A DNA stretch of 61,998 nt, the filler included, from Sanchytrium tribonematis (taxonomy: Eukaryota): assembly GCA_018985235.1 (NCBI GenBank). It is 11 parts of 11 records of this genome, joined end to end, with 100 filler letters (N's around TTAATTAATTAA, not from the genome) between each part and the next. Parts side by side here need not be neighbours in the genome. Positions count along the whole stretch, not along the records: positions 1 to 23,048 come from JADGIG010000078.1; positions 23,149 to 26,971 come from JADGIG010000798.1; positions 27,072 to 30,887 come from JADGIG010000799.1; positions 30,988 to 34,802 come from JADGIG010000800.1; positions 34,903 to 38,710 come from JADGIG010000801.1; positions 38,811 to 42,609 come from JADGIG010000802.1; positions 42,710 to 46,503 come from JADGIG010000803.1; positions 46,604 to 50,395 come from JADGIG010000804.1; 3 more parts are not named here. One strand, written 5' to 3'. How positions within the stretch are numbered: position 1 is the stretch's first letter; every line of letters starts with the position of its first letter. Both the position numbers and the translations under genes were made by a program. The notes beneath the pieces are model-generated. The model was not told the DNA's origin and did not search any database. It saw only the letters and a list, made by a program, of their open reading frames with translations. Positions 1 through 61,998 of this stretch are shown piece by piece.

Positions 1-2735
1 TTAGTACCTAAAGCAAAAGTTCCAGATATAGAAAATGCATCCCTTCTATCGCCAATAATGCTCATTAATGGAAACATGTAATTTCTCAATTTAACGACTG
101 CTTTGCTTGCCGAAAAATGAAAATTTCTAAAAGCCTTGAACTCATAAAGATTCTGACCATTTTCTACATTTTTCATAAAGCTCTGGAGGTCATAAGCTGG
201 CGTTGTTTCCATTTGAAATTGGTCGAGAGCATATGTGAGCAATGGAATTTGAACAGGGGTCTTGTCGCTGCTAAATGGCTTTACAAAATTTCTATATTCT
301 CTAGAAATATCTTCTTTAAACATCTTATTTAGTTGAATATAATAATCGCTCATGTACTCCAACAGTTCATAGTATTTTTGTTTCAAATCTGCATTTTCCT
401 CGACAGAAAATTCCTTGTGCTGATTGTGATGTAACGGATTGCTATGCATGGTCTCCTGTTGTTTACCGGGCTCGTTTATTTTAACATTGAAAAGCTTAGC
501 TTTCTCTTGGAACAATGCTTCTCTATTTAGTCGTCTTATCTGCTCTAATCTTCCAATTTGTAGGTTTAAATTCAAGACGCTCTCAAAAGCATCATCTTCT
601 ATGGTAAAAAGACATTTGTTACAACTTGTGATTATTTTAAACGGAAGTGATCTAAAACTCGTGCTTTCACTAGGCTTCATGAAAAGCTGTGCACTTTTCC
701 AGATAAGAAGTAAACCCGTGGTAATTTCTTGAGTGCTCCAAGTCCAACATGGAATTTGTAAAAAGAAATGCTCTGCATTAAATCTCAAAGTATTGTTTTG
801 AAATGTTATCAAGGCCTTATTTATGACCAATAATTCGTGTACCTTGTCGTACGAAAGATTAACCACAGCATTGCATTGAAGCTGGAAATACTGGTCATAA
901 GTCAATGTTACAGGATCTAAATCAACATGAAGCTGAGCCTGCTCATTTAAAGGATTAAAAAATCGTATATTGATGCCTTTTAATGCGTTCAAGCTGAAAA
1001 TAGTACTAGTTGGTCCAATGGTTGGACTAGATACAGGAGTAATGCCGTTTCCTTTGACTTTGTTTAATGCGGTTAGAATATTTTGTAAAATCGATGTTCT
1101 TATAAATACACTCACAGTGCCATTAATGAAAATTTCACCGTCAAAAGTTATATCATGTAAATGAGCCAGATCACTAAAGTGATCACCGATTGTCAGATAC
1201 TCGCAACGAGTCAGTGAATCAACAGTGGTGTTCCGGAGAGTCAATTTGCATGATTCAGTTAAAAGAAAAATTTGTATTTCTTTTAGAATTATTTCCTTCT
1301 TAAATGGGTATTCGGAAGGCGTTCTGAAAGTAGTCAAGTCCTCTTTTGCCTGTTTTAAAGTCGGCCAAACCTTAAAGAACAGCTCATCCTTAATTGTTAG
1401 CACTGAGCTTTCTACTGATTGAAAATTGTTGTAACTGGGTATCATCCATTTCTCAGGACTATGTAATGAGCTAAGAATAGCATTGGTCCGTCTCAAACGG
1501 GTAGCAGAATCTGGTAATTGTGTCCAGCACTCTCTAATAGATTGTAAATACTCTAAATTTGTCAGCTTTAACGAACAAAAACTGATGTTTCTGTGAATTA
1601 GTTCAAGAATGACGGATTCGACTTTTAAATCTTGAACTTTAAACTGTACTGGATTCATCAAAATCCACAAGTCATTTTTAAGAATCGACGGCAATGAATT
1701 TTGATCAAAATCGGGCAATCTACTAAGAGCTAATCCTGAAGAATAAATCTGGTAAAATTTAATTTGGTGCAGCTCTAATTTATAGACTATATTTCTCATG
1801 TCATAGTTGATGATAGCATACTTGATGTTAATTTCAAACTTTGAATCTCTTGGCTCATCGTTTTTCGAGCTGATTTGACTAATAAAATCAGAAACAGATT
1901 GTCGAAAATTGAATAATATAGGAAGAAGTTGAAAATTGAACATGACATCCACTTGATTTACATTGACTTCTATTTCAGTAACAATTCTATTGATTTTGGT
2001 GTTGAGCTCCTCCGGAATATCAATCAATTCCTTGTCATTATTGTGTATCATTTGGAGTGGTTTCTGGCGCTTTTTAAATGCGAGGCCGATTTGCCTGCTA
2101 CTAAGTAGCATTTTTTCTTGTAAAAACATAGCAATATTAAAATTCGCGGTGATACCATGTGATTGTAAAATGTGAAATGAACTTAATTCAAATCTCGAGG
2201 TGTGAAATAAGAAAATAGCATTGAAAATGGTAATATCTAAATTGTATGATGCTGATGAATTGGGTCCCCGTTCTGATTTCAAGTCTTGATATAAGGCAGC
2301 CATCCGAAGCATATCTCCGGAAACTTCCTCAATTGATCCACTTATAATTTTGTTGTAAGATCCAACTGCATTTCGCATGGAGAAATATGGTCCATTGCAT
2401 TCTTTGACAGAAATCTTCCATACATTCTCCGAAAATGAAACGGAAAAATTTTTCAACTGAATTTCTACCTGGGCTTTGATTTTTAAATCGTCAAATTGCA
2501 ATATGATGAATCTCCTCAAAAAAGCTATCACTTCTTTCATAAGCATGGATCTTTTGGTTTTACTTGATTTCTTCACAATTATTTCGCAATATATCCATTC
2601 TAGTTTGATTTTGTAGCCAATTCGTACCCTCAGCAATCCTCGGAATCCGATTAGGCGAATAGGTATAGCAAATTTGCTTACCATCGACAAAAAGCAGGCC
2701 AACAGTATAATTATGTAATAGATTGGCGTCCACAT
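1..2735 (-). CDS. N-terminal part of a large bridge-like lipid transfer protein (BLTP2/Fmp27/Hobbit-like); runs off the window
   Basis: Minus-strand frame from ATG 2735 (MWTPIYYIIILLACFLSM, N-terminal TM anchor), still in the same frame near base 60 (AVVKLRNYMFPL, resembling the Fmp27-family LRxYPxPL motif). Missing from the ORF track, apparently because it has no stop in the window. Confidence 0.55.
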   Translation of the reverse strand, partial: MWTPIYYIIILLACFLSMVSKFAIPIRLIGFRGLLRVRIGYKIKLEWIYCEIIVKKSSKTKRSMLMKEVIAFLRRFIILQFDDLKIKAQVEIQLKNFSVSFSENVWKISVKECNGPYFSMRNAVGSYNKIISGSIEEVSGDMLRMAALYQDLKSERGPNSSASYNLDITIFNAIFLFHTSRFELSSFHILQSHGITANFNIAMFLQEKMLLSSRQIGLAFKKRQKPLQMIHNNDKELIDIPEELNTKINRIVTEIEVNVNQVDVMFNFQLLPILFNFRQSVSDFISQISSKNDEPRDSKFEINIKYAIINYDMRNIVYKLELHQIKFYQIYSSGLALSRLPDFDQNSLPSILKNDLWILMNPVQFKVQDLKVESVILELIHRNISFCSLKLTNLEYLQSIRECWTQLPDSATRLRRTNAILSSLHSPEKWMIPSYNNFQSVESSVLTIKDELFFKVWPTLKQAKEDLTTFRTPSEYPFKKEIILKEIQIFLLTESCKLTLRNTTVDSLTRCEYLTIGDHFSDLAHLHDITFDGEIFINGTVSVFIRTSILQNILTALNKVKGNGITPVSSPTIGPTSTIFSLNALKGINIRFFNPLNEQAQLHVDLDPVTLTYDQYFQLQCNAVVNLSYDKVHELLVINKALITFQNNTLRFNAEHFFLQIPCWTWSTQEITTGLLLIWKSAQLFMKPSESTSFRSLPFKIITSCNKCLFTIEDDAFESVLNLNLQIGRLEQIRRLNREALFQEKAKLFNVKINEPGKQQETMHSNPLHHNQHKEFSVEENADLKQKYYELLEYMSDYYIQLNKMFKEDISREYRNFVKPFSSDKTPVQIPLLTYALDQFQMETTPAYDLQSFMKNVENGQNLYEFKAFRNFHFSASKAVVKLRNYMFPLMSIIGDRRDAFSISGTFALGT

Positions 2736-3001
2736 AAAAGTTTAATCTTAAGAACTTGTTTCAAATGTCACACTTGAGTCTGGTTGATCCAATCTTCATC
2801 GTTTGGCTGCTAATTTTTGACTTGATTAAAATACGGATTTAAATTTGTAATCATTACTTATATCTGCTTAAATTTGTCAAACTAAAATTTGAAATTAGAT
2901 TATACTTCCATTGACACAAAGGATTTATTCTTTCAAGGCAAGGAAAAAGAATTAGCCGATATGGACATTATTTGAATTTGCAATAATTGTAATGCAAAAC
3001 T

Positions 3002-4052
3002 TTGTGTCACATTATGGACATTTTAAAATTGAAATTAGAAAGATTGGGATGTAACACGATTTTGGAGCAAAATAAACTCTCCAAATTAGAAAAAAACTTG
3101 TTCGATCAATCCGGTAAACCTCAGGCGATGCAATATTTTATAGTCTTAGTGAAATGGCTATTTCAATTAAATCAAATACAGCCGAAATGGAATTCCGAGA
3201 CCGAGCAGAATAAAATATTGGATGAGATATCTAGTATTTTTAAATCAATGAAAATCAGTGTGCCTTCAGCATCACTCAAACTAGGAAGCGGACCAGAGAT
3301 TGCAACCGCATTGAACGAATTATGCAACAAGGTTTTACCAGTAAATGGGAAAGTTGTATACAAAAATGAAAGTGTCCTTGGGAATGCGACTCAAAGGCAA
3401 CTGGAATACGAATTTATCGACGAGCAAATTACGCAGAAAAATCATGCTGAATCAAAAACAGACATATTTACTCCTTTGAATCTTGAATTTCAGAATTATG
3501 TGGTTCCTGAAATTTCAGTGTGGAATAGGGAAGTTGAGTCTCTCGACTTTTCAGAGCTCGTACCACATAACAACACAGATTGGAGAGTTCACTGGGAGCA
3601 AATCAATGGACATATACAATATATTTCTCAAAATCTGAACGGGCTAGAGGGACCTTTACTTCAAATGGTAAAATCAAATTCCGATATCTTGGAGAAAATC
3701 TTGGCGAGAGAAAAGCATTTAAATGAGGCATTCTCATCATTGGTATTCCCAACTCATTTAGATTTCGGAATATAGGCAAGTTTACAATCAGTTTCAATCA
3801 AATAATCTAGAGAAGACAAAAGAGCAGGAAAACATAAAACAAATGACCCTTCAATTATCTGAGACTTCTGGTGAATTGGATAAAATAATTAAACAGATGG
3901 ATGAATATGGTTCAAAAATAACAGATGCATCACCACTGACGGATATTAAGAATGCGATATCTGAGTTAAAAAAAGAGCTTCTACAAACTGACATCATCAT
4001 TAATGTATACAGGCAAGGCCATCTTCAAAAGACAATGGAGGTTTCTAAATAA
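3002..4052 (+). CDS. IFT57: Intraflagellar transport protein 57 (IFT57/HIPPI), 2 exons
   Basis: DWRVHWEQ and LEKILAREKHLN motifs, C-terminal coiled coil with DASPLTDIKNAISELK. The 19-nt intron 3743-3761 joins ORFs 3002 and 3843 in frame. True ATG probably 3014. Confidence 0.85.
3743..3761 (+). other. 19-nt spliceosomal intron (IFT57)
   Basis: GTATTCCCAACTCATTTAG; splicing gives FSSL|ISEYRQ, in frame to ATG 3843. Confidence 0.9.
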
Positions 4053-4097
4053 AATACAGAATATTTGGGTTTGAAACAACGTTTTTGTTTCGTAACA

Positions 4098-4301
4098 ATG
4101 GACATTGAGCTGTTATTAAACGCCCTTTTCGTTTACCCAAACCTTAATTCGAACCAAACAGATTACAGCGCTAAGCACAAAAAATTTAGGAACGACTTTT
4201 TAAATCCCAAAGTCGATCCTTTTTTACACCACCAAGATTTCCAAGTCAATAATTTGCCAGATACTGATATGATAGTAGACGAGGAAATAGTTGAAGAATA
4301 G
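4098..4301 (+). CDS. Small hypothetical protein
   Basis: ORF filling the gap between IFT57 and the deaminase; no recognisable motif. Confidence 0.4.
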   Translation: MDIELLLNALFVYPNLNSNQTDYSAKHKKFRNDFLNPKVDPFLHHQDFQVNNLPDTDMIVDEEIVEE

Positions 4302-4430
4302 TAATAAATTTATAATTTAGTTTATCGACACTTATCATCTATTTTTGCACCAAGCAAAAGTCTTTAATCATTCCTTTGGTTTTCATTGGTCCGTGTGAAA
4401 TCATAAGATCCTTTCAAACCAAACTAGACC

Positions 4431-4952
4431 ATGATTGAGCTGCCAAGTTGGTTGAATCCTGAAGACTACGAAGGAAAGAAAATGACTCATGAGGAAGCCA
4501 TGTCATTGGCTGTACAACTGAGCATGAAAAATATAGAAAACAATAGTGGCGGTCCATTTGGTGCCGTCATTTTATCACCTGTTGACAACACCGTAATAAG
4601 CGTGGGCGTAAATTTAGTAGTAACTCTCGGTTCTTCCATGTACCATGCTGAAATTGTCGCCATCTTACGAGCTCAGAAAAATCGACAATTATTTCGCATT
4701 AATGAAGGTATACTATTCACTTCTTCTCAACCTTGCTGTATGTGCTATGGCAGCTTGTTTTGGAGTGGAATTGATCAGCTTGTCATCGGAGCACGTAAAG
4801 AAGATGTTGAAACCTACACCGAATTTAAGGAAGGTCCCTTGCCGAGCGATTGGCAGTTGGAGTTGAAAGTCAGAGATATCAAGGTAAAAACGGACTTTTT
4901 AAGAGATGATGCTATTGAGGCGTTAAAACAGTACAGTAACGTCCACTATTAA
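4431..4952 (+). CDS. Zinc-dependent CDA-fold nucleoside/guanine deaminase (GuaD/NE0047-like)
   Basis: GGPFGAVI, HAE, PCCMC zinc motif, FWSGI, FKEGPLPSDW. Confidence 0.8.
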   Translation: MIELPSWLNPEDYEGKKMTHEEAMSLAVQLSMKNIENNSGGPFGAVILSPVDNTVISVGVNLVVTLGSSMYHAEIVAILRAQKNRQLFRINEGILFTSSQPCCMCYGSLFWSGIDQLVIGARKEDVETYTEFKEGPLPSDWQLELKVRDIKVKTDFLRDDAIEALKQYSNVHY

Positions 4953-4975
4953 AATAAAACTTATGGGAATTCTCC

Positions 4976-5365
4976 ATGTTCCAATTCAAGCGTTTCCATA
5001 CACATGATATTCTACAATTGTCTCACAAGCTTCTACCAAGACATAATCCAAAGGTAATGCATAATGACTCCGAAATAGACCTTAAATATTTCATGGAAAA
5101 AATTAGATCTGGGTCAGTCATAAAAATTAATTTTGATAGTGAGGATTTCACCGGAGTGATGATTCAAAAGAGGAAGAAAGGCATAGATTCGTCTATCCAT
5201 CTTCGTCAGCCCAATTACCACAGTACAGCTGTAGAACGAATGTTTAAAGTTCATAGCCCTAAGCTGTCATTAATTACTGTTATAAAGGAAGCGAAATGGG
5301 CCAGAAGAGCTCGATTGTACTACTTACGGGACCATCCAACCAAAGCAAAATCTGGATATAAATAA
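4976..5365 (+). CDS. Mitochondrial ribosomal protein bL19m (Img1-like)
   Basis: VERMFKVHSP and RRARLYYLRD L19 motifs; basic N-terminus resembling a presequence. Confidence 0.8.
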   Translation: MFQFKRFHTHDILQLSHKLLPRHNPKVMHNDSEIDLKYFMEKIRSGSVIKINFDSEDFTGVMIQKRKKGIDSSIHLRQPNYHSTAVERMFKVHSPKLSLITVIKEAKWARRARLYYLRDHPTKAKSGYK

Positions 5366-5375
5366 AAATATACAT

Positions 5376-7471
5376 TTACTCTTCGATACATAGAGATGGG
5401 GATTCTAAATTGATGTGCCACAGTTGTTGAGTGAAATCTAAAAATATTTTACCAGCTTCGTGTTTTTCCTCCTCGGAAGAATCTTCTAATTCAATCTGTT
5501 CAGATACCCTTACATTTGGCGTGGCCCCAAAATCATTTCCGTTCTTTGTATATCCCCTTATTCTATAAACATCATTTTTAGTCTTGGAGAAATAAAATTC
5601 GATTATATGTTTTGGATCTTTCTTTAAGTGCTCCTTGATCTTTTTACCAATTTTGTCAGTGAGCTGCACTAATGATTTGCGTTCTCCATCACTTACATCC
5701 AATGGTTTTTCCAAAGTACTGATCAAAATATGCAAATATTGCATCTTAAACATATAAATAAACATATCCTGCTTAAATAGTATTCTATGCAGCATTTTTA
5801 TGATACTGTGAAGTAAAACTGAATTCAGATCCATCTGTAATGCAGTCATGTAGCACTCTACAATGGACTCAGTCGCAAAATACTAAATGAACATGTAAAT
5901 ACATTTTCAAAGGTTGACACATCGACGGATCTTTCTGTTCCTTTCTGCTTCCTTTTCATGAATATAAAATTATTAATTCCACTATAAAATTCCAACGCTC
6001 TAAAGATCGAGTCGTTCAATAATATGCAACTTTTTATCAGTCCGTATCCGTAATTCCTTGCATCACGAGTCATTTGGGTCATGATTGTAAATAGTCTCTC
6101 ATCGTAAAACAACTTCGCTTGAATGGAAGTTGCTAAATCAAGAATTTCGTCATCGGAACATAATTCTTTCAAACTAGCAGAGTAATAGGCTAAACAGTCC
6201 GCCACTTTGGTAAATTCAGAATATTTTTCTTTCTCATCTGCTGCAACTTGAAAACATGACATCAAATATCTAATAAATCTAGTGGAATATAAATGGCTTA
6301 CCAAATTCCAATTCAGCTCAATGTCCGTCCCATCAATATTATATATAATCCGGTTCTTTTTGAAGCAATAAATCATGAATTCCAAAACTTGCTTGACCAA
6401 AATCATATAATAAAGTCTCGTTTCATCGCTTGTGTGTTGTTTATGGCTTTCCAAATCTTCCTGCAAAGTACTAAATAAAGGATTTGCGCCAGTATATATA
6501 AACTTTACAAGGATTTCTCGAATTAGAGCATGACCCTTTGGTGACAAGTAGTTTCTAGATTGATTTAATCCAACTGTAAATTTCTTCTTTTTACGATACT
6601 TGACTAGTTTAGCTTTGTTAAGATCCTCATAATCAGGATTTAAATTTCCAGAGACAGTTTTTATCACTTCGTCATCTACACCAATCAATTGTATGCGCGA
6701 TTTATATCTCATGGCAGAGGTTAACTTTTCTTTAGGATTAAGAATTTGCTCCTTCCTCATCAACTGTGCAAATTCGGAAGATCTCTCAAATAAACTTGGT
6801 ACATCCAAAATGAGGCTATGCATGATATCCAATAGAATCGAGTTCCATGATTTAAACTCCATCTTTCCTAATTGAGAACATACTTTTAAAATTAAATTAA
6901 ATAAATTACAATTTTTAAAGCAATTAATTAACTGCTCGTGATAAGATTCGATTTGAAAATCAGATTTTATATTTGTCGGGTCTTCTATTCTCAATAAATT
7001 TCTGAGAAATAACATACACATTCTTAATAATTGCTGGTCTTTGTCATCACGTTGTCTAAAATCTCGAGAAAATAGTTTTACAATCAGCTGCTTGACCAAA
7101 TTCATGTGATATTCATTACTAAATAGCTTTTTGTGATAAATCTGGATTTCTTCGTGATGTGTTGGCCAAGTTAAAGGTACAAGCAATTCTAGAACACTTG
7201 TTGCAATTTTTTTGTTATTCAAATGATCTTGCAAAATTGGTAACAAATCTGTTTCCGTGAACTTCTGATCAATCAGCCATTTTAAAGTTGGCCTTTGGTT
7301 TGTCAGTTCTTCTTCTTTCAATATATTTTTGATGTCTTGCAAAACTTCATTGCAACTATCACCCAGTACGTATGTAGGTTCATTAAATTGATTTAGTTCA
7401 ATACTACCCAGTGCATTAATCAAACTGACAAGTCTTCCAAGGTCGAAAAGAATATCATCGTCACTCTCCAT
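5376..7471 (-). CDS. TOF1: Timeless/Tof1/Swi1 replication fork protection protein, 2 exons
   Basis: ALG...YVLGDSC, DLLPIL, LELLVPLTWP and LRNLLRI Timeless N-terminal motifs; 20-nt intron 5883-5902 joins the two ORFs. Confidence 0.85.
5883..5902 (-). other. 20-nt spliceosomal intron (TOF1)
   Basis: GTATTTACATGTTCATTTAG; gives FEN|YFATESIVECYMTAL in frame. Confidence 0.88.
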
Positions 7472-7510
7472 GTTGCAAAAAGTTGAACATTAAATGCTCT
7501 ACCAAAATCC

Positions 7511-7517
7511 TTTCGCG
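7511..7517 (-). promoter_or_regulatory. Candidate SCB/E2F-type G1/S element CGCGAAA upstream of TOF1
   Basis: Exact CGCGAAA about 40 nt 5' of the TOF1 ATG in an AT-rich background. Confidence 0.4.
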
Positions 7518-7871
7518 AGATTTACTGCGCATTCTTTTAATGCCAAAAGGATTTATTTGAAGTCCTGAACAGAGCTCATTGGATAAACTTATGATTGGTC
7601 ACCCTCCAATTGTATTTTTTGTTATATATTTGACGTTTGCAGGGCAAGCTTAACGCATGTACCACAGAGATACAGATGGCGAAAAATTATCTCTAATTGC
7701 ACATCAATTAGTATCCGAAATCAGGAAAAGCAACCCAGAACAATTTTACTTTAGGTCTTCCGGGATCCCCCACATAAAGACTGTTCTTTTATTTGAATTA
7801 CAAAAACTAAAGAATCCCATGCTTATGCGCAATAAAAGACTCACGCGATCTAATTTTCGAAATAAATTTTA

Positions 7872-8612
7872 TTAACAAATTTCAATCAATTCTTCAGAGT
7901 CATCTACGACTCCATACCATTGCATTAAAAGATCCTCTCCACCTAGCTTGCTTTTCGAGCCATGTGTGTCATCTATATGTTCCGTCAAGTTGGATAACTT
8001 TTTATATGATTGCATGCAAAATGGACACTTCACTTGAAGATTTCCTTTATGCAGTTTTTGGTGTCTTATTAATGCAGATTTAAATCCAAAGTTCTTGTCG
8101 CAGACACTGCAGTGATGCTTTTTAATTTGAAAATGAATTGCTTCGATATGAGAATTTAAATTGTAATTGGAAACAAACGTTTTTTCACACAAATCATATG
8201 GACAAGAAAATATTCTTTTCTTCACATGCTTGGCTTCATGAATGATTTGCTCCGTAGGATGTTCTGATTGTATATGATCTTCCATTTGTTCAATTGGTAT
8301 CTTAATAAAACAAATACCGCAAACAACTAATTTCGATTTTTTTTCCTTTTTTACAACCATCTTTTTGGATTTATCATGACGCTTCATGTGCTGATTCAAA
8401 TTAGATTTATAAGTAAACTCTTTCCCGCAGTGACATTTAAATTCCTTGGGCTCGTGAACTTTATTGTGATCATTTAGATGAGCCAATCTTTTAAAAGTTT
8501 TTTTACAAATTTGACATTCATGCAGCCTCTCTTCGGAATGAACTAGCAAGTGTTCGTTGTAATGTCCTAGATGATCAAAAACTTTTTGACACTCTTTACA
8601 TTGTCGAGTCAT
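7872..8612 (-). CDS. Multi-C2H2 zinc-finger protein (about 7 fingers)
   Basis: Repeated CxxC-x12-HxxxH units; ATG at 8612. Confidence 0.85.
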   Translation of the reverse strand: MTRQCKECQKVFDHLGHYNEHLLVHSEERLHECQICKKTFKRLAHLNDHNKVHEPKEFKCHCGKEFTYKSNLNQHMKRHDKSKKMVVKKEKKSKLVVCGICFIKIPIEQMEDHIQSEHPTEQIIHEAKHVKKRIFSCPYDLCEKTFVSNYNLNSHIEAIHFQIKKHHCSVCDKNFGFKSALIRHQKLHKGNLQVKCPFCMQSYKKLSNLTEHIDDTHGSKSKLGGEDLLMQWYGVVDDSEELIEIC

Positions 8613-8638
8613 CAAATGATCGTTTCTCCTTTGTTACA

Positions 8639-11294
8639 ATGACACGAAAGGTTTTGCCGTCTTATCTCAAGCCTTCTCATTATAACTTGACAATATATCC
8701 AGACATCTACAAGCATAAATTCTATGGGGAAGTGGTAATCAAAATAGTCTCTAGTGGTTCTATCCATCTGAACGCTAAAGAATTAGAAATTTTGACAGTC
8801 AAGGTCAACGGTCAATCAAAAACATATACAAAAGACACTGAAAATGAAGCTATAATAATCGAAGGAGAGTATTTTGATGAAAATGAAGTGGTGATTAGCT
8901 ATACAGGAATTCACAATGATAAAATGAATGGCTTTTATCGAAGCAGTGTAGAGCTAGAGAACAGCAAGACGCATATGGTTGTTACTCAATTTGAGCCGAC
9001 TGATTGCAGAAAATGCATGCCATGTGTAGATGAACCCAACAAAAAGGCCACATTCCAGGTTTCAATTATTTGTGAAAATCATTTAACAGCCCTTTCAAAT
9101 ACAAGTGTGAAAGATATTTCAGATTTTGCAGTTCCAACAGATGTCAAAAGTCTTATTCATATCACAGAAAAACCATACAAAAAAGTTACTTTTGAAAAAA
9201 CTCCAATTATGAGCACTTATATTTTGGCGATGGCAACGGGAGAATTCGATTACATCGAGAGTTCTTCTGTTCCAGGGAATGGTTTGGATGCAATTCCAGT
9301 CCGAGCTTATGGTCCAAAAAATACAAAAGTGGGAAACATCAAGGAAGCAAAGTTTGCTTTAGATGTGACATGTCGCGCATTACCAGAGTTTGCTGAAAGA
9401 TTCGATATGCCGTATCCAATTGAAAAACTAGATCTTCTTGCTGTGCCTGATTTTAGTGCTGGAGCCATGGAAAATTTCGGTTTAATTACATTCAGAACTA
9501 TTTTGATGTATATTACCGAGTCTTCTTCCTTACAACACCAGCAACAGTGCGCATATGTTAATTGTCATGAACTGGCACATCAATGGTTTGGGAATAGTGT
9601 GACGTTCCAATGGTGGCAGGAATTATGGCTAAATGAAGGATTCGCCACAAAAGCTGGTTGGTATATCACAGACATTTTATTTCCGGAGTGGAAAATTTGG
9701 GACAAATTCATTGCAAATGACTATTTAAACGGCATGAATTTGGATTCTTTATTGACCACTCATCCTATTGATGTTCCTGTGGATGATCCTAACGATATCG
9801 GACAAATATTTGATGCTATTTCTTATAGCAAGGGTGCTACTGTCATCAAGATGCTGTACGACAATTACGGTGATAAATTTATAAAGGGCGTAGCCAGCTA
9901 CTTGAAGGAGTTTCGTTGGAAAAATGCTACTAGTGAGGATTTATGGAGAAATGTCAGTGCTTCGTGCGAATTTGATATTTCCAATTTGATGAGAAAATGG
10001 ACGACTATTGCTGGATATCCATTTATTGTAGTCGATAAGAATCTTAAATTAAGACAGCAACGTTTTTTAATGGAAGGATCTCAAGAAGAAACATGGCCAA
10101 TTCCATTAGGTCTCCAATGTTTTGAGGTCAGAAAAGATGGTATATACGCAAGTGAGATAAAGCCTTTACAATATCAGCTTATGGAAAAAGTAGAACATCA
10201 ATTGCAATTATTTCCTTGTACCAAACTCGTTGCAAAAATTCAGTTGTCCGAAGAATTTAGTTGCTTTAAGCTAAATATTAAACAGTCCACAATGGTTCGA
10301 GTTCAATATCATGACATTACGCCCTTGTTAAAATTAGTGGAAGTCCAGCTAAAAAACAAGCTGGAAATTTTAAGTGCTGGTGACAGGCTTGGAATACTTA
10401 ACGATATGTATAATCTTGCGCAATCAGGAAAGTCAAGTGTGCTACAGTACCTCAACGCTTTGAAATATTATAAGGACGAAGAGGACTATTATGTTTTGAA
10501 TGACCTAGCTCAATCGTTACAGACTATACTTGAAATTTTTACCGATTCTACTGTGACAGCAAAGGTGAACTCGCTACGAAGAGACATTTTTACGTCTATT
10601 GCTTTCGATTTAGGCTGGGACTATAATGATGATAATCATTTGAAACGAACTTTGGCAATATCCCAAGCAGGATTGGCGAATGAAAAAAGGTAATTTTGTA
10701 TAATATAGAATTGTTGCTGAAGCGGAGAAGAGGTTTCTTGAATTTATGGACGGAAAAGACTCAATTAATCCAAATTTGATTAGCAAAGTGTTTCAGATTG
10801 TTCTTGTTAATTCTGCAACGATTGAAAATTATAACAAGGTCAAGAATTATTACCTAAACTGCACACTAATGGACAGAAAATTAGGAGCTTTAGGCACTTT
10901 AGGGCATATCAAAAACAAAGCCTTGATTCAGGATTGCTTATCAATGCTTTTAAGCGAACAAGTGAGAGCTCAAGATGTCATTTACTTACTACAAGGACTT
11001 GGAAATAATGCAGAAGCAAGAAAAATGACACTTGACTTTGTGAAGGAAAATTGGGAAAAGCTGACCTTATTATTAGAAGGCTCCTTAAATTTACTAGGAA
11101 GCTGCATTTCACGATCTTGCTGCTATTTTAGCGATGACGCAATTGCAGATGACATTCAAAACTGCTTTTCTGCCAAAAAGGAATGGAAGCAAATCAGTAG
11201 ATCTGTCGAGCAAACAGTCGAGAAAATTAGAAATCGAGCTAAATGGAACAAACGAGATTCAAACGATGTTTTAAATTGGGCTACTTCTAAATAA
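8639..11294 (+). CDS. M1 family aminopeptidase (Ape2/puromycin-sensitive type), 2 exons
   Basis: TQFEPTD, GAMEN, HELAH-x18-E, ISYSKG and ERAP1-like C-terminal region; 19-nt intron 10690-10708. Confidence 0.93.
10690..10708 (+). other. 19-nt spliceosomal intron (aminopeptidase)
   Basis: GTAATTTTGTATAATATAG; gives NEK-R-IVAEAEKRFLEFMD, in frame to 10746. Confidence 0.9.
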
Positions 11295-11494
11295 ATGAAG
11301 ACGCGTTAGCCTAAATTAATTACTAAAGTTTTTCATAGGATATAGGGAAAACCTTTTTTTGGTTGACTTATTTTCAGGTTAGATTTTTTGGTACTGAGAT
11401 TTGATTAGCCAATCACGTAGAATTGGCGTAATTCAATACAAGCGTGTACGCCTCTCAAACGCGGTCCTTTTAAAGATCACTTTGGACTTTTGAA

Positions 11495-11857
11495 ATGCAA
11501 AGCAAACGCAGAACTTCAGAGCCCGAGTCTATTTGGAGCAGAATCAACCAGATAGTTTTGTCTGAATTGGATGAAGACCAAATCGAACTTCGAAGAGATT
11601 CCAAGGAAGAGCTTGATAAATCCAGCATGAATTTTAAAAACAATCGGTTTCGAAGGTATTCCGTCCACAACAATCCTAGTTCAACGATTCCTTCCCTTAA
11701 GCTGTCAAAAAAAGTGTCGTCAGATATAGCCAAACGGTTATACAAAATATACGTATTAGAACACCGTTCGAAGAACAGATGGAAAAGAGATTTACCGCTG
11801 CGGAACAAGGTGCTGCAAGAAAACTTTAGAAGAGTCAGTAAATATTACTACTTTTAA
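11495..11857 (+). CDS. Hypothetical protein
   Basis: 120 aa ORF ending 3 nt from the convergent neighbour. Confidence 0.45.
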   Translation: MQSKRRTSEPESIWSRINQIVLSELDEDQIELRRDSKEELDKSSMNFKNNRFRRYSVHNNPSSTIPSLKLSKKVSSDIAKRLYKIYVLEHRSKNRWKRDLPLRNKVLQENFRRVSKYYYF

Positions 11858-11860
11858 GAT

Positions 11861-13369
11861 TTATTTAGATGTGCGAGTTGGCATGCGTTGCTTCATTTCA
11901 ACCATTCTTTTATAATCTTCTTCAAAATAAGGTATCGGGTGGTAAACGTAAAGTGTGGATATTATCAAAAGTCGATCTTTTTCGCTATCTTGTTCTTGAG
12001 TTATAAACATGTCCAAGATTTTTCCATCTTGGTCTTTACAGGTAAACACAGAAGGTGCGTTTGAATTAGCTTTGACACCAACAATAAACATGTCTTTGAC
12101 CCATGGTCTTCTCAGGCTTAATGCCACACCTACATTGTTTTTATGAAATATGACCGATTTTTTAAATTCCGAGTCATTTTCATCATCCGGAAGAAGCCAA
12201 AATGCAACCAACATGATGGATTTCTTTAAATCCTTGATGTGACTAAGGTAAGTGTTCATTTCCTGTACTGGAATAGTTTTTTGAAATTCAATATGTGGTG
12301 AGAAAACAGTTTCCATCACATTGTGAGTGATCCCATAAACTTGATAAGCATATCCTTTGAAAGTAGAAAATGGAAGGTGGATTGTGCCTTGCCATTTTTT
12401 TATTTCAATCGGAGCGTCAATGTTCATATCATCTTCTACATCTTCCTCGTCGTTAATTTCAAATTCCAAAGGCTCCTCTAATTTTATAGGTTTGTAATCA
12501 GTAAACTCGGGCACGTCGAATTCAGGGGTGCTGTATTCCATTGCATAATGATGAACCTCTTCTTCTCCTTTGCTCGTTTTGCGAGTGTAGCCTTCAACAA
12601 TGTTCAATCTTTCCTCGGCAGTATTAGCAATATCTTCTACTGTGGTTTCGTCTGATATCAGCCAAGACATAACAGTATCGTAGTCAGATTCCAGATAAGC
12701 CCTTGCGTGGTCCTTGTTCTCACGTAAATCTAATTTTAATTTTAAATAAACATTTTGACACTCAATTTCATCTCTGCAAGTATTTTTAAAAACGTTCATG
12801 AATCTTGTAAAGCCATCAAATTCAGCAAGTTTTGCGTAATAAATTCTGGATATATGTGAAACATTTTTTCGAATAGTTTGGGAAAGAATTTCTTTATCAC
12901 GATTTCGAAAAAAGTTGTTTAACGTTCGCTCAAAATTTGAGTCACTTAATAATTGCAAATCTTCCTCTTCTAAACTATTGAAAAAAAATTGTAAATTTTT
13001 CAAGCTCTTTTCCTTGAATGAATCAACGTAAGTTTCCTTAACAATTTCTAGGAGATTTTCATTCACTTTTTTTAACCTTTGCTCCAATGGAGTCAATTTT
13101 TTTGGTCCTAGAACAGTTTCAGCTTCTTTGAGTTCAATTGGCAGATTATGCTCTTTTTCACACAAGCACAAATTTTCTTTAAAAAGCTTGTTAATTAATT
13201 TTTTGCTTTCAATTTTTAAAATTTCTAGAGTAGATAATATTGGCGATTTTTTAATCTGAGTGGTTTTTTTAGGACGAGTTTGGATATCAGTTTTTAAATT
13301 TTCAGCATTGTCTTTTATTTCTTCCTTGTAAGATTCCATGACGAGCGCCTCATCGACTTTTGTATCCAT
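11861..13369 (-). CDS. Putative TFIIS-central-like plus SPOC domain protein (Bye1/PHF3-like)
   Basis: Helical middle region followed by WQGTIHLP and a SPOC-like C-terminal pattern. Confidence 0.5.
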   Translation of the reverse strand: MDTKVDEALVMESYKEEIKDNAENLKTDIQTRPKKTTQIKKSPILSTLEILKIESKKLINKLFKENLCLCEKEHNLPIELKEAETVLGPKKLTPLEQRLKKVNENLLEIVKETYVDSFKEKSLKNLQFFFNSLEEEDLQLLSDSNFERTLNNFFRNRDKEILSQTIRKNVSHISRIYYAKLAEFDGFTRFMNVFKNTCRDEIECQNVYLKLKLDLRENKDHARAYLESDYDTVMSWLISDETTVEDIANTAEERLNIVEGYTRKTSKGEEEVHHYAMEYSTPEFDVPEFTDYKPIKLEEPLEFEINDEEDVEDDMNIDAPIEIKKWQGTIHLPFSTFKGYAYQVYGITHNVMETVFSPHIEFQKTIPVQEMNTYLSHIKDLKKSIMLVAFWLLPDDENDSEFKKSVIFHKNNVGVALSLRRPWVKDMFIVGVKANSNAPSVFTCKDQDGKILDMFITQEQDSEKDRLLIISTLYVYHPIPYFEEDYKRMVEMKQRMPTRTSK

Positions 13370-13506
13370 GTTTGAAAAGGGGATTCAATTTTCTTGTATT
13401 TGACAGAAGCATTTTAAAGATAATAATTGTGATATTAAAAGTAAAGCAGAACAAATTTTAAAATTTTAAAGTCCTATAAATTCTTGAAATATTTCATTTT
13501 TGATAC

Positions 13507-13941
13507 ATGTCACAAGTTCCTTTCTCAAATCCACAAAGCGAATTGAGCAACCCACAATCAGCAGACAGTAATATGCAAATTAACACCAACAATAATGCTG
13601 TTGTTGACTCTAAACAAAAGAATGAGCCAAGTGTTGCAGAAAATGATTTGCAAGTGATGCAAAATTCTTTTGTGACCTTACAGTCTCAAATCGACGACCT
13701 TGTTCAATACTGTAAGACAATCGAAGGTGAAAAGAAAGAATTAGTTGATAAATACAACGATTTAGTTGATGAATACAACAAGAATGTCAACTATACCCAA
13801 AAGCTGCATGAAATGCTCAAAAATTTCGAAGTCAACGATTTGGACAAGGTAATTAAAGACATGCAATCTATGATCAGCGAGGATGAACGTAAAAAGGTAG
13901 ATGAAGAGGTTAAAAATATCTTGGCTAAACTTGAGCAGTAA
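13507..13941 (+). CDS. Coiled-coil hypothetical protein
   Basis: 144 aa with a heptad-rich C-terminal half. Confidence 0.6.
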   Translation: MSQVPFSNPQSELSNPQSADSNMQINTNNNAVVDSKQKNEPSVAENDLQVMQNSFVTLQSQIDDLVQYCKTIEGEKKELVDKYNDLVDEYNKNVNYTQKLHEMLKNFEVNDLDKVIKDMQSMISEDERKKVDEEVKNILAKLEQ

Positions 13942-14007
13942 ATTATGTATTTTCCAAATTTGAATCGACCCATTTCCAAGGTATAAATAATTTTCCCGTG
14001 TGTATCA

Positions 14008-15639
14008 ATGTCAATTAGGCAAAATAACGTGATTGATTTAACAGGCATAAACACGGAAGATACAGCGCGTGTCAAATATGTAGATTTGACTTGCGAACAA
14101 CCTGACAAAAGACTTTTAGAACCAAATGATGAAGAGAACACTCTTTCAATACCCTGGAATGTTATGGACCTTACAAATTTATCTTCTGAAGAAGAATCTG
14201 ATATATTTTCTTCAAATATTATGGATGTTCATTTTGATAAGGAACATCCTAAGTATTCAAAACAAGCAAATGAAACAAAAACAATTGATAAAAAGCAACA
14301 ACCCGAATTTATGACAAGCATTACTGAATATAGCTCCAGGCGGTATAATTTACATTTGCAAAATGATTTTCACGATGTAATATTTCACGATAATAGTACA
14401 TCATATTACCAAAACGAATCTGAATTTGGCTCTCTCAATTCCTTCGCATCGGGTCCCGCGCTTGATGTTTTTGTTCAAAAGTTTCCAATAGATGAGACTT
14501 CTCATAATATTGAGGACCAGGACTCTAGTTTTGCGTTTAGAAACGTTGAATCGCAAGATATTGAATCTAAAAGCAAAGATTTACCAGCAGCTATATCTCA
14601 AGAAGATTCACCAACTAGTTCTTTTCAGAAAGAAAAGTATTTGAAGCCAACAATTATCCCTAATAGGAGCAGAATGTTAATATATGAGCATGATCCAGCA
14701 CAGAGGTTTCACGAATATAAATACTTTGACATTGTGTTCTACAGTTTTGGGAATTGCTATTCTCTTGCAGAGTCTCAAATTGAATTAGAAAATATAATAT
14801 ACTTAATATCTTATGTGGAAGACAAATTTATGTATAAAGTTTCATCCAAGCACAATGAGGCTGAGAATTTTACAAGATTATATGGCAATATAGCAATATT
14901 TCCTTTCCTTAAAATGGAAAAGACAGGTTTGTTTCGACTACTAGACAAATGGAGTTTTGAAAGTAGGGAATATGAATTTCTGTTGTCACCTTATACCCAT
15001 AGAACACCTCTTAAATTAGCGGATTCCTACGAGTGTCTTTCTGCAAGAGAGTTTTTAAATTTGTATTTTGAAAATAAAGACCTGGAATATGAATGTCGTA
15101 ATTGCGAGTGTAAGCTACATGGCCATGCCAGTATTGAGAAAACTGCCAAAATATTAGGTTTACATATTATAGAAAGCTGTCAATTAAGTGAGCTCTATCG
15201 ACCTACTTTTGTTGAAAAGATTTTGTTTGGATGCAGATTAAATTATGTGATGTTAGAATCCATAAGCGAATCTGATGAATCGCCTGACTTAATCAATAAT
15301 CCATCAGTCACCAGAAAGAGAAGGAATAAGCGATTAAACAAGTATAAATTTGAGTCTTTTCCCATTGATTTTTTATTGAAAAAGAGTGATGTTGATAAAT
15401 TATTTTGCAGTAATTCCCACTTCATGGAAATTCTTAAAATTCATAAATGTAAGTGTTTAAAAGGACTGGGCGGATACGATGGCTTCAGGGCGTTTCTTTT
15501 GTGCGGAAAAAAGGAAGACGGAATGGTGGAGTGCTTAGAAATATTAAAAAAATTGAACGAGATAACATTTATGGATTTGAAGGAAGAAATTCTTGACGAG
15601 CGAGGTATATATAATGCTGTGAATTTTCACTTAAAATAG
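14008..15639 (+). CDS. Hypothetical protein with three N-terminal SIM-like motifs and Cys/His clusters
   Basis: VIDLT, YVDLT, VMDLT followed by an acidic stretch; CRNCEC..HGH and C..SH..CKC later in the protein. Confidence 0.6.
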   Translation: MSIRQNNVIDLTGINTEDTARVKYVDLTCEQPDKRLLEPNDEENTLSIPWNVMDLTNLSSEEESDIFSSNIMDVHFDKEHPKYSKQANETKTIDKKQQPEFMTSITEYSSRRYNLHLQNDFHDVIFHDNSTSYYQNESEFGSLNSFASGPALDVFVQKFPIDETSHNIEDQDSSFAFRNVESQDIESKSKDLPAAISQEDSPTSSFQKEKYLKPTIIPNRSRMLIYEHDPAQRFHEYKYFDIVFYSFGNCYSLAESQIELENIIYLISYVEDKFMYKVSSKHNEAENFTRLYGNIAIFPFLKMEKTGLFRLLDKWSFESREYEFLLSPYTHRTPLKLADSYECLSAREFLNLYFENKDLEYECRNCECKLHGHASIEKTAKILGLHIIESCQLSELYRPTFVEKILFGCRLNYVMLESISESDESPDLINNPSVTRKRRNKRLNKYKFESFPIDFLLKKSDVDKLFCSNSHFMEILKIHKCKCLKGLGGYDGFRAFLLCGKKEDGMVECLEILKKLNEITFMDLKEEILDERGIYNAVNFHLK

Positions 15640-15662
15640 TTTACTTTTAGGTTATTAAATTT

Positions 15663-17267
15663 TTATTTTCCTAGATCTAGCGTACTTATAGAGTCTTTCC
15701 TGACATCTGTAACCTCATAAATACGCACAGATTGAGATTTTCCTTTAAGAATTTCTTCTTTATGAAACTTTACAGAAATTTCATTCTTTACCATTCGATA
15801 AACACTTTCAGTTATTAATATTTCGTTATCTTTTGCTTGATCACAAATTCGGGATCCCACATTAACTGTGTCACCAATAGAAGTCACCTCCACTCTTTCG
15901 GATCCACCAATAACTCCAAAAAATACGTTTCCTCTGTTTAACCCAATCCCAACAGAGATTTGATTCTTATTTTGCATGGACCTTTCTCGATTGAATTCTA
16001 TGACAGATTTTTTCATCTTGATTGCTGCGTTTATTGCTCTCAGTTCAGGAAGTGGGTCATCTTCAATCAAGCCAAAGCCGCACATGATACAATCGCCTAT
16101 AAATTTGTCAATCATTCCATTGAACTCGAAGGCTACTCTCACCATTCTTTCAAAAAAACCATTCAGAAGTTCAAATATTTCAGCAGGAGACATGGTTTCT
16201 GATAGTGTTGTAAATCCTCTGATATCTGCAAACAATATAGTACCCATTTTCAATTCTCCACCTCTATTGAATGGATTATTTTGATGAATCATCTGCTGGA
16301 CCATCTGTGGGGGCAAAAACCGATTTAGTTGCTCAGTAATCCTTACTTCTTTTTGCGACTCTTTGATAAACATTGAATTCTCGATTAAAACAGCAGTTTG
16401 ATTTACGATTGTACGTACTAAAGAAATGTCTTTCTCTGCAAAAGCCTTGATACGATTCTTTGAATCTAAGTGCAATATCCCTAAAATCTTACCATGAGCT
16501 ATCAAAGGAAGACACATTACAGATCTGATATTGGCTTTGGCAATGCTTTTCGCTTTCCCCAAATCTGGATCCATCGAGGTGTCTACAGCGATTAAACATT
16601 TCTTTGAATTAAAAACTCTAGATAAAATAGTGCTGCTCAAAATAATTTCTTCTCCTTCTTCCCCGTGGCCTTGCCTTATTTTCACATGAGATGCCCGAAG
16701 TTGATCTTCTCCTTCAATTTCTAATATAACTCCTCTATCCACTGGCAAAACATTAAACATCAAATCCAACATATTAACGTAATGTTTTTTAGTATTTGTG
16801 GTGAATGAAACTTTAGATAACTCATATGCCAGTCTTAATTTCTCATAATCCTGTTTCAAAGTTTCGATATCCGCATCTGGCTTTAGTTTTGCAAAATCTT
16901 CTTCCAATGGCTCAATTTCTGCGCTTATACGCTGTCCAGTGGTATCGACATTAATTTTAACCAACCTAACATTGTCAGTATGTACACCATGTGATGGTCT
17001 ACGATCGAAATACTGAAGAATTTTAGCACCTAATTGTATAATGTCTTTATCTTTGAGTATTGATTCTTGCTTCTTCTTCTCATTAACCCGGACGCCGTTG
17101 CTACTATTTAAATCCTCAATATAATAGCTCGAGCCTCTGATAAAAATTCTAGCGTGCTTTTGACTTATACTTGGATGATCAAGTGTAATTGCACATTCGG
17201 GGTGTCGTCCGAGAACAATCGTCTTAGTTATTACATATTCCTTTTTGTCAATTATTAGTTTGGGCAT
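15663..17267 (-). CDS. Soluble FHA-GAF-class III adenylyl cyclase
   Basis: FHA (LGR..C, SISQKHA, DLNSSNG); GAF (IRSVMCLPL, GILHLD); cyclase (LFADIRGFT, DKFIGD, TSIGDTVNVGSR, KGK). Confidence 0.88.
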   Translation of the reverse strand: MPKLIIDKKEYVITKTIVLGRHPECAITLDHPSISQKHARIFIRGSSYYIEDLNSSNGVRVNEKKKQESILKDKDIIQLGAKILQYFDRRPSHGVHTDNVRLVKINVDTTGQRISAEIEPLEEDFAKLKPDADIETLKQDYEKLRLAYELSKVSFTTNTKKHYVNMLDLMFNVLPVDRGVILEIEGEDQLRASHVKIRQGHGEEGEEIILSSTILSRVFNSKKCLIAVDTSMDPDLGKAKSIAKANIRSVMCLPLIAHGKILGILHLDSKNRIKAFAEKDISLVRTIVNQTAVLIENSMFIKESQKEVRITEQLNRFLPPQMVQQMIHQNNPFNRGGELKMGTILFADIRGFTTLSETMSPAEIFELLNGFFERMVRVAFEFNGMIDKFIGDCIMCGFGLIEDDPLPELRAINAAIKMKKSVIEFNRERSMQNKNQISVGIGLNRGNVFFGVIGGSERVEVTSIGDTVNVGSRICDQAKDNEILITESVYRMVKNEISVKFHKEEILKGKSQSVRIYEVTDVRKDSISTLDLGK

Positions 17268-17462
17268 TTTCTCAAGAATGACGGATATTGAGTTAAATGA
17301 AAAAAGCAGCCAATCAAATATGTATTTATATTACAGGTGAAGCCAAATCACCATAGGCTCCCCTAAAATGTCTCCTTTATAATTTGTCAAGTAGAAACGG
17401 TAATTTTTTAGCCCTTTCAAGTTTAGTAGTACAAAGAAAAACAATTCCCGGGTCCTTTTCAA

Positions 17463-18053
17463 ATGATTTCTCATCCGTCTTTAAAATATTTACAACTCAT
17501 GCTTGGTTGGTTCCTCAGATTCAATGTAAACCCTTCGAAACAGATTATTGCATCGTCGAATCAGAAAGAGATGGCTGGTGAAAACTTTGAAGTTTTAAGT
17601 ATGGAAGAAGACAAAAATTCAGAAATTCCACGCATTACAATCAGAGTAAAAATTACATCAGTATTGTACTACAAATTTTGCAGCGTATTGAGTTTGGCAA
17701 TTATGAACCTGGTTTTTAGAAAGTGGGCACCAGGAATTTTACTCTTAGTCAACGGCATTGCAGGCTTAGGTGCAGTCCTCAGTAGACGCTCGAAGTTTGT
17801 CTTCTATGACATATTTTTATTTATTGCTGTGCAGATTGTACACATTGGTTTAATAATCAGCGAATTATTCAATCTTGATGACACTGCTGAGAATTCTCAC
17901 TTTCGAACTGACTACAATTTGTCGTATAATAAGACTAGGGATGCATACCTGGCAGTTTATGTGATTGATTTACTTATGAATTTATCTTTGACAGTATTTA
18001 TCTCTTGGTCTTTGTACGAGTATCGCACTTGGCTGAAAAGTCACAACAAGTAG
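17463..18053 (+). CDS. Small multi-pass membrane protein (start may be ATG 17571)
   Basis: About four hydrophobic segments. Confidence 0.55.
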   Translation: MISHPSLKYLQLMLGWFLRFNVNPSKQIIASSNQKEMAGENFEVLSMEEDKNSEIPRITIRVKITSVLYYKFCSVLSLAIMNLVFRKWAPGILLLVNGIAGLGAVLSRRSKFVFYDIFLFIAVQIVHIGLIISELFNLDDTAENSHFRTDYNLSYNKTRDAYLAVYVIDLLMNLSLTVFISWSLYEYRTWLKSHNK

Positions 18054-18057
18054 TAAA

Positions 18058-19912
18058 TCACAATTTATTTGGTAATTTAATCAATTCTCCAAAATTATCC
18101 GCAATATTGTAACTCTCCCAGTCACCAGCAATTGGTGCTTTTATCATGTCTTTGTGGACACCAATGCTCTGACTAATTTTTAATGCTTGCGGGCTCAAAA
18201 GTTTGATATTTTTGGTGAACAAATCACTGAGCACGTCAATGTGATCTTTTGACAATCCTTGAGATACCATAAATGCAGCGTTTTTAATCAAAATTTCAGA
18301 AGCGTAAACCATAAATGATTGAGTCAAAATCCTTAATTAACAGTAATTACGCTTCCAATTGCTTATCACCACTGCTTTTGGCAACTTGGATTTCTTTAAC
18401 AGTACGTTCTGCGCATATTCTCTCACCATATGCTTTACTGAGTCCTTGAATTAAATCACTGCATTCTCTCATCCAAGTTTCAAATAATGAAGATTTCTTC
18501 AATCTAGCTTTCATGTCATTCTGTAATGAAATAATGTATCGGAATTCTTGATATTTTAGCAATTGTAGTAAGCCATTGATACTTACCAATTGATTTGAAG
18601 CAACAGGTTGAATATTGTCATAATTAACTCGCTTTTTGGCGATTGCATCTAGTAGCTCTTTACTAACTTTCTGCATCAAAACAGCATTATCGCCTTCTGC
18701 AGTCATTCCTGCGTGACTAAATCCGATAGACATTCCCAAGTAATTAGCGCTTAAGTATCCCTGACCACCACATCGTTCTCTGCAGACTGTTGCAGTGACT
18801 TGATGATGCCAAGTCATTAATGGCTTAATTACACAACAAAAGCGAATAAGCTCATCTTTAGCAATATTGTTTTGAGCCCAGCAATCCTTGATATAGTTAA
18901 ATCCAATATTTAAAACAATAAGTCTAGATAAGCAAGGAATTAGAGCATTTTGTTGAAGTTGATAAGTCAAAATAGGTGTATCCGATTTTCCAGTTGGACC
19001 AACAGTCAATCTAGAGTTTGAATATGCAAATGCAACATACAAGCTCATCTTTAATCCTCCCATACACATTGAAGCAATGCACAATCTTCCTGCTAAAAGT
19101 TGATCTGCGACTGCCAAAAAACGCGCCCTTTTGTTATTTCCTTTGATATTTGTAACGTATTTACCATTTTGAACATCTGCGTGCTTGTTCAGCAAATTAT
19201 CACGAGGAATCTTGACATGATCAAAAGCCAATTTCGCATTGTCCACACCATTACACTCTAGTTTATAGCCCATGTCATGAATAGTCACACCTGACAATAC
19301 ATTTAAATTTGAATCTCTAATAGGAACTAAAAATGCGTGGATGCCTTCGTGTTTTTGATTTACAAATAATTGTGCAAACACAATAGCGACATGCGCATGC
19401 ATTGCACCATTCGTGATCCAGTATTTCTGAGCCAATGGTGTAGGGGTGTGTATAATAAATTGCCCACCATTTTCGTCGTTTTGAAAATGTGCTGTTGTTT
19501 GCATTTCAACAGCATTATTTCCAAATCCTAACTCAGTCAATCCAAAACATCCAACAGTTTTCATAGAATCAATTTCAGAGATTACTTTTTGGTGTCTCTG
19601 GGTTGATAATTGCTGCATGGTTCCTCCAAACAAATTCAATTGTACGGTCATCTTAGTTGCTGTGCTTCCATCGACTGTACCAACTAATTCATGAACTGTC
19701 AATATATTCAGCGGGTCTTTTAAAAAGTCGTAAACTGATACATAATGAGACATGATAGCTTTCAATCTATCATATGACAATTCCCTGTGTTTTTTTAACG
19801 GAATGTTAAATTGCGGTGTGAATAGAGGAGTGCTCAAAAATTTTCTTAATTTTGCTCTGTTTTCATGATGATCGTGGTCTAGAAGATACTCTAATTTTGG
19901 AAACGGAATCAT
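18058..19912 (-). CDS. Peroxisomal acyl-CoA oxidase, 2 exons
   Basis: [38 protein letters not shown]-terminal NKL (PTS1-like); 19-nt intron 18332-18350. Confidence 0.92.
18332..18350 (-). other. 19-nt spliceosomal intron (acyl-CoA oxidase)
   Basis: GTAATTACTGTTAATTAAG; gives LE-A-ILTQSF in frame. Confidence 0.88.
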
Positions 19913-20098
19913 AACAAAGAGTTATTGTTTCAAAATATAATTGGACTGTGGGGTAGTTTAGGCTATTTTTATACTTTCAAAAAAAATGAATAAAAATTGA
20001 AATTGATACCTATTAACAAAGATTGGGTTCGTGTCATATTCGCAATATAATTTTATATGCGTAATTAAAATTAGTGAAAAAATAATTTTTCCAATAGG

Positions 20099-22738
20099 AT
20101 GAAACTTTCAACAAAGCTAGATCCTGAAGAAGATCCAGTACCTCGAAAACCCTTGCCTGGTATCACCGGTGTACAGCAGAAATTACCAAAACTTAAACAC
20201 GACACTGGCAAGAGTGCCGCAGGATCGGTTGTACTAGTCTTGAGAACTCCATATACCCTATTTCGAAGCATATTACAGTTAATATTTAACATCGAAATAC
20301 TGATCAGATATAAATACGACAGAAATGTACACGACATGAATGCCGTTCATAAGTATGTTGAGTACTTAATGTTGGCTATTAGAAAGGATGTCAGTTTTTA
20401 CACTGAAAATCAAAAAAATGTATTGAGCCAACTTAAAGAATACCCAGAAGAAGTAAAACAAATCAATGAAACTTTTCAAGAGCTTTTGAAAAAAGTAGAG
20501 CTGTTGTATTCGGAAAAAACCAGCACCCTTCCCGATTCGTTAGATGATTATGATATAGACTGTTTGAAAGATGATATGGAACTTAATTTACCTTCGCATC
20601 CACTTATGGATGACGAGCAATATTTGGATAGAGACCAGGATCTGGACTTTGAGTGTGAATATTTTCATATTCTGATATTTGCTTTTGTTTTTAAGATTGC
20701 AGCAAGATATTATGCAATTGCACAATATGCGTTAACAGGAAACAGCAACATTGCATTCAGCAGGGCTGCAAATATAGAACAGATCAAGAGATCCCTCTAT
20801 TCCGTGGTTGACTTATGTGTGCCATTTTACAACATACTTAATATTCCTGAATTTGAAGTTAGAGAATACGAAGCATGTCGCTATCTATTTCAAAGCGATT
20901 ACAAGATAAAAGGAATTCCAGACAGATATATGGCTCTTGCGATTGAGCTTAAAGTATGTAACAAGCAATGTAATTTAAATGAGTTTTTGAAAATACTTAA
21001 TAATTGTCCATTTTTCTTGCGCATTTCCGCTGAAACATATATACCCAAATTATGTGGCAAGTGGCTGAGATTAAATTATGCGGGCTTATCGCCTATCGAA
21101 CGAGATTTATACTCGTTTGCAACTAAGTCTTTGACTTTCTTTTCTTTGAAAAAAGAGAATATATTTAAGCATATAAACTTAGACTTAGACTTTAAAAAGA
21201 CAGTGCATTTTTTGGATTTAATTGTGAGAGATCAGGTATTATTTTGTAAATCAGATTCAAGATCAAGCTATTTGTCGGCACTGCGTCGGCTTCAAGATAA
21301 ACAACTGAAAGAGTTTAAGGAAATGAATAAGATTACTTTTGACAAAGAGAAGAAAGAAGAAGCAACGGTTTATTTAACTTATGATGTAAATTGGAAAAAT
21401 GTACCATTTACTCCTCAAATTACAAACACATTTTACTCTCACTCTAATTATGTAAATACAAATCTCAGAGATATAGAATTTGATTTAGCCAACCTTCTAT
21501 TTGACGGAGCTATAAATCTTAATTCTAAAACGTTTATTGTCAAATGGACCGGTAATCCAAATGGCGCAACATATACAAAGAAGTCAAATCCAAAAAGCGT
21601 TAAAAAATCGAGCACAATTCTAGCTTCTTTGCTTAAAAGCAAAAAGGAAATTTCGCCAATTAAACAGGATAAATTTAAGTCCGTCCCACAGCAACAAATT
21701 ATTTCAGCAAAACCAAGTAGTACAGAGTCTGAATTTGAAGGAAGTGATAAAATTAGTGAAGTGTCAGATGTAGCTCTCATAGAATCATCCTCTCCATTTG
21801 CCAAAGTTCAAACACCGATAACAACCAAACTGGACGGTGCTTTTAGCTTTCTTCCATTTTCTAACCAAAAACCTTCAAGCAAATTGAAAACTGAAATAGA
21901 AGTATACTCACCGGACATTGATATGGAAGATGCTCTTTCGCCTGTCGATTCCTCGGCAATAAAGGTCCACAATCCTCCGACTGACCGACCTAGGCTTGCT
22001 GTAACAGCTCCTAAAACATTATTTAAATTTGATATAGCGAAAAATCCGTCTGATTTTTCTTCAACGCAAAGATCCAGCAAGGTTCCGAAAAATGATTCGG
22101 TTGGCAACACATTCAATTTTTCATTTAAATCTAAGATCGCGGATCAAAGTGTTGCTTTCAAACTGCCAGAGATTCGGCCGAGCACTAATGAAGAAACTAC
22201 CACTCTAAAATTCAATACAACTAACAGCAGTCTACAGCCAAATATAGCAAATTTGGCAAAAGACGCGTCAAAAGACATAAAATTGAAGTATAATGGTCAG
22301 CCAAATAGTTTCATTATAGATTCTGAAATTAGAGTGCAAAAGCATCACAAAAATATAATTGTAGATGCTAGGAAAGTTTTTGCGCCGAATAATCCTATTA
22401 ATAGTCATAGAACTGACTTTTTAAATATGAATAAGCAGAAAGAAAATGGTCATTTGCCTCAAAGACAGTCAACTCCTACAAATAGCGTACTCAGTACAGA
22501 CAGTGTTTTCTCGATCAAACCAGAGTACGATGTATTTGTGCCATTTAAAAAAAGGCGACCTAAAGCTCCTTCCCCGATATCTAGTAAAAGACCAAAGTTT
22601 GATGTCAAGTCATTGATCCAACAATCAAATAATTTTGCATCCGAATACGATGATTTGATGGATTTTCAGCCAGGACTTGATCGACTTTTAGAAGAATGCG
22701 AAAAGGATATTTTGAACACAAAGAGTCTTTTTCATTAG
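20099..22738 (+). CDS. Large hypothetical protein with a helical N-terminal half and S/P/K-rich disordered C-terminal half
   Basis: 879 aa uninterrupted ORF; no motif recognised. Confidence 0.7.
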   Translation: MKLSTKLDPEEDPVPRKPLPGITGVQQKLPKLKHDTGKSAAGSVVLVLRTPYTLFRSILQLIFNIEILIRYKYDRNVHDMNAVHKYVEYLMLAIRKDVSFYTENQKNVLSQLKEYPEEVKQINETFQELLKKVELLYSEKTSTLPDSLDDYDIDCLKDDMELNLPSHPLMDDEQYLDRDQDLDFECEYFHILIFAFVFKIAARYYAIAQYALTGNSNIAFSRAANIEQIKRSLYSVVDLCVPFYNILNIPEFEVREYEACRYLFQSDYKIKGIPDRYMALAIELKVCNKQCNLNEFLKILNNCPFFLRISAETYIPKLCGKWLRLNYAGLSPIERDLYSFATKSLTFFSLKKENIFKHINLDLDFKKTVHFLDLIVRDQVLFCKSDSRSSYLSALRRLQDKQLKEFKEMNKITFDKEKKEEATVYLTYDVNWKNVPFTPQITNTFYSHSNYVNTNLRDIEFDLANLLFDGAINLNSKTFIVKWTGNPNGATYTKKSNPKSVKKSSTILASLLKSKKEISPIKQDKFKSVPQQQIISAKPSSTESEFEGSDKISEVSDVALIESSSPFAKVQTPITTKLDGAFSFLPFSNQKPSSKLKTEIEVYSPDIDMEDALSPVDSSAIKVHNPPTDRPRLAVTAPKTLFKFDIAKNPSDFSSTQRSSKVPKNDSVGNTFNFSFKSKIADQSVAFKLPEIRPSTNEETTTLKFNTTNSSLQPNIANLAKDASKDIKLKYNGQPNSFIIDSEIRVQKHHKNIIVDARKVFAPNNPINSHRTDFLNMNKQKENGHLPQRQSTPTNSVLSTDSVFSIKPEYDVFVPFKKRRPKAPSPISSKRPKFDVKSLIQQSNNFASEYDDLMDFQPGLDRLLEECEKDILNTKSLFH

Positions 22739-23048
22739 TGATATAAATAAATTGCAAACACTTCAAAAGATACAATAATCCGTTGATTTTGGTAAATAAA
22801 TCAGTAGCGTATACCCACAAACCTGCCTTTTGAAAAGTACTAGATTGACATCAATAATGAATTAAATCTTAATTACATTCAATTTGAATTAAAGCTGTTA
22901 ATGATTTCTTAATCACAATAATTTCAACAAATTCATATTTCCCTGTAACAAAATGTTGAGCGAATTTCCAAAAAATATTTTAAAAGACTTAACATTACCA
23001 AATTGGGAAGTTAATGAACCTCGACATAGTACTCCTCTAAATAGTTAT

Positions 23049-23148
23049 NNNNNNNNNNNNNNNNNNNNNNNNNNNNNNNNNNNNNNNNNNNNTTAATTAA
23101 TTAANNNNNNNNNNNNNNNNNNNNNNNNNNNNNNNNNNNNNNNNNNNN
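23049..23148. other. Artificial contig linker (N-run + TTAATTAATTAA + N-run); also at 26972-27071, 30888-30987, 34803-34902, 38711-38810, 42610-42709, 46504-46603, 50396-50495, 54279-54378, 58147-58246
   Basis: Ten 100-nt spacers of the same design with a six-frame stop core; the contigs between them fall steadily from 3823 to 3768 nt, i.e. size-sorted. Confidence 0.97.
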
Positions 23149-23972
23149 ATAAGCCATCTTCAATGGTCATTGGGACATTCTGCCCACCTAAAGAATGTCC
23201 TCTCCTCAATTTATGATGCAGACCATGGAATTAATCGACGAATATTAAGTCGTTCGGGAACTCCATGTCTATCCACTGTAATGGTATTGTTTAAGTGAAC
23301 ATGGGTTATTTTAAATGGTCCTTCTTGTTGTGGATCCCATTTACTGGTTAAGTCGCGTTCTGTTTTTCTAATAAATACTAAGTCATTGACTTTAAATAAG
23401 TGTGCAATTCGATTTTTATTTAATCTTGCAACATCTTTGGATACTTGAGTTGGTGTGGTTTTGTGAATGTGTCCTAATGAATTGTACAATGGCATTAGCA
23501 TATTTAAATTGAAAATAACTTCAGAAGGCGATTTACCTAATGAAGAGTGGAATGCGGCGCGTAAGGAGAATGCGATTGATTGGGAATTCCTTGCCCAATC
23601 ATTGACACCGGTACAACGAATCATATTGTTGATTGTACCATGCATTCGCTCGCATATGCTATTTGCTGTGGCCATATATGTGGTTGTAAAAGTGTGGCGA
23701 ATGCCGTATGAAGCACACAAATCCGAAATTTCTTTTGATTTTAAATTGGCGCCTTGATCAGAAAGCATCACAAGCGGTCTGGGATAGCGGTTAAGCCACC
23801 AGTCATCGATTGCTTGAGATACCGTTGAGGCTAATTGGTTTTGTAGCGGAATCAATTCACACCACCGTGAAGAAATGTCGATGATAGTTAATAAATATTT
23901 AAACTCTTCATATTCTGGGTCATCTGAGGACGGAAATGGTCCTTGTAAATCAACAGCAATAATTTCAAATGG

Positions 23973-24014
23973 TGAAATGTTATTGTGAATGTCTGAAATG
24001 TTATTGTGAATGTC
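23973..24014. repeat. Perfect 21-nt tandem duplication inside the integrase
   Basis: TGAAATGTTATTGTGAATGTC x2, encoding DIHNNIS-DIHNNIS. Confidence 0.9.
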
Positions 24015-26890
24015 TGTTGGTTTTAGTTTACAATATTGAAGTGCATTTTTCTTTGATTTTTTACAAATCAAGCACTTATTTACATGAGATTTGATTTGTT
24101 GTCTCATTTTTGGCCAGAAACAGATTGAATTTAATATGTTATTGGTTCTTGTTTCCCCTGGGTGTAAATATGATTCATGTACCCAAGAAATGACCTCATT
24201 TTGAAGTGAGTCTGGTATATAGATTTGTTCTTTTATAATTTCAATTGAAAGAGGCAAATCGATATTTGAAATTTCCAACATCTCTGGATGTGGTTCTGAC
24301 TCATAATATCGGCTTAAAAGATCAGCAACTGGATTATCAGTGCCTTTAATGTGTCTAAATTCTGGATTGTATTCCTGAATTCGAGCAATATATCTTTGTA
24401 AAGTCATTCCTTTGATGGAATTGAGATATTTTATATTTACATTATCACAATAGATAATAATTTTGTGGCCAAAGAGCATGGTATGTAGATGCTCACAAAT
24501 TAATTTAATGGCCAAGATTTCTTTCTCCACAATGGATTGACAAATTTGGGATTCGCTTAATTTGCGAGAATAAAAATAAATTGGTTGAGGAATGTAATTT
24601 TTAATTTGAAAAACGACTCCACCAATTCCGTAATCCGAAGCATCCGTCATAATGTGGAATGCTTGTTGAAAGTCAGGATATACGAGAAGGGATGCTTTAG
24701 CCAGCGATTCAGTGGCTTGAATCAGTGCCGCTTCTTCAATTGTCGTCCATTGGAACTCCACTTTCTCAGAGGTTAATCTGGTCAGTGGTTGCAAAATGGA
24801 TGAAAGTTGTGGTATAAATCGGCGAAAGAAATTCAGCGCACCTAGTACACTACGTACTTGTCGTCTCGTTTTTGGACGTGGCAATTTTAGTAAATCGTCT
24901 ACTTTTGCCGGATCAGGTTGTAATCCTTCAGAATTTAATATAAAGCCGAGATATTTGATTTCTTTTTTTGCTATTTCGCATTTCTTATTTAATCTAATGC
25001 AATTATCTGACAGAATTTGAAATACCTGTCGTAAATGAAGTAAATGCTCATCCATATTGCGAGACATGACGAGAATATCGTCAATATAAATTCGTACAAA
25101 TGATAAATGACCTAATAAATGATGCATCATGGATTGAAATGCCTCAGGTGCGCATGATACACCCATTGGAAGGCGCAGGAACTCATAAATTCCAAATGGG
25201 AGTGAAAATCCGGTAAATTTTCTAGAATCTGGATCCAGCATTACATGGAAAAAACCAGATTTCACGTCTAGAATAGAAAATAACATACCTGGCACAATGC
25301 CCATGAGCAGGTCGTCGATTGATGGAATAGAAAATTGGTACGTGCAATGTACCTATTAAGAGTTGCACTGAAATCTACTACTAATCTACCTGTGCCATCC
25401 TTTTTAGGGACAACAAAGGCAGGTGAAGTAAAGATGCCTATTGATTTTGCGATAATGTTTTGTTGAAGTAAATCATCCACTTGTTTTCTTAAAGATCCCA
25501 TCATTGATTCCGGAATTCTGTAATATTTCCTTCTAAAAGGAGGTGGAGACTTATGAAAGTAGAATTTATACTGGAAATTGGGAACGACACCAGGACTATC
25601 TTGAAAAATATGTTCAAATTCTTTGATTAATTTATCCAAATCAGTGTGAATTTCTTCAATCGAAATTGATTGGTCAAATGAGTATTTGTGCTCATTACAA
25701 GCCAAGATACTCTTTTTAAAATCAATTACAAAGTTGAATTCTTTTAATACATCAACTCCAAGTATGCATTTGTGAGAAATGCTGTCTGCAATATAAAATT
25801 TCACAACTTTAGAAATTGATGGTGAGATTGCAGTGAGTTGAATTGGTACATCTACTGTACCTAGAATATTGAAAGCTGTGCCAGAAGCAGTATAGAACTG
25901 GCTATCTGAAATAGTTGGCGTAATGCCAAGATAGTTAATAAAATCTTTACTCATAAAACTGGCACTTGCACCAGTGTCAACCAACGCATTTGTTGGGTTG
26001 CCTGAAATTAAAACAGGCATTGAAGGACGTCCATCAATCACATTGAGAGTGTATTTTGATTTGGACGCAAGATCACCCTGTTTTAATTCAGGGTGTTTTT
26101 CAAAGCATTGATCTTCTGTGTGCCCCTTTTTTAAACAGTCAGCAAACGTACAAACAGCACCAGGTGTATAATATGCCGTTTTTGTAGACGTGTATTGGTT
26201 TGATGGAATTTTGAGGACTTTGTGGATGCTCTTAAATTTTTTATTTTTTCCAAATTCCTTAAAGGGACGTTTAGTCGGTTGATACATCAATTTGTCATTG
26301 TATTCAAATTGTTGAATATTAAATTCGGCTCTTTTTGCACGCTTAAAAGCTTCTTCAATATTGGCACAATCCTCAGAAAGAACTTCTTTCTGTTATTCCG
26401 GGCGCAATCCTCTTATAAAGGCAAATAATTTGTCCTTTTCTGTGATTTTATCTGATTTCAATCCAGATATATCACAAAGATAAACTTTGGAGTCAAAAAT
26501 CAATTTATATTGGGCAGTTGATTGTTGCTTGCCCTGACGGTATGCTCTCAATTCATTGTAATATTGGGCATATGGGTCTTCGCCCACAAATTGAAGCTGT
26601 AGGCGTTTCATGGCATTGACTAAAGTGTCTTGAGGGCCAAAGGAAATATAGTTCATAAGTGCAGCCCCATTTAAGGCTCGTTGTAAATTCCACAGTTTGT
26701 CAGCCTCTGTCCATTTGGCTTCTTCAGCAATAAATTCGAATTGCTTCTTGAAAAATACAAAATGTTCGTGAGGGTGCCCATGGTATTGATCCATTGACAG
26801 TTTATCAGGTGATTCAACGTTGTCACGTTTGATTGTAAACTTTACACTTGATTTCTCTTTTTTGGATTGGTTGAACATTTGTTAACAAAA

Positions 26891-26971
26891 TGTCGCACGC
26901 ACGCTAGAGAGAATGTATTTATTGAGGGGACCGTGTCCCTTTATAGGGAATCCGAGACATTTCATTGGCCT
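26891..26971 (-). promoter_or_regulatory. 3' part of the 5' LTR with CCAAT, TATAAA and AATAAA
   Basis: Minus strand reads GGCCAATG...CCCTATAAAGGG...CAATAAAT...GCGACA, with the gag ATG 12 nt later. Confidence 0.7.
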
Positions 26972-27133
26972 NNNNNNNNNNNNNNNNNNNNNNNNNNNNN
27001 NNNNNNNNNNNNNNNTTAATTAATTAANNNNNNNNNNNNNNNNNNNNNNNNNNNNNNNNNNNNNNNNNNNNCTTGTGTGAATTTCTTTACTTCTTCTTCA
27101 AAAACACCCATCTGGTTTCAAAAATTATCAAAT

Positions 27134-29436
27134 TTATTCCATTTGTTGGGTTTTTGAATCATTTTCATGGTGTTCCGTTGGATGCTCTCTTCTCATATTA
27201 CCCAACAATGTCATAATACCCACCATAAATCCCATTCCAACAATCCACAATAAATAATTCATATTTTCACTATTAATTTGCAACATAATATTGAAAATAC
27301 CAATTAAAATCAAACTATATCCAATAGTCCAATGTAATTTGTCTCTCGTTGGCACATATTTACGAGTGGGATTGTATTTTTTATCAATATAAAATCCCAA
27401 ACCAATTTGACAAATCATCAATATTAAACTGAGTACTCCAAATAAGACATGCACGATATTATTTGTATTCATATTACTAAAATCAAATATGCCGACAAGT
27501 CCTCTATCCATAATCATGGCATATGTCCCTAAAATAGACGCAATCATTGTAGAAATAAAAATGGCAATATGAATGTAAAACCAACTAAATTAATTCAAAA
27601 ATACCTTTTTCCAATAGCCTGCTTCTCTCTTGCCATAAATACACCCAATGGTGCCAATATCATCCAGGCAATGCTAAAGCAAAGCCCATGCAGCATTTTA
27701 TTGCTCATTGGCGTATTATCTACTTTATTGGCTTGTCCTTGAATCACTATTTTATTAAATGTCTTGCCGTCTTGAAGTCTATGTGGTGGAATATCACTAG
27801 ATGGGTCATTTGAATTCACTTTTGCACCAAATGCCGCCATAAATGCTTGATCATAAAATGAGTTGCTAAAGTCATTAGATGCATCTGCTGGTCGTGTTAT
27901 TTCCACAGAGTAGCCAGTAGATGTGATGATGGGATTGGCAACAGTCAATTGATCATTTGGCGTATATTTGGGCAAAACATTGCCATTTCCAAATCTATTT
28001 GAAACTATGATTTCGTTGTTAAAAACCCATACAACTATCATATCACCCACCATATTAGCACCCAATCCCAATGAACCCCATCCAAATCCATCCATGGTGA
28101 TTTTAACTGTCATTAAATTGGATTCTGGTTGGAATTTAAAATCAAAACAAATTATGCTAAAACAGTAATTAACAAGACTGAGTGGGATAAAAGTAGCAGA
28201 TGTACTTTGTAACGTAGTAGTAGCTAGTTGTGCTTGTACGCCAATGAATAAATAATCTTCTGCTCGATTATCTCCATGATTTAATAATTGGCCATTTTGT
28301 AAATCACCATATGCCCAAATAATGGGATTACTCCCAATTTTAATTGAATTCTGCCATTGCGTATTGGTATTATTAAGCAATCTTGAGAATATAGCAGTAT
28401 TTGAATTGCCTTTTGTCAATGAAATTAATTTAAATTCATTTGCATTTGGCGTAAATTCTACTGGCATCACGTAATCATTGCTGCTTCTAGTCACTAATTT
28501 GACACTATTTCCATCATTCTGAATGGTAAAACAGTCTGCCTTTGTCATGGCATCTCCGATACAGAAACCAATGAAACCAATCATGTTTTGAGTTTGCATG
28601 GTAAAATAGGCATTTGTGGCATCCGTATTTGCAGAAATACATAAAATGTTGTTGGCATAGCATTGCATATCAGAGAAGATAGTGGTGGATGGTTGATTTG
28701 TCGTATATTTCCATTCAAATGTAGCAAAAGAATCAGATGATTTGATGGGTGTATTCATAGGCGTATCACTCATAACCGCATTGGTCATTTGCACATTATT
28801 CGTATTTACAATATTACTTGTAAATGCATTTGATTTTGCATTTGTAAGCACTGTTTGACCCTGTTGATTATTAGTAGAAGTGATTACTGCTTGATTAACA
28901 GTAGCAATAGAGGCTGTAAACGTAGATGAAGTAGCTGGTGGACTATTCAATGGAATACTCAAAGTGCTTGAACCTCTATCTGATGAAGTAGCGCCATGCT
29001 GCGTCGGATCTACGCCAGTTTGACTGCCCTGCGCCCAAATCACCGTATTTGAACCCACTACAATATTATTTTGCCAAATAGATCCCTTTAATACACTTCT
29101 ATAGAATGTAGCTATGGTATTTCCACCAGATTGACTAATCACGATATTACTCAATGGCGTCCCAGAAATAACAGTGGGTGTAAAATGACCAGTCGCTTTA
29201 CGTGCTGTTACTTTGTAACTACCACCCACATTCTCCAAATTAAAACAATCACTAAATGCCATTCTTCCAGATGATGAAATGCAGAAAGCAATATATCTAT
29301 TATTTGATAAAGTGGGCGTAGAAATAGTAAAATATGCATTCGTTTGATCTTGATATGCATCTACACATATTAATGATCCACTAGATCCACCCATACACGT
29401 AGAGGCATATAAGAGGCAGATTAAAACAAGTTTCAT
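27134..29436 (-). CDS. Three DOMON domains plus cytochrome b561 (CYBDOM-type), 2 exons
   Basis: Signal peptide; three DOMON-like units with Met/His ligand positions and IWA motifs; b561 with LHG, WFYIH, VHV and LHW histidines; 20-nt intron 27585-27604. Confidence 0.85.
27585..27604 (-). other. 20-nt spliceosomal intron (DOMON-b561)
   Basis: GTATTTTTGAATTAATTTAG; restores GK-S-WFYIH. Confidence 0.9.
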
Positions 29437-29460
29437 GTTTTTAAGCCACCTGATTTATTT

Positions 29461-30887
29461 TTAATCTTGATCATCCCAATGTCCAGCCTGTTTAGGTGGT
29501 TTAGGACCCCCAGCTGGTTTACTAATCACAATCTGGTCAATTTTCAACAAGGTAGAGCATAAATCCATCCCATATTGAATACTCCACATTTTACTGTAAT
29601 AGCCATCTAATAAGCCACTTTCTAATGCATCACAGTATTGTTTTGAATCAATATCCACTGCAGCATATTTCTTACCATCTGCATGTGCTTTCTTTAAATT
29701 TGCAACATATTCCATGCCCTAAATCAATTAAAATTACATCAAATCCATTATTCTCTGCTAAAATGCGAGGAATACATTCTAATGCACTTGCTACTACATG
29801 AAATGCCTTGCTTTGTAGCCCATTTGCACTGGTTTGACTAGTGAGTGTCAATTGTTGTAAATGTTTGGATAATTCTAATTCCAATGAGCCACCCCCACTG
29901 GTACATCTATTATCTGACATTAATGACTTGTAGACTAATAATCCATCTGTAATAGCACCTTCCAAATCATCCAATGTGGGTTGGGTAGAGCCACGCAATA
30001 AAATGGTAGATGTGCGTGTAGATTGTTTCAATTGCTCAAATACAGTGCATCTATCACTTCCATACTCTCTCGTCTCAAATAAATCGACAGTTCCTAATTC
30101 TTCTTGAGTTGGAATGCCAATTCGAGTCATTGCGACACAATTGACGACTCTACAAAGTCTTTTCAATTCAAATTTAGATGGGCATTTCATGACACTCATT
30201 CCTAATCTGTCACAGTAATGAATCGCCAATTCATTGACATTTCCACCAGAAACAATGATGGAAACACCAGCATCTTTAAATTGCGTCAATTCTTTCAATA
30301 GAGCTTGTTCTTCCAATCTTGTATAGTCTGATAATTCTTGAGCAGAGTGAATTAAGACAGTTCCTTTGGTTTCTGGTTGTGAAATATCCAATGGACAACT
30401 TAGGATGATACATTTACCATTTTTATGGTGTTTGTGGATGCCTAATGGCTCTCTAGGAAATACCATACCACTTAGAACAATAGAATCATGAATGGAACCA
30501 CCTAATACCTTGACAATTCTAATAGATTCTAATGGATCTTTTAATTGACTGGAACCTACTAATGCGATGGATTGCATGACTAGTGCAGTCAATAATGACT
30601 CTAGTCCACTTTGTTTGGCACTAATAGCTGTTTTAATGGCTAATTCCAAATGTTTTTCGTTAGAAGGGAGCACATGATTGGCCAATTCTTTCAATAAAGA
30701 TTGTTTGACTAATTGGAATCCCTCACTCAATACAGATGGTGCAATACCATCATTAAGCAATGGGATACAATAATTAAGTGATTGAGCCACTAAAATACAT
30801 AGATAATTCGTGAAATCACCACATTCATGAAATTGCGCATTACTTGCATCAATTAACAATTTAGCAGCAGGATGATTGATATCTAAT
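29461..30887 (-). CDS. CCT8: T-complex protein 1 subunit theta, 5'-truncated, at least 2 exons
   Basis: HPAAKL, ETKGTVLI, SKFELKRLC, C-terminal KPAGGPKPP..WDDQD; 19-nt intron 29719-29737. Confidence 0.93.
29719..29737 (-). other. 19-nt spliceosomal intron (CCT8)
   Basis: GTAATTTTAATTGATTTAG; gives NNGFD|GMEYV. Confidence 0.9.
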
Positions 30888-30987
30888 NNNNNNNNNNNNN
30901 NNNNNNNNNNNNNNNNNNNNNNNNNNNNNNNTTAATTAATTAANNNNNNNNNNNNNNNNNNNNNNNNNNNNNNNNNNNNNNNNNNNN

Positions 30988-32872
30988 AAGAACATTGGGG
31001 AATCGGGATTCGGCCAAGGAAATTCCTGATTAGCTTGTCTAGCAAACTTTGAAACACCGTTCTGGAGATTGCCCTCGTAAAACATATTGGACGGAAACTC
31101 AGACAAGCAAGGATGCATTCTGTATTGAATTTGAAGCATAAGGGGCTTGAACCCATTTTTAACAAGTCTTTCGAATAAACTTTGAGTAAGACCTAATTTA
31201 GTATAATATACCAGCTTTAGCTACAGCTTTCGACATTATGACAGGAGGTAATTGCTCATGATCACCAATTAATACAGCACGCTTGCACCCCTTAACCAGA
31301 GGAATAAGGCACTCCGGCTCTGTGGCTTGCGTGGCCTCGTCTATAACTACGGTCTCAAATTGCATCTTATTAAGCCGCAAATCACCAGCACCAACACAAG
31401 TACAGCAAATAACATCAGCTTGTTCTAAAATAGCCTTTTCCACATCTCTTCGTAACTGTCGCATTCTGTGATCTTCTGAGCCTGTCAATTCTTCGTTAAG
31501 TTTTTTCTCCACAAGAGATTTGTATTCTGGTGATATAGAAGCCTTATCAGCTATGCTATGAACTGAGAGAAATTCAACACTGCTCTCAACATGCTCGCGA
31601 GACCTCGCGGTTAAGCGGACAACATTTAATTTTGCTTGATTCAATTTCTCACACAGTTGGTCAACTGCAACGTTGCTAGGTGAGCAGACTAAAACTTTTT
31701 TCTTTGTGGCTTTCTGCAAGTGATACACAACTGTGGCGCTTGTAACAGTCTTCGTCATAAAAAAATACCTTTCCAGTTCCTGGAGGACCTTGAACTAACG
31801 AAAAATTTGACTCTAATACTTTTTGTGCCACTTCAATCTGGATCGGGTTTAGCTTTGGGAGACCTTCTACTTGTAATTTTCTAGGCACTTGTAACTCACT
31901 ACTTCTTGAATTCAGATATTTTCCTAAAATAACGTTGTACAAATGGCTCGAGATTGCATTTCTGAAAGACACGAAGTCTCTCAAAGCATACTGCATTCGA
32001 TCGAAGCTTGTAGATTTCCACACAAATTCGACTTTGTAACACTCAGTCAAAGTCACTTGGGGATTGCCGTGTTGGTAGTTTGGGTTTCTTTCTTTTTTTG
32101 GCATGGATTTGAATTCTGCAACAATATAATTGTTAGTGTTGTGAGGCAATTCAATGACTGTAAAATATCCCTCCCAAATTTTAGATAATTCTCCATGATA
32201 TGTAATTTTTAGGTCATCGCCTAAATTTAATTTCAGCTCATCAAATTTTGAAAGCTGAAACTCGGCTAAATGTGGTGATCTCCAATTTATGGAAATATTA
32301 TCTTGTGAGGACATTTCCTTTAAGATTTTATCGTAGTCTGCCTCAGCCTGAATAAGCGGAGTCAGTATTTCTTTGTATTCAGACCCACTTTCATACTTTG
32401 GAAGTATTGGTGGTAATTCCAATTCAGCTTCTTCTTGTATTGTAGCCCGATTCGGAAACAGTTCCAAATGCATTTTCTGCAAATCTTGCATGTTGACATC
32501 AGAAACTTTTGACTCGACCAGCCATTGCTGAATGATTTTGTCAACAATAAGAGATTGCCACATCTCTGTATTCCATTCAGAAGAAACTTTGTTTTCATTA
32601 TTACAATCTCGACAAACAATAATCATGGTTTCATTACTTTGCGCTGGGATACAGCCAAGAATAAATATATTGCGTGTTTTGCAAGTATAACAGTCTATAT
32701 CAAGTGGACCTAATGGGTGCGAAGTAGGTAATTCACATTCTGAATGTTTTGCCTTTATGCAGTGATAAACAAAGTGAGATATATTCTTGCTAGTATTATT
32801 ACAGAACCTCTTTGAACAGATTTTGCATTGCAATGATGCTTCCTGCTCTACATTGCAATAAGCGCAATTCAT
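30988..32872 (-). CDS. UPF1: UPF1/NAM7 nonsense-mediated decay helicase, 3'-truncated, at least 3 exons
   Basis: Cys/His-rich CH domain, QGPPGTGK|T Walker [30 protein letters not shown]; introns 31750-31768 and 31193-31211. Confidence 0.95.
31193..31211 (-). other. 19-nt spliceosomal intron (UPF1)
   Basis: GTATATTATACTAAATTAG; restores [12 protein letters not shown]. Confidence 0.93.
31750..31768 (-). other. 19-nt spliceosomal intron (UPF1 Walker A)
   Basis: GTATTTTTTTATGACGAAG; restores GPPGTGK|TVTSAT. Confidence 0.95.
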
Positions 32873-32996
32873 TGATAGTAAAGTTTCAAAGACGTAAGCG
32901 GAGAATACTTTCAATGCCGTTAAACACGCATAAATCGATGTTTTGCGCGAGTCGTTTTCACAGAGCAAGAAATAATTTATTTAAGGGTTGAAAATA

Positions 32997-34194
32997 TCAT
33001 TCGTCTTCATCAATATTGTCAGGATCATCATCTCCATTTCCTGGAGCGGTTGCCATTTCGATGGATGGTGCAAACGGAATGTGCCTCAGATGCTCAATAA
33101 CCTTCACTCTACATTAAAAATAAAAACTTTATATTTTCCAGGTATTCCGGGCTGTTCATGTCTGTCATATTGGTCGCTGGAACCTGCAGTACATAATCCG
33201 GACCAAAATAGTCGAAAAAGCTATTAAATGGCAAGTTTCTATCGACTTGGATACCACAAGCAACCGATGTTTCGTAGGCCCATGCACGACTTACATTTCT
33301 AACGGTGTACCCACCACCACCTAAAAGCATGATTGGAACATTAAACTTCTTTACAAATTTCAAGCAATTGGAATGCCCAATATGAGATAAATTAAAACAT
33401 CCAAGCTTATCTCCAGCTAAAGAGTCTGCACCACTTTGTAAAACTATAGCAGTCGGCCTATACCAATCCATAATGTGCTGAACTACAGGCTCAAAGATAG
33501 ATTGATAGCTTTCGTCGTTAATTCCTTCTTTAAGTGGTACGTTGACTGCATAGTATTTCCCTTTCTGTAACCCAATGTCCATTAAGTCACCAGTTCCTGG
33601 GAAAAAATTCCCATATTTATGGAATGAGAGAGTCATAACTCTGTCTGTGGTATAAAACGCCTCTTCAACCCCATCCCCATGATGTACATCCACGTCTATG
33701 TAAAGAACACGCTCATGATATCGTAAAAGCTCTAATATTCCTAATACAATGTCGTTTACATAGCAAAATCCACTAGCTTCATAAGCTTTACTATGATGTA
33801 GACCCCCACTCCAATTGATAGCTATATCGTAATTGTTCATTAATGCATTTGCAGCATCAATACTTGCGCCTGCGCTTATTTGGCAAAATTCGAACAAGCC
33901 CTCAAATGTTGGACAGTCATCTGCTAAATTGTATTTTGAGGCTTCACGTTCAAGGTTCATTCTAGTAGACGGCGAAACCTTTTTTAAAAAATTTATATAT
34001 TCGTCGGTGTGAAATCTTGTAAGTTGTGAAATGGAAGCTCTTTGAGGCGTTTTCATATCCATGTGATCAAGAAGATCATAATTTACAATAAGTTCGTGAG
34101 CTAGCTTAATTCTGAAAGGTCTCATTGGATGAGTGCCATAGTGGTATATTCCAACCATTGGATCGTACAAGTATGCTACCCTGGAATTCGTCAT
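32997..34194 (-). CDS. Class I histone deacetylase (Rpd3/Clr6-like), 2 exons
   Basis: HPMRP, NWSGGLHH, GFCYVND, DVHHGDG, GGGGY; 19-nt intron 33109-33127 adds KVKVIEHLRHIPFAPSIEM...DEDE*. Confidence 0.93.
33109..33127 (-). other. 19-nt spliceosomal intron (HDAC), GTTTTT donor
   Basis: GTTTTTATTTTTAATGTAG; restores the conserved LR...APS tail. Confidence 0.88.
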
Positions 34195-34347
34195 TTCTCA
34201 AAACAAGGAGAAAAGCAAAAGCTTGGATGTTAAAAAAAGTGAAAGTTGTATTCAGGAACATTGAACAATGATATTGAAATTTTGGGAGTTCTAGAAATTA
34301 TTTTATCGTGTTTCGTCGGCAAAAACTTGCTATCCCTTGTTTTAAAT

Positions 34348-34802
34348 ATGGCTTCAATAAAAAATCCAAGCACTTCTATACACTTTTTCAATGACGCATT
34401 GAATGTGATTAAGCTTAACGGTGCCACTATAATGAAGCTTTTGGAACAGGAGGACTATTCTAAATCCTTAGCACTCAAATTGTTACAAACAGCCAGTGAG
34501 TTATTTCAAGTTCTTACCAATTCATACCCACCAAAGCCCTATTATACCTTATTTAGTGAGATACAACTCTATATTCAGCCGTTGCAAATGTATTTAGTTG
34601 ATTATCAAAAATATCAACACGATTTAGAAGACATATATGAACTAGTGCAGTATGTGCCGTTGGCTTTACCTCGTTTGTATCTAATGGTCACCGTCGCCAG
34701 TTCTATTTCTATCCACAATCATAAATACCCTTCTAAAATTGCAATATCTGACAAAATAATCATCGAGGAAGTAATGGCAATGTCAAAAGCAATTCAGCAT
34801 TC
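34348..34802 (+). CDS. VPS35: Retromer subunit Vps35, N-terminal fragment
   Basis: DIYELVQY, PRLYLMVTV, AIQH; cut by linker. Confidence 0.85.
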
Positions 34803-34902
34803 NNNNNNNNNNNNNNNNNNNNNNNNNNNNNNNNNNNNNNNNNNNNTTAATTAATTAANNNNNNNNNNNNNNNNNNNNNNNNNNNNNNNNNNNNNNNNNN
34901 NN

Positions 34903-35400
34903 TTCAAGTCTTCTGGGAGTCCTAATCATCTCTAGGTCGGCCACATAATCTTCAGCTGCAAACAATAAGTCGGAAACCCCGAAATCATCTGCATTTTTTG
35001 CGATATGCTCAATATTGAGTAAACCTTTAGCACTTTCAATACACGCAATAATTTTAAACCCGAATGGCGAGCTCTCTCTTAATAAGCGAATGTCATCTAA
35101 GTTTTCCACTTTTGGTAGAATTACATAAGCTAAAGAATTATTAAAAATCGACACATCAGAGCGAAATTCTTCAGTTCTTACAGAATTAGTACGCAATCCT
35201 ATTTGATAGGAAGAAATCTCGGTCGTGAGCTGGAGTTTTTCTTTGATATTGATTCTTGCTTGATCTTTCATATGTGTTGGGACAGAGTCTTCCAAATCAA
35301 GACATAATAAATCTGGTTTACAGGGCTTATATAGTTTTTTCTTATCTATTCCCGGGACATATAATAGAGATTTTATCCTAAATCTTGTCATAGTCAACAT
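34903..35400 (-). CDS. Citrate lyase beta-like (CitE/CLYBL/HpcH) protein, 3'-truncated
   Basis: LLYVPG, LDLEDSV, LPKVE, IESAKGL, FAAEDY. Confidence 0.87.
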
Positions 35401-35470
35401 TATTGGTTTTTGCTAAAAATACTGTTTGAAAAACAATATTTGAAAAATATTTGTAGCATTGCGTAATTTA

Positions 35471-36250
35471 TTACATAGCTTTCTTGCGCTCATCTAAAGA
35501 TACTTCACCAGGACCAACATAGACTAACAAAATCAATCCACCCAAGATCGAAAAAGTTTGAAAGAAATCGTATTTCATAAAATCTCTGTGAGGATGTTGA
35601 TGGTGAAGGGACCACCAGTTATTCGTAAACATGTTGAATAAAGTCATCAAGACTACAAGGCCAATTGTTGAAGCATTGGATTGATAACCTAATAAAATTC
35701 CAGCGCAGCAAATCAAACCAGCTACGCTGATAATCGCTCTAAGAAAATCCATTTCTCCCCCAAAAAGAATGCTCAAAAACAAACAAACAATCAATAATCG
35801 CGAAGTTAATTGCAAATAAGCTTGAGTTTTGTTAAAATCAAATAAAGAAAATTGATCATACTTCTTTTTGTTTGCGTAGACATAGAGCAACAAAAGTCCA
35901 CCGAGTACTGCAAAAGACCTAGATATAAATATGATATCAGTCAACATTCCGTAAACGAAAATTTGATTAATAACCACAAAAGCAAGACCAGAACATGCAT
36001 AGATAGTGTATTTGTTGGCTATTACTAAAATTGAACCAACCCACATCACCAACACATTCACAACGAGGATAATCCAAGCCAGTCCATAATTGAATCCTCT
36101 ATGATTTTGGAGGTACCAGGTTTGGTCATCAAATTGGGTTTGCACTCTAATAGCGTCTTCAATAAATGTAAAGACTAAAAACAATCTTGAAAATAAAGGC
36201 ATATACGGTCTTAATGATGCTATCATATTACTTGAAGCTTGCTTACTCAT
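35471..36250 (-). CDS. ERV29: SURF4/Erv29 ER cargo receptor
   Basis: TFIEDAIR, RDFMKYDFFQT, GPGEVSLDERKK with C-terminal KKxx. Confidence 0.93.
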   Translation of the reverse strand: MSKQASSNMIASLRPYMPLFSRLFLVFTFIEDAIRVQTQFDDQTWYLQNHRGFNYGLAWIILVVNVLVMWVGSILVIANKYTIYACSGLAFVVINQIFVYGMLTDIIFISRSFAVLGGLLLLYVYANKKKYDQFSLFDFNKTQAYLQLTSRLLIVCLFLSILFGGEMDFLRAIISVAGLICCAGILLGYQSNASTIGLVVLMTLFNMFTNNWWSLHHQHPHRDFMKYDFFQTFSILGGLILLVYVGPGEVSLDERKKAM

Positions 36251-36319
36251 TTATGTCGGAGTCAAGTTTTAAAAAATATTAAATTGATTTATTTGAAACG
36301 AATAATCTAAATATTTAAT

Positions 36320-37780
36320 TTAAGTGCTAGAAACATATACAACCATTTTTTCGCGATTTCTTCTAACCGATTCTCTGAGGGAAACATCATCATGTATTAT
36401 TTTACCGTCATTAACGATTGTAATGCTGACTTCTCTACCTTGATACAGTTTTTCTAATATTTTTTTGACCAGCGACTTAAATGTAAGCGACTCTGGATTA
36501 CAGCGTATTGCTATAACATCATCGCCTTTGATTATTTTAATTTTTAATGACATTGCATTTCTAGTTCCAGTAGAGGTGGTTGTTGTAGCATCAAGATTCC
36601 TAAGATCAGAAGGATCTGGAATGGAAAGCTTTCCAGTTGAAGATTTGGTGTCGTCTCTATCATCGCTTTGAAAATTGTGAATAATTTGGTCTTTGTTTTG
36701 ATGTTTAGGTATTATGCCACCACTTTTATCATTCGGCCGAAGTCGAAAAAATGCTCGGACTTGTGGAGAAAAGGAAATTTCGAGTGGTAATTGCAAGAGT
36801 TCTTTCATGTAAATATCGAGGTCGCCTACCCTTCTTTCAGTCACTTCTTTTGTTACAGTTTCGACTGGTCCTGCTAAAAATGGAATAATTCGTTTCTTGT
36901 TGTTTCGTCCAGCAGCTTCTGGAAATCCTTGCAATAAATTCAAATGCAAGTTAAAAAAATCTTCATATTCCCGCAAAAGTGTGTACTCTCCAGTTTCCCG
37001 CGTACAATGAACTATAAATTCGTATTGTGAAAGTGAATTTAAAATATAAGTCGGGACTTTCGCTTCTAATATATAGCCAAGCTTCTCTTTTTCATCGTCA
37101 TCATCAACTTCGTCTACCTTTTCCAATTCTTCATCTCGGGCATCGCGCCTTGGAGCCTTGTCATGATCTTCAGGCATGCTCAAATATTTGTCCCCAGTCT
37201 GCTTCTCAACATTATTAATTGCAGATATTACTGGAGCAGACTGGATCTTTCGCTTTCCTAATGGTATCGCTTTTTCTTGAAATTTTTTATTCTGCAATTT
37301 CCATTCATCGATGCTTGGAAGTGTGACTTCGTGGGTTTCCAAAATCCGACCAGTTTTGGGATCTCGAACCTCTACGTAGGTGACGGGAACCAATCCAGTT
37401 GCGATTCTATTCATTGCTTTTGCGAGGTACCATTCTTCATTGACTTTACTAATAAGCATAATCTGCTCGTTTTCTAATAAAGCTAATTCATCCGGCGTTT
37501 CCGCAGCAAAATCAAAAAGACTGATGGCAAATAGTGGCGTCAATCTTTGAACAACCTGTTTAGTAAAGTAACTTTTCTCAACCAAACCCATGGCTTTTGT
37601 TGTTGGATCATAGACTTGATAAAATGAATTTTGTGAATCGTCCACTACCATTAATTGGTCACCTTCTTTAAAAGAAATTTCATGCCTATTATTTGCAGTA
37701 TAACTTTTTAGAGCTGTAACGGGGTATTTTACTTTAGGTGAAGCATTTTGATGCTTTTTGAATTTCTCAAGAATTCCCAT
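36320..37780 (-). CDS. BEM1: Polarity scaffold Bem1/Scd2 (SH3-SH3-PX-PB1)
   Basis: Two SH3 domains, LPSIDEWK, PX (REYEDFFNLH, FPEAAG, RIIP), PB1 (LKIKIIKGDDVIAIR). Confidence 0.9.
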   Translation of the reverse strand: MGILEKFKKHQNASPKVKYPVTALKSYTANNRHEISFKEGDQLMVVDDSQNSFYQVYDPTTKAMGLVEKSYFTKQVVQRLTPLFAISLFDFAAETPDELALLENEQIMLISKVNEEWYLAKAMNRIATGLVPVTYVEVRDPKTGRILETHEVTLPSIDEWKLQNKKFQEKAIPLGKRKIQSAPVISAINNVEKQTGDKYLSMPEDHDKAPRRDARDEELEKVDEVDDDDEKEKLGYILEAKVPTYILNSLSQYEFIVHCTRETGEYTLLREYEDFFNLHLNLLQGFPEAAGRNNKKRIIPFLAGPVETVTKEVTERRVGDLDIYMKELLQLPLEISFSPQVRAFFRLRPNDKSGGIIPKHQNKDQIIHNFQSDDRDDTKSSTGKLSIPDPSDLRNLDATTTTSTGTRNAMSLKIKIIKGDDVIAIRCNPESLTFKSLVKKILEKLYQGREVSITIVNDGKIIHDDVSLRESVRRNREKMVVYVSST

Positions 37781-37937
37781 TATTTTATGTTTTACTTTAT
37801 GTACGTCGCCTAAAAAATCAAAATTGGTTTGAATTGAATCAAATTGGATGAGATTAAATAGAGTTTGCTTAAATTTCTTCCAGGCAAAGTTTTCGAATGT
37901 AAAAAATTAAAATACCTTAACGATGTAATAGACTTTA

Positions 37938-38517
37938 TTAATTTCTTTCTTCACACCATTCATTTTCTCTCCTTACCTGCTCTTCTTCCTCGGGAGTAAA
38001 ATCATTTTCAATGTTGAAAGTCTTTCTAATCTCTTCGGGAGATTTTCCTCTTATCATATTAGCAACAGTTTTGCAAGTAACATCCAGTAAGGGTTTAATA
38101 TCCAAATAATTTGCAGCGAGAATAAGTTCGAACAATGTTCCTTGGTCCATTTTGCAAAAATCAGCATCCCTAAATAAAAAATTATTACCATTCATCGATA
38201 TCATAAGAATTTTTGCTTCTGTACGGAGACGCCTCGTCCTCTGGAGGTAGAGGAGGATCGTGTCGGTGATGGGTACAATAATCGATAACTTTTTGTAGAA
38301 TTGGTTGAGAAACGTTTGGCAGAGGGATTGTGCTAGCTTCTTCGCCAATGTCTTCTAGCATATTTTTAATTAATTGCGACTTCTCTGCTATGTCTCTGTC
38401 TACTAAAAGTGGCTCTCCATCGCCCATCGGTTTAAGTGTCAATTTAGAAGGTTTAGGGGATGTTGCGCTCATGTTGCAAGGAGTAATCGACCCTCCATCC
38501 AACCATTCTACACTCAT
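37938..38517 (-). CDS. SKP1: Skp1, 2 exons
   Basis: [35 protein letters not shown]; 19-nt intron 38170-38188; start at 38517 or 38472. Confidence 0.96.
38170..38188 (-). other. 19-nt spliceosomal intron (SKP1)
   Basis: GTAATAATTTTTTATTTAG; restores DE-W-DADF. Confidence 0.95.
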
Positions 38518-38810
38518 ACTTTTTGTAGTCAGTATATTACAATCTCAATAAAGTAAAATACAGCTGGGCACTAGATGGATTGCTTTATTGATTTTGATTG
38601 AAAGTTGCTTGTAGCCAATCAACTACTAAGATTATCATCAAGAATTTGTACAAAAAGTACGTTGTGTACCGAAGCTGGATATGGACGATATCAATCCAAT
38701 TAATTTCGCTNNNNNNNNNNNNNNNNNNNNNNNNNNNNNNNNNNNNNNNNNNNNTTAATTAATTAANNNNNNNNNNNNNNNNNNNNNNNNNNNNNNNNNN
38801 NNNNNNNNNN

Positions 38811-39630
38811 CACTTGGTGGATACTCTTGTCCTGGAGAGGATGGTTGATATTCTGGAACACTTGGTGGATACTCCTGTCCTGGAGATGATGGTGAATACT
38901 CAGGTACATTTTGGTACTCTGGCTCAGGTGAAGGCGGATATTCTCTAGCAGGTGCACGATAAGAGTACCCAGGTCGGGTTTCCGGCTGAGTCTCTGGCAA
39001 TGGTTCTGACTCTGGTTGAGTTTCTGGCTCAGGTGCAGGACTTTCCTCACAAGGACTCTCCTCAGGTTTTGGAGCAGGGCTTTCTTCGCATGGGCTTTCC
39101 TCCGGCTTAGGCTCTGGTTCTTGTTTGGTGGGTTCTGGTACCGGTTTCTCAGGTTCTGGTTGATGTTCAGGTTCTGGTTGATGTTCAGGTTCTGGTTGAG
39201 GTTTCTCAGGCTCAGGCTCATGATGCTCGGGTTCTGGTGTTGGCTTCTCAGGTTCCGGTTCATGATGCTCAGGTTCTGGTTGTGGTTTTTCAGGTTCTGG
39301 TTCATGATGTTCCGGTTCAGGTTGTGGCTTTTCGGGTTCCGGTTCATGATGCTCAGGTTCTGGTTGGGGCTTTTCGGGAGTAGGAGTATACACAGGTTGA
39401 TAAGACGGCTTTTCTGGCTTTGGTTCATACACAGGTTCAACTGAAGGAGCAGGTTCTGACTCGTATTCAGGTTGAGGTGCAGGGCGATAGTAGTAGCCTC
39501 TGCGAGCAGGTTTCGAACGATGGCGATGTCGGACCTGGGGAGGTCTATATCCATATCCTCTTGTAGGCTGCGTTTCGTCAACAGGCGAGCCATATTGTTT
39601 GGCAATAATTAATAACAAAAGCGCGAGCAT
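38811..39630 (-). CDS. Secreted Pro/Glu/His-rich repeat protein, 3'-truncated
   Basis: Short signal peptide; [14 protein letters not shown] x4, [11 protein letters not shown] x2, [15 protein letters not shown] x2 or more. Confidence 0.8.
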
Positions 39631-39767
39631 GTCTGGAGGGGTCGTTGTCGATTCAAATACCCACTTTGACGCAAAAGGGATAGCCGAAACATTTTCTTAT
39701 TGGAAGTTAAGTTGTACAAGGAGAAGTCGTGTTCAAATGTACACATTTGTAACTGATCACAACTAAT

Positions 39768-40919
39768 TTATTGATTCTCAGACAATGTCGTTGGTTCGGC
39801 GTCATTAACAGGAATTTCTTTGCATAATTCAGATTGATTTTTTTGGCCAAAAGTAATGTTCAAGTCGAACTGCGGGGTTATGACAACATTATCTTGGGTC
39901 AGCTGACTTGCATTCAATGACTTCTGCTTCGCGAGCAACTTGTTTTTCAATCCTGATTCGATGCTGTCAATATTATACCTAATGTTTCGGAAGGGCTCAT
40001 CTGTTGATCCCACAACATAGTAATGGCCATCTACGAGTTCGCTCAATTCTTTCACTTTAAAAATGTGTTTTGGCAAAAATGCAACTCCTTTTGCAGTGTT
40101 CATCTTCTCAGAAGAGCTCATTGCCGGTAGGAAGCCATATAAAATATTCGCCTTAGAAACCTTATCCCTTAATTGACCCCCAATCACCTCAAGAAATTTT
40201 TCTAAAGATTTGAATTTTTGATGCGTTACTGTAATTCTAATACCAACATGGAATGAGTCTCCATTGGGAAAAACTGTTACTATTTTTTTAGATTGATCAA
40301 CTGCTTGCTCTATCAACTGCGGAAATTTATATTGGGAATCGACAAAGTGCCTCGTGCAACCAATAATAAATATGTTATCATGAAGCTGTCCCATTTCTAA
40401 TATCTTTGCCTTCAAAGCATAATCTATCAATAGGCTTATTGGTTCTATAGCACCGAGACTTTTCGTCAACAAATTGCATAATTGGGAAATATTTTTGCAA
40501 TTTCGATAATTGAGTATAATCTTCTTGGCGACATCAACACTTTCATTCAATACAGCATAGACAGTCAAACTTTTCGAGTCTTGTTCAAAGAAAGGAATTT
40601 CTTTTTCTCTTTTGACAATTACCCTATCAGTCTTTATCTCAGGCTTCCACAAGTAATCCATCGATATAAAAGGCTCACCACCACTGCAAACATAACTGAA
40701 TTCATTTTCAAATTCTGAAAGCCTGTTCACCAGGTTTCCTTCTAGTGTGAAAATTTTTCGAACTGCACCACTCTGTAAATTGAGATGGGTGGATATATAC
40801 ATCAAAAATTGCTCCCAGTTCTTAAAGTTTTTGTGGGTTATAATCACTTGATAGCCTTTGAAATGCTTGTCACCATTTTTATACAGACTAATTCTGACAG
40901 GTTGATAGTCTAATTGCAT
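39768..40919 (-). CDS. Doublecortin (DCX) domain protein, up to three DCX-like units
   Basis: LYKNGDKHFKG, VRKIFTLEG, YVCSGGEPF; VFPNGDSFHVG...YYVV..EPF. Confidence 0.82.
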   Translation of the reverse strand: MQLDYQPVRISLYKNGDKHFKGYQVIITHKNFKNWEQFLMYISTHLNLQSGAVRKIFTLEGNLVNRLSEFENEFSYVCSGGEPFISMDYLWKPEIKTDRVIVKREKEIPFFEQDSKSLTVYAVLNESVDVAKKIILNYRNCKNISQLCNLLTKSLGAIEPISLLIDYALKAKILEMGQLHDNIFIIGCTRHFVDSQYKFPQLIEQAVDQSKKIVTVFPNGDSFHVGIRITVTHQKFKSLEKFLEVIGGQLRDKVSKANILYGFLPAMSSSEKMNTAKGVAFLPKHIFKVKELSELVDGHYYVVGSTDEPFRNIRYNIDSIESGLKNKLLAKQKSLNASQLTQDNVVITPQFDLNITFGQKNQSELCKEIPVNDAEPTTLSENQ

Positions 40920-41192
40920 TTTGTTTTAGGCCAAGCCTGATAAATTAGTCATATTTTGGAAATTAAAATTTAATAGTGAATTTGATGTGAATTGGTAATA
41001 TGGTGACTCAATACTAGTATATATTACAAATTTGTTACTAGCATAATATGTCCCTTGACGAATTTCAAAGTAGTAAAGTCCAATTCAAACCCAATCATGG
41101 CTTTGAAAGTATTACTCCGATGACCAATTTCTACATATTAATTATCTTTACAACTAATTGTCGGCTATAAATCATAATCTGAAACATCAAAA

Positions 41193-41814
41193 ATGTCTAA
41201 TGGAAATACTGTTACTCTTAAAGTAATCCTTTGTTTATTTAGGTCGGTATGCTTGGAGATTCTCAGATAGGAAAAACTTCCTTAATGGTAAAATATGTTG
41301 AAAATACCTTTGATGAAGATTATATTCAAACTTTGGGTGTTAACTTTATGGAAAAAACCATTACATTAAAAAACACAGACATCACGTTTTCTATTTGGGA
41401 TCTTGGTGGCCAAAAAGAATTTGTGAATATGCTTCCACTTGTATGTAATGACGCTGTTGCGATACTTTTCATGTTTGATTTAACTAGAAAATCAACACTG
41501 AACAGTGTTAAGGAGTGGTATCGCCAAGCTAGAGGCTTCAATAAGACTGCCACTCCTTTTTTAATTGGCACAAAATACGATCAATTTGTTGGACTCAGTA
41601 AAGAGGAACAAGAAGAGATTACCTCGCAAGTATTTAATTATTAACAAAGGCCAGAAAATTCGCTTCAGCTATGAAAAGTCCCTTAATTTTTTGCAGCACT
41701 AGCCATGCTATAAACATTCAGAAAATTTTTAAAATCATACTTTCAAAGGCTTTTGATTTAAAATGTACAATCCCATTAATTACAAATGCGGGTGAACCTA
41801 TACTGGAATATTAA
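41193..41814 (+). CDS. SPG1: Spg1/Tem1 septation/mitotic-exit GTPase, 3 exons
   Basis: GDSQIGKTSLMVKY, WDLGGQKEF, GTKYD, AFDLKCTIP...GEPILEY; 20-nt introns 41223-41242 and 41630-41649. Confidence 0.95.
41223..41242 (+). other. 20-nt spliceosomal intron (SPG1)
   Basis: GTAATCCTTTGTTTATTTAG; restores VTLK|VGMLGD. Confidence 0.92.
41630..41649 (+). other. 20-nt spliceosomal intron (SPG1)
   Basis: GTATTTAATTATTAACAAAG; restores ITSQ|ARKFASAMK. Confidence 0.93.
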
Positions 41815-41828
41815 CCCAATAAAATTTA

Positions 41829-42518
41829 TTACAAAAGACTAATGGCGCAAATGATTAATAATATTGACAACGTGGACGCAGAGCTATCATCTTTCTGCTC
41901 TTCGTCGTTCTTTTGTTCCGTTTCAGTTGTATTGTTAGTTTGGGTGTCATTTGTAAACTTTGCCATATTCATCATCATTGAGCCGACATTTTCACTTGTA
42001 TGCTTTGAAATTGTCTTTCCAACTTTGCCTCTAGCCCAAATCATTTCAAATTGGCCATTCCATGGAAATACCTTGTCCTCGCTATCACCAGTGTTAATTT
42101 TTCTTCTTACAACAACTACATGTCTTCCAGCACTACGTTCAGCGTTCATCATCAAGCTAAAATCTTGCTTTTTGTCTTTTTTAGGAAGCTGATACCCTTT
42201 TGAGTAATAATCTTCAACTAAAACCTTAGTTTCATTCTTTTTGTTTGCAATTTTAGAAATTACCAACATATCAGCGCCTTGCATTTTTTGACCACCCCAA
42301 CCAATTGCAACGTATTGATTCGGTAATAAAGTGAACTCCAATTTCATATCAAAGATTTTCAAATTATTAGAAGCAGCGGTAAAGACGCACAACTTAGAAT
42401 TCTCAGGGCACCATTTATCAGAGACATATAAGTCAGACGGTGGCGGCTTGTTAGGTGGAGCATCAATATTCTTATCTTTGATCTGCTTTGAAAATGTCAA
42501 TAGTGAAAAGAAAATCAT
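41829..42518 (-). CDS. Secreted or GPI-anchored single DOMON domain protein
   Basis: Signal peptide, YVAIGWG..KMQGADM, MIWARG..H, C-terminal SSA plus hydrophobic tail. Confidence 0.82.
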   Translation of the reverse strand: MIFFSLLTFSKQIKDKNIDAPPNKPPPSDLYVSDKWCPENSKLCVFTAASNNLKIFDMKLEFTLLPNQYVAIGWGGQKMQGADMLVISKIANKKNETKVLVEDYYSKGYQLPKKDKKQDFSLMMNAERSAGRHVVVVRRKINTGDSEDKVFPWNGQFEMIWARGKVGKTISKHTSENVGSMMMNMAKFTNDTQTNNTTETEQKNDEEQKDDSSASTLSILLIICAISLL

Positions 42519-42709
42519 TGTGTTTCGGTGTAGCCAACAATGAAAAAACCCTTGTGTATCATGTATTTACAACCATTGGACAAAACTCTCAGAAGGGGAT
42601 AAGGCACAANNNNNNNNNNNNNNNNNNNNNNNNNNNNNNNNNNNNNNNNNNNNTTAATTAATTAANNNNNNNNNNNNNNNNNNNNNNNNNNNNNNNNNNN
42701 NNNNNNNNN

Positions 42710-43347
42710 ACTTTGAGATAAAATCTGTTGGATCACACTTTTTACAAAGAGCAGGAATTGCGGTAGCTACATCACTATTAGGTAGTGACCCTGCATTTTT
42801 CAGAATGCACAAAAATTGGGTCCAACTTGATTTTAAACAACCATCAGGCTGACAATCAATCATTTGTTGTAAATTTCATCGATCTGGGCCGAGAGACATA
42901 AATGAAACGGCTACCCCACTCGGACTGCTCAAATAATAATTTGACGCGTACTTGTGACATGCATTACCACACTGGAATGCTCCAACAGTTTGATTGACAG
43001 CCTCAAAACAATTTTGACTATTTTCAAAGTGACACAAAAGATTTGAGTCAAAAATAGAAATCATTTTCGCATCGATTTCAGAAGAACAAGAAAACTGAAA
43101 TTTTGAATATTCAGACGAACATTGCTGGCATCTGCTGCTATACGCGCTTTTTGGATCCGCTTGATACTGCTTCGTCATGCATGATGTAAAGTATTATTTG
43201 CAGAAGTACATGGAGCCGATGGATCCAGTTCAATTGAAGAGCGTTGAAAAAGGTTGTTTGGAGACTGTAGAGCACCCAGAAATTGAGAAGAAACCAGCGT
43301 CCAAAACATTTTTAAGTGGCTTGTATTTTAAAAAAATAAAATAGCAT
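42710..43347 (-). pseudogene. Decayed Cys-rich secreted protein gene
   Basis: Hydrophobic start at ATG 43347, then several stops or shifts; ORFs 42876-43178 and 42654-42863 are one frame split by a single TGA. Confidence 0.5.
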
Positions 43348-43437
43348 CGTAGACATGTGCTAATTACATGCGTCTAAAGCTCACAAATATAATTTTATTT
43401 GATTTCTGAATAATTTTATTATTTTTTGGGGTGAAAC

Positions 43438-44133
43438 ATGCGACTTGATTTTGATGCATTTCAAAATTCAGAATATGAAGTCATTGGAAGTTTAAGACTC
43501 ACCAAATACTATGAAAGTAAATTCCAACAACCTATTCAATCCGTTACCCTTAATGAACAATCTGGATTTATTGAAATTGATGATGAAAAATATGAATTTA
43601 GTTTAGAAGAACAAACTGCATGTGAGATATATGATGATATGGGTAAATTAGTGGGACCTGTACCTTATAAAATCAATCTAAAACCGCCAACTACAGCTCA
43701 ATTAAAGAAACAGCGTGAGAAGAATCAATTAATTAGAAAACAAAGTAAAAAAGAAATTAAACAAGAACTACAAGTCGAACAAGTGAGTCAATCGAGTATT
43801 AGTCCATCCAAATCACCTGCTAAAACTATTAATGCGTCAAAATGGATGTACGATGTCAATTTAGAGTTAAAATCTCGCATTATTCATTTATTGGCTATTT
43901 CTAATTATTCATTTGGCGATTTAAAATTGATGACAAAAGCATCACAACCAGATATAGTGAAGCAATTAAAATTGATTGCATTTTCAAGAGGCTTAATTTA
44001 TGAATTAAAAAAAGATGCGTGGCATTTATTGGATAAGAAATGGCCTTATTCAGAAGCAGAAAGGGAATTAATCTTGAGTAGATTGATGAAATATAGTGTT
44101 TTAAAACCAATTTATGATTTATTTATTGAATAA
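43438..44133 (+). CDS. RNA polymerase II elongation factor ELL-like protein (short)
   Basis: RIIHLLAI and YELK..AW..LDKKWPYSEAER match the ELL middle domain. Confidence 0.7.
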   Translation: MRLDFDAFQNSEYEVIGSLRLTKYYESKFQQPIQSVTLNEQSGFIEIDDEKYEFSLEEQTACEIYDDMGKLVGPVPYKINLKPPTTAQLKKQREKNQLIRKQSKKEIKQELQVEQVSQSSISPSKSPAKTINASKWMYDVNLELKSRIIHLLAISNYSFGDLKLMTKASQPDIVKQLKLIAFSRGLIYELKKDAWHLLDKKWPYSEAERELILSRLMKYSVLKPIYDLFIE

Positions 44134-44468
44134 ATTTCAATCATTTTCATTTTATGATGAATATTTGCCAAATTTGTGATTTCTTCAAGGACATTTCGGA
44201 ATGAATTGACCATGTCTTTACCCATTGATGGTCCATACGGATGTAATGGTTTAAAATCATCATTAAATTCTAGTTTATATTCATCATCGAGTATCATTTT
44301 GGTATTTCCATTGCCAGGAAGGATATTTGGATTAGATTTACGATATTGTGCCATTAATAGAAACGATTTTGATAGATATTGCTTAATTCGTTGTTGCTGA
44401 TGCTCATATTCCATTAAATACTCGAAATATTGTCTCAAATCTTTTGGATTTTGATTTTCTCTAGTCAT
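44112..44468 (-). CDS. Vma22/CCDC115-like V-ATPase assembly factor
   Basis: LSKSFLLMAQYR ... PLHPYG ... F..VLEEITNLAN pattern. Confidence 0.55.
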   Translation of the reverse strand: MTRENQNPKDLRQYFEYLMEYEHQQQRIKQYLSKSFLLMAQYRKSNPNILPGNGNTKMILDDEYKLEFNDDFKPLHPYGPSMGKDMVNSFRNVLEEITNLANIHHKMKMIEIYSINKS

Positions 44469-44514
44469 TGAAACCTGGAGAATTTGCAAATCAAGTCATT
44501 TGGGAATAAATCAT

Positions 44515-44724
44515 TTATTTGTAATAAAAATAAAGAAAGAGAAACACGCCTACAATCGTCATCAATAATAATATCCCGATCACAACTACTTTCACAGTTG
44601 ATCTTGTTCTCTCTTGTTTTGTTTCCAATAATCTTCTGTTAATTGAATAAGTAGAATTGGTTTTACGCAATGGTCTTATATTACCATATTCTGCATCGAG
44701 ATATGAATTCTCTATATTGGTCAT
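44515..44724 (-). CDS. Small tail-anchored membrane protein
   Basis: About 69 aa with one C-terminal hydrophobic helix. Confidence 0.5.
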   Translation of the reverse strand: MTNIENSYLDAEYGNIRPLRKTNSTYSINRRLLETKQERTRSTVKVVVIGILLLMTIVGVFLFLYFYYK

Positions 44725-44820
44725 TTGTTTGAAGAGGGACCAAATGCATTTTTGGTGCTGCAAATGGCAATATGACACGTGCCGTGTTTAATTCGGCAGC
44801 ATTTGTTAATTTAGAGGGTT

Positions 44821-45627
44821 TTATTTAATATCCATCTCTGCATATATCAATTGATTCTCTTGTGTAGCCACGTCATGCAATACTGGCTGCTCATTTAATT
44901 TCAAAATGCAAGAAGATCCTGCAAATTTGGTTTTTCCTTTATAATGCGTTTCAATTCCACTTCTATTCGCTATTAAGCATACAGATTCACTCCCAATTAA
45001 AGGTCTCAATCGATCTACCCAATAATAAATCGTATCCATATTTTTATCATTTGACAAACTAGTTTGATCCGGATGCAACCAATTATTACTACAAATCACC
45101 ACATCAGATTCATGTGCTTTACATGCATTTGCGAATTCAAATGCCTCATACGGTGCTTTAAATGCTTTCGGATTCATATCCATGCAAATCCCAAATGAAC
45201 ATTTCAATTTTCTTCCATTTATATCCAATTCTGTACTATAAAATCCATTACCCTCATCACTCCATGATTCATCCAATTCATATAAATGTGATTTATGATG
45301 CATAAATTGCAATTCTCCATTTGGATTCACCAAAAACAATGAATTATAAAATTTGTGATTTTCATAATGTGGTGTCCCATATGCCAAATAACAATTTAAT
45401 GATTTCGCATGTTGTTTTGCCCATTGTAATGGTGATGGGTCATTGATATAGGGTTGTATTTCGGATTGATTTTCAAAAACATAACCTGTAAAACACATTT
45501 CTGGTAATACGAGAATATCTAATGGCTTCTTCAATTGAGATAGTAAGGTATTGCATGTATTGATATTGTGTTGGATTTGTTTGTGCTTTGGATTGAATTG
45601 TAAAATGGCAACTCGTAATTTCATCAT
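44821..45627 (-). CDS. NTA1: Protein N-terminal amidase Nta1 (nitrilase fold)
   Basis: LPEMCFTGY, KSHLY..DE.W, GICMDMNP..FKAP.EAFEFA, NRSG.E...FAGSS. Confidence 0.88.
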   Translation of the reverse strand: MMKLRVAILQFNPKHKQIQHNINTCNTLLSQLKKPLDILVLPEMCFTGYVFENQSEIQPYINDPSPLQWAKQHAKSLNCYLAYGTPHYENHKFYNSLFLVNPNGELQFMHHKSHLYELDESWSDEGNGFYSTELDINGRKLKCSFGICMDMNPKAFKAPYEAFEFANACKAHESDVVICSNNWLHPDQTSLSNDKNMDTIYYWVDRLRPLIGSESVCLIANRSGIETHYKGKTKFAGSSCILKLNEQPVLHDVATQENQLIYAEMDIK

Positions 45628-45883
45628 TTAGAGGGGGAAACTTTGAAAGAACTATTTTAGAGAACAGCAGAGACTAGGTGTTTGAATCAATAGATTAATA
45701 GCCATGGATCCATTAAAATTTGCAGGAGATGGCTGTACTACCATCTGATACCTCCCAACATCCAAATTAATTGATTTGAAAATAGGGACAAACATGATCA
45801 TTTGGATTTCTATTATGCTAGCTCATACTGTATCGAATGCCACTCTTCAAAATGATTATAATTTTGTCCAGAGATAAAACGAT

Positions 45884-46252
45884 TTGCTATGCGAATTGGC
45901 AAGAGACCTCGAGCATCCGGACCTTGTCGAACATTCTGTAGAATTTCCATTCAATTCAATTATTGGCTTTGAAGAGACGATTCGGAAACTAATAGACGCG
46001 GTTGATAGTAAGACTTTGATTGAGTACAATAATTTATTCAATAGTTATCTTGATAATATCTTGAGAATTGAAGAATTGACAAAATCATTACCCGATGCAG
46101 TAAGTGAATCACTTCGAACAGTACAGAATTTGGAACAGTACTATACACGCGCCCTAGAGAACATTCAAAACCGAAGAAAGAAGCGCATTGAATATTTCGA
46201 ACAAAAGAACCAATTAATCATGCCGTTCGTTAGAAGATCTCATCTCGAATAA
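45884..46252 (+). CDS. Hypothetical coiled-coil ORF with unresolved 5' end (possibly a pseudogene)
   Basis: Open frame without an ATG; upstream in-frame TAA at 45875 and no matching tiny intron found. Confidence 0.35.
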   Translation: MLCELARDLEHPDLVEHSVEFPFNSIIGFEETIRKLIDAVDSKTLIEYNNLFNSYLDNILRIEELTKSLPDAVSESLRTVQNLEQYYTRALENIQNRRKKRIEYFEQKNQLIMPFVRRSHLE

Positions 46253-46697
46253 ATCACCGTCAATTTATTACATGTCGAACAAATGGAGTATTGGCTTGCC
46301 ATATCCTCTATTATTGAAATCAATTTTTTGATGGAATCCTAAATGATCTATTTGTTTTGATTTTTGACGATGATTTTTATCCAATTTCTCATTATGGAGT
46401 ATTTGATCTTCAGAATGACGTCTTTTCATGTGTTTATGGTAATCGGATCTCCATTTAAATGCTTTTTGGCAAAAGAAGCAGAAACCTTGAGTGACTTCAA
46501 AATNNNNNNNNNNNNNNNNNNNNNNNNNNNNNNNNNNNNNNNNNNNNTTAATTAATTAANNNNNNNNNNNNNNNNNNNNNNNNNNNNNNNNNNNNNNNNN
46601 NNNCCATTTACTTTTCAAGTTCAAACGACGACAAGCAGCATTGAAGGACTTCATTGTTTGTAAAATCATTGTGCGACAAATTTCTCCCATTTTTGAA

Positions 46698-47474
46698 ATG
46701 CTTGTTAAATATCTAAGAGAATTGAAAAAAATCTCATCTTTGCATACGTACAATTTATCAGATATACTCGAGCGAAATCAAGATGGAGTGTATACTACCT
46801 GTAGAGTCTTTGGCCAAAAAATTTTTAAATTCAGTGAGCACATTGAAAGGTTAAAAAATGGATCTAAGTCATTGGGTCTTGACTTAAAAGATACTGAACT
46901 TGCAATACTAAGAGATATAATTAGAGATAACATTTCCATTTTCGATAGAATCACAATTATATTGAGTCATTCCGAAATAATAGCAAGTTTCAGTAATGTT
47001 ATTGCACCGCCAAAATCAATTGCTGTTAAGCTGATCGAAGGCCATCGAGATAATCCAAATGTGAAAAGCGTGGAGTGGGTTAATCAAAGAAAAGTCATGG
47101 AGTCACACCTAAGTGAAGAAATTAACGAAGTCATTTTAGTGACGAATGGAAATTGTTATGAAGGACTTTCCTCGAATTTCTTTGTCGGAATTAATCAAGG
47201 AATACAAACTGCTCCATTAGAAGTTGTATTACCTGGCACCGTGCAAAAGCTTGTATGCGAAAATTTTACAGTGGAATACCAATTCCCTCAATTAACACAA
47301 ATTTATCAATGGGACTTTGCCATGATATCTTCGACTTCAAGATTGGTTTTGCCAGTCCACAGAGTCTACTTTGAAGATTCTTCTTACATAGACTTTAATG
47401 TGAATACCGCAAAAATTAACAAAATTGTTGAAAAAGTTAATTCGTTAGTGAATCAAAATTGCGAATACCCTTAA
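46698..47474 (+). CDS. Class IV PLP aminotransferase-like protein (BCAT/ADC lyase fold)
   Basis: GVYTTCR, HIERL, EGLSSNFF, VLPGTVQ, ISSTSR. Confidence 0.85.
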   Translation: MLVKYLRELKKISSLHTYNLSDILERNQDGVYTTCRVFGQKIFKFSEHIERLKNGSKSLGLDLKDTELAILRDIIRDNISIFDRITIILSHSEIIASFSNVIAPPKSIAVKLIEGHRDNPNVKSVEWVNQRKVMESHLSEEINEVILVTNGNCYEGLSSNFFVGINQGIQTAPLEVVLPGTVQKLVCENFTVEYQFPQLTQIYQWDFAMISSTSRLVLPVHRVYFEDSSYIDFNVNTAKINKIVEKVNSLVNQNCEYP

Positions 47475-47597
47475 TTTTGAAATCATTTAATTCTTTGAAA
47501 AATAATAATTTCTGAAAATAAATTGAAAAGTATTGTGTAATCATCGCGGTGTGAAATGTTGAAAAATTCGTAGATTTCCCCTTCAAAAGTAGAACAA

Positions 47598-48114
47598 ATG
47601 TCATTTTCTTTTGCAAGATCTTTAATAAGAACAGAGACAAATAAGACTTCCACCGAAAGTGATATTAACGCACAAGCTAACTTTAATGCATCATGGGCAA
47701 ATGAAAAAGGTGTTTGGCTCACAAATTTGGTTTTGATAAGTAGCTTTAAGATCTTATTCGGCATAATTCCATATATATCAGTTGAGCTCTCTTGGACTTT
47801 AACAAATATATCATATAATTTTGTAATTTAATCTAATTTAGGCTACATACCTTCTATTTCATCAGTGGTATGGAACTCCATTTGAATTCAATCAGGGTGC
47901 ATGCGATGACCTTACTCTTTGGGAGCAAATGGACCATGGTGATCTGTTCACACCGTCCAAGAAATATTTTACAGCTGTACCGATCCTCTTATTTCTTCTG
48001 TCCACTCATTATACACATTATGATATTTCTATGTTTTGTATCAATATATTGGCACTTATATTAAATTTGCGACCGAAGATTCTCTCCGAGGATGACCCAA
48101 AGAAGACAAAATAA
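47598..48114 (+). CDS. ORM1: ORM1/ORMDL sphingolipid regulator, 2 exons
   Basis: NFNASW...KGVW, SWTLTN, GTPF, LTLWEQMD, VPILLFLLSTHY; 19-nt intron 47823-47841. Confidence 0.93.
47823..47841 (+). other. 19-nt spliceosomal intron (ORM1)
   Basis: GTAATTTAATCTAATTTAG; restores YNF|ATYLLFHQWYGTPF. Confidence 0.93.
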
Positions 48115-48116
48115 AT

Positions 48117-48443
48117 TTATTGTGTATCTGTGAGAGTTTTTAAGAGTGAGATCAATTCATCTTCCTCGCCTGCTTTAGCTTCGGAAAGATACTCTTCCAA
48201 ATCACCAAGAGTAACCTTAGGAGGTCTGGCCTTATTAGATAATTTACAAATGTGGGGTTGAACTATTCTATCAACAACATTAACTGGAAGCCGTTTTTCT
48301 AAATTATCATTTTGCACAATATGATTTACAACTTTCAAAATCCTTTGGGTCATGGTTTGGAAAAGTATAGGGTCGCTCATTTTCATTTCATACCAATTAA
48401 TTGACTGCACTGTCTGATGAAATTCCTCTAAATTTAATGTCAT
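48117..48443 (-). CDS. Small hypothetical protein
   Basis: ORF exactly fills the gap between ORM1 and RAD7; ATG 48443 (or 48467). Confidence 0.5.
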   Translation of the reverse strand: MTLNLEEFHQTVQSINWYEMKMSDPILFQTMTQRILKVVNHIVQNDNLEKRLPVNVVDRIVQPHICKLSNKARPPKVTLGDLEEYLSEAKAGEEDELISLLKTLTDTQ

Positions 48444-48458
48444 TACTCCTTGATTACA

Positions 48459-50168
48459 ATGTCCCACAGAAGAAGTACAAGAAATGGAAGCAACCAGATT
48501 CGGGGACCGACTTCAGCCCTAACTAGCTTTTTGAGAAGCAAGGGAATAGTTGCAAGAAACATTAATGCTTATGGTAGAGTTAATAGTCTATCGGAACCTG
48601 AAGTCAATGCCAGCAGTCTACACGAGCCTTTGGAGAATCAGAACATACCCGAGGAAGACACTGAAATTAATCAAGTGAGTGTTGTGGTACCTACTAAAAG
48701 AAAATCAGTGAAATCCAATTCGAGAAAAAAATTAAAGAAAGAAAAAAAAGAGGACGAAGAAATTCTATTTGATATTCCGGAGCGAGAGGTCCGGTATTCA
48801 AAGTGTTGCCTCAAATGCTTTATTGAAATTCCCAAATACTATGAAAGAAAGTCCATTAATTTGTGCAACAAATGCGCTGAGGATGTTAAAAACCTTGTTC
48901 GAAATCGATCTGCTACTAACGTTAACAAACTTAAATCTATATGGAAAATTCCAGACGAATTTTTAGTGCTCAAAGAAAAATCTGAGGAGTTCCCTTCGCT
49001 TATTGTTCGAGCCATCAAAGTTTTAATCGAAAATATCGACTCTGTGGAAGATGTGGGACTCATTCCAGATTCTGCTTTGAAAAAAGTTTTTAAACTTGTT
49101 TGCAGATATCGCAAGCTGGATTCCAGAGTATTGCGTATTTTATTGAACCCACTTAGCGAAGAAATATATTTACCTGATTGTAACCAATTGTCCGAGGCAG
49201 ACTTTCACTTTGTAATTAATAGCTGCGGAAATGCGGAAACAATAGAAATCAGCTTTGCCTCACAGCTCAGAAATGGTATTTCATTGTTTTCCAAGTCTAT
49301 GCCAAGTTTGACCCAATTGTCTATTCACGGAGCATATTTGGGGAGTGACGCTGAATGGGCAAGTCTTTTTAGAGGAATGAATTGTCTAACAAGTGTTAAA
49401 TTATATCATGCATCAAAATTTTCCAAATTGGCCTGTGAGAGTTTAGTAAAACTGAATAACGCCTCTAAAAAAGTAATAGAACTTGCATTAACTGATACCA
49501 ACCACTTGGATGGAGAATGCATCACCATTTTAAGTGCTCTTTCAACTTTAGAGACGTTAAATTTGTCAAATCCTTTCCACATGATTGAAACAGAAGCTTG
49601 GGTCGATTTGCTCAAGGCCGTTGGTCCAAATTTAAGAGAACTGGTTCTAAATTCCTGTTCAAGCATCAATGATGTAGTTTTGCTTCAGGGAATAAGTCCA
49701 TTTTGTGTATCTCTGAGTTACTTATCTTTGGAGAATGCTGATATCAGCGATGAATCCCTGCTGCAAACGTTTGATTCATTTCAAACTCATATTCCTAATC
49801 ACCAATTTCATTTTTTAAGTTTTCAAAATTGTCACAAACTAAGCCACATATCAATCGTTAGCATCTTAAGAGACTTTGGGTCATCATTAGAATATTTAAA
49901 TATCAATGGCATTCGTGATTTGTCATCAGATGTTTTTGTGGCAATAGCCTCTACTTGTGGGAATTTGAAGCATTTAGATACGTCTTGGTGTTGGAATTTC
50001 GATGAACTAGCATTTGATGCTATTAAAGAAAATTGTGACAATATAGAATTCATTAATTGTTTCGGATGCCCACAATTATCTTCAAACATTGCCAAGATCT
50101 ATCGTAATAAATGTGAGCAGCAAATCAGTCTAGTCGGTACCGAGTTTCAACACTTGATGGAAATTTAA
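48459..50168 (+). CDS. RAD7: Rad7-like LRR nucleotide excision repair protein
   Basis: IRGPTSALTSFL N-terminal motif, CxxC..CxxC, RNI-like LRRs ending FGC. Confidence 0.85.
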   Translation: MSHRRSTRNGSNQIRGPTSALTSFLRSKGIVARNINAYGRVNSLSEPEVNASSLHEPLENQNIPEEDTEINQVSVVVPTKRKSVKSNSRKKLKKEKKEDEEILFDIPEREVRYSKCCLKCFIEIPKYYERKSINLCNKCAEDVKNLVRNRSATNVNKLKSIWKIPDEFLVLKEKSEEFPSLIVRAIKVLIENIDSVEDVGLIPDSALKKVFKLVCRYRKLDSRVLRILLNPLSEEIYLPDCNQLSEADFHFVINSCGNAETIEISFASQLRNGISLFSKSMPSLTQLSIHGAYLGSDAEWASLFRGMNCLTSVKLYHASKFSKLACESLVKLNNASKKVIELALTDTNHLDGECITILSALSTLETLNLSNPFHMIETEAWVDLLKAVGPNLRELVLNSCSSINDVVLLQGISPFCVSLSYLSLENADISDESLLQTFDSFQTHIPNHQFHFLSFQNCHKLSHISIVSILRDFGSSLEYLNINGIRDLSSDVFVAIASTCGNLKHLDTSWCWNFDELAFDAIKENCDNIEFINCFGCPQLSSNIAKIYRNKCEQQISLVGTEFQHLMEI

Positions 50169-50495
50169 TAAAGTATGATCCTTATAGATTGCTTGACCTA
50201 TTATTCGTCCAGCCTCGTTTATATTTGAAAATTTCTAAATTTTCAAGATACACATGGTTAATTGTATTTGAGCAACTATCAAGATTAAGAGAGCACAATT
50301 TCGAACGAATTTTCTCAACTAATTGGCCATTGTCATCACAAATTTGCTTACTTCCTGATTTTCTACCTAAGGCTAATTTCTCCTTAAAAATGAAGNNNNN
50401 NNNNNNNNNNNNNNNNNNNNNNNNNNNNNNNNNNNNNNNTTAATTAATTAANNNNNNNNNNNNNNNNNNNNNNNNNNNNNNNNNNNNNNNNNNNN

Positions 50496-50909
50496 GTCCC
50501 CACCAAACACCAATCTTCTGAATATGTGGATATTTCCATCATTTCCAAATTACAAGCACTTTCCAAAATCCCACTCTTTCAACAATTGATGAAAGCAGAA
50601 TCACAAAATGGAAAACATCATCATAAAGTGAATGATGTTGAGAAACATGGCAAATATGTTGGAAAACATAAACACAAAGATGGTAAAAAGCATAAAAACA
50701 AAAAAGGTGGTCATAAAAAGCATCACAAAAAAGACGACAAGGACGACAAACATCACGGTAAACACGGCAAAGGAAAGAAGGACGACAAACATGATGATAA
50801 ACATGGCAAAGAAAAGAAAGATGAAAAGCATCATCACAAAACTGAAAAACCAAAAACATCCCCAAGTCATGGCCAGCACCATGAGGGCAAACAATCGTAT
50901 GACAAATAA
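50496..50909 (+). CDS. Protein with His/Lys/Asp-rich low-complexity tail, 5'-truncated
   Basis: KKHHKKDDKDDKHHGK-type repeats; begins at a contig edge. Confidence 0.6.
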   Translation, partial: VPTKHQSSEYVDISIISKLQALSKIPLFQQLMKAESQNGKHHHKVNDVEKHGKYVGKHKHKDGKKHKNKKGGHKKHHKKDDKDDKHHGKHGKGKKDDKHDDKHGKEKKDEKHHHKTEKPKTSPSHGQHHEGKQSYDK

Positions 50910-50921
50910 ATGATTTTTATT

Positions 50922-51797
50922 TCATTCCAATTCATAATTAATGTGTAATATAAATTTTATTCCCTTTTTAATAAAAAAAGTAGCATCCTTGAGAGCCTGA
51001 CCACAATCAATCCAGTGCAATTTTTTGCAAATTGAATCTATCAAATGATTGATTTCAGGTGAACTTTTTCCCTTGTTGTCGCTAAATGCAAATTTATACT
51101 GAACAAGTTGGAGAAACATTATTTTTGACTGTTCATAATTGAAATCATCTACATTATATTGATCATTTGCAAGATTAAAAATCAATTTCGTGTCATTTTG
51201 GTGTGTTAATTTCAACAAATTACCTTCGATATTGAAATGACTTTTAAAAGTAGCTTTCAAAACTTTAAACTTGAGAGAGTATTTTGAATAGCAGTACTTT
51301 TCTTGAGATGCACGAATAAATTGAATACTTGTCAATAAATCAATTAATTTGTTTAATTCAAGTTGAATATCCCAAACATTTGAATTCCAAAAATTGAGTT
51401 TCATAATATGTGATGCTGCTATTAGATACAAAATATTCGTTGGAATTGCATCATAATGATTGTCAACCATAAATTGTAATCGATGATAGATTGCAGTAAT
51501 TACCAAATGCATATTTGTGCAAATTATCATCTCATTTGATTTCACAAGATGCAATTTATGGTAAAATGCATTTAAATCATCCAGAAAGTGCTCCTCCACA
51601 ATAGATTCTTGCAATACCCCATTTTCAGTTGGTTTATATTGTTTAATCATTTCATTTGCAATGCAATTTGGATGATAAAATGAATATTTGTCTTCAATTG
51701 CATTTGAATTTTGGCAATTAAGTTGCTCTTCTATTATTTCTTTACCACACAATGTACAAATGGCATTTAAAATTGTCAAAAATACAAAAATGTGCAT
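50922..51797 (-). CDS. Hypothetical secreted protein with a degenerate RING-like N-terminus
   Basis: MHIFVFLTILNA signal followed by CTLC..C..YHPNC. Confidence 0.55.
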   Translation of the reverse strand: MHIFVFLTILNAICTLCGKEIIEEQLNCQNSNAIEDKYSFYHPNCIANEMIKQYKPTENGVLQESIVEEHFLDDLNAFYHKLHLVKSNEMIICTNMHLVITAIYHRLQFMVDNHYDAIPTNILYLIAASHIMKLNFWNSNVWDIQLELNKLIDLLTSIQFIRASQEKYCYSKYSLKFKVLKATFKSHFNIEGNLLKLTHQNDTKLIFNLANDQYNVDDFNYEQSKIMFLQLVQYKFAFSDNKGKSSPEINHLIDSICKKLHWIDCGQALKDATFFIKKGIKFILHINYELE

Positions 51798-51992
51798 CTA
51801 CCCCTTGTGGTCGTACATCATTTATTTGTACACTTTGAGCAAGTCGCACAATGAAATACACATCATTTATTCCAATTTTAATCATCTTTTATGCCATTTA
51901 CAATCTATAAATGGTCTATAATCCAATGCGTCACAACATGCTTCATCTATTTTTAAATCCACTATAAATCAATCTCTTCCCATTTTCAATCA

Positions 51993-52625
51993 ATGCACGG
52001 TACTCAAACAGGATATGGACAACAAAAACCAACTATGAAAGAGAAGATTGAAATGAAAGCAGAGCAAGTTAAAGAGAAATTGGGAATGAGTCATCCTCAA
52101 CCAAATACATATGGATCTGCACAGCAACAAACCCATCAACCTGGTCAAACACACAAGACTGGTCATCAAACACACCAGACTGGTCAAATGCATCAAGGTG
52201 CTCAATATGGACAACAGGGTCAAATGGCTCAAGGTGCACATTCAAAACCATCTGCAGCTCAAAAAGTACAAGAGAAATTGGGAATGGGACACCATAATCA
52301 ACAACAGGGACATCCAAATGATCAAATTTACAATCAACAAGGTCATCAAACTGGTCAACAGCCAGGACAACAAGGATATGTTCAAAATGATCAATACAAT
52401 CAAACTTATGGACAATCTGGACAACAGGGTCAACATATGGGACAACCTGGTCAACAGGGATATAGTCATCAAGATCAATATGGAAATCAATCCATGGGTC
52501 AAAAAGTAGAAGAGAAATTGGGAATGGCACCAAATCAAGGTACATCGCAATATCAAGGAAATCAAGGAATGGGATCAGGAATGGCACCAAATAGTAATCA
52601 AGTACCACCAGGACCACGTTATTAA
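51993..52625 (+). CDS. Gln/Gly/His-rich hydrophilin with three dehydrin K-segment-like motifs
   Basis: EQVKEKLGM, QKVQEKLGM, QKVEEKLGM; no Cys or Trp. Confidence 0.75.
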   Translation: MHGTQTGYGQQKPTMKEKIEMKAEQVKEKLGMSHPQPNTYGSAQQQTHQPGQTHKTGHQTHQTGQMHQGAQYGQQGQMAQGAHSKPSAAQKVQEKLGMGHHNQQQGHPNDQIYNQQGHQTGQQPGQQGYVQNDQYNQTYGQSGQQGQHMGQPGQQGYSHQDQYGNQSMGQKVEEKLGMAPNQGTSQYQGNQGMGSGMAPNSNQVPPGPRY

Positions 52626-52642
52626 GTAAATTATTTGATTTA

Positions 52643-53059
52643 TTACTTTATTGGACGTCTTAAAACTGCCTGCATCTCGATTGGTTCTTTCAAATCAAAT
52701 GGACCATCTCTGACAGCACAATAAATTTTGATTCCATTTGAAAGTTCAAAAGGATAAATTCCAGGTCCAAAAATTTCCCTAGTTGTTGGTAAAGGCATTG
52801 AACTTTCATCTGGATGAATTGATAATTGAAAATTGTACAACCCTTTCGAATAAGATACTTTGTGGTACCCCGAACTAATATATAATAATTTTTCTTTAGT
52901 CTCTAAGCTGTCATCTAACATCAATTGACTAACTTTATAAAACATATTATTAAGATCGTGATCCTTGTATTGTGGGTAATTCATGACATCAGTATAATCT
53001 TCTTTGGTAGAACATACAACATAGAGATTTGCTAAAACGTATACTGAAAAGAATATCAT
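52643..53059 (-). CDS. Small putatively secreted hypothetical protein
   Basis: Hydrophobic N-terminus MIFFSVYVLA from ATG 53059. Confidence 0.55.
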   Translation of the reverse strand: MIFFSVYVLANLYVVCSTKEDYTDVMNYPQYKDHDLNNMFYKVSQLMLDDSLETKEKLLYISSGYHKVSYSKGLYNFQLSIHPDESSMPLPTTREIFGPGIYPFELSNGIKIYCAVRDGPFDLKEPIEMQAVLRRPIK

Positions 53060-53292
53060 TCTCGAGGGGCAATTTGATTTCTTTTCAAATGCATCACATG
53101 TTACACAGCGTGACACAAATAACTCCTATTTTGACTACAACGTGTCAAAAGGTGATACAACCATGAGTGATCTAATATCCCTGTACAACCACATTCTATT
53201 GCCAATACTTGCCGCCCACATCTCTAAATCATTTTAGATTTCCATGTGGTGGTCTAAATTGGATTTATAAAGAGGGATGGACTTAATTGGAA

Positions 53293-53775
53293 ATGCAACA
53301 AATGGCTGAATCAAAAATACAACAACAGGGATATCCACAGGATCCTGTTAATAAAAGGGAAACAGTGCAAGGAACAGAATTGGGAATAGAAAATGATCAA
53401 ACGAGATTATCACATCAACCTGCACAGAGTAATGCAACAGCTATGCCGGGACAACGTGGGGAATCTGCAAATCATGGAGTACATGGATTGGGAACCAATA
53501 AAATTGTGAATGATACGCCCCAAACAGGAAATACAAGTGGGATGAGTGGATTAAAGAGCAAATTACAGAGAAAAGATAGCACCAGTTCATCATCATCTAG
53601 TTCAGATGAAGAAAATGAAAAACCAGGATTAAAAGAGAAATTACATGTTAAAAAAGAACAATTGAAAGATAAAATGGGAATGCAAGCAGATCCAAATGTG
53701 GTAGGACCTACTGGACACTCTGCTACCAGTGGAAACGCAACAGCAACAGAAAACACCAAATTAAAACAACATTAA
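53293..53775 (+). CDS. Dehydrin-like hydrophilin with S-segment and K-like segment
   Basis: KLQRKDSTSSSSSSSDEE followed by KPGLKEKL..KEQLKDKMGM; no Cys or Trp. Confidence 0.75.
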   Translation: MQQMAESKIQQQGYPQDPVNKRETVQGTELGIENDQTRLSHQPAQSNATAMPGQRGESANHGVHGLGTNKIVNDTPQTGNTSGMSGLKSKLQRKDSTSSSSSSSDEENEKPGLKEKLHVKKEQLKDKMGMQADPNVVGPTGHSATSGNATATENTKLKQH

Positions 53776-53800
53776 AAATAAATTTATTTCATTTTTCACT

Positions 53801-54278
53801 TTATTGGCTCATTAATTGATAAAATTGACTTCTTTTTACATCAGATACTGTTAACTCATGTAGAATTTCATTTCTATGCTCTGGATCTACTTGTAATTTA
53901 CTAGATAATCTTATTAATCCAATTTGGATCCATTTGCAATTTGGCTCTAATTCATTCAATTCTTGCAATTGGGAATATTGGAGGGATAAAGCATCATAAA
54001 TGGATCTATTGTGAATATCCGAGATGCTGATCAAGTATAAATAATAAAACCATGCAGATTGATCACGTGGATCAGAGTAAAAACAGGTAGTTGTTAATGG
54101 AATATCCTGTAATATTAATGGAATAATGTCATGAATTGGTTGTAATGCATTTATGATTTTATATCTCCAATGCCACGCAGAATAATTGCTGAAATTTGAT
54201 TTTATTTGATTTGTTGTAAATTCAAATTCTTGCAATAAAATGGGAATACTGGAATATAAATCAGGATATTGTTTGATT
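53801..54278 (-). CDS. BET4: Rab geranylgeranyltransferase alpha subunit (Bet4-like), 5'-truncated
   Basis: NFSNYSAWHWR, DPRDQSAWFY, ELEPNCKW prenyltransferase alpha repeats. Confidence 0.82.
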
Positions 54279-54378
54279 NNNNNNNNNNNNNNNNNNNNNN
54301 NNNNNNNNNNNNNNNNNNNNNNTTAATTAATTAANNNNNNNNNNNNNNNNNNNNNNNNNNNNNNNNNNNNNNNNNNNN

Positions 54379-54921
54379 CTTGGGCATTGGATGATCCTTA
54401 TAGAGCATGTACACATAATAAAGGAGTAATGAATGGAGTGATAGCTGTGGCTTTGGCGACAGGGCAAGATACCCGAGCCTTGGAATCGAACGTCCATGGA
54501 TATTGCTCTCAAAATGGATACTCCCCGTTAACGTCTTATAGCATTGAGAATGATAATTTTGTTGGAAAGATTGAAATACCACTTCCAGTCGGTACTGTTG
54601 GTGGTTCCATTCAAACACTTCCTTCAAGTCGTGCGGCATTGAAAGTTTTGGGGAATCCATCGGCGGGTGGACTCGCAAAGGTAAATTATATTTATTTAGA
54701 TTATGTCTTGTGTTGGGCTGGCATCTAATTTTGCTGCTTTAAGGGCATTGGCGACTGAGGGCATACAAAAAGGACACATGGCTCTTCATTCTAGAAATTT
54801 AGCTATTAGTGCAGGAGTTCCACCAGAGCTTGTTCACGACTTTAGCTTAAGACTTATTGAAGAAAATAAGATCACTTTCCACGATGCTAAATTACTATGG
54901 GAATCTTATAATATAAATTAA
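54379..54921 (+). CDS. Class II (bacterial MvaA-type) HMG-CoA reductase, C-terminal part, at least 2 exons
   Basis: [55 protein letters not shown]; 19-nt intron 54681-54699. Confidence 0.9.
54681..54699 (+). other. 19-nt spliceosomal intron (HMG-CoA reductase)
   Basis: GTAAATTATATTTATTTAG; restores [11 protein letters not shown]. Confidence 0.93.
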
Positions 54922-54931
54922 TTTTTGATAC

Positions 54932-55834
54932 ATGGATTTACCGTTTGTGACATTTTATCTTTTCTTGCGTTATTTATACAGCGAATTAATTTTTAGAATT
55001 TTTTGTATCCCCAGAAGTAGAAATATACTGATAGTGGGATGTAGCAGTGGTATCGGCAAAGAGATGGCTGGTTTGTTGTGTCAAAATTTCAATATTATTC
55101 TGGCTAGTAGAAAAATTAAAGATTTGGAGCGCTTAAAGCTTGCTCTGAAATCAAAATCTGTGAAAAATATCGCTATTAGACATTTGGACATAAGAAATAT
55201 TCAAGACTTCCAACAATTGTTTTTAGATTGTGAAACTTTAGTTGGAAAAATTGATACGGTGGTTGTGGCTGCAGGAGTATTCGATTTACATAACCTGAAG
55301 GATGCTGATTACTTTTCGAAAAGCAAATATATGATTGAGACTAATTTTTACGGCCCAATGGCACTCTATCTAGAGTTTGAGAGATACACTACTCAAAATT
55401 TGGTGAAACATCCTTATTTCCTTGTCATATCCAGCATTGCAGCCGAATCTCCATTTTATAATTCAACAACTTATTCCTTATCAAAAAAATCGATAGAAAA
55501 CTTCTTGTCGATGAAAAGTAAAGAAAATTCTTCTATTTCGATCACAGTAGTTCGACAGGGTTATGCGAAAACTAAACTGACTGAATGGACAAATACCATT
55601 CCTTTTTCTATAACAGCACTACAATCCGCGCAAGACATTGTGTATGCTATGAAGCGGAGGTGTTTTTGGGTGACTGTGCCTTTGTATCCTTGGAATATTG
55701 CCACAAAATTATCAAAATTGATTCCAATTATGCTAATTAATAGACTTATCAAGTATGAATTTGAATTGAATACTAAAAATAATGAAAAGGGAATTGAAAA
55801 ATTGAAAAAACATATTTACAATGAAGATTTATAA
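54932..55834 (+). CDS. Short-chain dehydrogenase/reductase with N-terminal membrane anchor
   Basis: GCSSGIG, AAG, TNFYG, SS, YSLSK. Confidence 0.88.
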   Translation: MDLPFVTFYLFLRYLYSELIFRIFCIPRSRNILIVGCSSGIGKEMAGLLCQNFNIILASRKIKDLERLKLALKSKSVKNIAIRHLDIRNIQDFQQLFLDCETLVGKIDTVVVAAGVFDLHNLKDADYFSKSKYMIETNFYGPMALYLEFERYTTQNLVKHPYFLVISSIAAESPFYNSTTYSLSKKSIENFLSMKSKENSSISITVVRQGYAKTKLTEWTNTIPFSITALQSAQDIVYAMKRRCFWVTVPLYPWNIATKLSKLIPIMLINRLIKYEFELNTKNNEKGIEKLKKHIYNEDL

Positions 55835-55835
55835 A

Positions 55836-56864
55836 TTATGGGTAAACTCTGAGCTTTTTCTCTAAGGTTATCATTGTGACAATTTGATCCCTTACTCTGC
55901 TAGGAATGGAGCCAAAGCATTGCTGGCAATATCCCTTGTCGTCAACTTGTATGAAATTCTTTTTTACCAAGGAGCAATGACAACCTGCGCAAACAAAATG
56001 ATTGGCACAAAATACTTTTCCGACAGCCTCCAAAGCTAAATAAATTAGTAATACATTCACCAGGAATAACTTCGTAGCAATAACCACATACTTGGCCCAT
56101 CATTTCAGAGTAATGGTACTTACAATATGCTTTGCTTTCATATTCAAAAAATGTCATATTTTCAAATGGTTTTTCGCATTTACAACACACAAAATGCTCT
56201 TGATGAAATGTTTTTCCCATAGCAGTGACTTGCAAACCCATTATCAATTGTTTACAAGCGAAGCAAATAGCATTTGATACTTGCTCAAAATGTTCTTGAC
56301 AGTAAAGCTTATCTAAATGGGCTCTCGCATTTCCATCGAGTGTGATATTGCATGTGGTGCAATTGAAATGGTTAGCATGAAATCTCTCCCCATCAATTTC
56401 TATGATGTCTCCATCCAACTGTTGTTTGCATTTACTACATTGATTCGAGGTTTTTTGTGCTTCCAATTTTGCATTCGTGTCATAACAAGATTTGCAATAT
56501 GGTTGATCTTTAAATTTATAGAACTTTTTACCATTATTTAAACTGGTTTCACAATCGTTACAGACAAAACAATCTGTGTGGTAATATTGGTTCAAGGCTG
56601 AAACTAAAGTCGATTCTATATTTTCACCGCATCTATTACAGACCTTCACGAATTGACTTTGAAAATGTTCTTCGCAGTATGGCTCTTCCTGTTCAACATA
56701 AAAAGTTTGATTTTCTAGATCCATATGACAAACGCGACATCTACATAAAATATAGATTACTTAAAGCAGTGAGCGTGAAAAAATATTCCACCAGCATCTA
56801 GGACTTCATTGTCATCATTTGAGAACGCTTTTTTACATCCAGCGCAATAATCTTCTTTATTCAT
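55836..56864 (-). CDS. Multi-LIM (about 5) paxillin/PINCH-like protein, 3 exons
   Basis: Repeated CxxC-x16-18-HxxxFxCxxC..CxxH/C units; introns 56741-56760 and 56036-56054; ATG 56864. Confidence 0.88.
56036..56054 (-). other. 19-nt spliceosomal intron (LIM protein)
   Basis: GTATTACTAATTTATTTAG; restores GE-S-LEAVGKVFCANHF. Confidence 0.9.
56741..56760 (-). other. 20-nt spliceosomal intron (LIM protein)
   Basis: GTAATCTATATTTTATGTAG; restores HCF-K-CRVC. Confidence 0.92.
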
Positions 56865-56967
56865 GGAACTTTGTGGCTTGAATACTTGGCTTTGAAAAAT
56901 CGAAAAAATTTACTTTATTAATTCAAATGTAGACTGTTTAATAACTGATTTCAAAGATAAATAATAA

Positions 56968-58146
56968 TTATTGCTCTGCCCTTCTTTCGATTTCTTTCTT
57001 CAAGTTCTCATTTTCGCGTTTGAGGCCATCATTTTCGTTTATCAACATCTGTATTCTTTGATTCAACTGCGTGACAATATCAATAACTGAGGTAGAAGCA
57101 ACTGTGCTAGGTACACTGCTTTGAGATTCGGAGCGTATCGACCTAAATAAATTTGAATTACACAAAACTGTGTCGAGGAAGACTATTTACATTGGGAGTG
57201 GCAGTGCCACTTTCCATTGGGGTGGTAGTGGTGCTTAATTTGTCCATGACAAAATTTAGCATTCTAGTCTGATACTCATTTTGTCTCGCGAGGGCCTCTA
57301 ATTGAATAGTAACTCGATCAAGGGCGTCCTTCTGGACCGGAATACTAATAGATTCCTCAGATTTTGCTCGGTTCATGCTATTCATTTGACTATTTAAATT
57401 TCCTAATGAACCATTGCTAGTATTTCTGGCTATTTTTTGTGGATTTTGGGCATTTTGTAAAGTAGAGTTGGGGGAAGTAAAAGAATTGTCTAGCACTTCT
57501 GGAACATTTGATACTTCAAATCTACCTCTTTTTCCAACGACTGATTGTGGCGTACCAATTGATGGACTATTTTGATTGCTCAAGTCTTTACTTAAAGAAT
57601 CTTGCCGATTTAAGGACTCGGCGTCTAATTTCTTTAAAGTTTGATCCACCGCCTGTATATCAAATCTTTGCTTCATAGGATCGCCTGATTTTTCAGATAC
57701 ACTAAACCGACCTTTCTTTTTTTCTTCCACTTCACTAAGTGCAGATTCTTTATTTTTTGCACTTAAACTGTCTTGCCTATCAACTATAAATCTAGATTTT
57801 TTAATTGCTTGAGGAGGCAGAGACGGGGAAGCTGGATTTGATACATTACCATCAGAGTCAATACTTTCTTTACGAGATAGACTTGTAGTTCCTGCATTTT
57901 CTTTGTCGACATTCAATGCACTATCTGTGCCCTTAATTAATTTGTCCAAGCCTGGTTGATCTGTTTTTTTATCTGAAAAGTCCCACGACATTCCCTGTTC
58001 ACTTTGTGGATCTTGACGACTTTGTTGCTTATGCTCTCTCTGGTATACTGGAGGAATTAAGGATATTAAATTGTTGACTAAATACTGCTTCCTTTTTGAT
58101 TGCCTAAAAAAATGATGATGAAGTAATTTCTCAGCAGTTGGTCTCT
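56968..58146 (-). CDS. C-terminal part of a STE20-family (OSR1/SPAK-like) kinase, at least 2 exons
   Basis: RPTAEKLLHHHFF kinase end, SWDF, four RFx[VI] motifs, terminal coiled coil; 19-nt intron 57143-57161. Confidence 0.7.
57143..57161 (-). other. 19-nt spliceosomal intron (kinase)
   Basis: GTAATTCAAATTTATTTAG; gives HSF-V-SIRSES in frame. Confidence 0.85.
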
Positions 58147-58246
58147 NNNNNNNNNNNNNNNNNNNNNNNNNNNNNNNNNNNNNNNNNNNNTTAATTAATT
58201 AANNNNNNNNNNNNNNNNNNNNNNNNNNNNNNNNNNNNNNNNNNNN

Positions 58247-58950
58247 ATAGACAGGAAAGCAACAATTCTTGGAGATCTTAATTGGGATCTTATCGAATTT
58301 ATACTCAGAACAAATGCAGTTAGTAAATTGCTTTGTCTTCATATGCAAAATTCTTCTTATAAGTATCATAACTCGAATATGCCAACATAATCCAACTCAG
58401 ATCGAGTCTTGGATCACTGCTGGACTCATACCAGCAAGAATCATACAATAAATTCGCATATAGTATTAAATCATCCACAAGATTTTACATCAGATCATTT
58501 TCCAACACTCACTATTCTAAATTCGGACATCCCCATAATAGAAAGCGACAAAGTCAATTGGCAAAAGCTGAAATTGGCAAATTATAGAATCAAATTCAAA
58601 GTAATACTCCAGAAATTATTACATAAAAATGCGACAAATTGTCTTGACATGGAAAATATTGAGTTAATAAATGCCACTTTGCAAAATTGCTATCTAACAG
58701 CAGGAAAAATTGCACTTGGATTGATTCCAATAAACCCAGACAATCCAAATTACTCACAATCAACACACATCATGAATAAGAAAATAAAAAATAAACAAAG
58801 AAAATACTCCAGAGGCAGATCTTCAAGAAGGGAAAAGCAGCTACTAAATGAAATCAAATCCCTGAGGAAAAAATTTAATAATGAAGTAGAGAAACAAACA
58901 TATCAGAAACAATTAGATGTACTTAATGAAATAAACAAAAGCAGCACACT
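58247..58950 (+). mobile_element. Decayed non-LTR (LINE-like) element, end of the APE endonuclease; probably resumes at 61504-61998
   Basis: LDHCW...TSDHFP endonuclease motifs followed by the typical NW.KL basic linker; interrupted by the LTR element. Confidence 0.7.
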
Positions 58951-59031
58951 TGTAAGATAAGGGAATCTCTAGAAGGTTCTAATTGCTTAAATAGAGCCAA
59001 AGCCCCCAATAAACATCTTATCTACATTACA
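58951..59031 (+). repeat. 5' LTR (81 nt, with a deletion near its start)
   Basis: TGTAA-GATAAGGG...CATTACA; lacks 23-25 nt present in the 3' LTR. Confidence 0.88.
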
Positions 59032-61399
59032 TGGTAGCGAGTGATTTAAAATCAACTAAAACAGGAAAGAAACAAAGAACTTCCAATGGAGACAATGGTA
59101 CTTCACCTCAACAACAGGAGTAAAACACCTTTTTCCTTAAGTGAGAAATATGATGGTGTAAAATTGAGGAAATCCCAATTAGCACACCTCCATCAAACTC
59201 AGAAGATGAGATTAATTTGAACAGATGAGGCAATAATTTTAAAGACTCAAGAATGAGATCTTTGACTAAATTATTGGCAATGAACTTACTAATTTTTATC
59301 GTTGCTTTATACATCAATATGCCACAATAAGTCAACCACTTTGAAATATAGCATTTTCATATTTCAATGGCCGACTGAATGTGAATCTACATTCCAGGTC
59401 CTCAAAATACGGTTGCTGATGCTTTAAGTCGATACGGCTGCGAACCATCGAGCAATGTTACATTGAACAATATGAAACTAAGAGACAGGAAAACGATTGG
59501 TTACAATGAGATTGAATCCTCAATTGTCAAAATCAATCCAACAATTAAGTCCACTCTTAAAAACTTCAATTAGCAACTTGAGCAAAGTAAGGTTCTACTA
59601 CTACAAGATCTATTCAAGAATAAGACAGCCAGTGTGAAAGTAATTGATGATATTATATTCAAAACAAGCAAACTGGGTAAGAAACTATACGTCCCCGAAC
59701 ACTTGCTGGATAGTATTTTATCAATTGCACACAAAAGCGAGATATTGCACACGCTGGTTCCGCTCAATTATCAATTTACTTAAATGACTATTACTTTCCA
59801 ATTAAACAAAATAGGATAAGAAAATATGTAAAGAGCTGTGAAACTTGCCTATTATCTAATGCGCCAGTCATGGAACACCACCATACGACTAGAGTTCCAG
59901 CGATGCCTTTAGAAAGAATCTATATAGATTTCAAAGGTCCCTTGCCTATCAATCCTGTAAATTATCAGGAAGACAGCAAGTATTTACTCACAATACTAGA
60001 TAATTCATCTAGATTCTTAAATGCTGTACCAGTTTCGCAAAATGGTGCCATTGATGCACTCAATGCACTTAAAAGACATTGGATACAAATAATTGGTCCA
60101 CCATCTGAAATTATAGCAGATAATGTCCCTTTCAATTCAAAAGAATTTAGAAAGTTTACTGAAGACAAGGGCATAAAATTACAAAATATTGCACCCTACG
60201 CACATTTCAGCAGCGCGGTTGAAAGTAAACAACGTGAACTCGATGTCAAACTACGAGCATTCAAACATTCTCAGAATTTATCCTGGACAGATTCACTTCA
60301 TTTAGCATTAGTTTCAATGAACAATGCGACAAATTCTGCCACAGGCGAAGCTCCATCCATACTTTTATTTAAAAGTAAAATCGATCCTTTAAAAAGGATA
60401 CGAATAACAAAATCCGACGATATCATAGAACTAATAATAAAAGGCAAAAGCGCTTAAAATCAATTAATTCTAGCAAGACTAGAACTAAATATAAAAATGG
60501 AGATAAGGTTTATATGACCAATTCCTGGAAAGACGGGAAGCTGGATTGTACCAGAACCGGTGTATTTTGTTAAGATGCTGTCGACAAACATCGCACAGCT
60601 TCGAGACAAGTACGATAGCCTTTTAAAATGTCATATGGAGCAACTTAAGAAGTTATAAGTGAGTATTGACTGACAAAAACCACGTTCAATCCTGTTTAAG
60701 ATAGGTATAGGTCTAAAGTAACATGGCAAAGACCCTCTGTTCTTTGAATTTAGTCTTTATACCTGAAAATTTGAAATATCTATGTAGTGATAGGTTTGAT
60801 CCCAATCACCCATCAATAGGCGTCAAATTTGACAAACTACTCAATTCTTAGCTCGAGAAGATTAAACTCTTGCAAAGTACTCATTTTATGGAATATCAAT
60901 TCCAATCAAGCGCCATTAGGTGCAAATTTATTTAATATTCCCAAAAATGTTGTTACATTAGCAACACTGTAAAAATTGATCAAGTCATATACTCTTTGGA
61001 CCCAATCAAGGATTTATTTATCATCATTGGAATGAATATATATATATTTACCCCAATCAAGTATAAAATTATAATAGTTCAAAAATTGACTTAACTATCT
61101 CAATCACACTTTTTTTTTGCCACGTCAATGATGAATTAGACTCAAGGCGATCAATCTAAGTGATCAGCCCTTCAGCGAGCAATCGAGTGCTACAGCCGAA
61201 TTTTTGTCGTTTCATGATAGAATGGGGGAAGTCGCTTTATAAGTAATTTGAGGTTACACAAGGGGTAACTTGTGATCACCCCTTGAAAAGCGATTGGTTA
61301 AAATATATGATGTGTAACAGATTAGATTTCCGATTAAGAAATAGTCAAATGATTGAAATACAAGGACTTAAGAAAAGGTCCATCTCAAAGAAAAGGGAA

Positions 61400-61503
61400 T
61401 GTAACACGGATGTGTTATCAATTGAAAGATAAGGGAATCTCTAGAAGGTTCTAATTGCTTAAATAGAGCCAAAGCCCCCAATAAACATCTTATCTACATT
61501 ACA
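61400..61503 (+). repeat. 3' LTR (104 nt)
   Basis: TGTAA...TTACA terminal inverted repeat, internal AATAAA, preceded by AAAGAAAAGGGAA. Confidence 0.9.
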
Positions 61504-61998
61504 CTTGCATACCACGAATTGTGTAAGATCAATGCGATTTAAATGAATTGCTGAATTATCAAATGGTTCACTTTGACGCACAAGACCATGAATGGGTTAA
61601 AAGACAACTAAAGGACAATGAAAAGAATCTTGCATTTGAGCATGCTACCAGTATCTTTACCAGAAAAAAAATAAAAAAGAATTGCGGCAATTAAACTGCA
61701 AAAAATCATTTGCTGGATTTCTCCCACTCATTGCTCTTAAATATTCACCATCGAATTCAACTAAAATTATATAACACATCTTTTGCTTTGGTATGTGTCT
61801 AGAATGAGCCATCTACATATTTAAAACAATTTGAGACATGCACGTTAAAAATGAAACGAAAAATAAATCAGATGTTTTATTCGTCGCAAATGCTTCAATA
61901 TTGCTCAAGTCCCTTCCCAAACACTTGCTTCATGACCTCTACTTCTGAATATTTTACAATTGAACACGACATAGCCATTTTGAATTCTATTCCTAAAA

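Follow-up and report, generated by a model that had tools for sequence, protein, structure and literature searches.

Probable spliceosomal introns of 19 and 20 nucleotides in a sanchytrid fungus

Seventeen short stretches that interrupt genes in a 62-kb window (the whole stretch of DNA analysed, made of 11 contig pieces joined by N44-TTAATTAATTAA-N44 linkers) are very probably ordinary major-type (U2) spliceosomal introns that, in a sanchytrid fungus, have shrunk nearly as far as is workable. As the initial annotation had reported, all 17 run from GT to AG on the gene strand; 12 are 19 nt long and 5 are 20 nt, and they are spread over 7 of the 11 contig pieces. As introns, they would be shorter than any fungal ones that we found described. 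The kind of intron is already known, and its size is likely a new fungal extreme; the literature searched, with supplements and most subscription papers outside the search, held no description of sanchytrid introns. About 46 genes lie in the window, of which 14 (~30%) bear introns, and a rough count gives ~0.35 introns per kb of coding sequence.

Reading frames and junctions

Excision of each of the 17 stretches gives a single frame without stops across 50 codons on either side—the sole exceptions being natural gene ends in the histone deacetylase and SPG1 genes—and the unspliced sequence runs into stops. Excision also regains the conserved motifs that had been named for four of the junctions: GTGK|T in UPF1, W-D in SKP1, WFYIH in b561, and GTPF in ORM1. 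Homology or relatives back 14 of the 17 introns. The other three are based mainly on the frame join and on the motif described below; all three lie on the minus strand. They are 5883..5902 (20 nt, phase 0), which joins 529 and 167 open codons of Timeless and has the motif as its only other mark; 27585..27604 (20 nt, phase 2), which joins 616 and 149 codons of a DOMON/cytochrome b561 gene, the b561 match of exon 2 beginning at profile position 37; and 57143..57161 (19 nt, phase 2), which joins 327 and 57 codons, has a motif score of 19–20, and has no homolog. The last belongs to a gene of its own, without a Pfam match, that lies upstream of the LIM-domain gene and outside it.

Pfam profiles continue without a gap over four junctions, all of 19-nt introns on the plus strand. 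At 3743..3761 in IFT57 (phase 0), residue 249/250 of exon 1 corresponds to profile position 272 and residue 1 of exon 2 to 274. The ERAP1_C profile crosses 10690..10708 in an M1 aminopeptidase (phase 2) from 141 to 145, the ORMDL profile crosses 47823..47841 in ORM1/ORMDL (phase 0) from 47 to 50, and the profile for HMG-CoA reductase crosses 54681..54699 (phase 0) from 334 to 338.

Six junctions were examined by a blind search against homologs, in which deletions of 1–99 nt, limited to the matching frame class but with any end bases, were tried within ±40 nt. The UPF1 search had 5 matches within the length window used, and the acyl-CoA oxidase homologs entered the junction test only. The annotated cut was the top GT-AG choice at all six junctions and the top or joint top overall at four. 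These four are 29719..29737 in CCT8 (TCP-1 theta; minus strand, 19 nt, phase 0), the top of 2033 deletions; 31750..31768 at the Walker A motif of UPF1 (minus, 19 nt, phase 0), joint top of 2534 with all ties at 19 nt; the first SPG1 intron, 41223..41242 (plus, 20 nt, phase 0), joint top of 1899 with all ties at 20 nt; and the second, 41630..41649 (plus, 20 nt, phase 0), joint top of 1414. At 18332..18350 in acyl-CoA oxidase (minus, 19 nt, phase 2) the cut was the sole GT-AG choice among 977 open deletions, one 34-nt non-GT-AG deletion scoring 0.4 above it. UPF1, which is encoded within the window, has a second intron at 31193..31211 (minus, 19 nt, phase 1); this was the top GT-AG choice among 1565 deletions, with one shifted 19-nt deletion 1 point above it. 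An ab initio scan that joined ORFs over 8–300 nt gave results too noisy for use.

The remaining four introns are on the minus strand. That of the histone deacetylase, 33109..33127 (19 nt, phase 2), is placed by its frame join, and relative P0412 ends at the same residue. The intron at 38170..38188 in SKP1 (19 nt, phase 2) splits a Trp codon; exon 1 matches the N-terminal part of Skp1, and residue 1 of exon 2 aligns with position 89 in a Skp1 chain of 163 aa. Two introns fall in the LIM-domain gene: at 56036..56054 (19 nt, phase 1) the LIM domain picks up at profile position 16, and the site recurs in P0415 (20 nt), P0416, and P0417; at 56741..56760 (20 nt, phase 2) the spliced join matches the intron-less sequence of P0415.

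The sequencing runs listed for the organism comprised one DNA run, X1, and no RNA run. Second-haplotype variants in X1 were synonymous in the spliced frames at 9 of 9 exon positions in HMG-CoA reductase and 5 of 5 in the LIM-domain gene. The three intronic variants all leave GT, −8, −6, and AG untouched, one being a TAG to CAG change in the HMG-CoA reductase intron and the others, at +7 and −5 of 56741..56760, sparing the splice signals; there were no indels. Elsewhere the synonymous share was 3/7 in an adjoining intron-less control gene (a short-chain dehydrogenase) and 1/3 in IFT57, and these low values make the variant test informative for two genes only. Assembly errors, pseudogenes, or ribosomal frameshifts are extremely improbable as the source of the 17 stretches. 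In favour of them are the shortness of the contigs and their single DNA source, possibly X1, which is hence not independent; what speaks against such errors is that the extra bases relative to homologs number 19–20 with a fixed motif, that sites recur in other organisms, and that variants are synonymous in both flanking frames.

Internal motif and range of lengths

The introns are 81% AT and conform to a common pattern: GTA(A/T)T, an AT-rich spacer of 6–7 bases, and T-n-A-n-n-(T/A)-AG. T at −8 together with A at −6 occurs in 17/17, versus 17 of 107 AT-rich GT…AG 19–20-mers of the background (Fisher p 7e-12); among all 616 such background stretches, AT-rich or not, 51 have it; given each intron's own composition, the probability of 17/17 is ~7e-13. 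The pair is branch-point-like and has Stentor-like geometry, the branch A being assigned from position only. The earlier description of the system as ruler-like holds for the distance from the putative branch A to AG, constant in 17/17, but not for that from the 5′ site to the branch, which is 14–15 nt here and 16 nt in relatives. Minor (U12-type) introns have the 5′ site consensus RTATCCTT, and none of the 17 has an extended 5′ site of this type. Scanned against Rfam, the window gave a single chance match and no snRNA, and no part of a spliceosome was noticed in it.

A strict motif built from the 17 introns has 17 occurrences of 19 nt and 8 of 20 nt in the window. Masking the introns leaves 5 and 3 of these, in line with a background that averages 4.4±1.7 for each length from 14 to 60 nt, so that no further length class stands out. 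Three short motif-like stretches were rejected: 45615–45631 is antisense to a gene start, removal of the 17-mer at 8301–8317 would disrupt an intact ORF, and the 18-mer at 38544–38561 lacks a start upstream and has GAG as its end. One candidate extra intron, absent from the initial annotation, is 4301..4320 (plus, 20 nt, phase 2), which would join 82 and 38 open codons of an ORF without homology support; its motif score of 18.4 ranks 8 among 13,396 GT…AG stretches.

That the introns are exactly 19 or 20 nt long is true within the window but not group-wide, as two relatives imply 21 nt. Read-through tails of relatives were informative in 5 of 10 cases and correspond to introns that share their sites with those of the window and measure 19, 19, 20, 21, and 21 nt; amino acids dictate A−6 in four of the five and T−8 in two. 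The remaining tails (P0127, P0134, P0412, P0416, and the 3′ tail of P0417) end before a length can be read from them. At the site of 56741..56760, P0417 carries a stop-free insert of 21 nt that stays in frame. P0254 implies 21 nt and P0415 20 nt if the 3′ end is taken to lie at the TAG stop, longer introns being possible in both. A stop-free 21-nt in-frame intron represents a class that is invisible to frame-break reading. With P0417, P0254, and a sample of only 17 introns in mind, it is a serious possibility, if one we hold slightly less probable than its opposite, that the introns are real and the 19/20 restriction partly a detection artefact, the true range being ~18–22 nt or long-tailed. 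Against this, the spliced CCT8, acyl-CoA oxidase, and UPF1 show no intron-like in-frame insertion relative to homologs, the counts of the motif after masking are at background level for 18 nt (5) and 21 nt (2), and the sole sense-strand 21-mer within an ORF, 43745–43765, is A-rich and ranks below the top 90.

In a fixed-length ultra-small class, as in Stentor, Mikrocytos, and nucleomorphs, (nearly) all introns of a genome lie within a 2–4-nt range, below ~22 nt. In the 62 kb sampled here, all 17 introns measure 19–21 nt, as do all 5 that the relatives imply. The window is well under 1% of a genome of ~11 Mb (the published sanchytrid size), a sample that rare long introns may escape.

Host lineage and history of the intron sites

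The host is a sanchytrid (Sanchytriomycota), a fungus of the algal-parasite type, with Amoeboradix gromovi as its closest named relative. In a quick CCT8 tree with long branches, the window groups with P0006, from the A. gromovi cluster (SH-aLRT 100); a quick SPG1 tree unites the window and A. gromovi in one clade (SH-aLRT 98), with Rozella apart. The GC content is 35.0%, compared with 34.6–36.3% for published sanchytrids. The description of the organism as flagellated is right only in part: sanchytrid zoospores bear a non-motile pseudocilium, according to portions of PMC10459994.

Intron presence varies among sanchytrids. P0006 has a 19-nt CCT8 intron at the identical site and P0127 breaks there too. 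P0126, a full-length CCT8 that shares 95% identity with intron-bearing P0006, lies on a contig which at 1,640 nt cannot contain the intron; this is suggestive of splicing, but P0126 may be an intron-less allele and not a transcript. The intron is also missing from P0007 and P0128, which belong to the clade of P0126 and lie on longer contigs. The first SPG1 intron is missing from P0133, P0134, and P0254, in which coding continues through the site. The second occupies an old fungal position, found also in 3 sanchytrid matches and, outside the sanchytrids, in 24 of 118, including Microbotryum and Coprinellus. DNA of the relatives was sought in metagenome contigs, which gave at least 80 loci at 24–52% identity, none sanchytrid-like among the matches listed, and in genome and viral contigs, which gave no match.

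Uniform length and the variable presence at CCT8, the first SPG1 intron, and the LIM-domain gene would suit recent insertions of an introner-like mobile element, or segments that are cut out of the genome as DNA. This is very improbable, given that all 17 introns are distinct, with a variable-core identity of 0.38 versus 0.39±0.016 after shuffling, that one site is common to Dikarya, and that X1 contigs have no joint or gap across the two stretches compared. The site shared with Dikarya points instead to shrinkage of old introns. Genome compaction may have whittled these down by deletion and removed the majority, leaving ~0.35 per kb, with introns gained or lost site by site among sanchytrids.

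Relation to other short-intron systems

The initial annotation held that introns this small are known mainly from heterotrich ciliates and nucleomorphs, a statement that left out mikrocytids (16–17 nt), myxobolids (median 22 nt), and microsporidia (~25 nt). The comparisons below draw on portions of the papers cited. The 15–16-nt introns of the ciliate Stentor coeruleus resemble those of the window in being GU-AG with a GUA start and in having two adjacent lengths, and are ~76% AU; their branch A has a fixed place, −6 (position 10 of 15), which leaves a tail of 5 nt, and the commonest intron shows U at −8 besides A at −6, as in the window (PMC9505925). The lariat loop is 10–11 nt in Stentor and predicted to be 14–15 nt here, and the Stentor set is genome-wide and transcript-backed with snRNAs inventoried (PMC9505925). 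Chlorarachniophyte nucleomorph introns have a similar size range, 18–21 nt, but belong to a relict green-algal nucleus with ~3 introns per gene and weak signals (PMC6009652, PMC10245619, PMC2483917); the window derives from a fungal nucleus with few introns and an invariant branch-like motif. An origin separate from those of ciliates and nucleomorphs, as first proposed, is supported, as is the presence of tiny GT-AG spliceosomal-type introns in a fungus.

Mikrocytos mackini, like the window organism a reduced parasite with conserved introns of two adjacent lengths (16–17 nt), is a rhizarian whose introns are 3 nt shorter and whose reduced spliceosome is documented (PMC10245619). Among fungal or fungus-allied parasites, Encephalitozoon cuniculi (~25 nt) and Rozella (~30 nt) have short GT-AG introns that are longer than those of the window, and E. 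cuniculi has 37 introns, some long, with a TAAYTT branch motif (PMC6349667); their place in the tree is apart from that of the window organism. Myxobolids and dicyemids, also parasitic opisthokonts, have ultra-short introns (median 22–27 nt) with a wider spread of lengths and a putative branch A that drifts from AG with length, unlike the fixed one here (PMC13644364). A fixed branch-to-AG distance and the lack of a polypyrimidine tract are shared with Yarrowia, Trichomonas, and Giardia, whose introns are long and carry a strong ACTAAC-type branch motif where the window has only T-n-A (PMC2483917).

Such systems also bear on how well the introns are removed. Splicing might be poor, with many transcripts keeping introns that dampen expression: the short introns of E. 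cuniculi are less than 20% spliced (PMC6349667), 16-nt introns of Mikrocytos are 63% spliced (PMC10245619), and the sanchytrid lineage is likewise intron-poor, reduced, and parasitic. We regard this as unlikely, since several introns lie in the middle or late part of essential genes (CCT8, SKP1, UPF1 Walker A) and the 18–21-nt introns in the nucleomorph of B. natans are highly spliced (PMC6009652). It touches efficiency only and is compatible with U2-type introns.

As U2-type introns, the 17 would be recognised by intron definition, each as a unit of its own. U1 and U6 would base-pair with the GTA(A/T)T end, U2 would bulge the A at −6, and the 3′ AG would be fixed five bases beyond this A, with no space for a polypyrimidine tract. 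The predicted lariat has a loop of 14–15 bases (16 in the 21-nt introns of relatives) and a 5-base tail, as in Stentor. More speculatively, since neither 19 nor 20 is divisible by three, retention would shift the frame and nonsense-mediated decay could clear such transcripts. We think it reasonably likely that all Sanchytriomycota splice only introns of 19–21 bases, the shortest set known in fungi and opisthokonts; that Stentor's exact 3′ geometry, with branch A six bases from the end, arose here by convergence; that the spliceosome was remodelled to suit a lariat loop of 14–16 bases; and that this was missed because proteomes were called without introns.

Near-minimal introns would have an independent origin inside fungi, for which the yeast spliceosome is a close structural and genetic reference, making the parts that need to change for a 14–15-base lariat loop (U1, U2AF, Cwc25, Isy1) testable. 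Whether the 5-base branch-to-AG tail, found in Stentor as well, is a hard floor is likewise testable in fungi.

The predicted mis-annotation is supported, although its cause is intron-blind ORF calling (TransDecoder on contigs) and not a 20-nt minimum intron size. Intron-blind sanchytrid proteins can affect phylogenomics and gene-loss work on the phylum. Public sanchytrid proteins end or drift at introns, and all 10 unspliced read-through ORFs that were looked up are held verbatim in EukProt.

Probable introns of 19 and 20 nt in the window

The window consists of one 23-kb piece and ten contigs of ~3.8 kb, joined by N44-TTAATTAATTAA-N44 linkers, and is densely coding at 35% GC. The initial annotation listed 17 GT-AG introns of 19 or 20 nt on seven contigs, and these were recovered as described: on the gene strand all 17 run from GT to AG, 12 being 19 nt and 5 being 20 nt, seven of the 11 pieces carry them, and excision of each leaves one open frame. 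They lie in 14 of ~46 genes (~0.35 introns per kb of coding sequence), with phases 0, 1 and 2 represented 8, 2 and 7 times.

To assess the cut sites, all frame-compatible deletions with lengths of 1–99 nt were scored against homologs across ±40 nt, irrespective of end bases. For the two SPG1 junctions (41223–41242 and 41630–41649), the CCT8 junction and the first UPF1 junction (31750–31768, in the Walker A motif), the claimed cut was best or tied best among 1,414–2,534 options, every tie being of the claimed length. A shifted 19-nt cut scored 1 point higher at the second UPF1 junction (31193–31211), and one non-GT-AG 34-nt cut scored 0.4 higher at the acyl-CoA oxidase junction; among GT-AG options the claimed cut ranked top at all six junctions. 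Pfam profiles crossed the IFT57, ORMDL, HMG-CoA reductase and ERAP1_C junctions without gaps, exon 2 of SKP1 starts at residue 89 of a 163-aa Skp1 chain, and relatives' proteins supported the HDAC site and both LIM junctions. Outside support, from homology or relatives, thus covers 14 of the 17; the introns starting at 5883 (Timeless), 27585 (DOMON/cytochrome b561) and 57143 (a gene without a Pfam match) are based on frame join and motif. Comparison of window CCT8, acyl-CoA oxidase and UPF1 with homologs revealed no in-frame introns. Judged from sequence, the window introns are a real, well-supported feature.

Contigs from the DNA sequencing run X1, which is possibly the source and so not independent, span 3000–19500 as well as 54379–58146 without a gap or joint, and they carry a second haplotype. 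In the spliced frames, exon variants on either side of the introns were all synonymous in HMG-CoA reductase (9/9) and the LIM gene (5/5); the figures were 1/3 for IFT57 and 3/7 for an intron-less dehydrogenase. Three intronic variants (T to C at −3 and one each at −5 and +7, counted from the 3′ and 5′ ends, respectively) left GT, −8, −6 and AG untouched. The second haplotype differed by 29 substitutions and no indels in the 3.8 kb of 54379–58146; for the first piece the figure was 3 substitutions in 16.5 kb.

An additional candidate intron, 4301–4320, has a motif score within the range of the true set and lacks a homolog. A 17-nt stretch at 45615–45631 (+) carries the full intron motif antisense to the start of a carbon-nitrogen hydrolase gene, and is either a chance match or an untranslated-region intron.

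A branch-point-like signal

Alignment at the 3′ end placed T at position −8 and A at position −6 in 17/17 introns, a signal absent from the initial annotation and new here; 5′ alignment gave the consensus GTA(A/T)T. The pair occurs in only 17 of 107 other AT-rich GT…AG 19–20-mers of the window (Fisher p 7e-12), and its chance of occurring in all 17, given each intron's own composition, is ~7e-13. The strict motif was built from the same introns, so that its 19–20-nt peak is partly circular; once these are masked, window-wide counts do not exceed background anywhere between 14 and 60 nt.

This anatomy points to U2-type splicing, presumably with recognition by intron definition, branching at −6 into a lariat with a loop of 14–15 nt and a 5-nt tail, and no polypyrimidine tract. 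What stays constant is the distance from the putative branch to AG rather than total length. A decay-based filter that disfavors lengths in multiples of three would be speculative, and draws on work reported from Paramecium. An Rfam scan of the window found no snRNA.

Sanchytrid relatives and intron origin

The top CCT8 match is the database protein P0006 (58%), which clusters at 90% with a protein of Amoeboradix gromovi from EukProt; the named matches that follow come from Blastocladiomycota and other early fungi (43–45%). The SPG1 middle exon is 96% identical to that of A. gromovi. Quick trees (62 and 54 rows picked from the matches; CCT8 branches long) placed the window with P0006/A. gromovi proteins at SH-aLRT 100 (CCT8) and 98 (SPG1), and window GC is consistent with the 34.6 and 36.3% given for two sanchytrid genomes in the available text of PMC8371127. 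Together, these results make the organism a sanchytrid, though not A. gromovi.

Introns in relatives were deduced from intron-blind gene calls that read into them, and five of ten such tails yielded a length: 19 nt in P0006 (CCT8; the following codons match spliced P0126 in 7/8) and P0133 (SPG1), 20 nt in P0415 (LIM), and 21 nt in P0254 (SPG1) and P0417 (LIM), the last as a stop-free in-frame insert flanked by conserved residues. The group range therefore spans at least 19–21 nt, so that exact 19/20 sizing holds throughout the window (17/17) but not among relatives. The P0417 insert also means that reading by frame breaks misses some existing introns. The amino acids of the five tails force A−6 in four and T−8 in two. 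At three of the window's intron sites the A. gromovi entries are interrupted as well, but they stop before a length is measurable. P0126 (543 aa, 1,640-nt contig, 95% identical to P0006), in which the CCT8 intron is absent, looks like a transcript; against this, P0007 and P0128 indicate that the intron can be absent from DNA too in the same clade.

Read-through at the same residue of the second SPG1 site occurs in 24/118 non-sanchytrid matches, including Microbotryum intermedium and Coprinellus aureogranulatus; this intron is thus an old fungal one that has since shrunk. Presence varies among sanchytrids for the first SPG1 intron, the CCT8 intron and one LIM intron. A mobile origin is argued against, since the 17 introns resemble each other no more than shuffled sequences do. 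At the second SPG1 site, P0246 (ENA, 1,051-nt contig), which falls outside the sanchytrid clade, contains six inserted residues; decoded by hand, they correspond to an in-frame intron of 18 nt that would fit T−8/A−6, and a further tiny-intron lineage is possible.

Tiny introns of fixed length are already a known phenomenon. The available texts give 15–16 nt for heterotrichs, 16–17 for Mikrocytos and 18–21 for nucleomorphs (PMC10245619, PMC6009652), a median of 22 nt for myxobolids (PMC13644364), and ~25 nt for E. cuniculi and ~30 nt for Rozella (PMC6349667); the portion seen of a survey of 644 fungal genomes has none shorter (PMC8476143). Fixed branch-to-AG distances are described as having arisen repeatedly in intron-poor lineages (PMC2483917, excerpt). 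The Stentor tail equals the 5 nt of the window introns, whereas its loop is 10–11 nt versus 14–15 (PMC9505925, excerpt). A search of mainly open-access main texts found no paper on sanchytrid introns or spliceosomes; the available text of PMC8371127 has 'intron' only once, inside a reference title, and that of PMC10459994 only once, in a reference. Most likely, the sanchytrid introns are a previously undescribed case of such introns arising in fungi, are the shortest in that kingdom and have a geometry like that of Stentor.

Annotation and gene content

The expectation that gene finders would mis-annotate these genes was borne out by all 10 unspliced window ORFs looked up, which occur letter for letter in EukProt; the SPG1 middle-exon ORF likewise has an identical entry. 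According to the available text of PMC8371127, sanchytrid proteins were called by TransDecoder on contigs. The same text describes sanchytrids as lacking steroid and fatty-acid metabolism, in contrast to the window, where acyl-CoA oxidase, 18058–19921 (−), and HMG-CoA reductase, 54381–54915 (+), are present and intron-split.

A cysteine-rich frame without a Pfam match, 42710–43193 (−), has an in-frame TGA near 42876 for which no 19–21-nt intron accounts. A protein with FHA, GAF and nucleotide cyclase domains is encoded at 15663–17330 (−). Ty3/gypsy-like retrotransposon ORFs (protease, RT, RNase H, integrase), with gag-pro and pol in separate frames, and a decayed integrase region occupy 23211–26881 (−) and 58391–60457 (+), on intron-free pieces. 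Low-complexity repeat proteins without Pfam matches, at 38814–39608 (−), 50496–50909 (+) and 51957–52625 (+), are of Pro/Glu-, Lys/His/Asp- and Gly/Gln-rich composition and are possibly wall or spore proteins.
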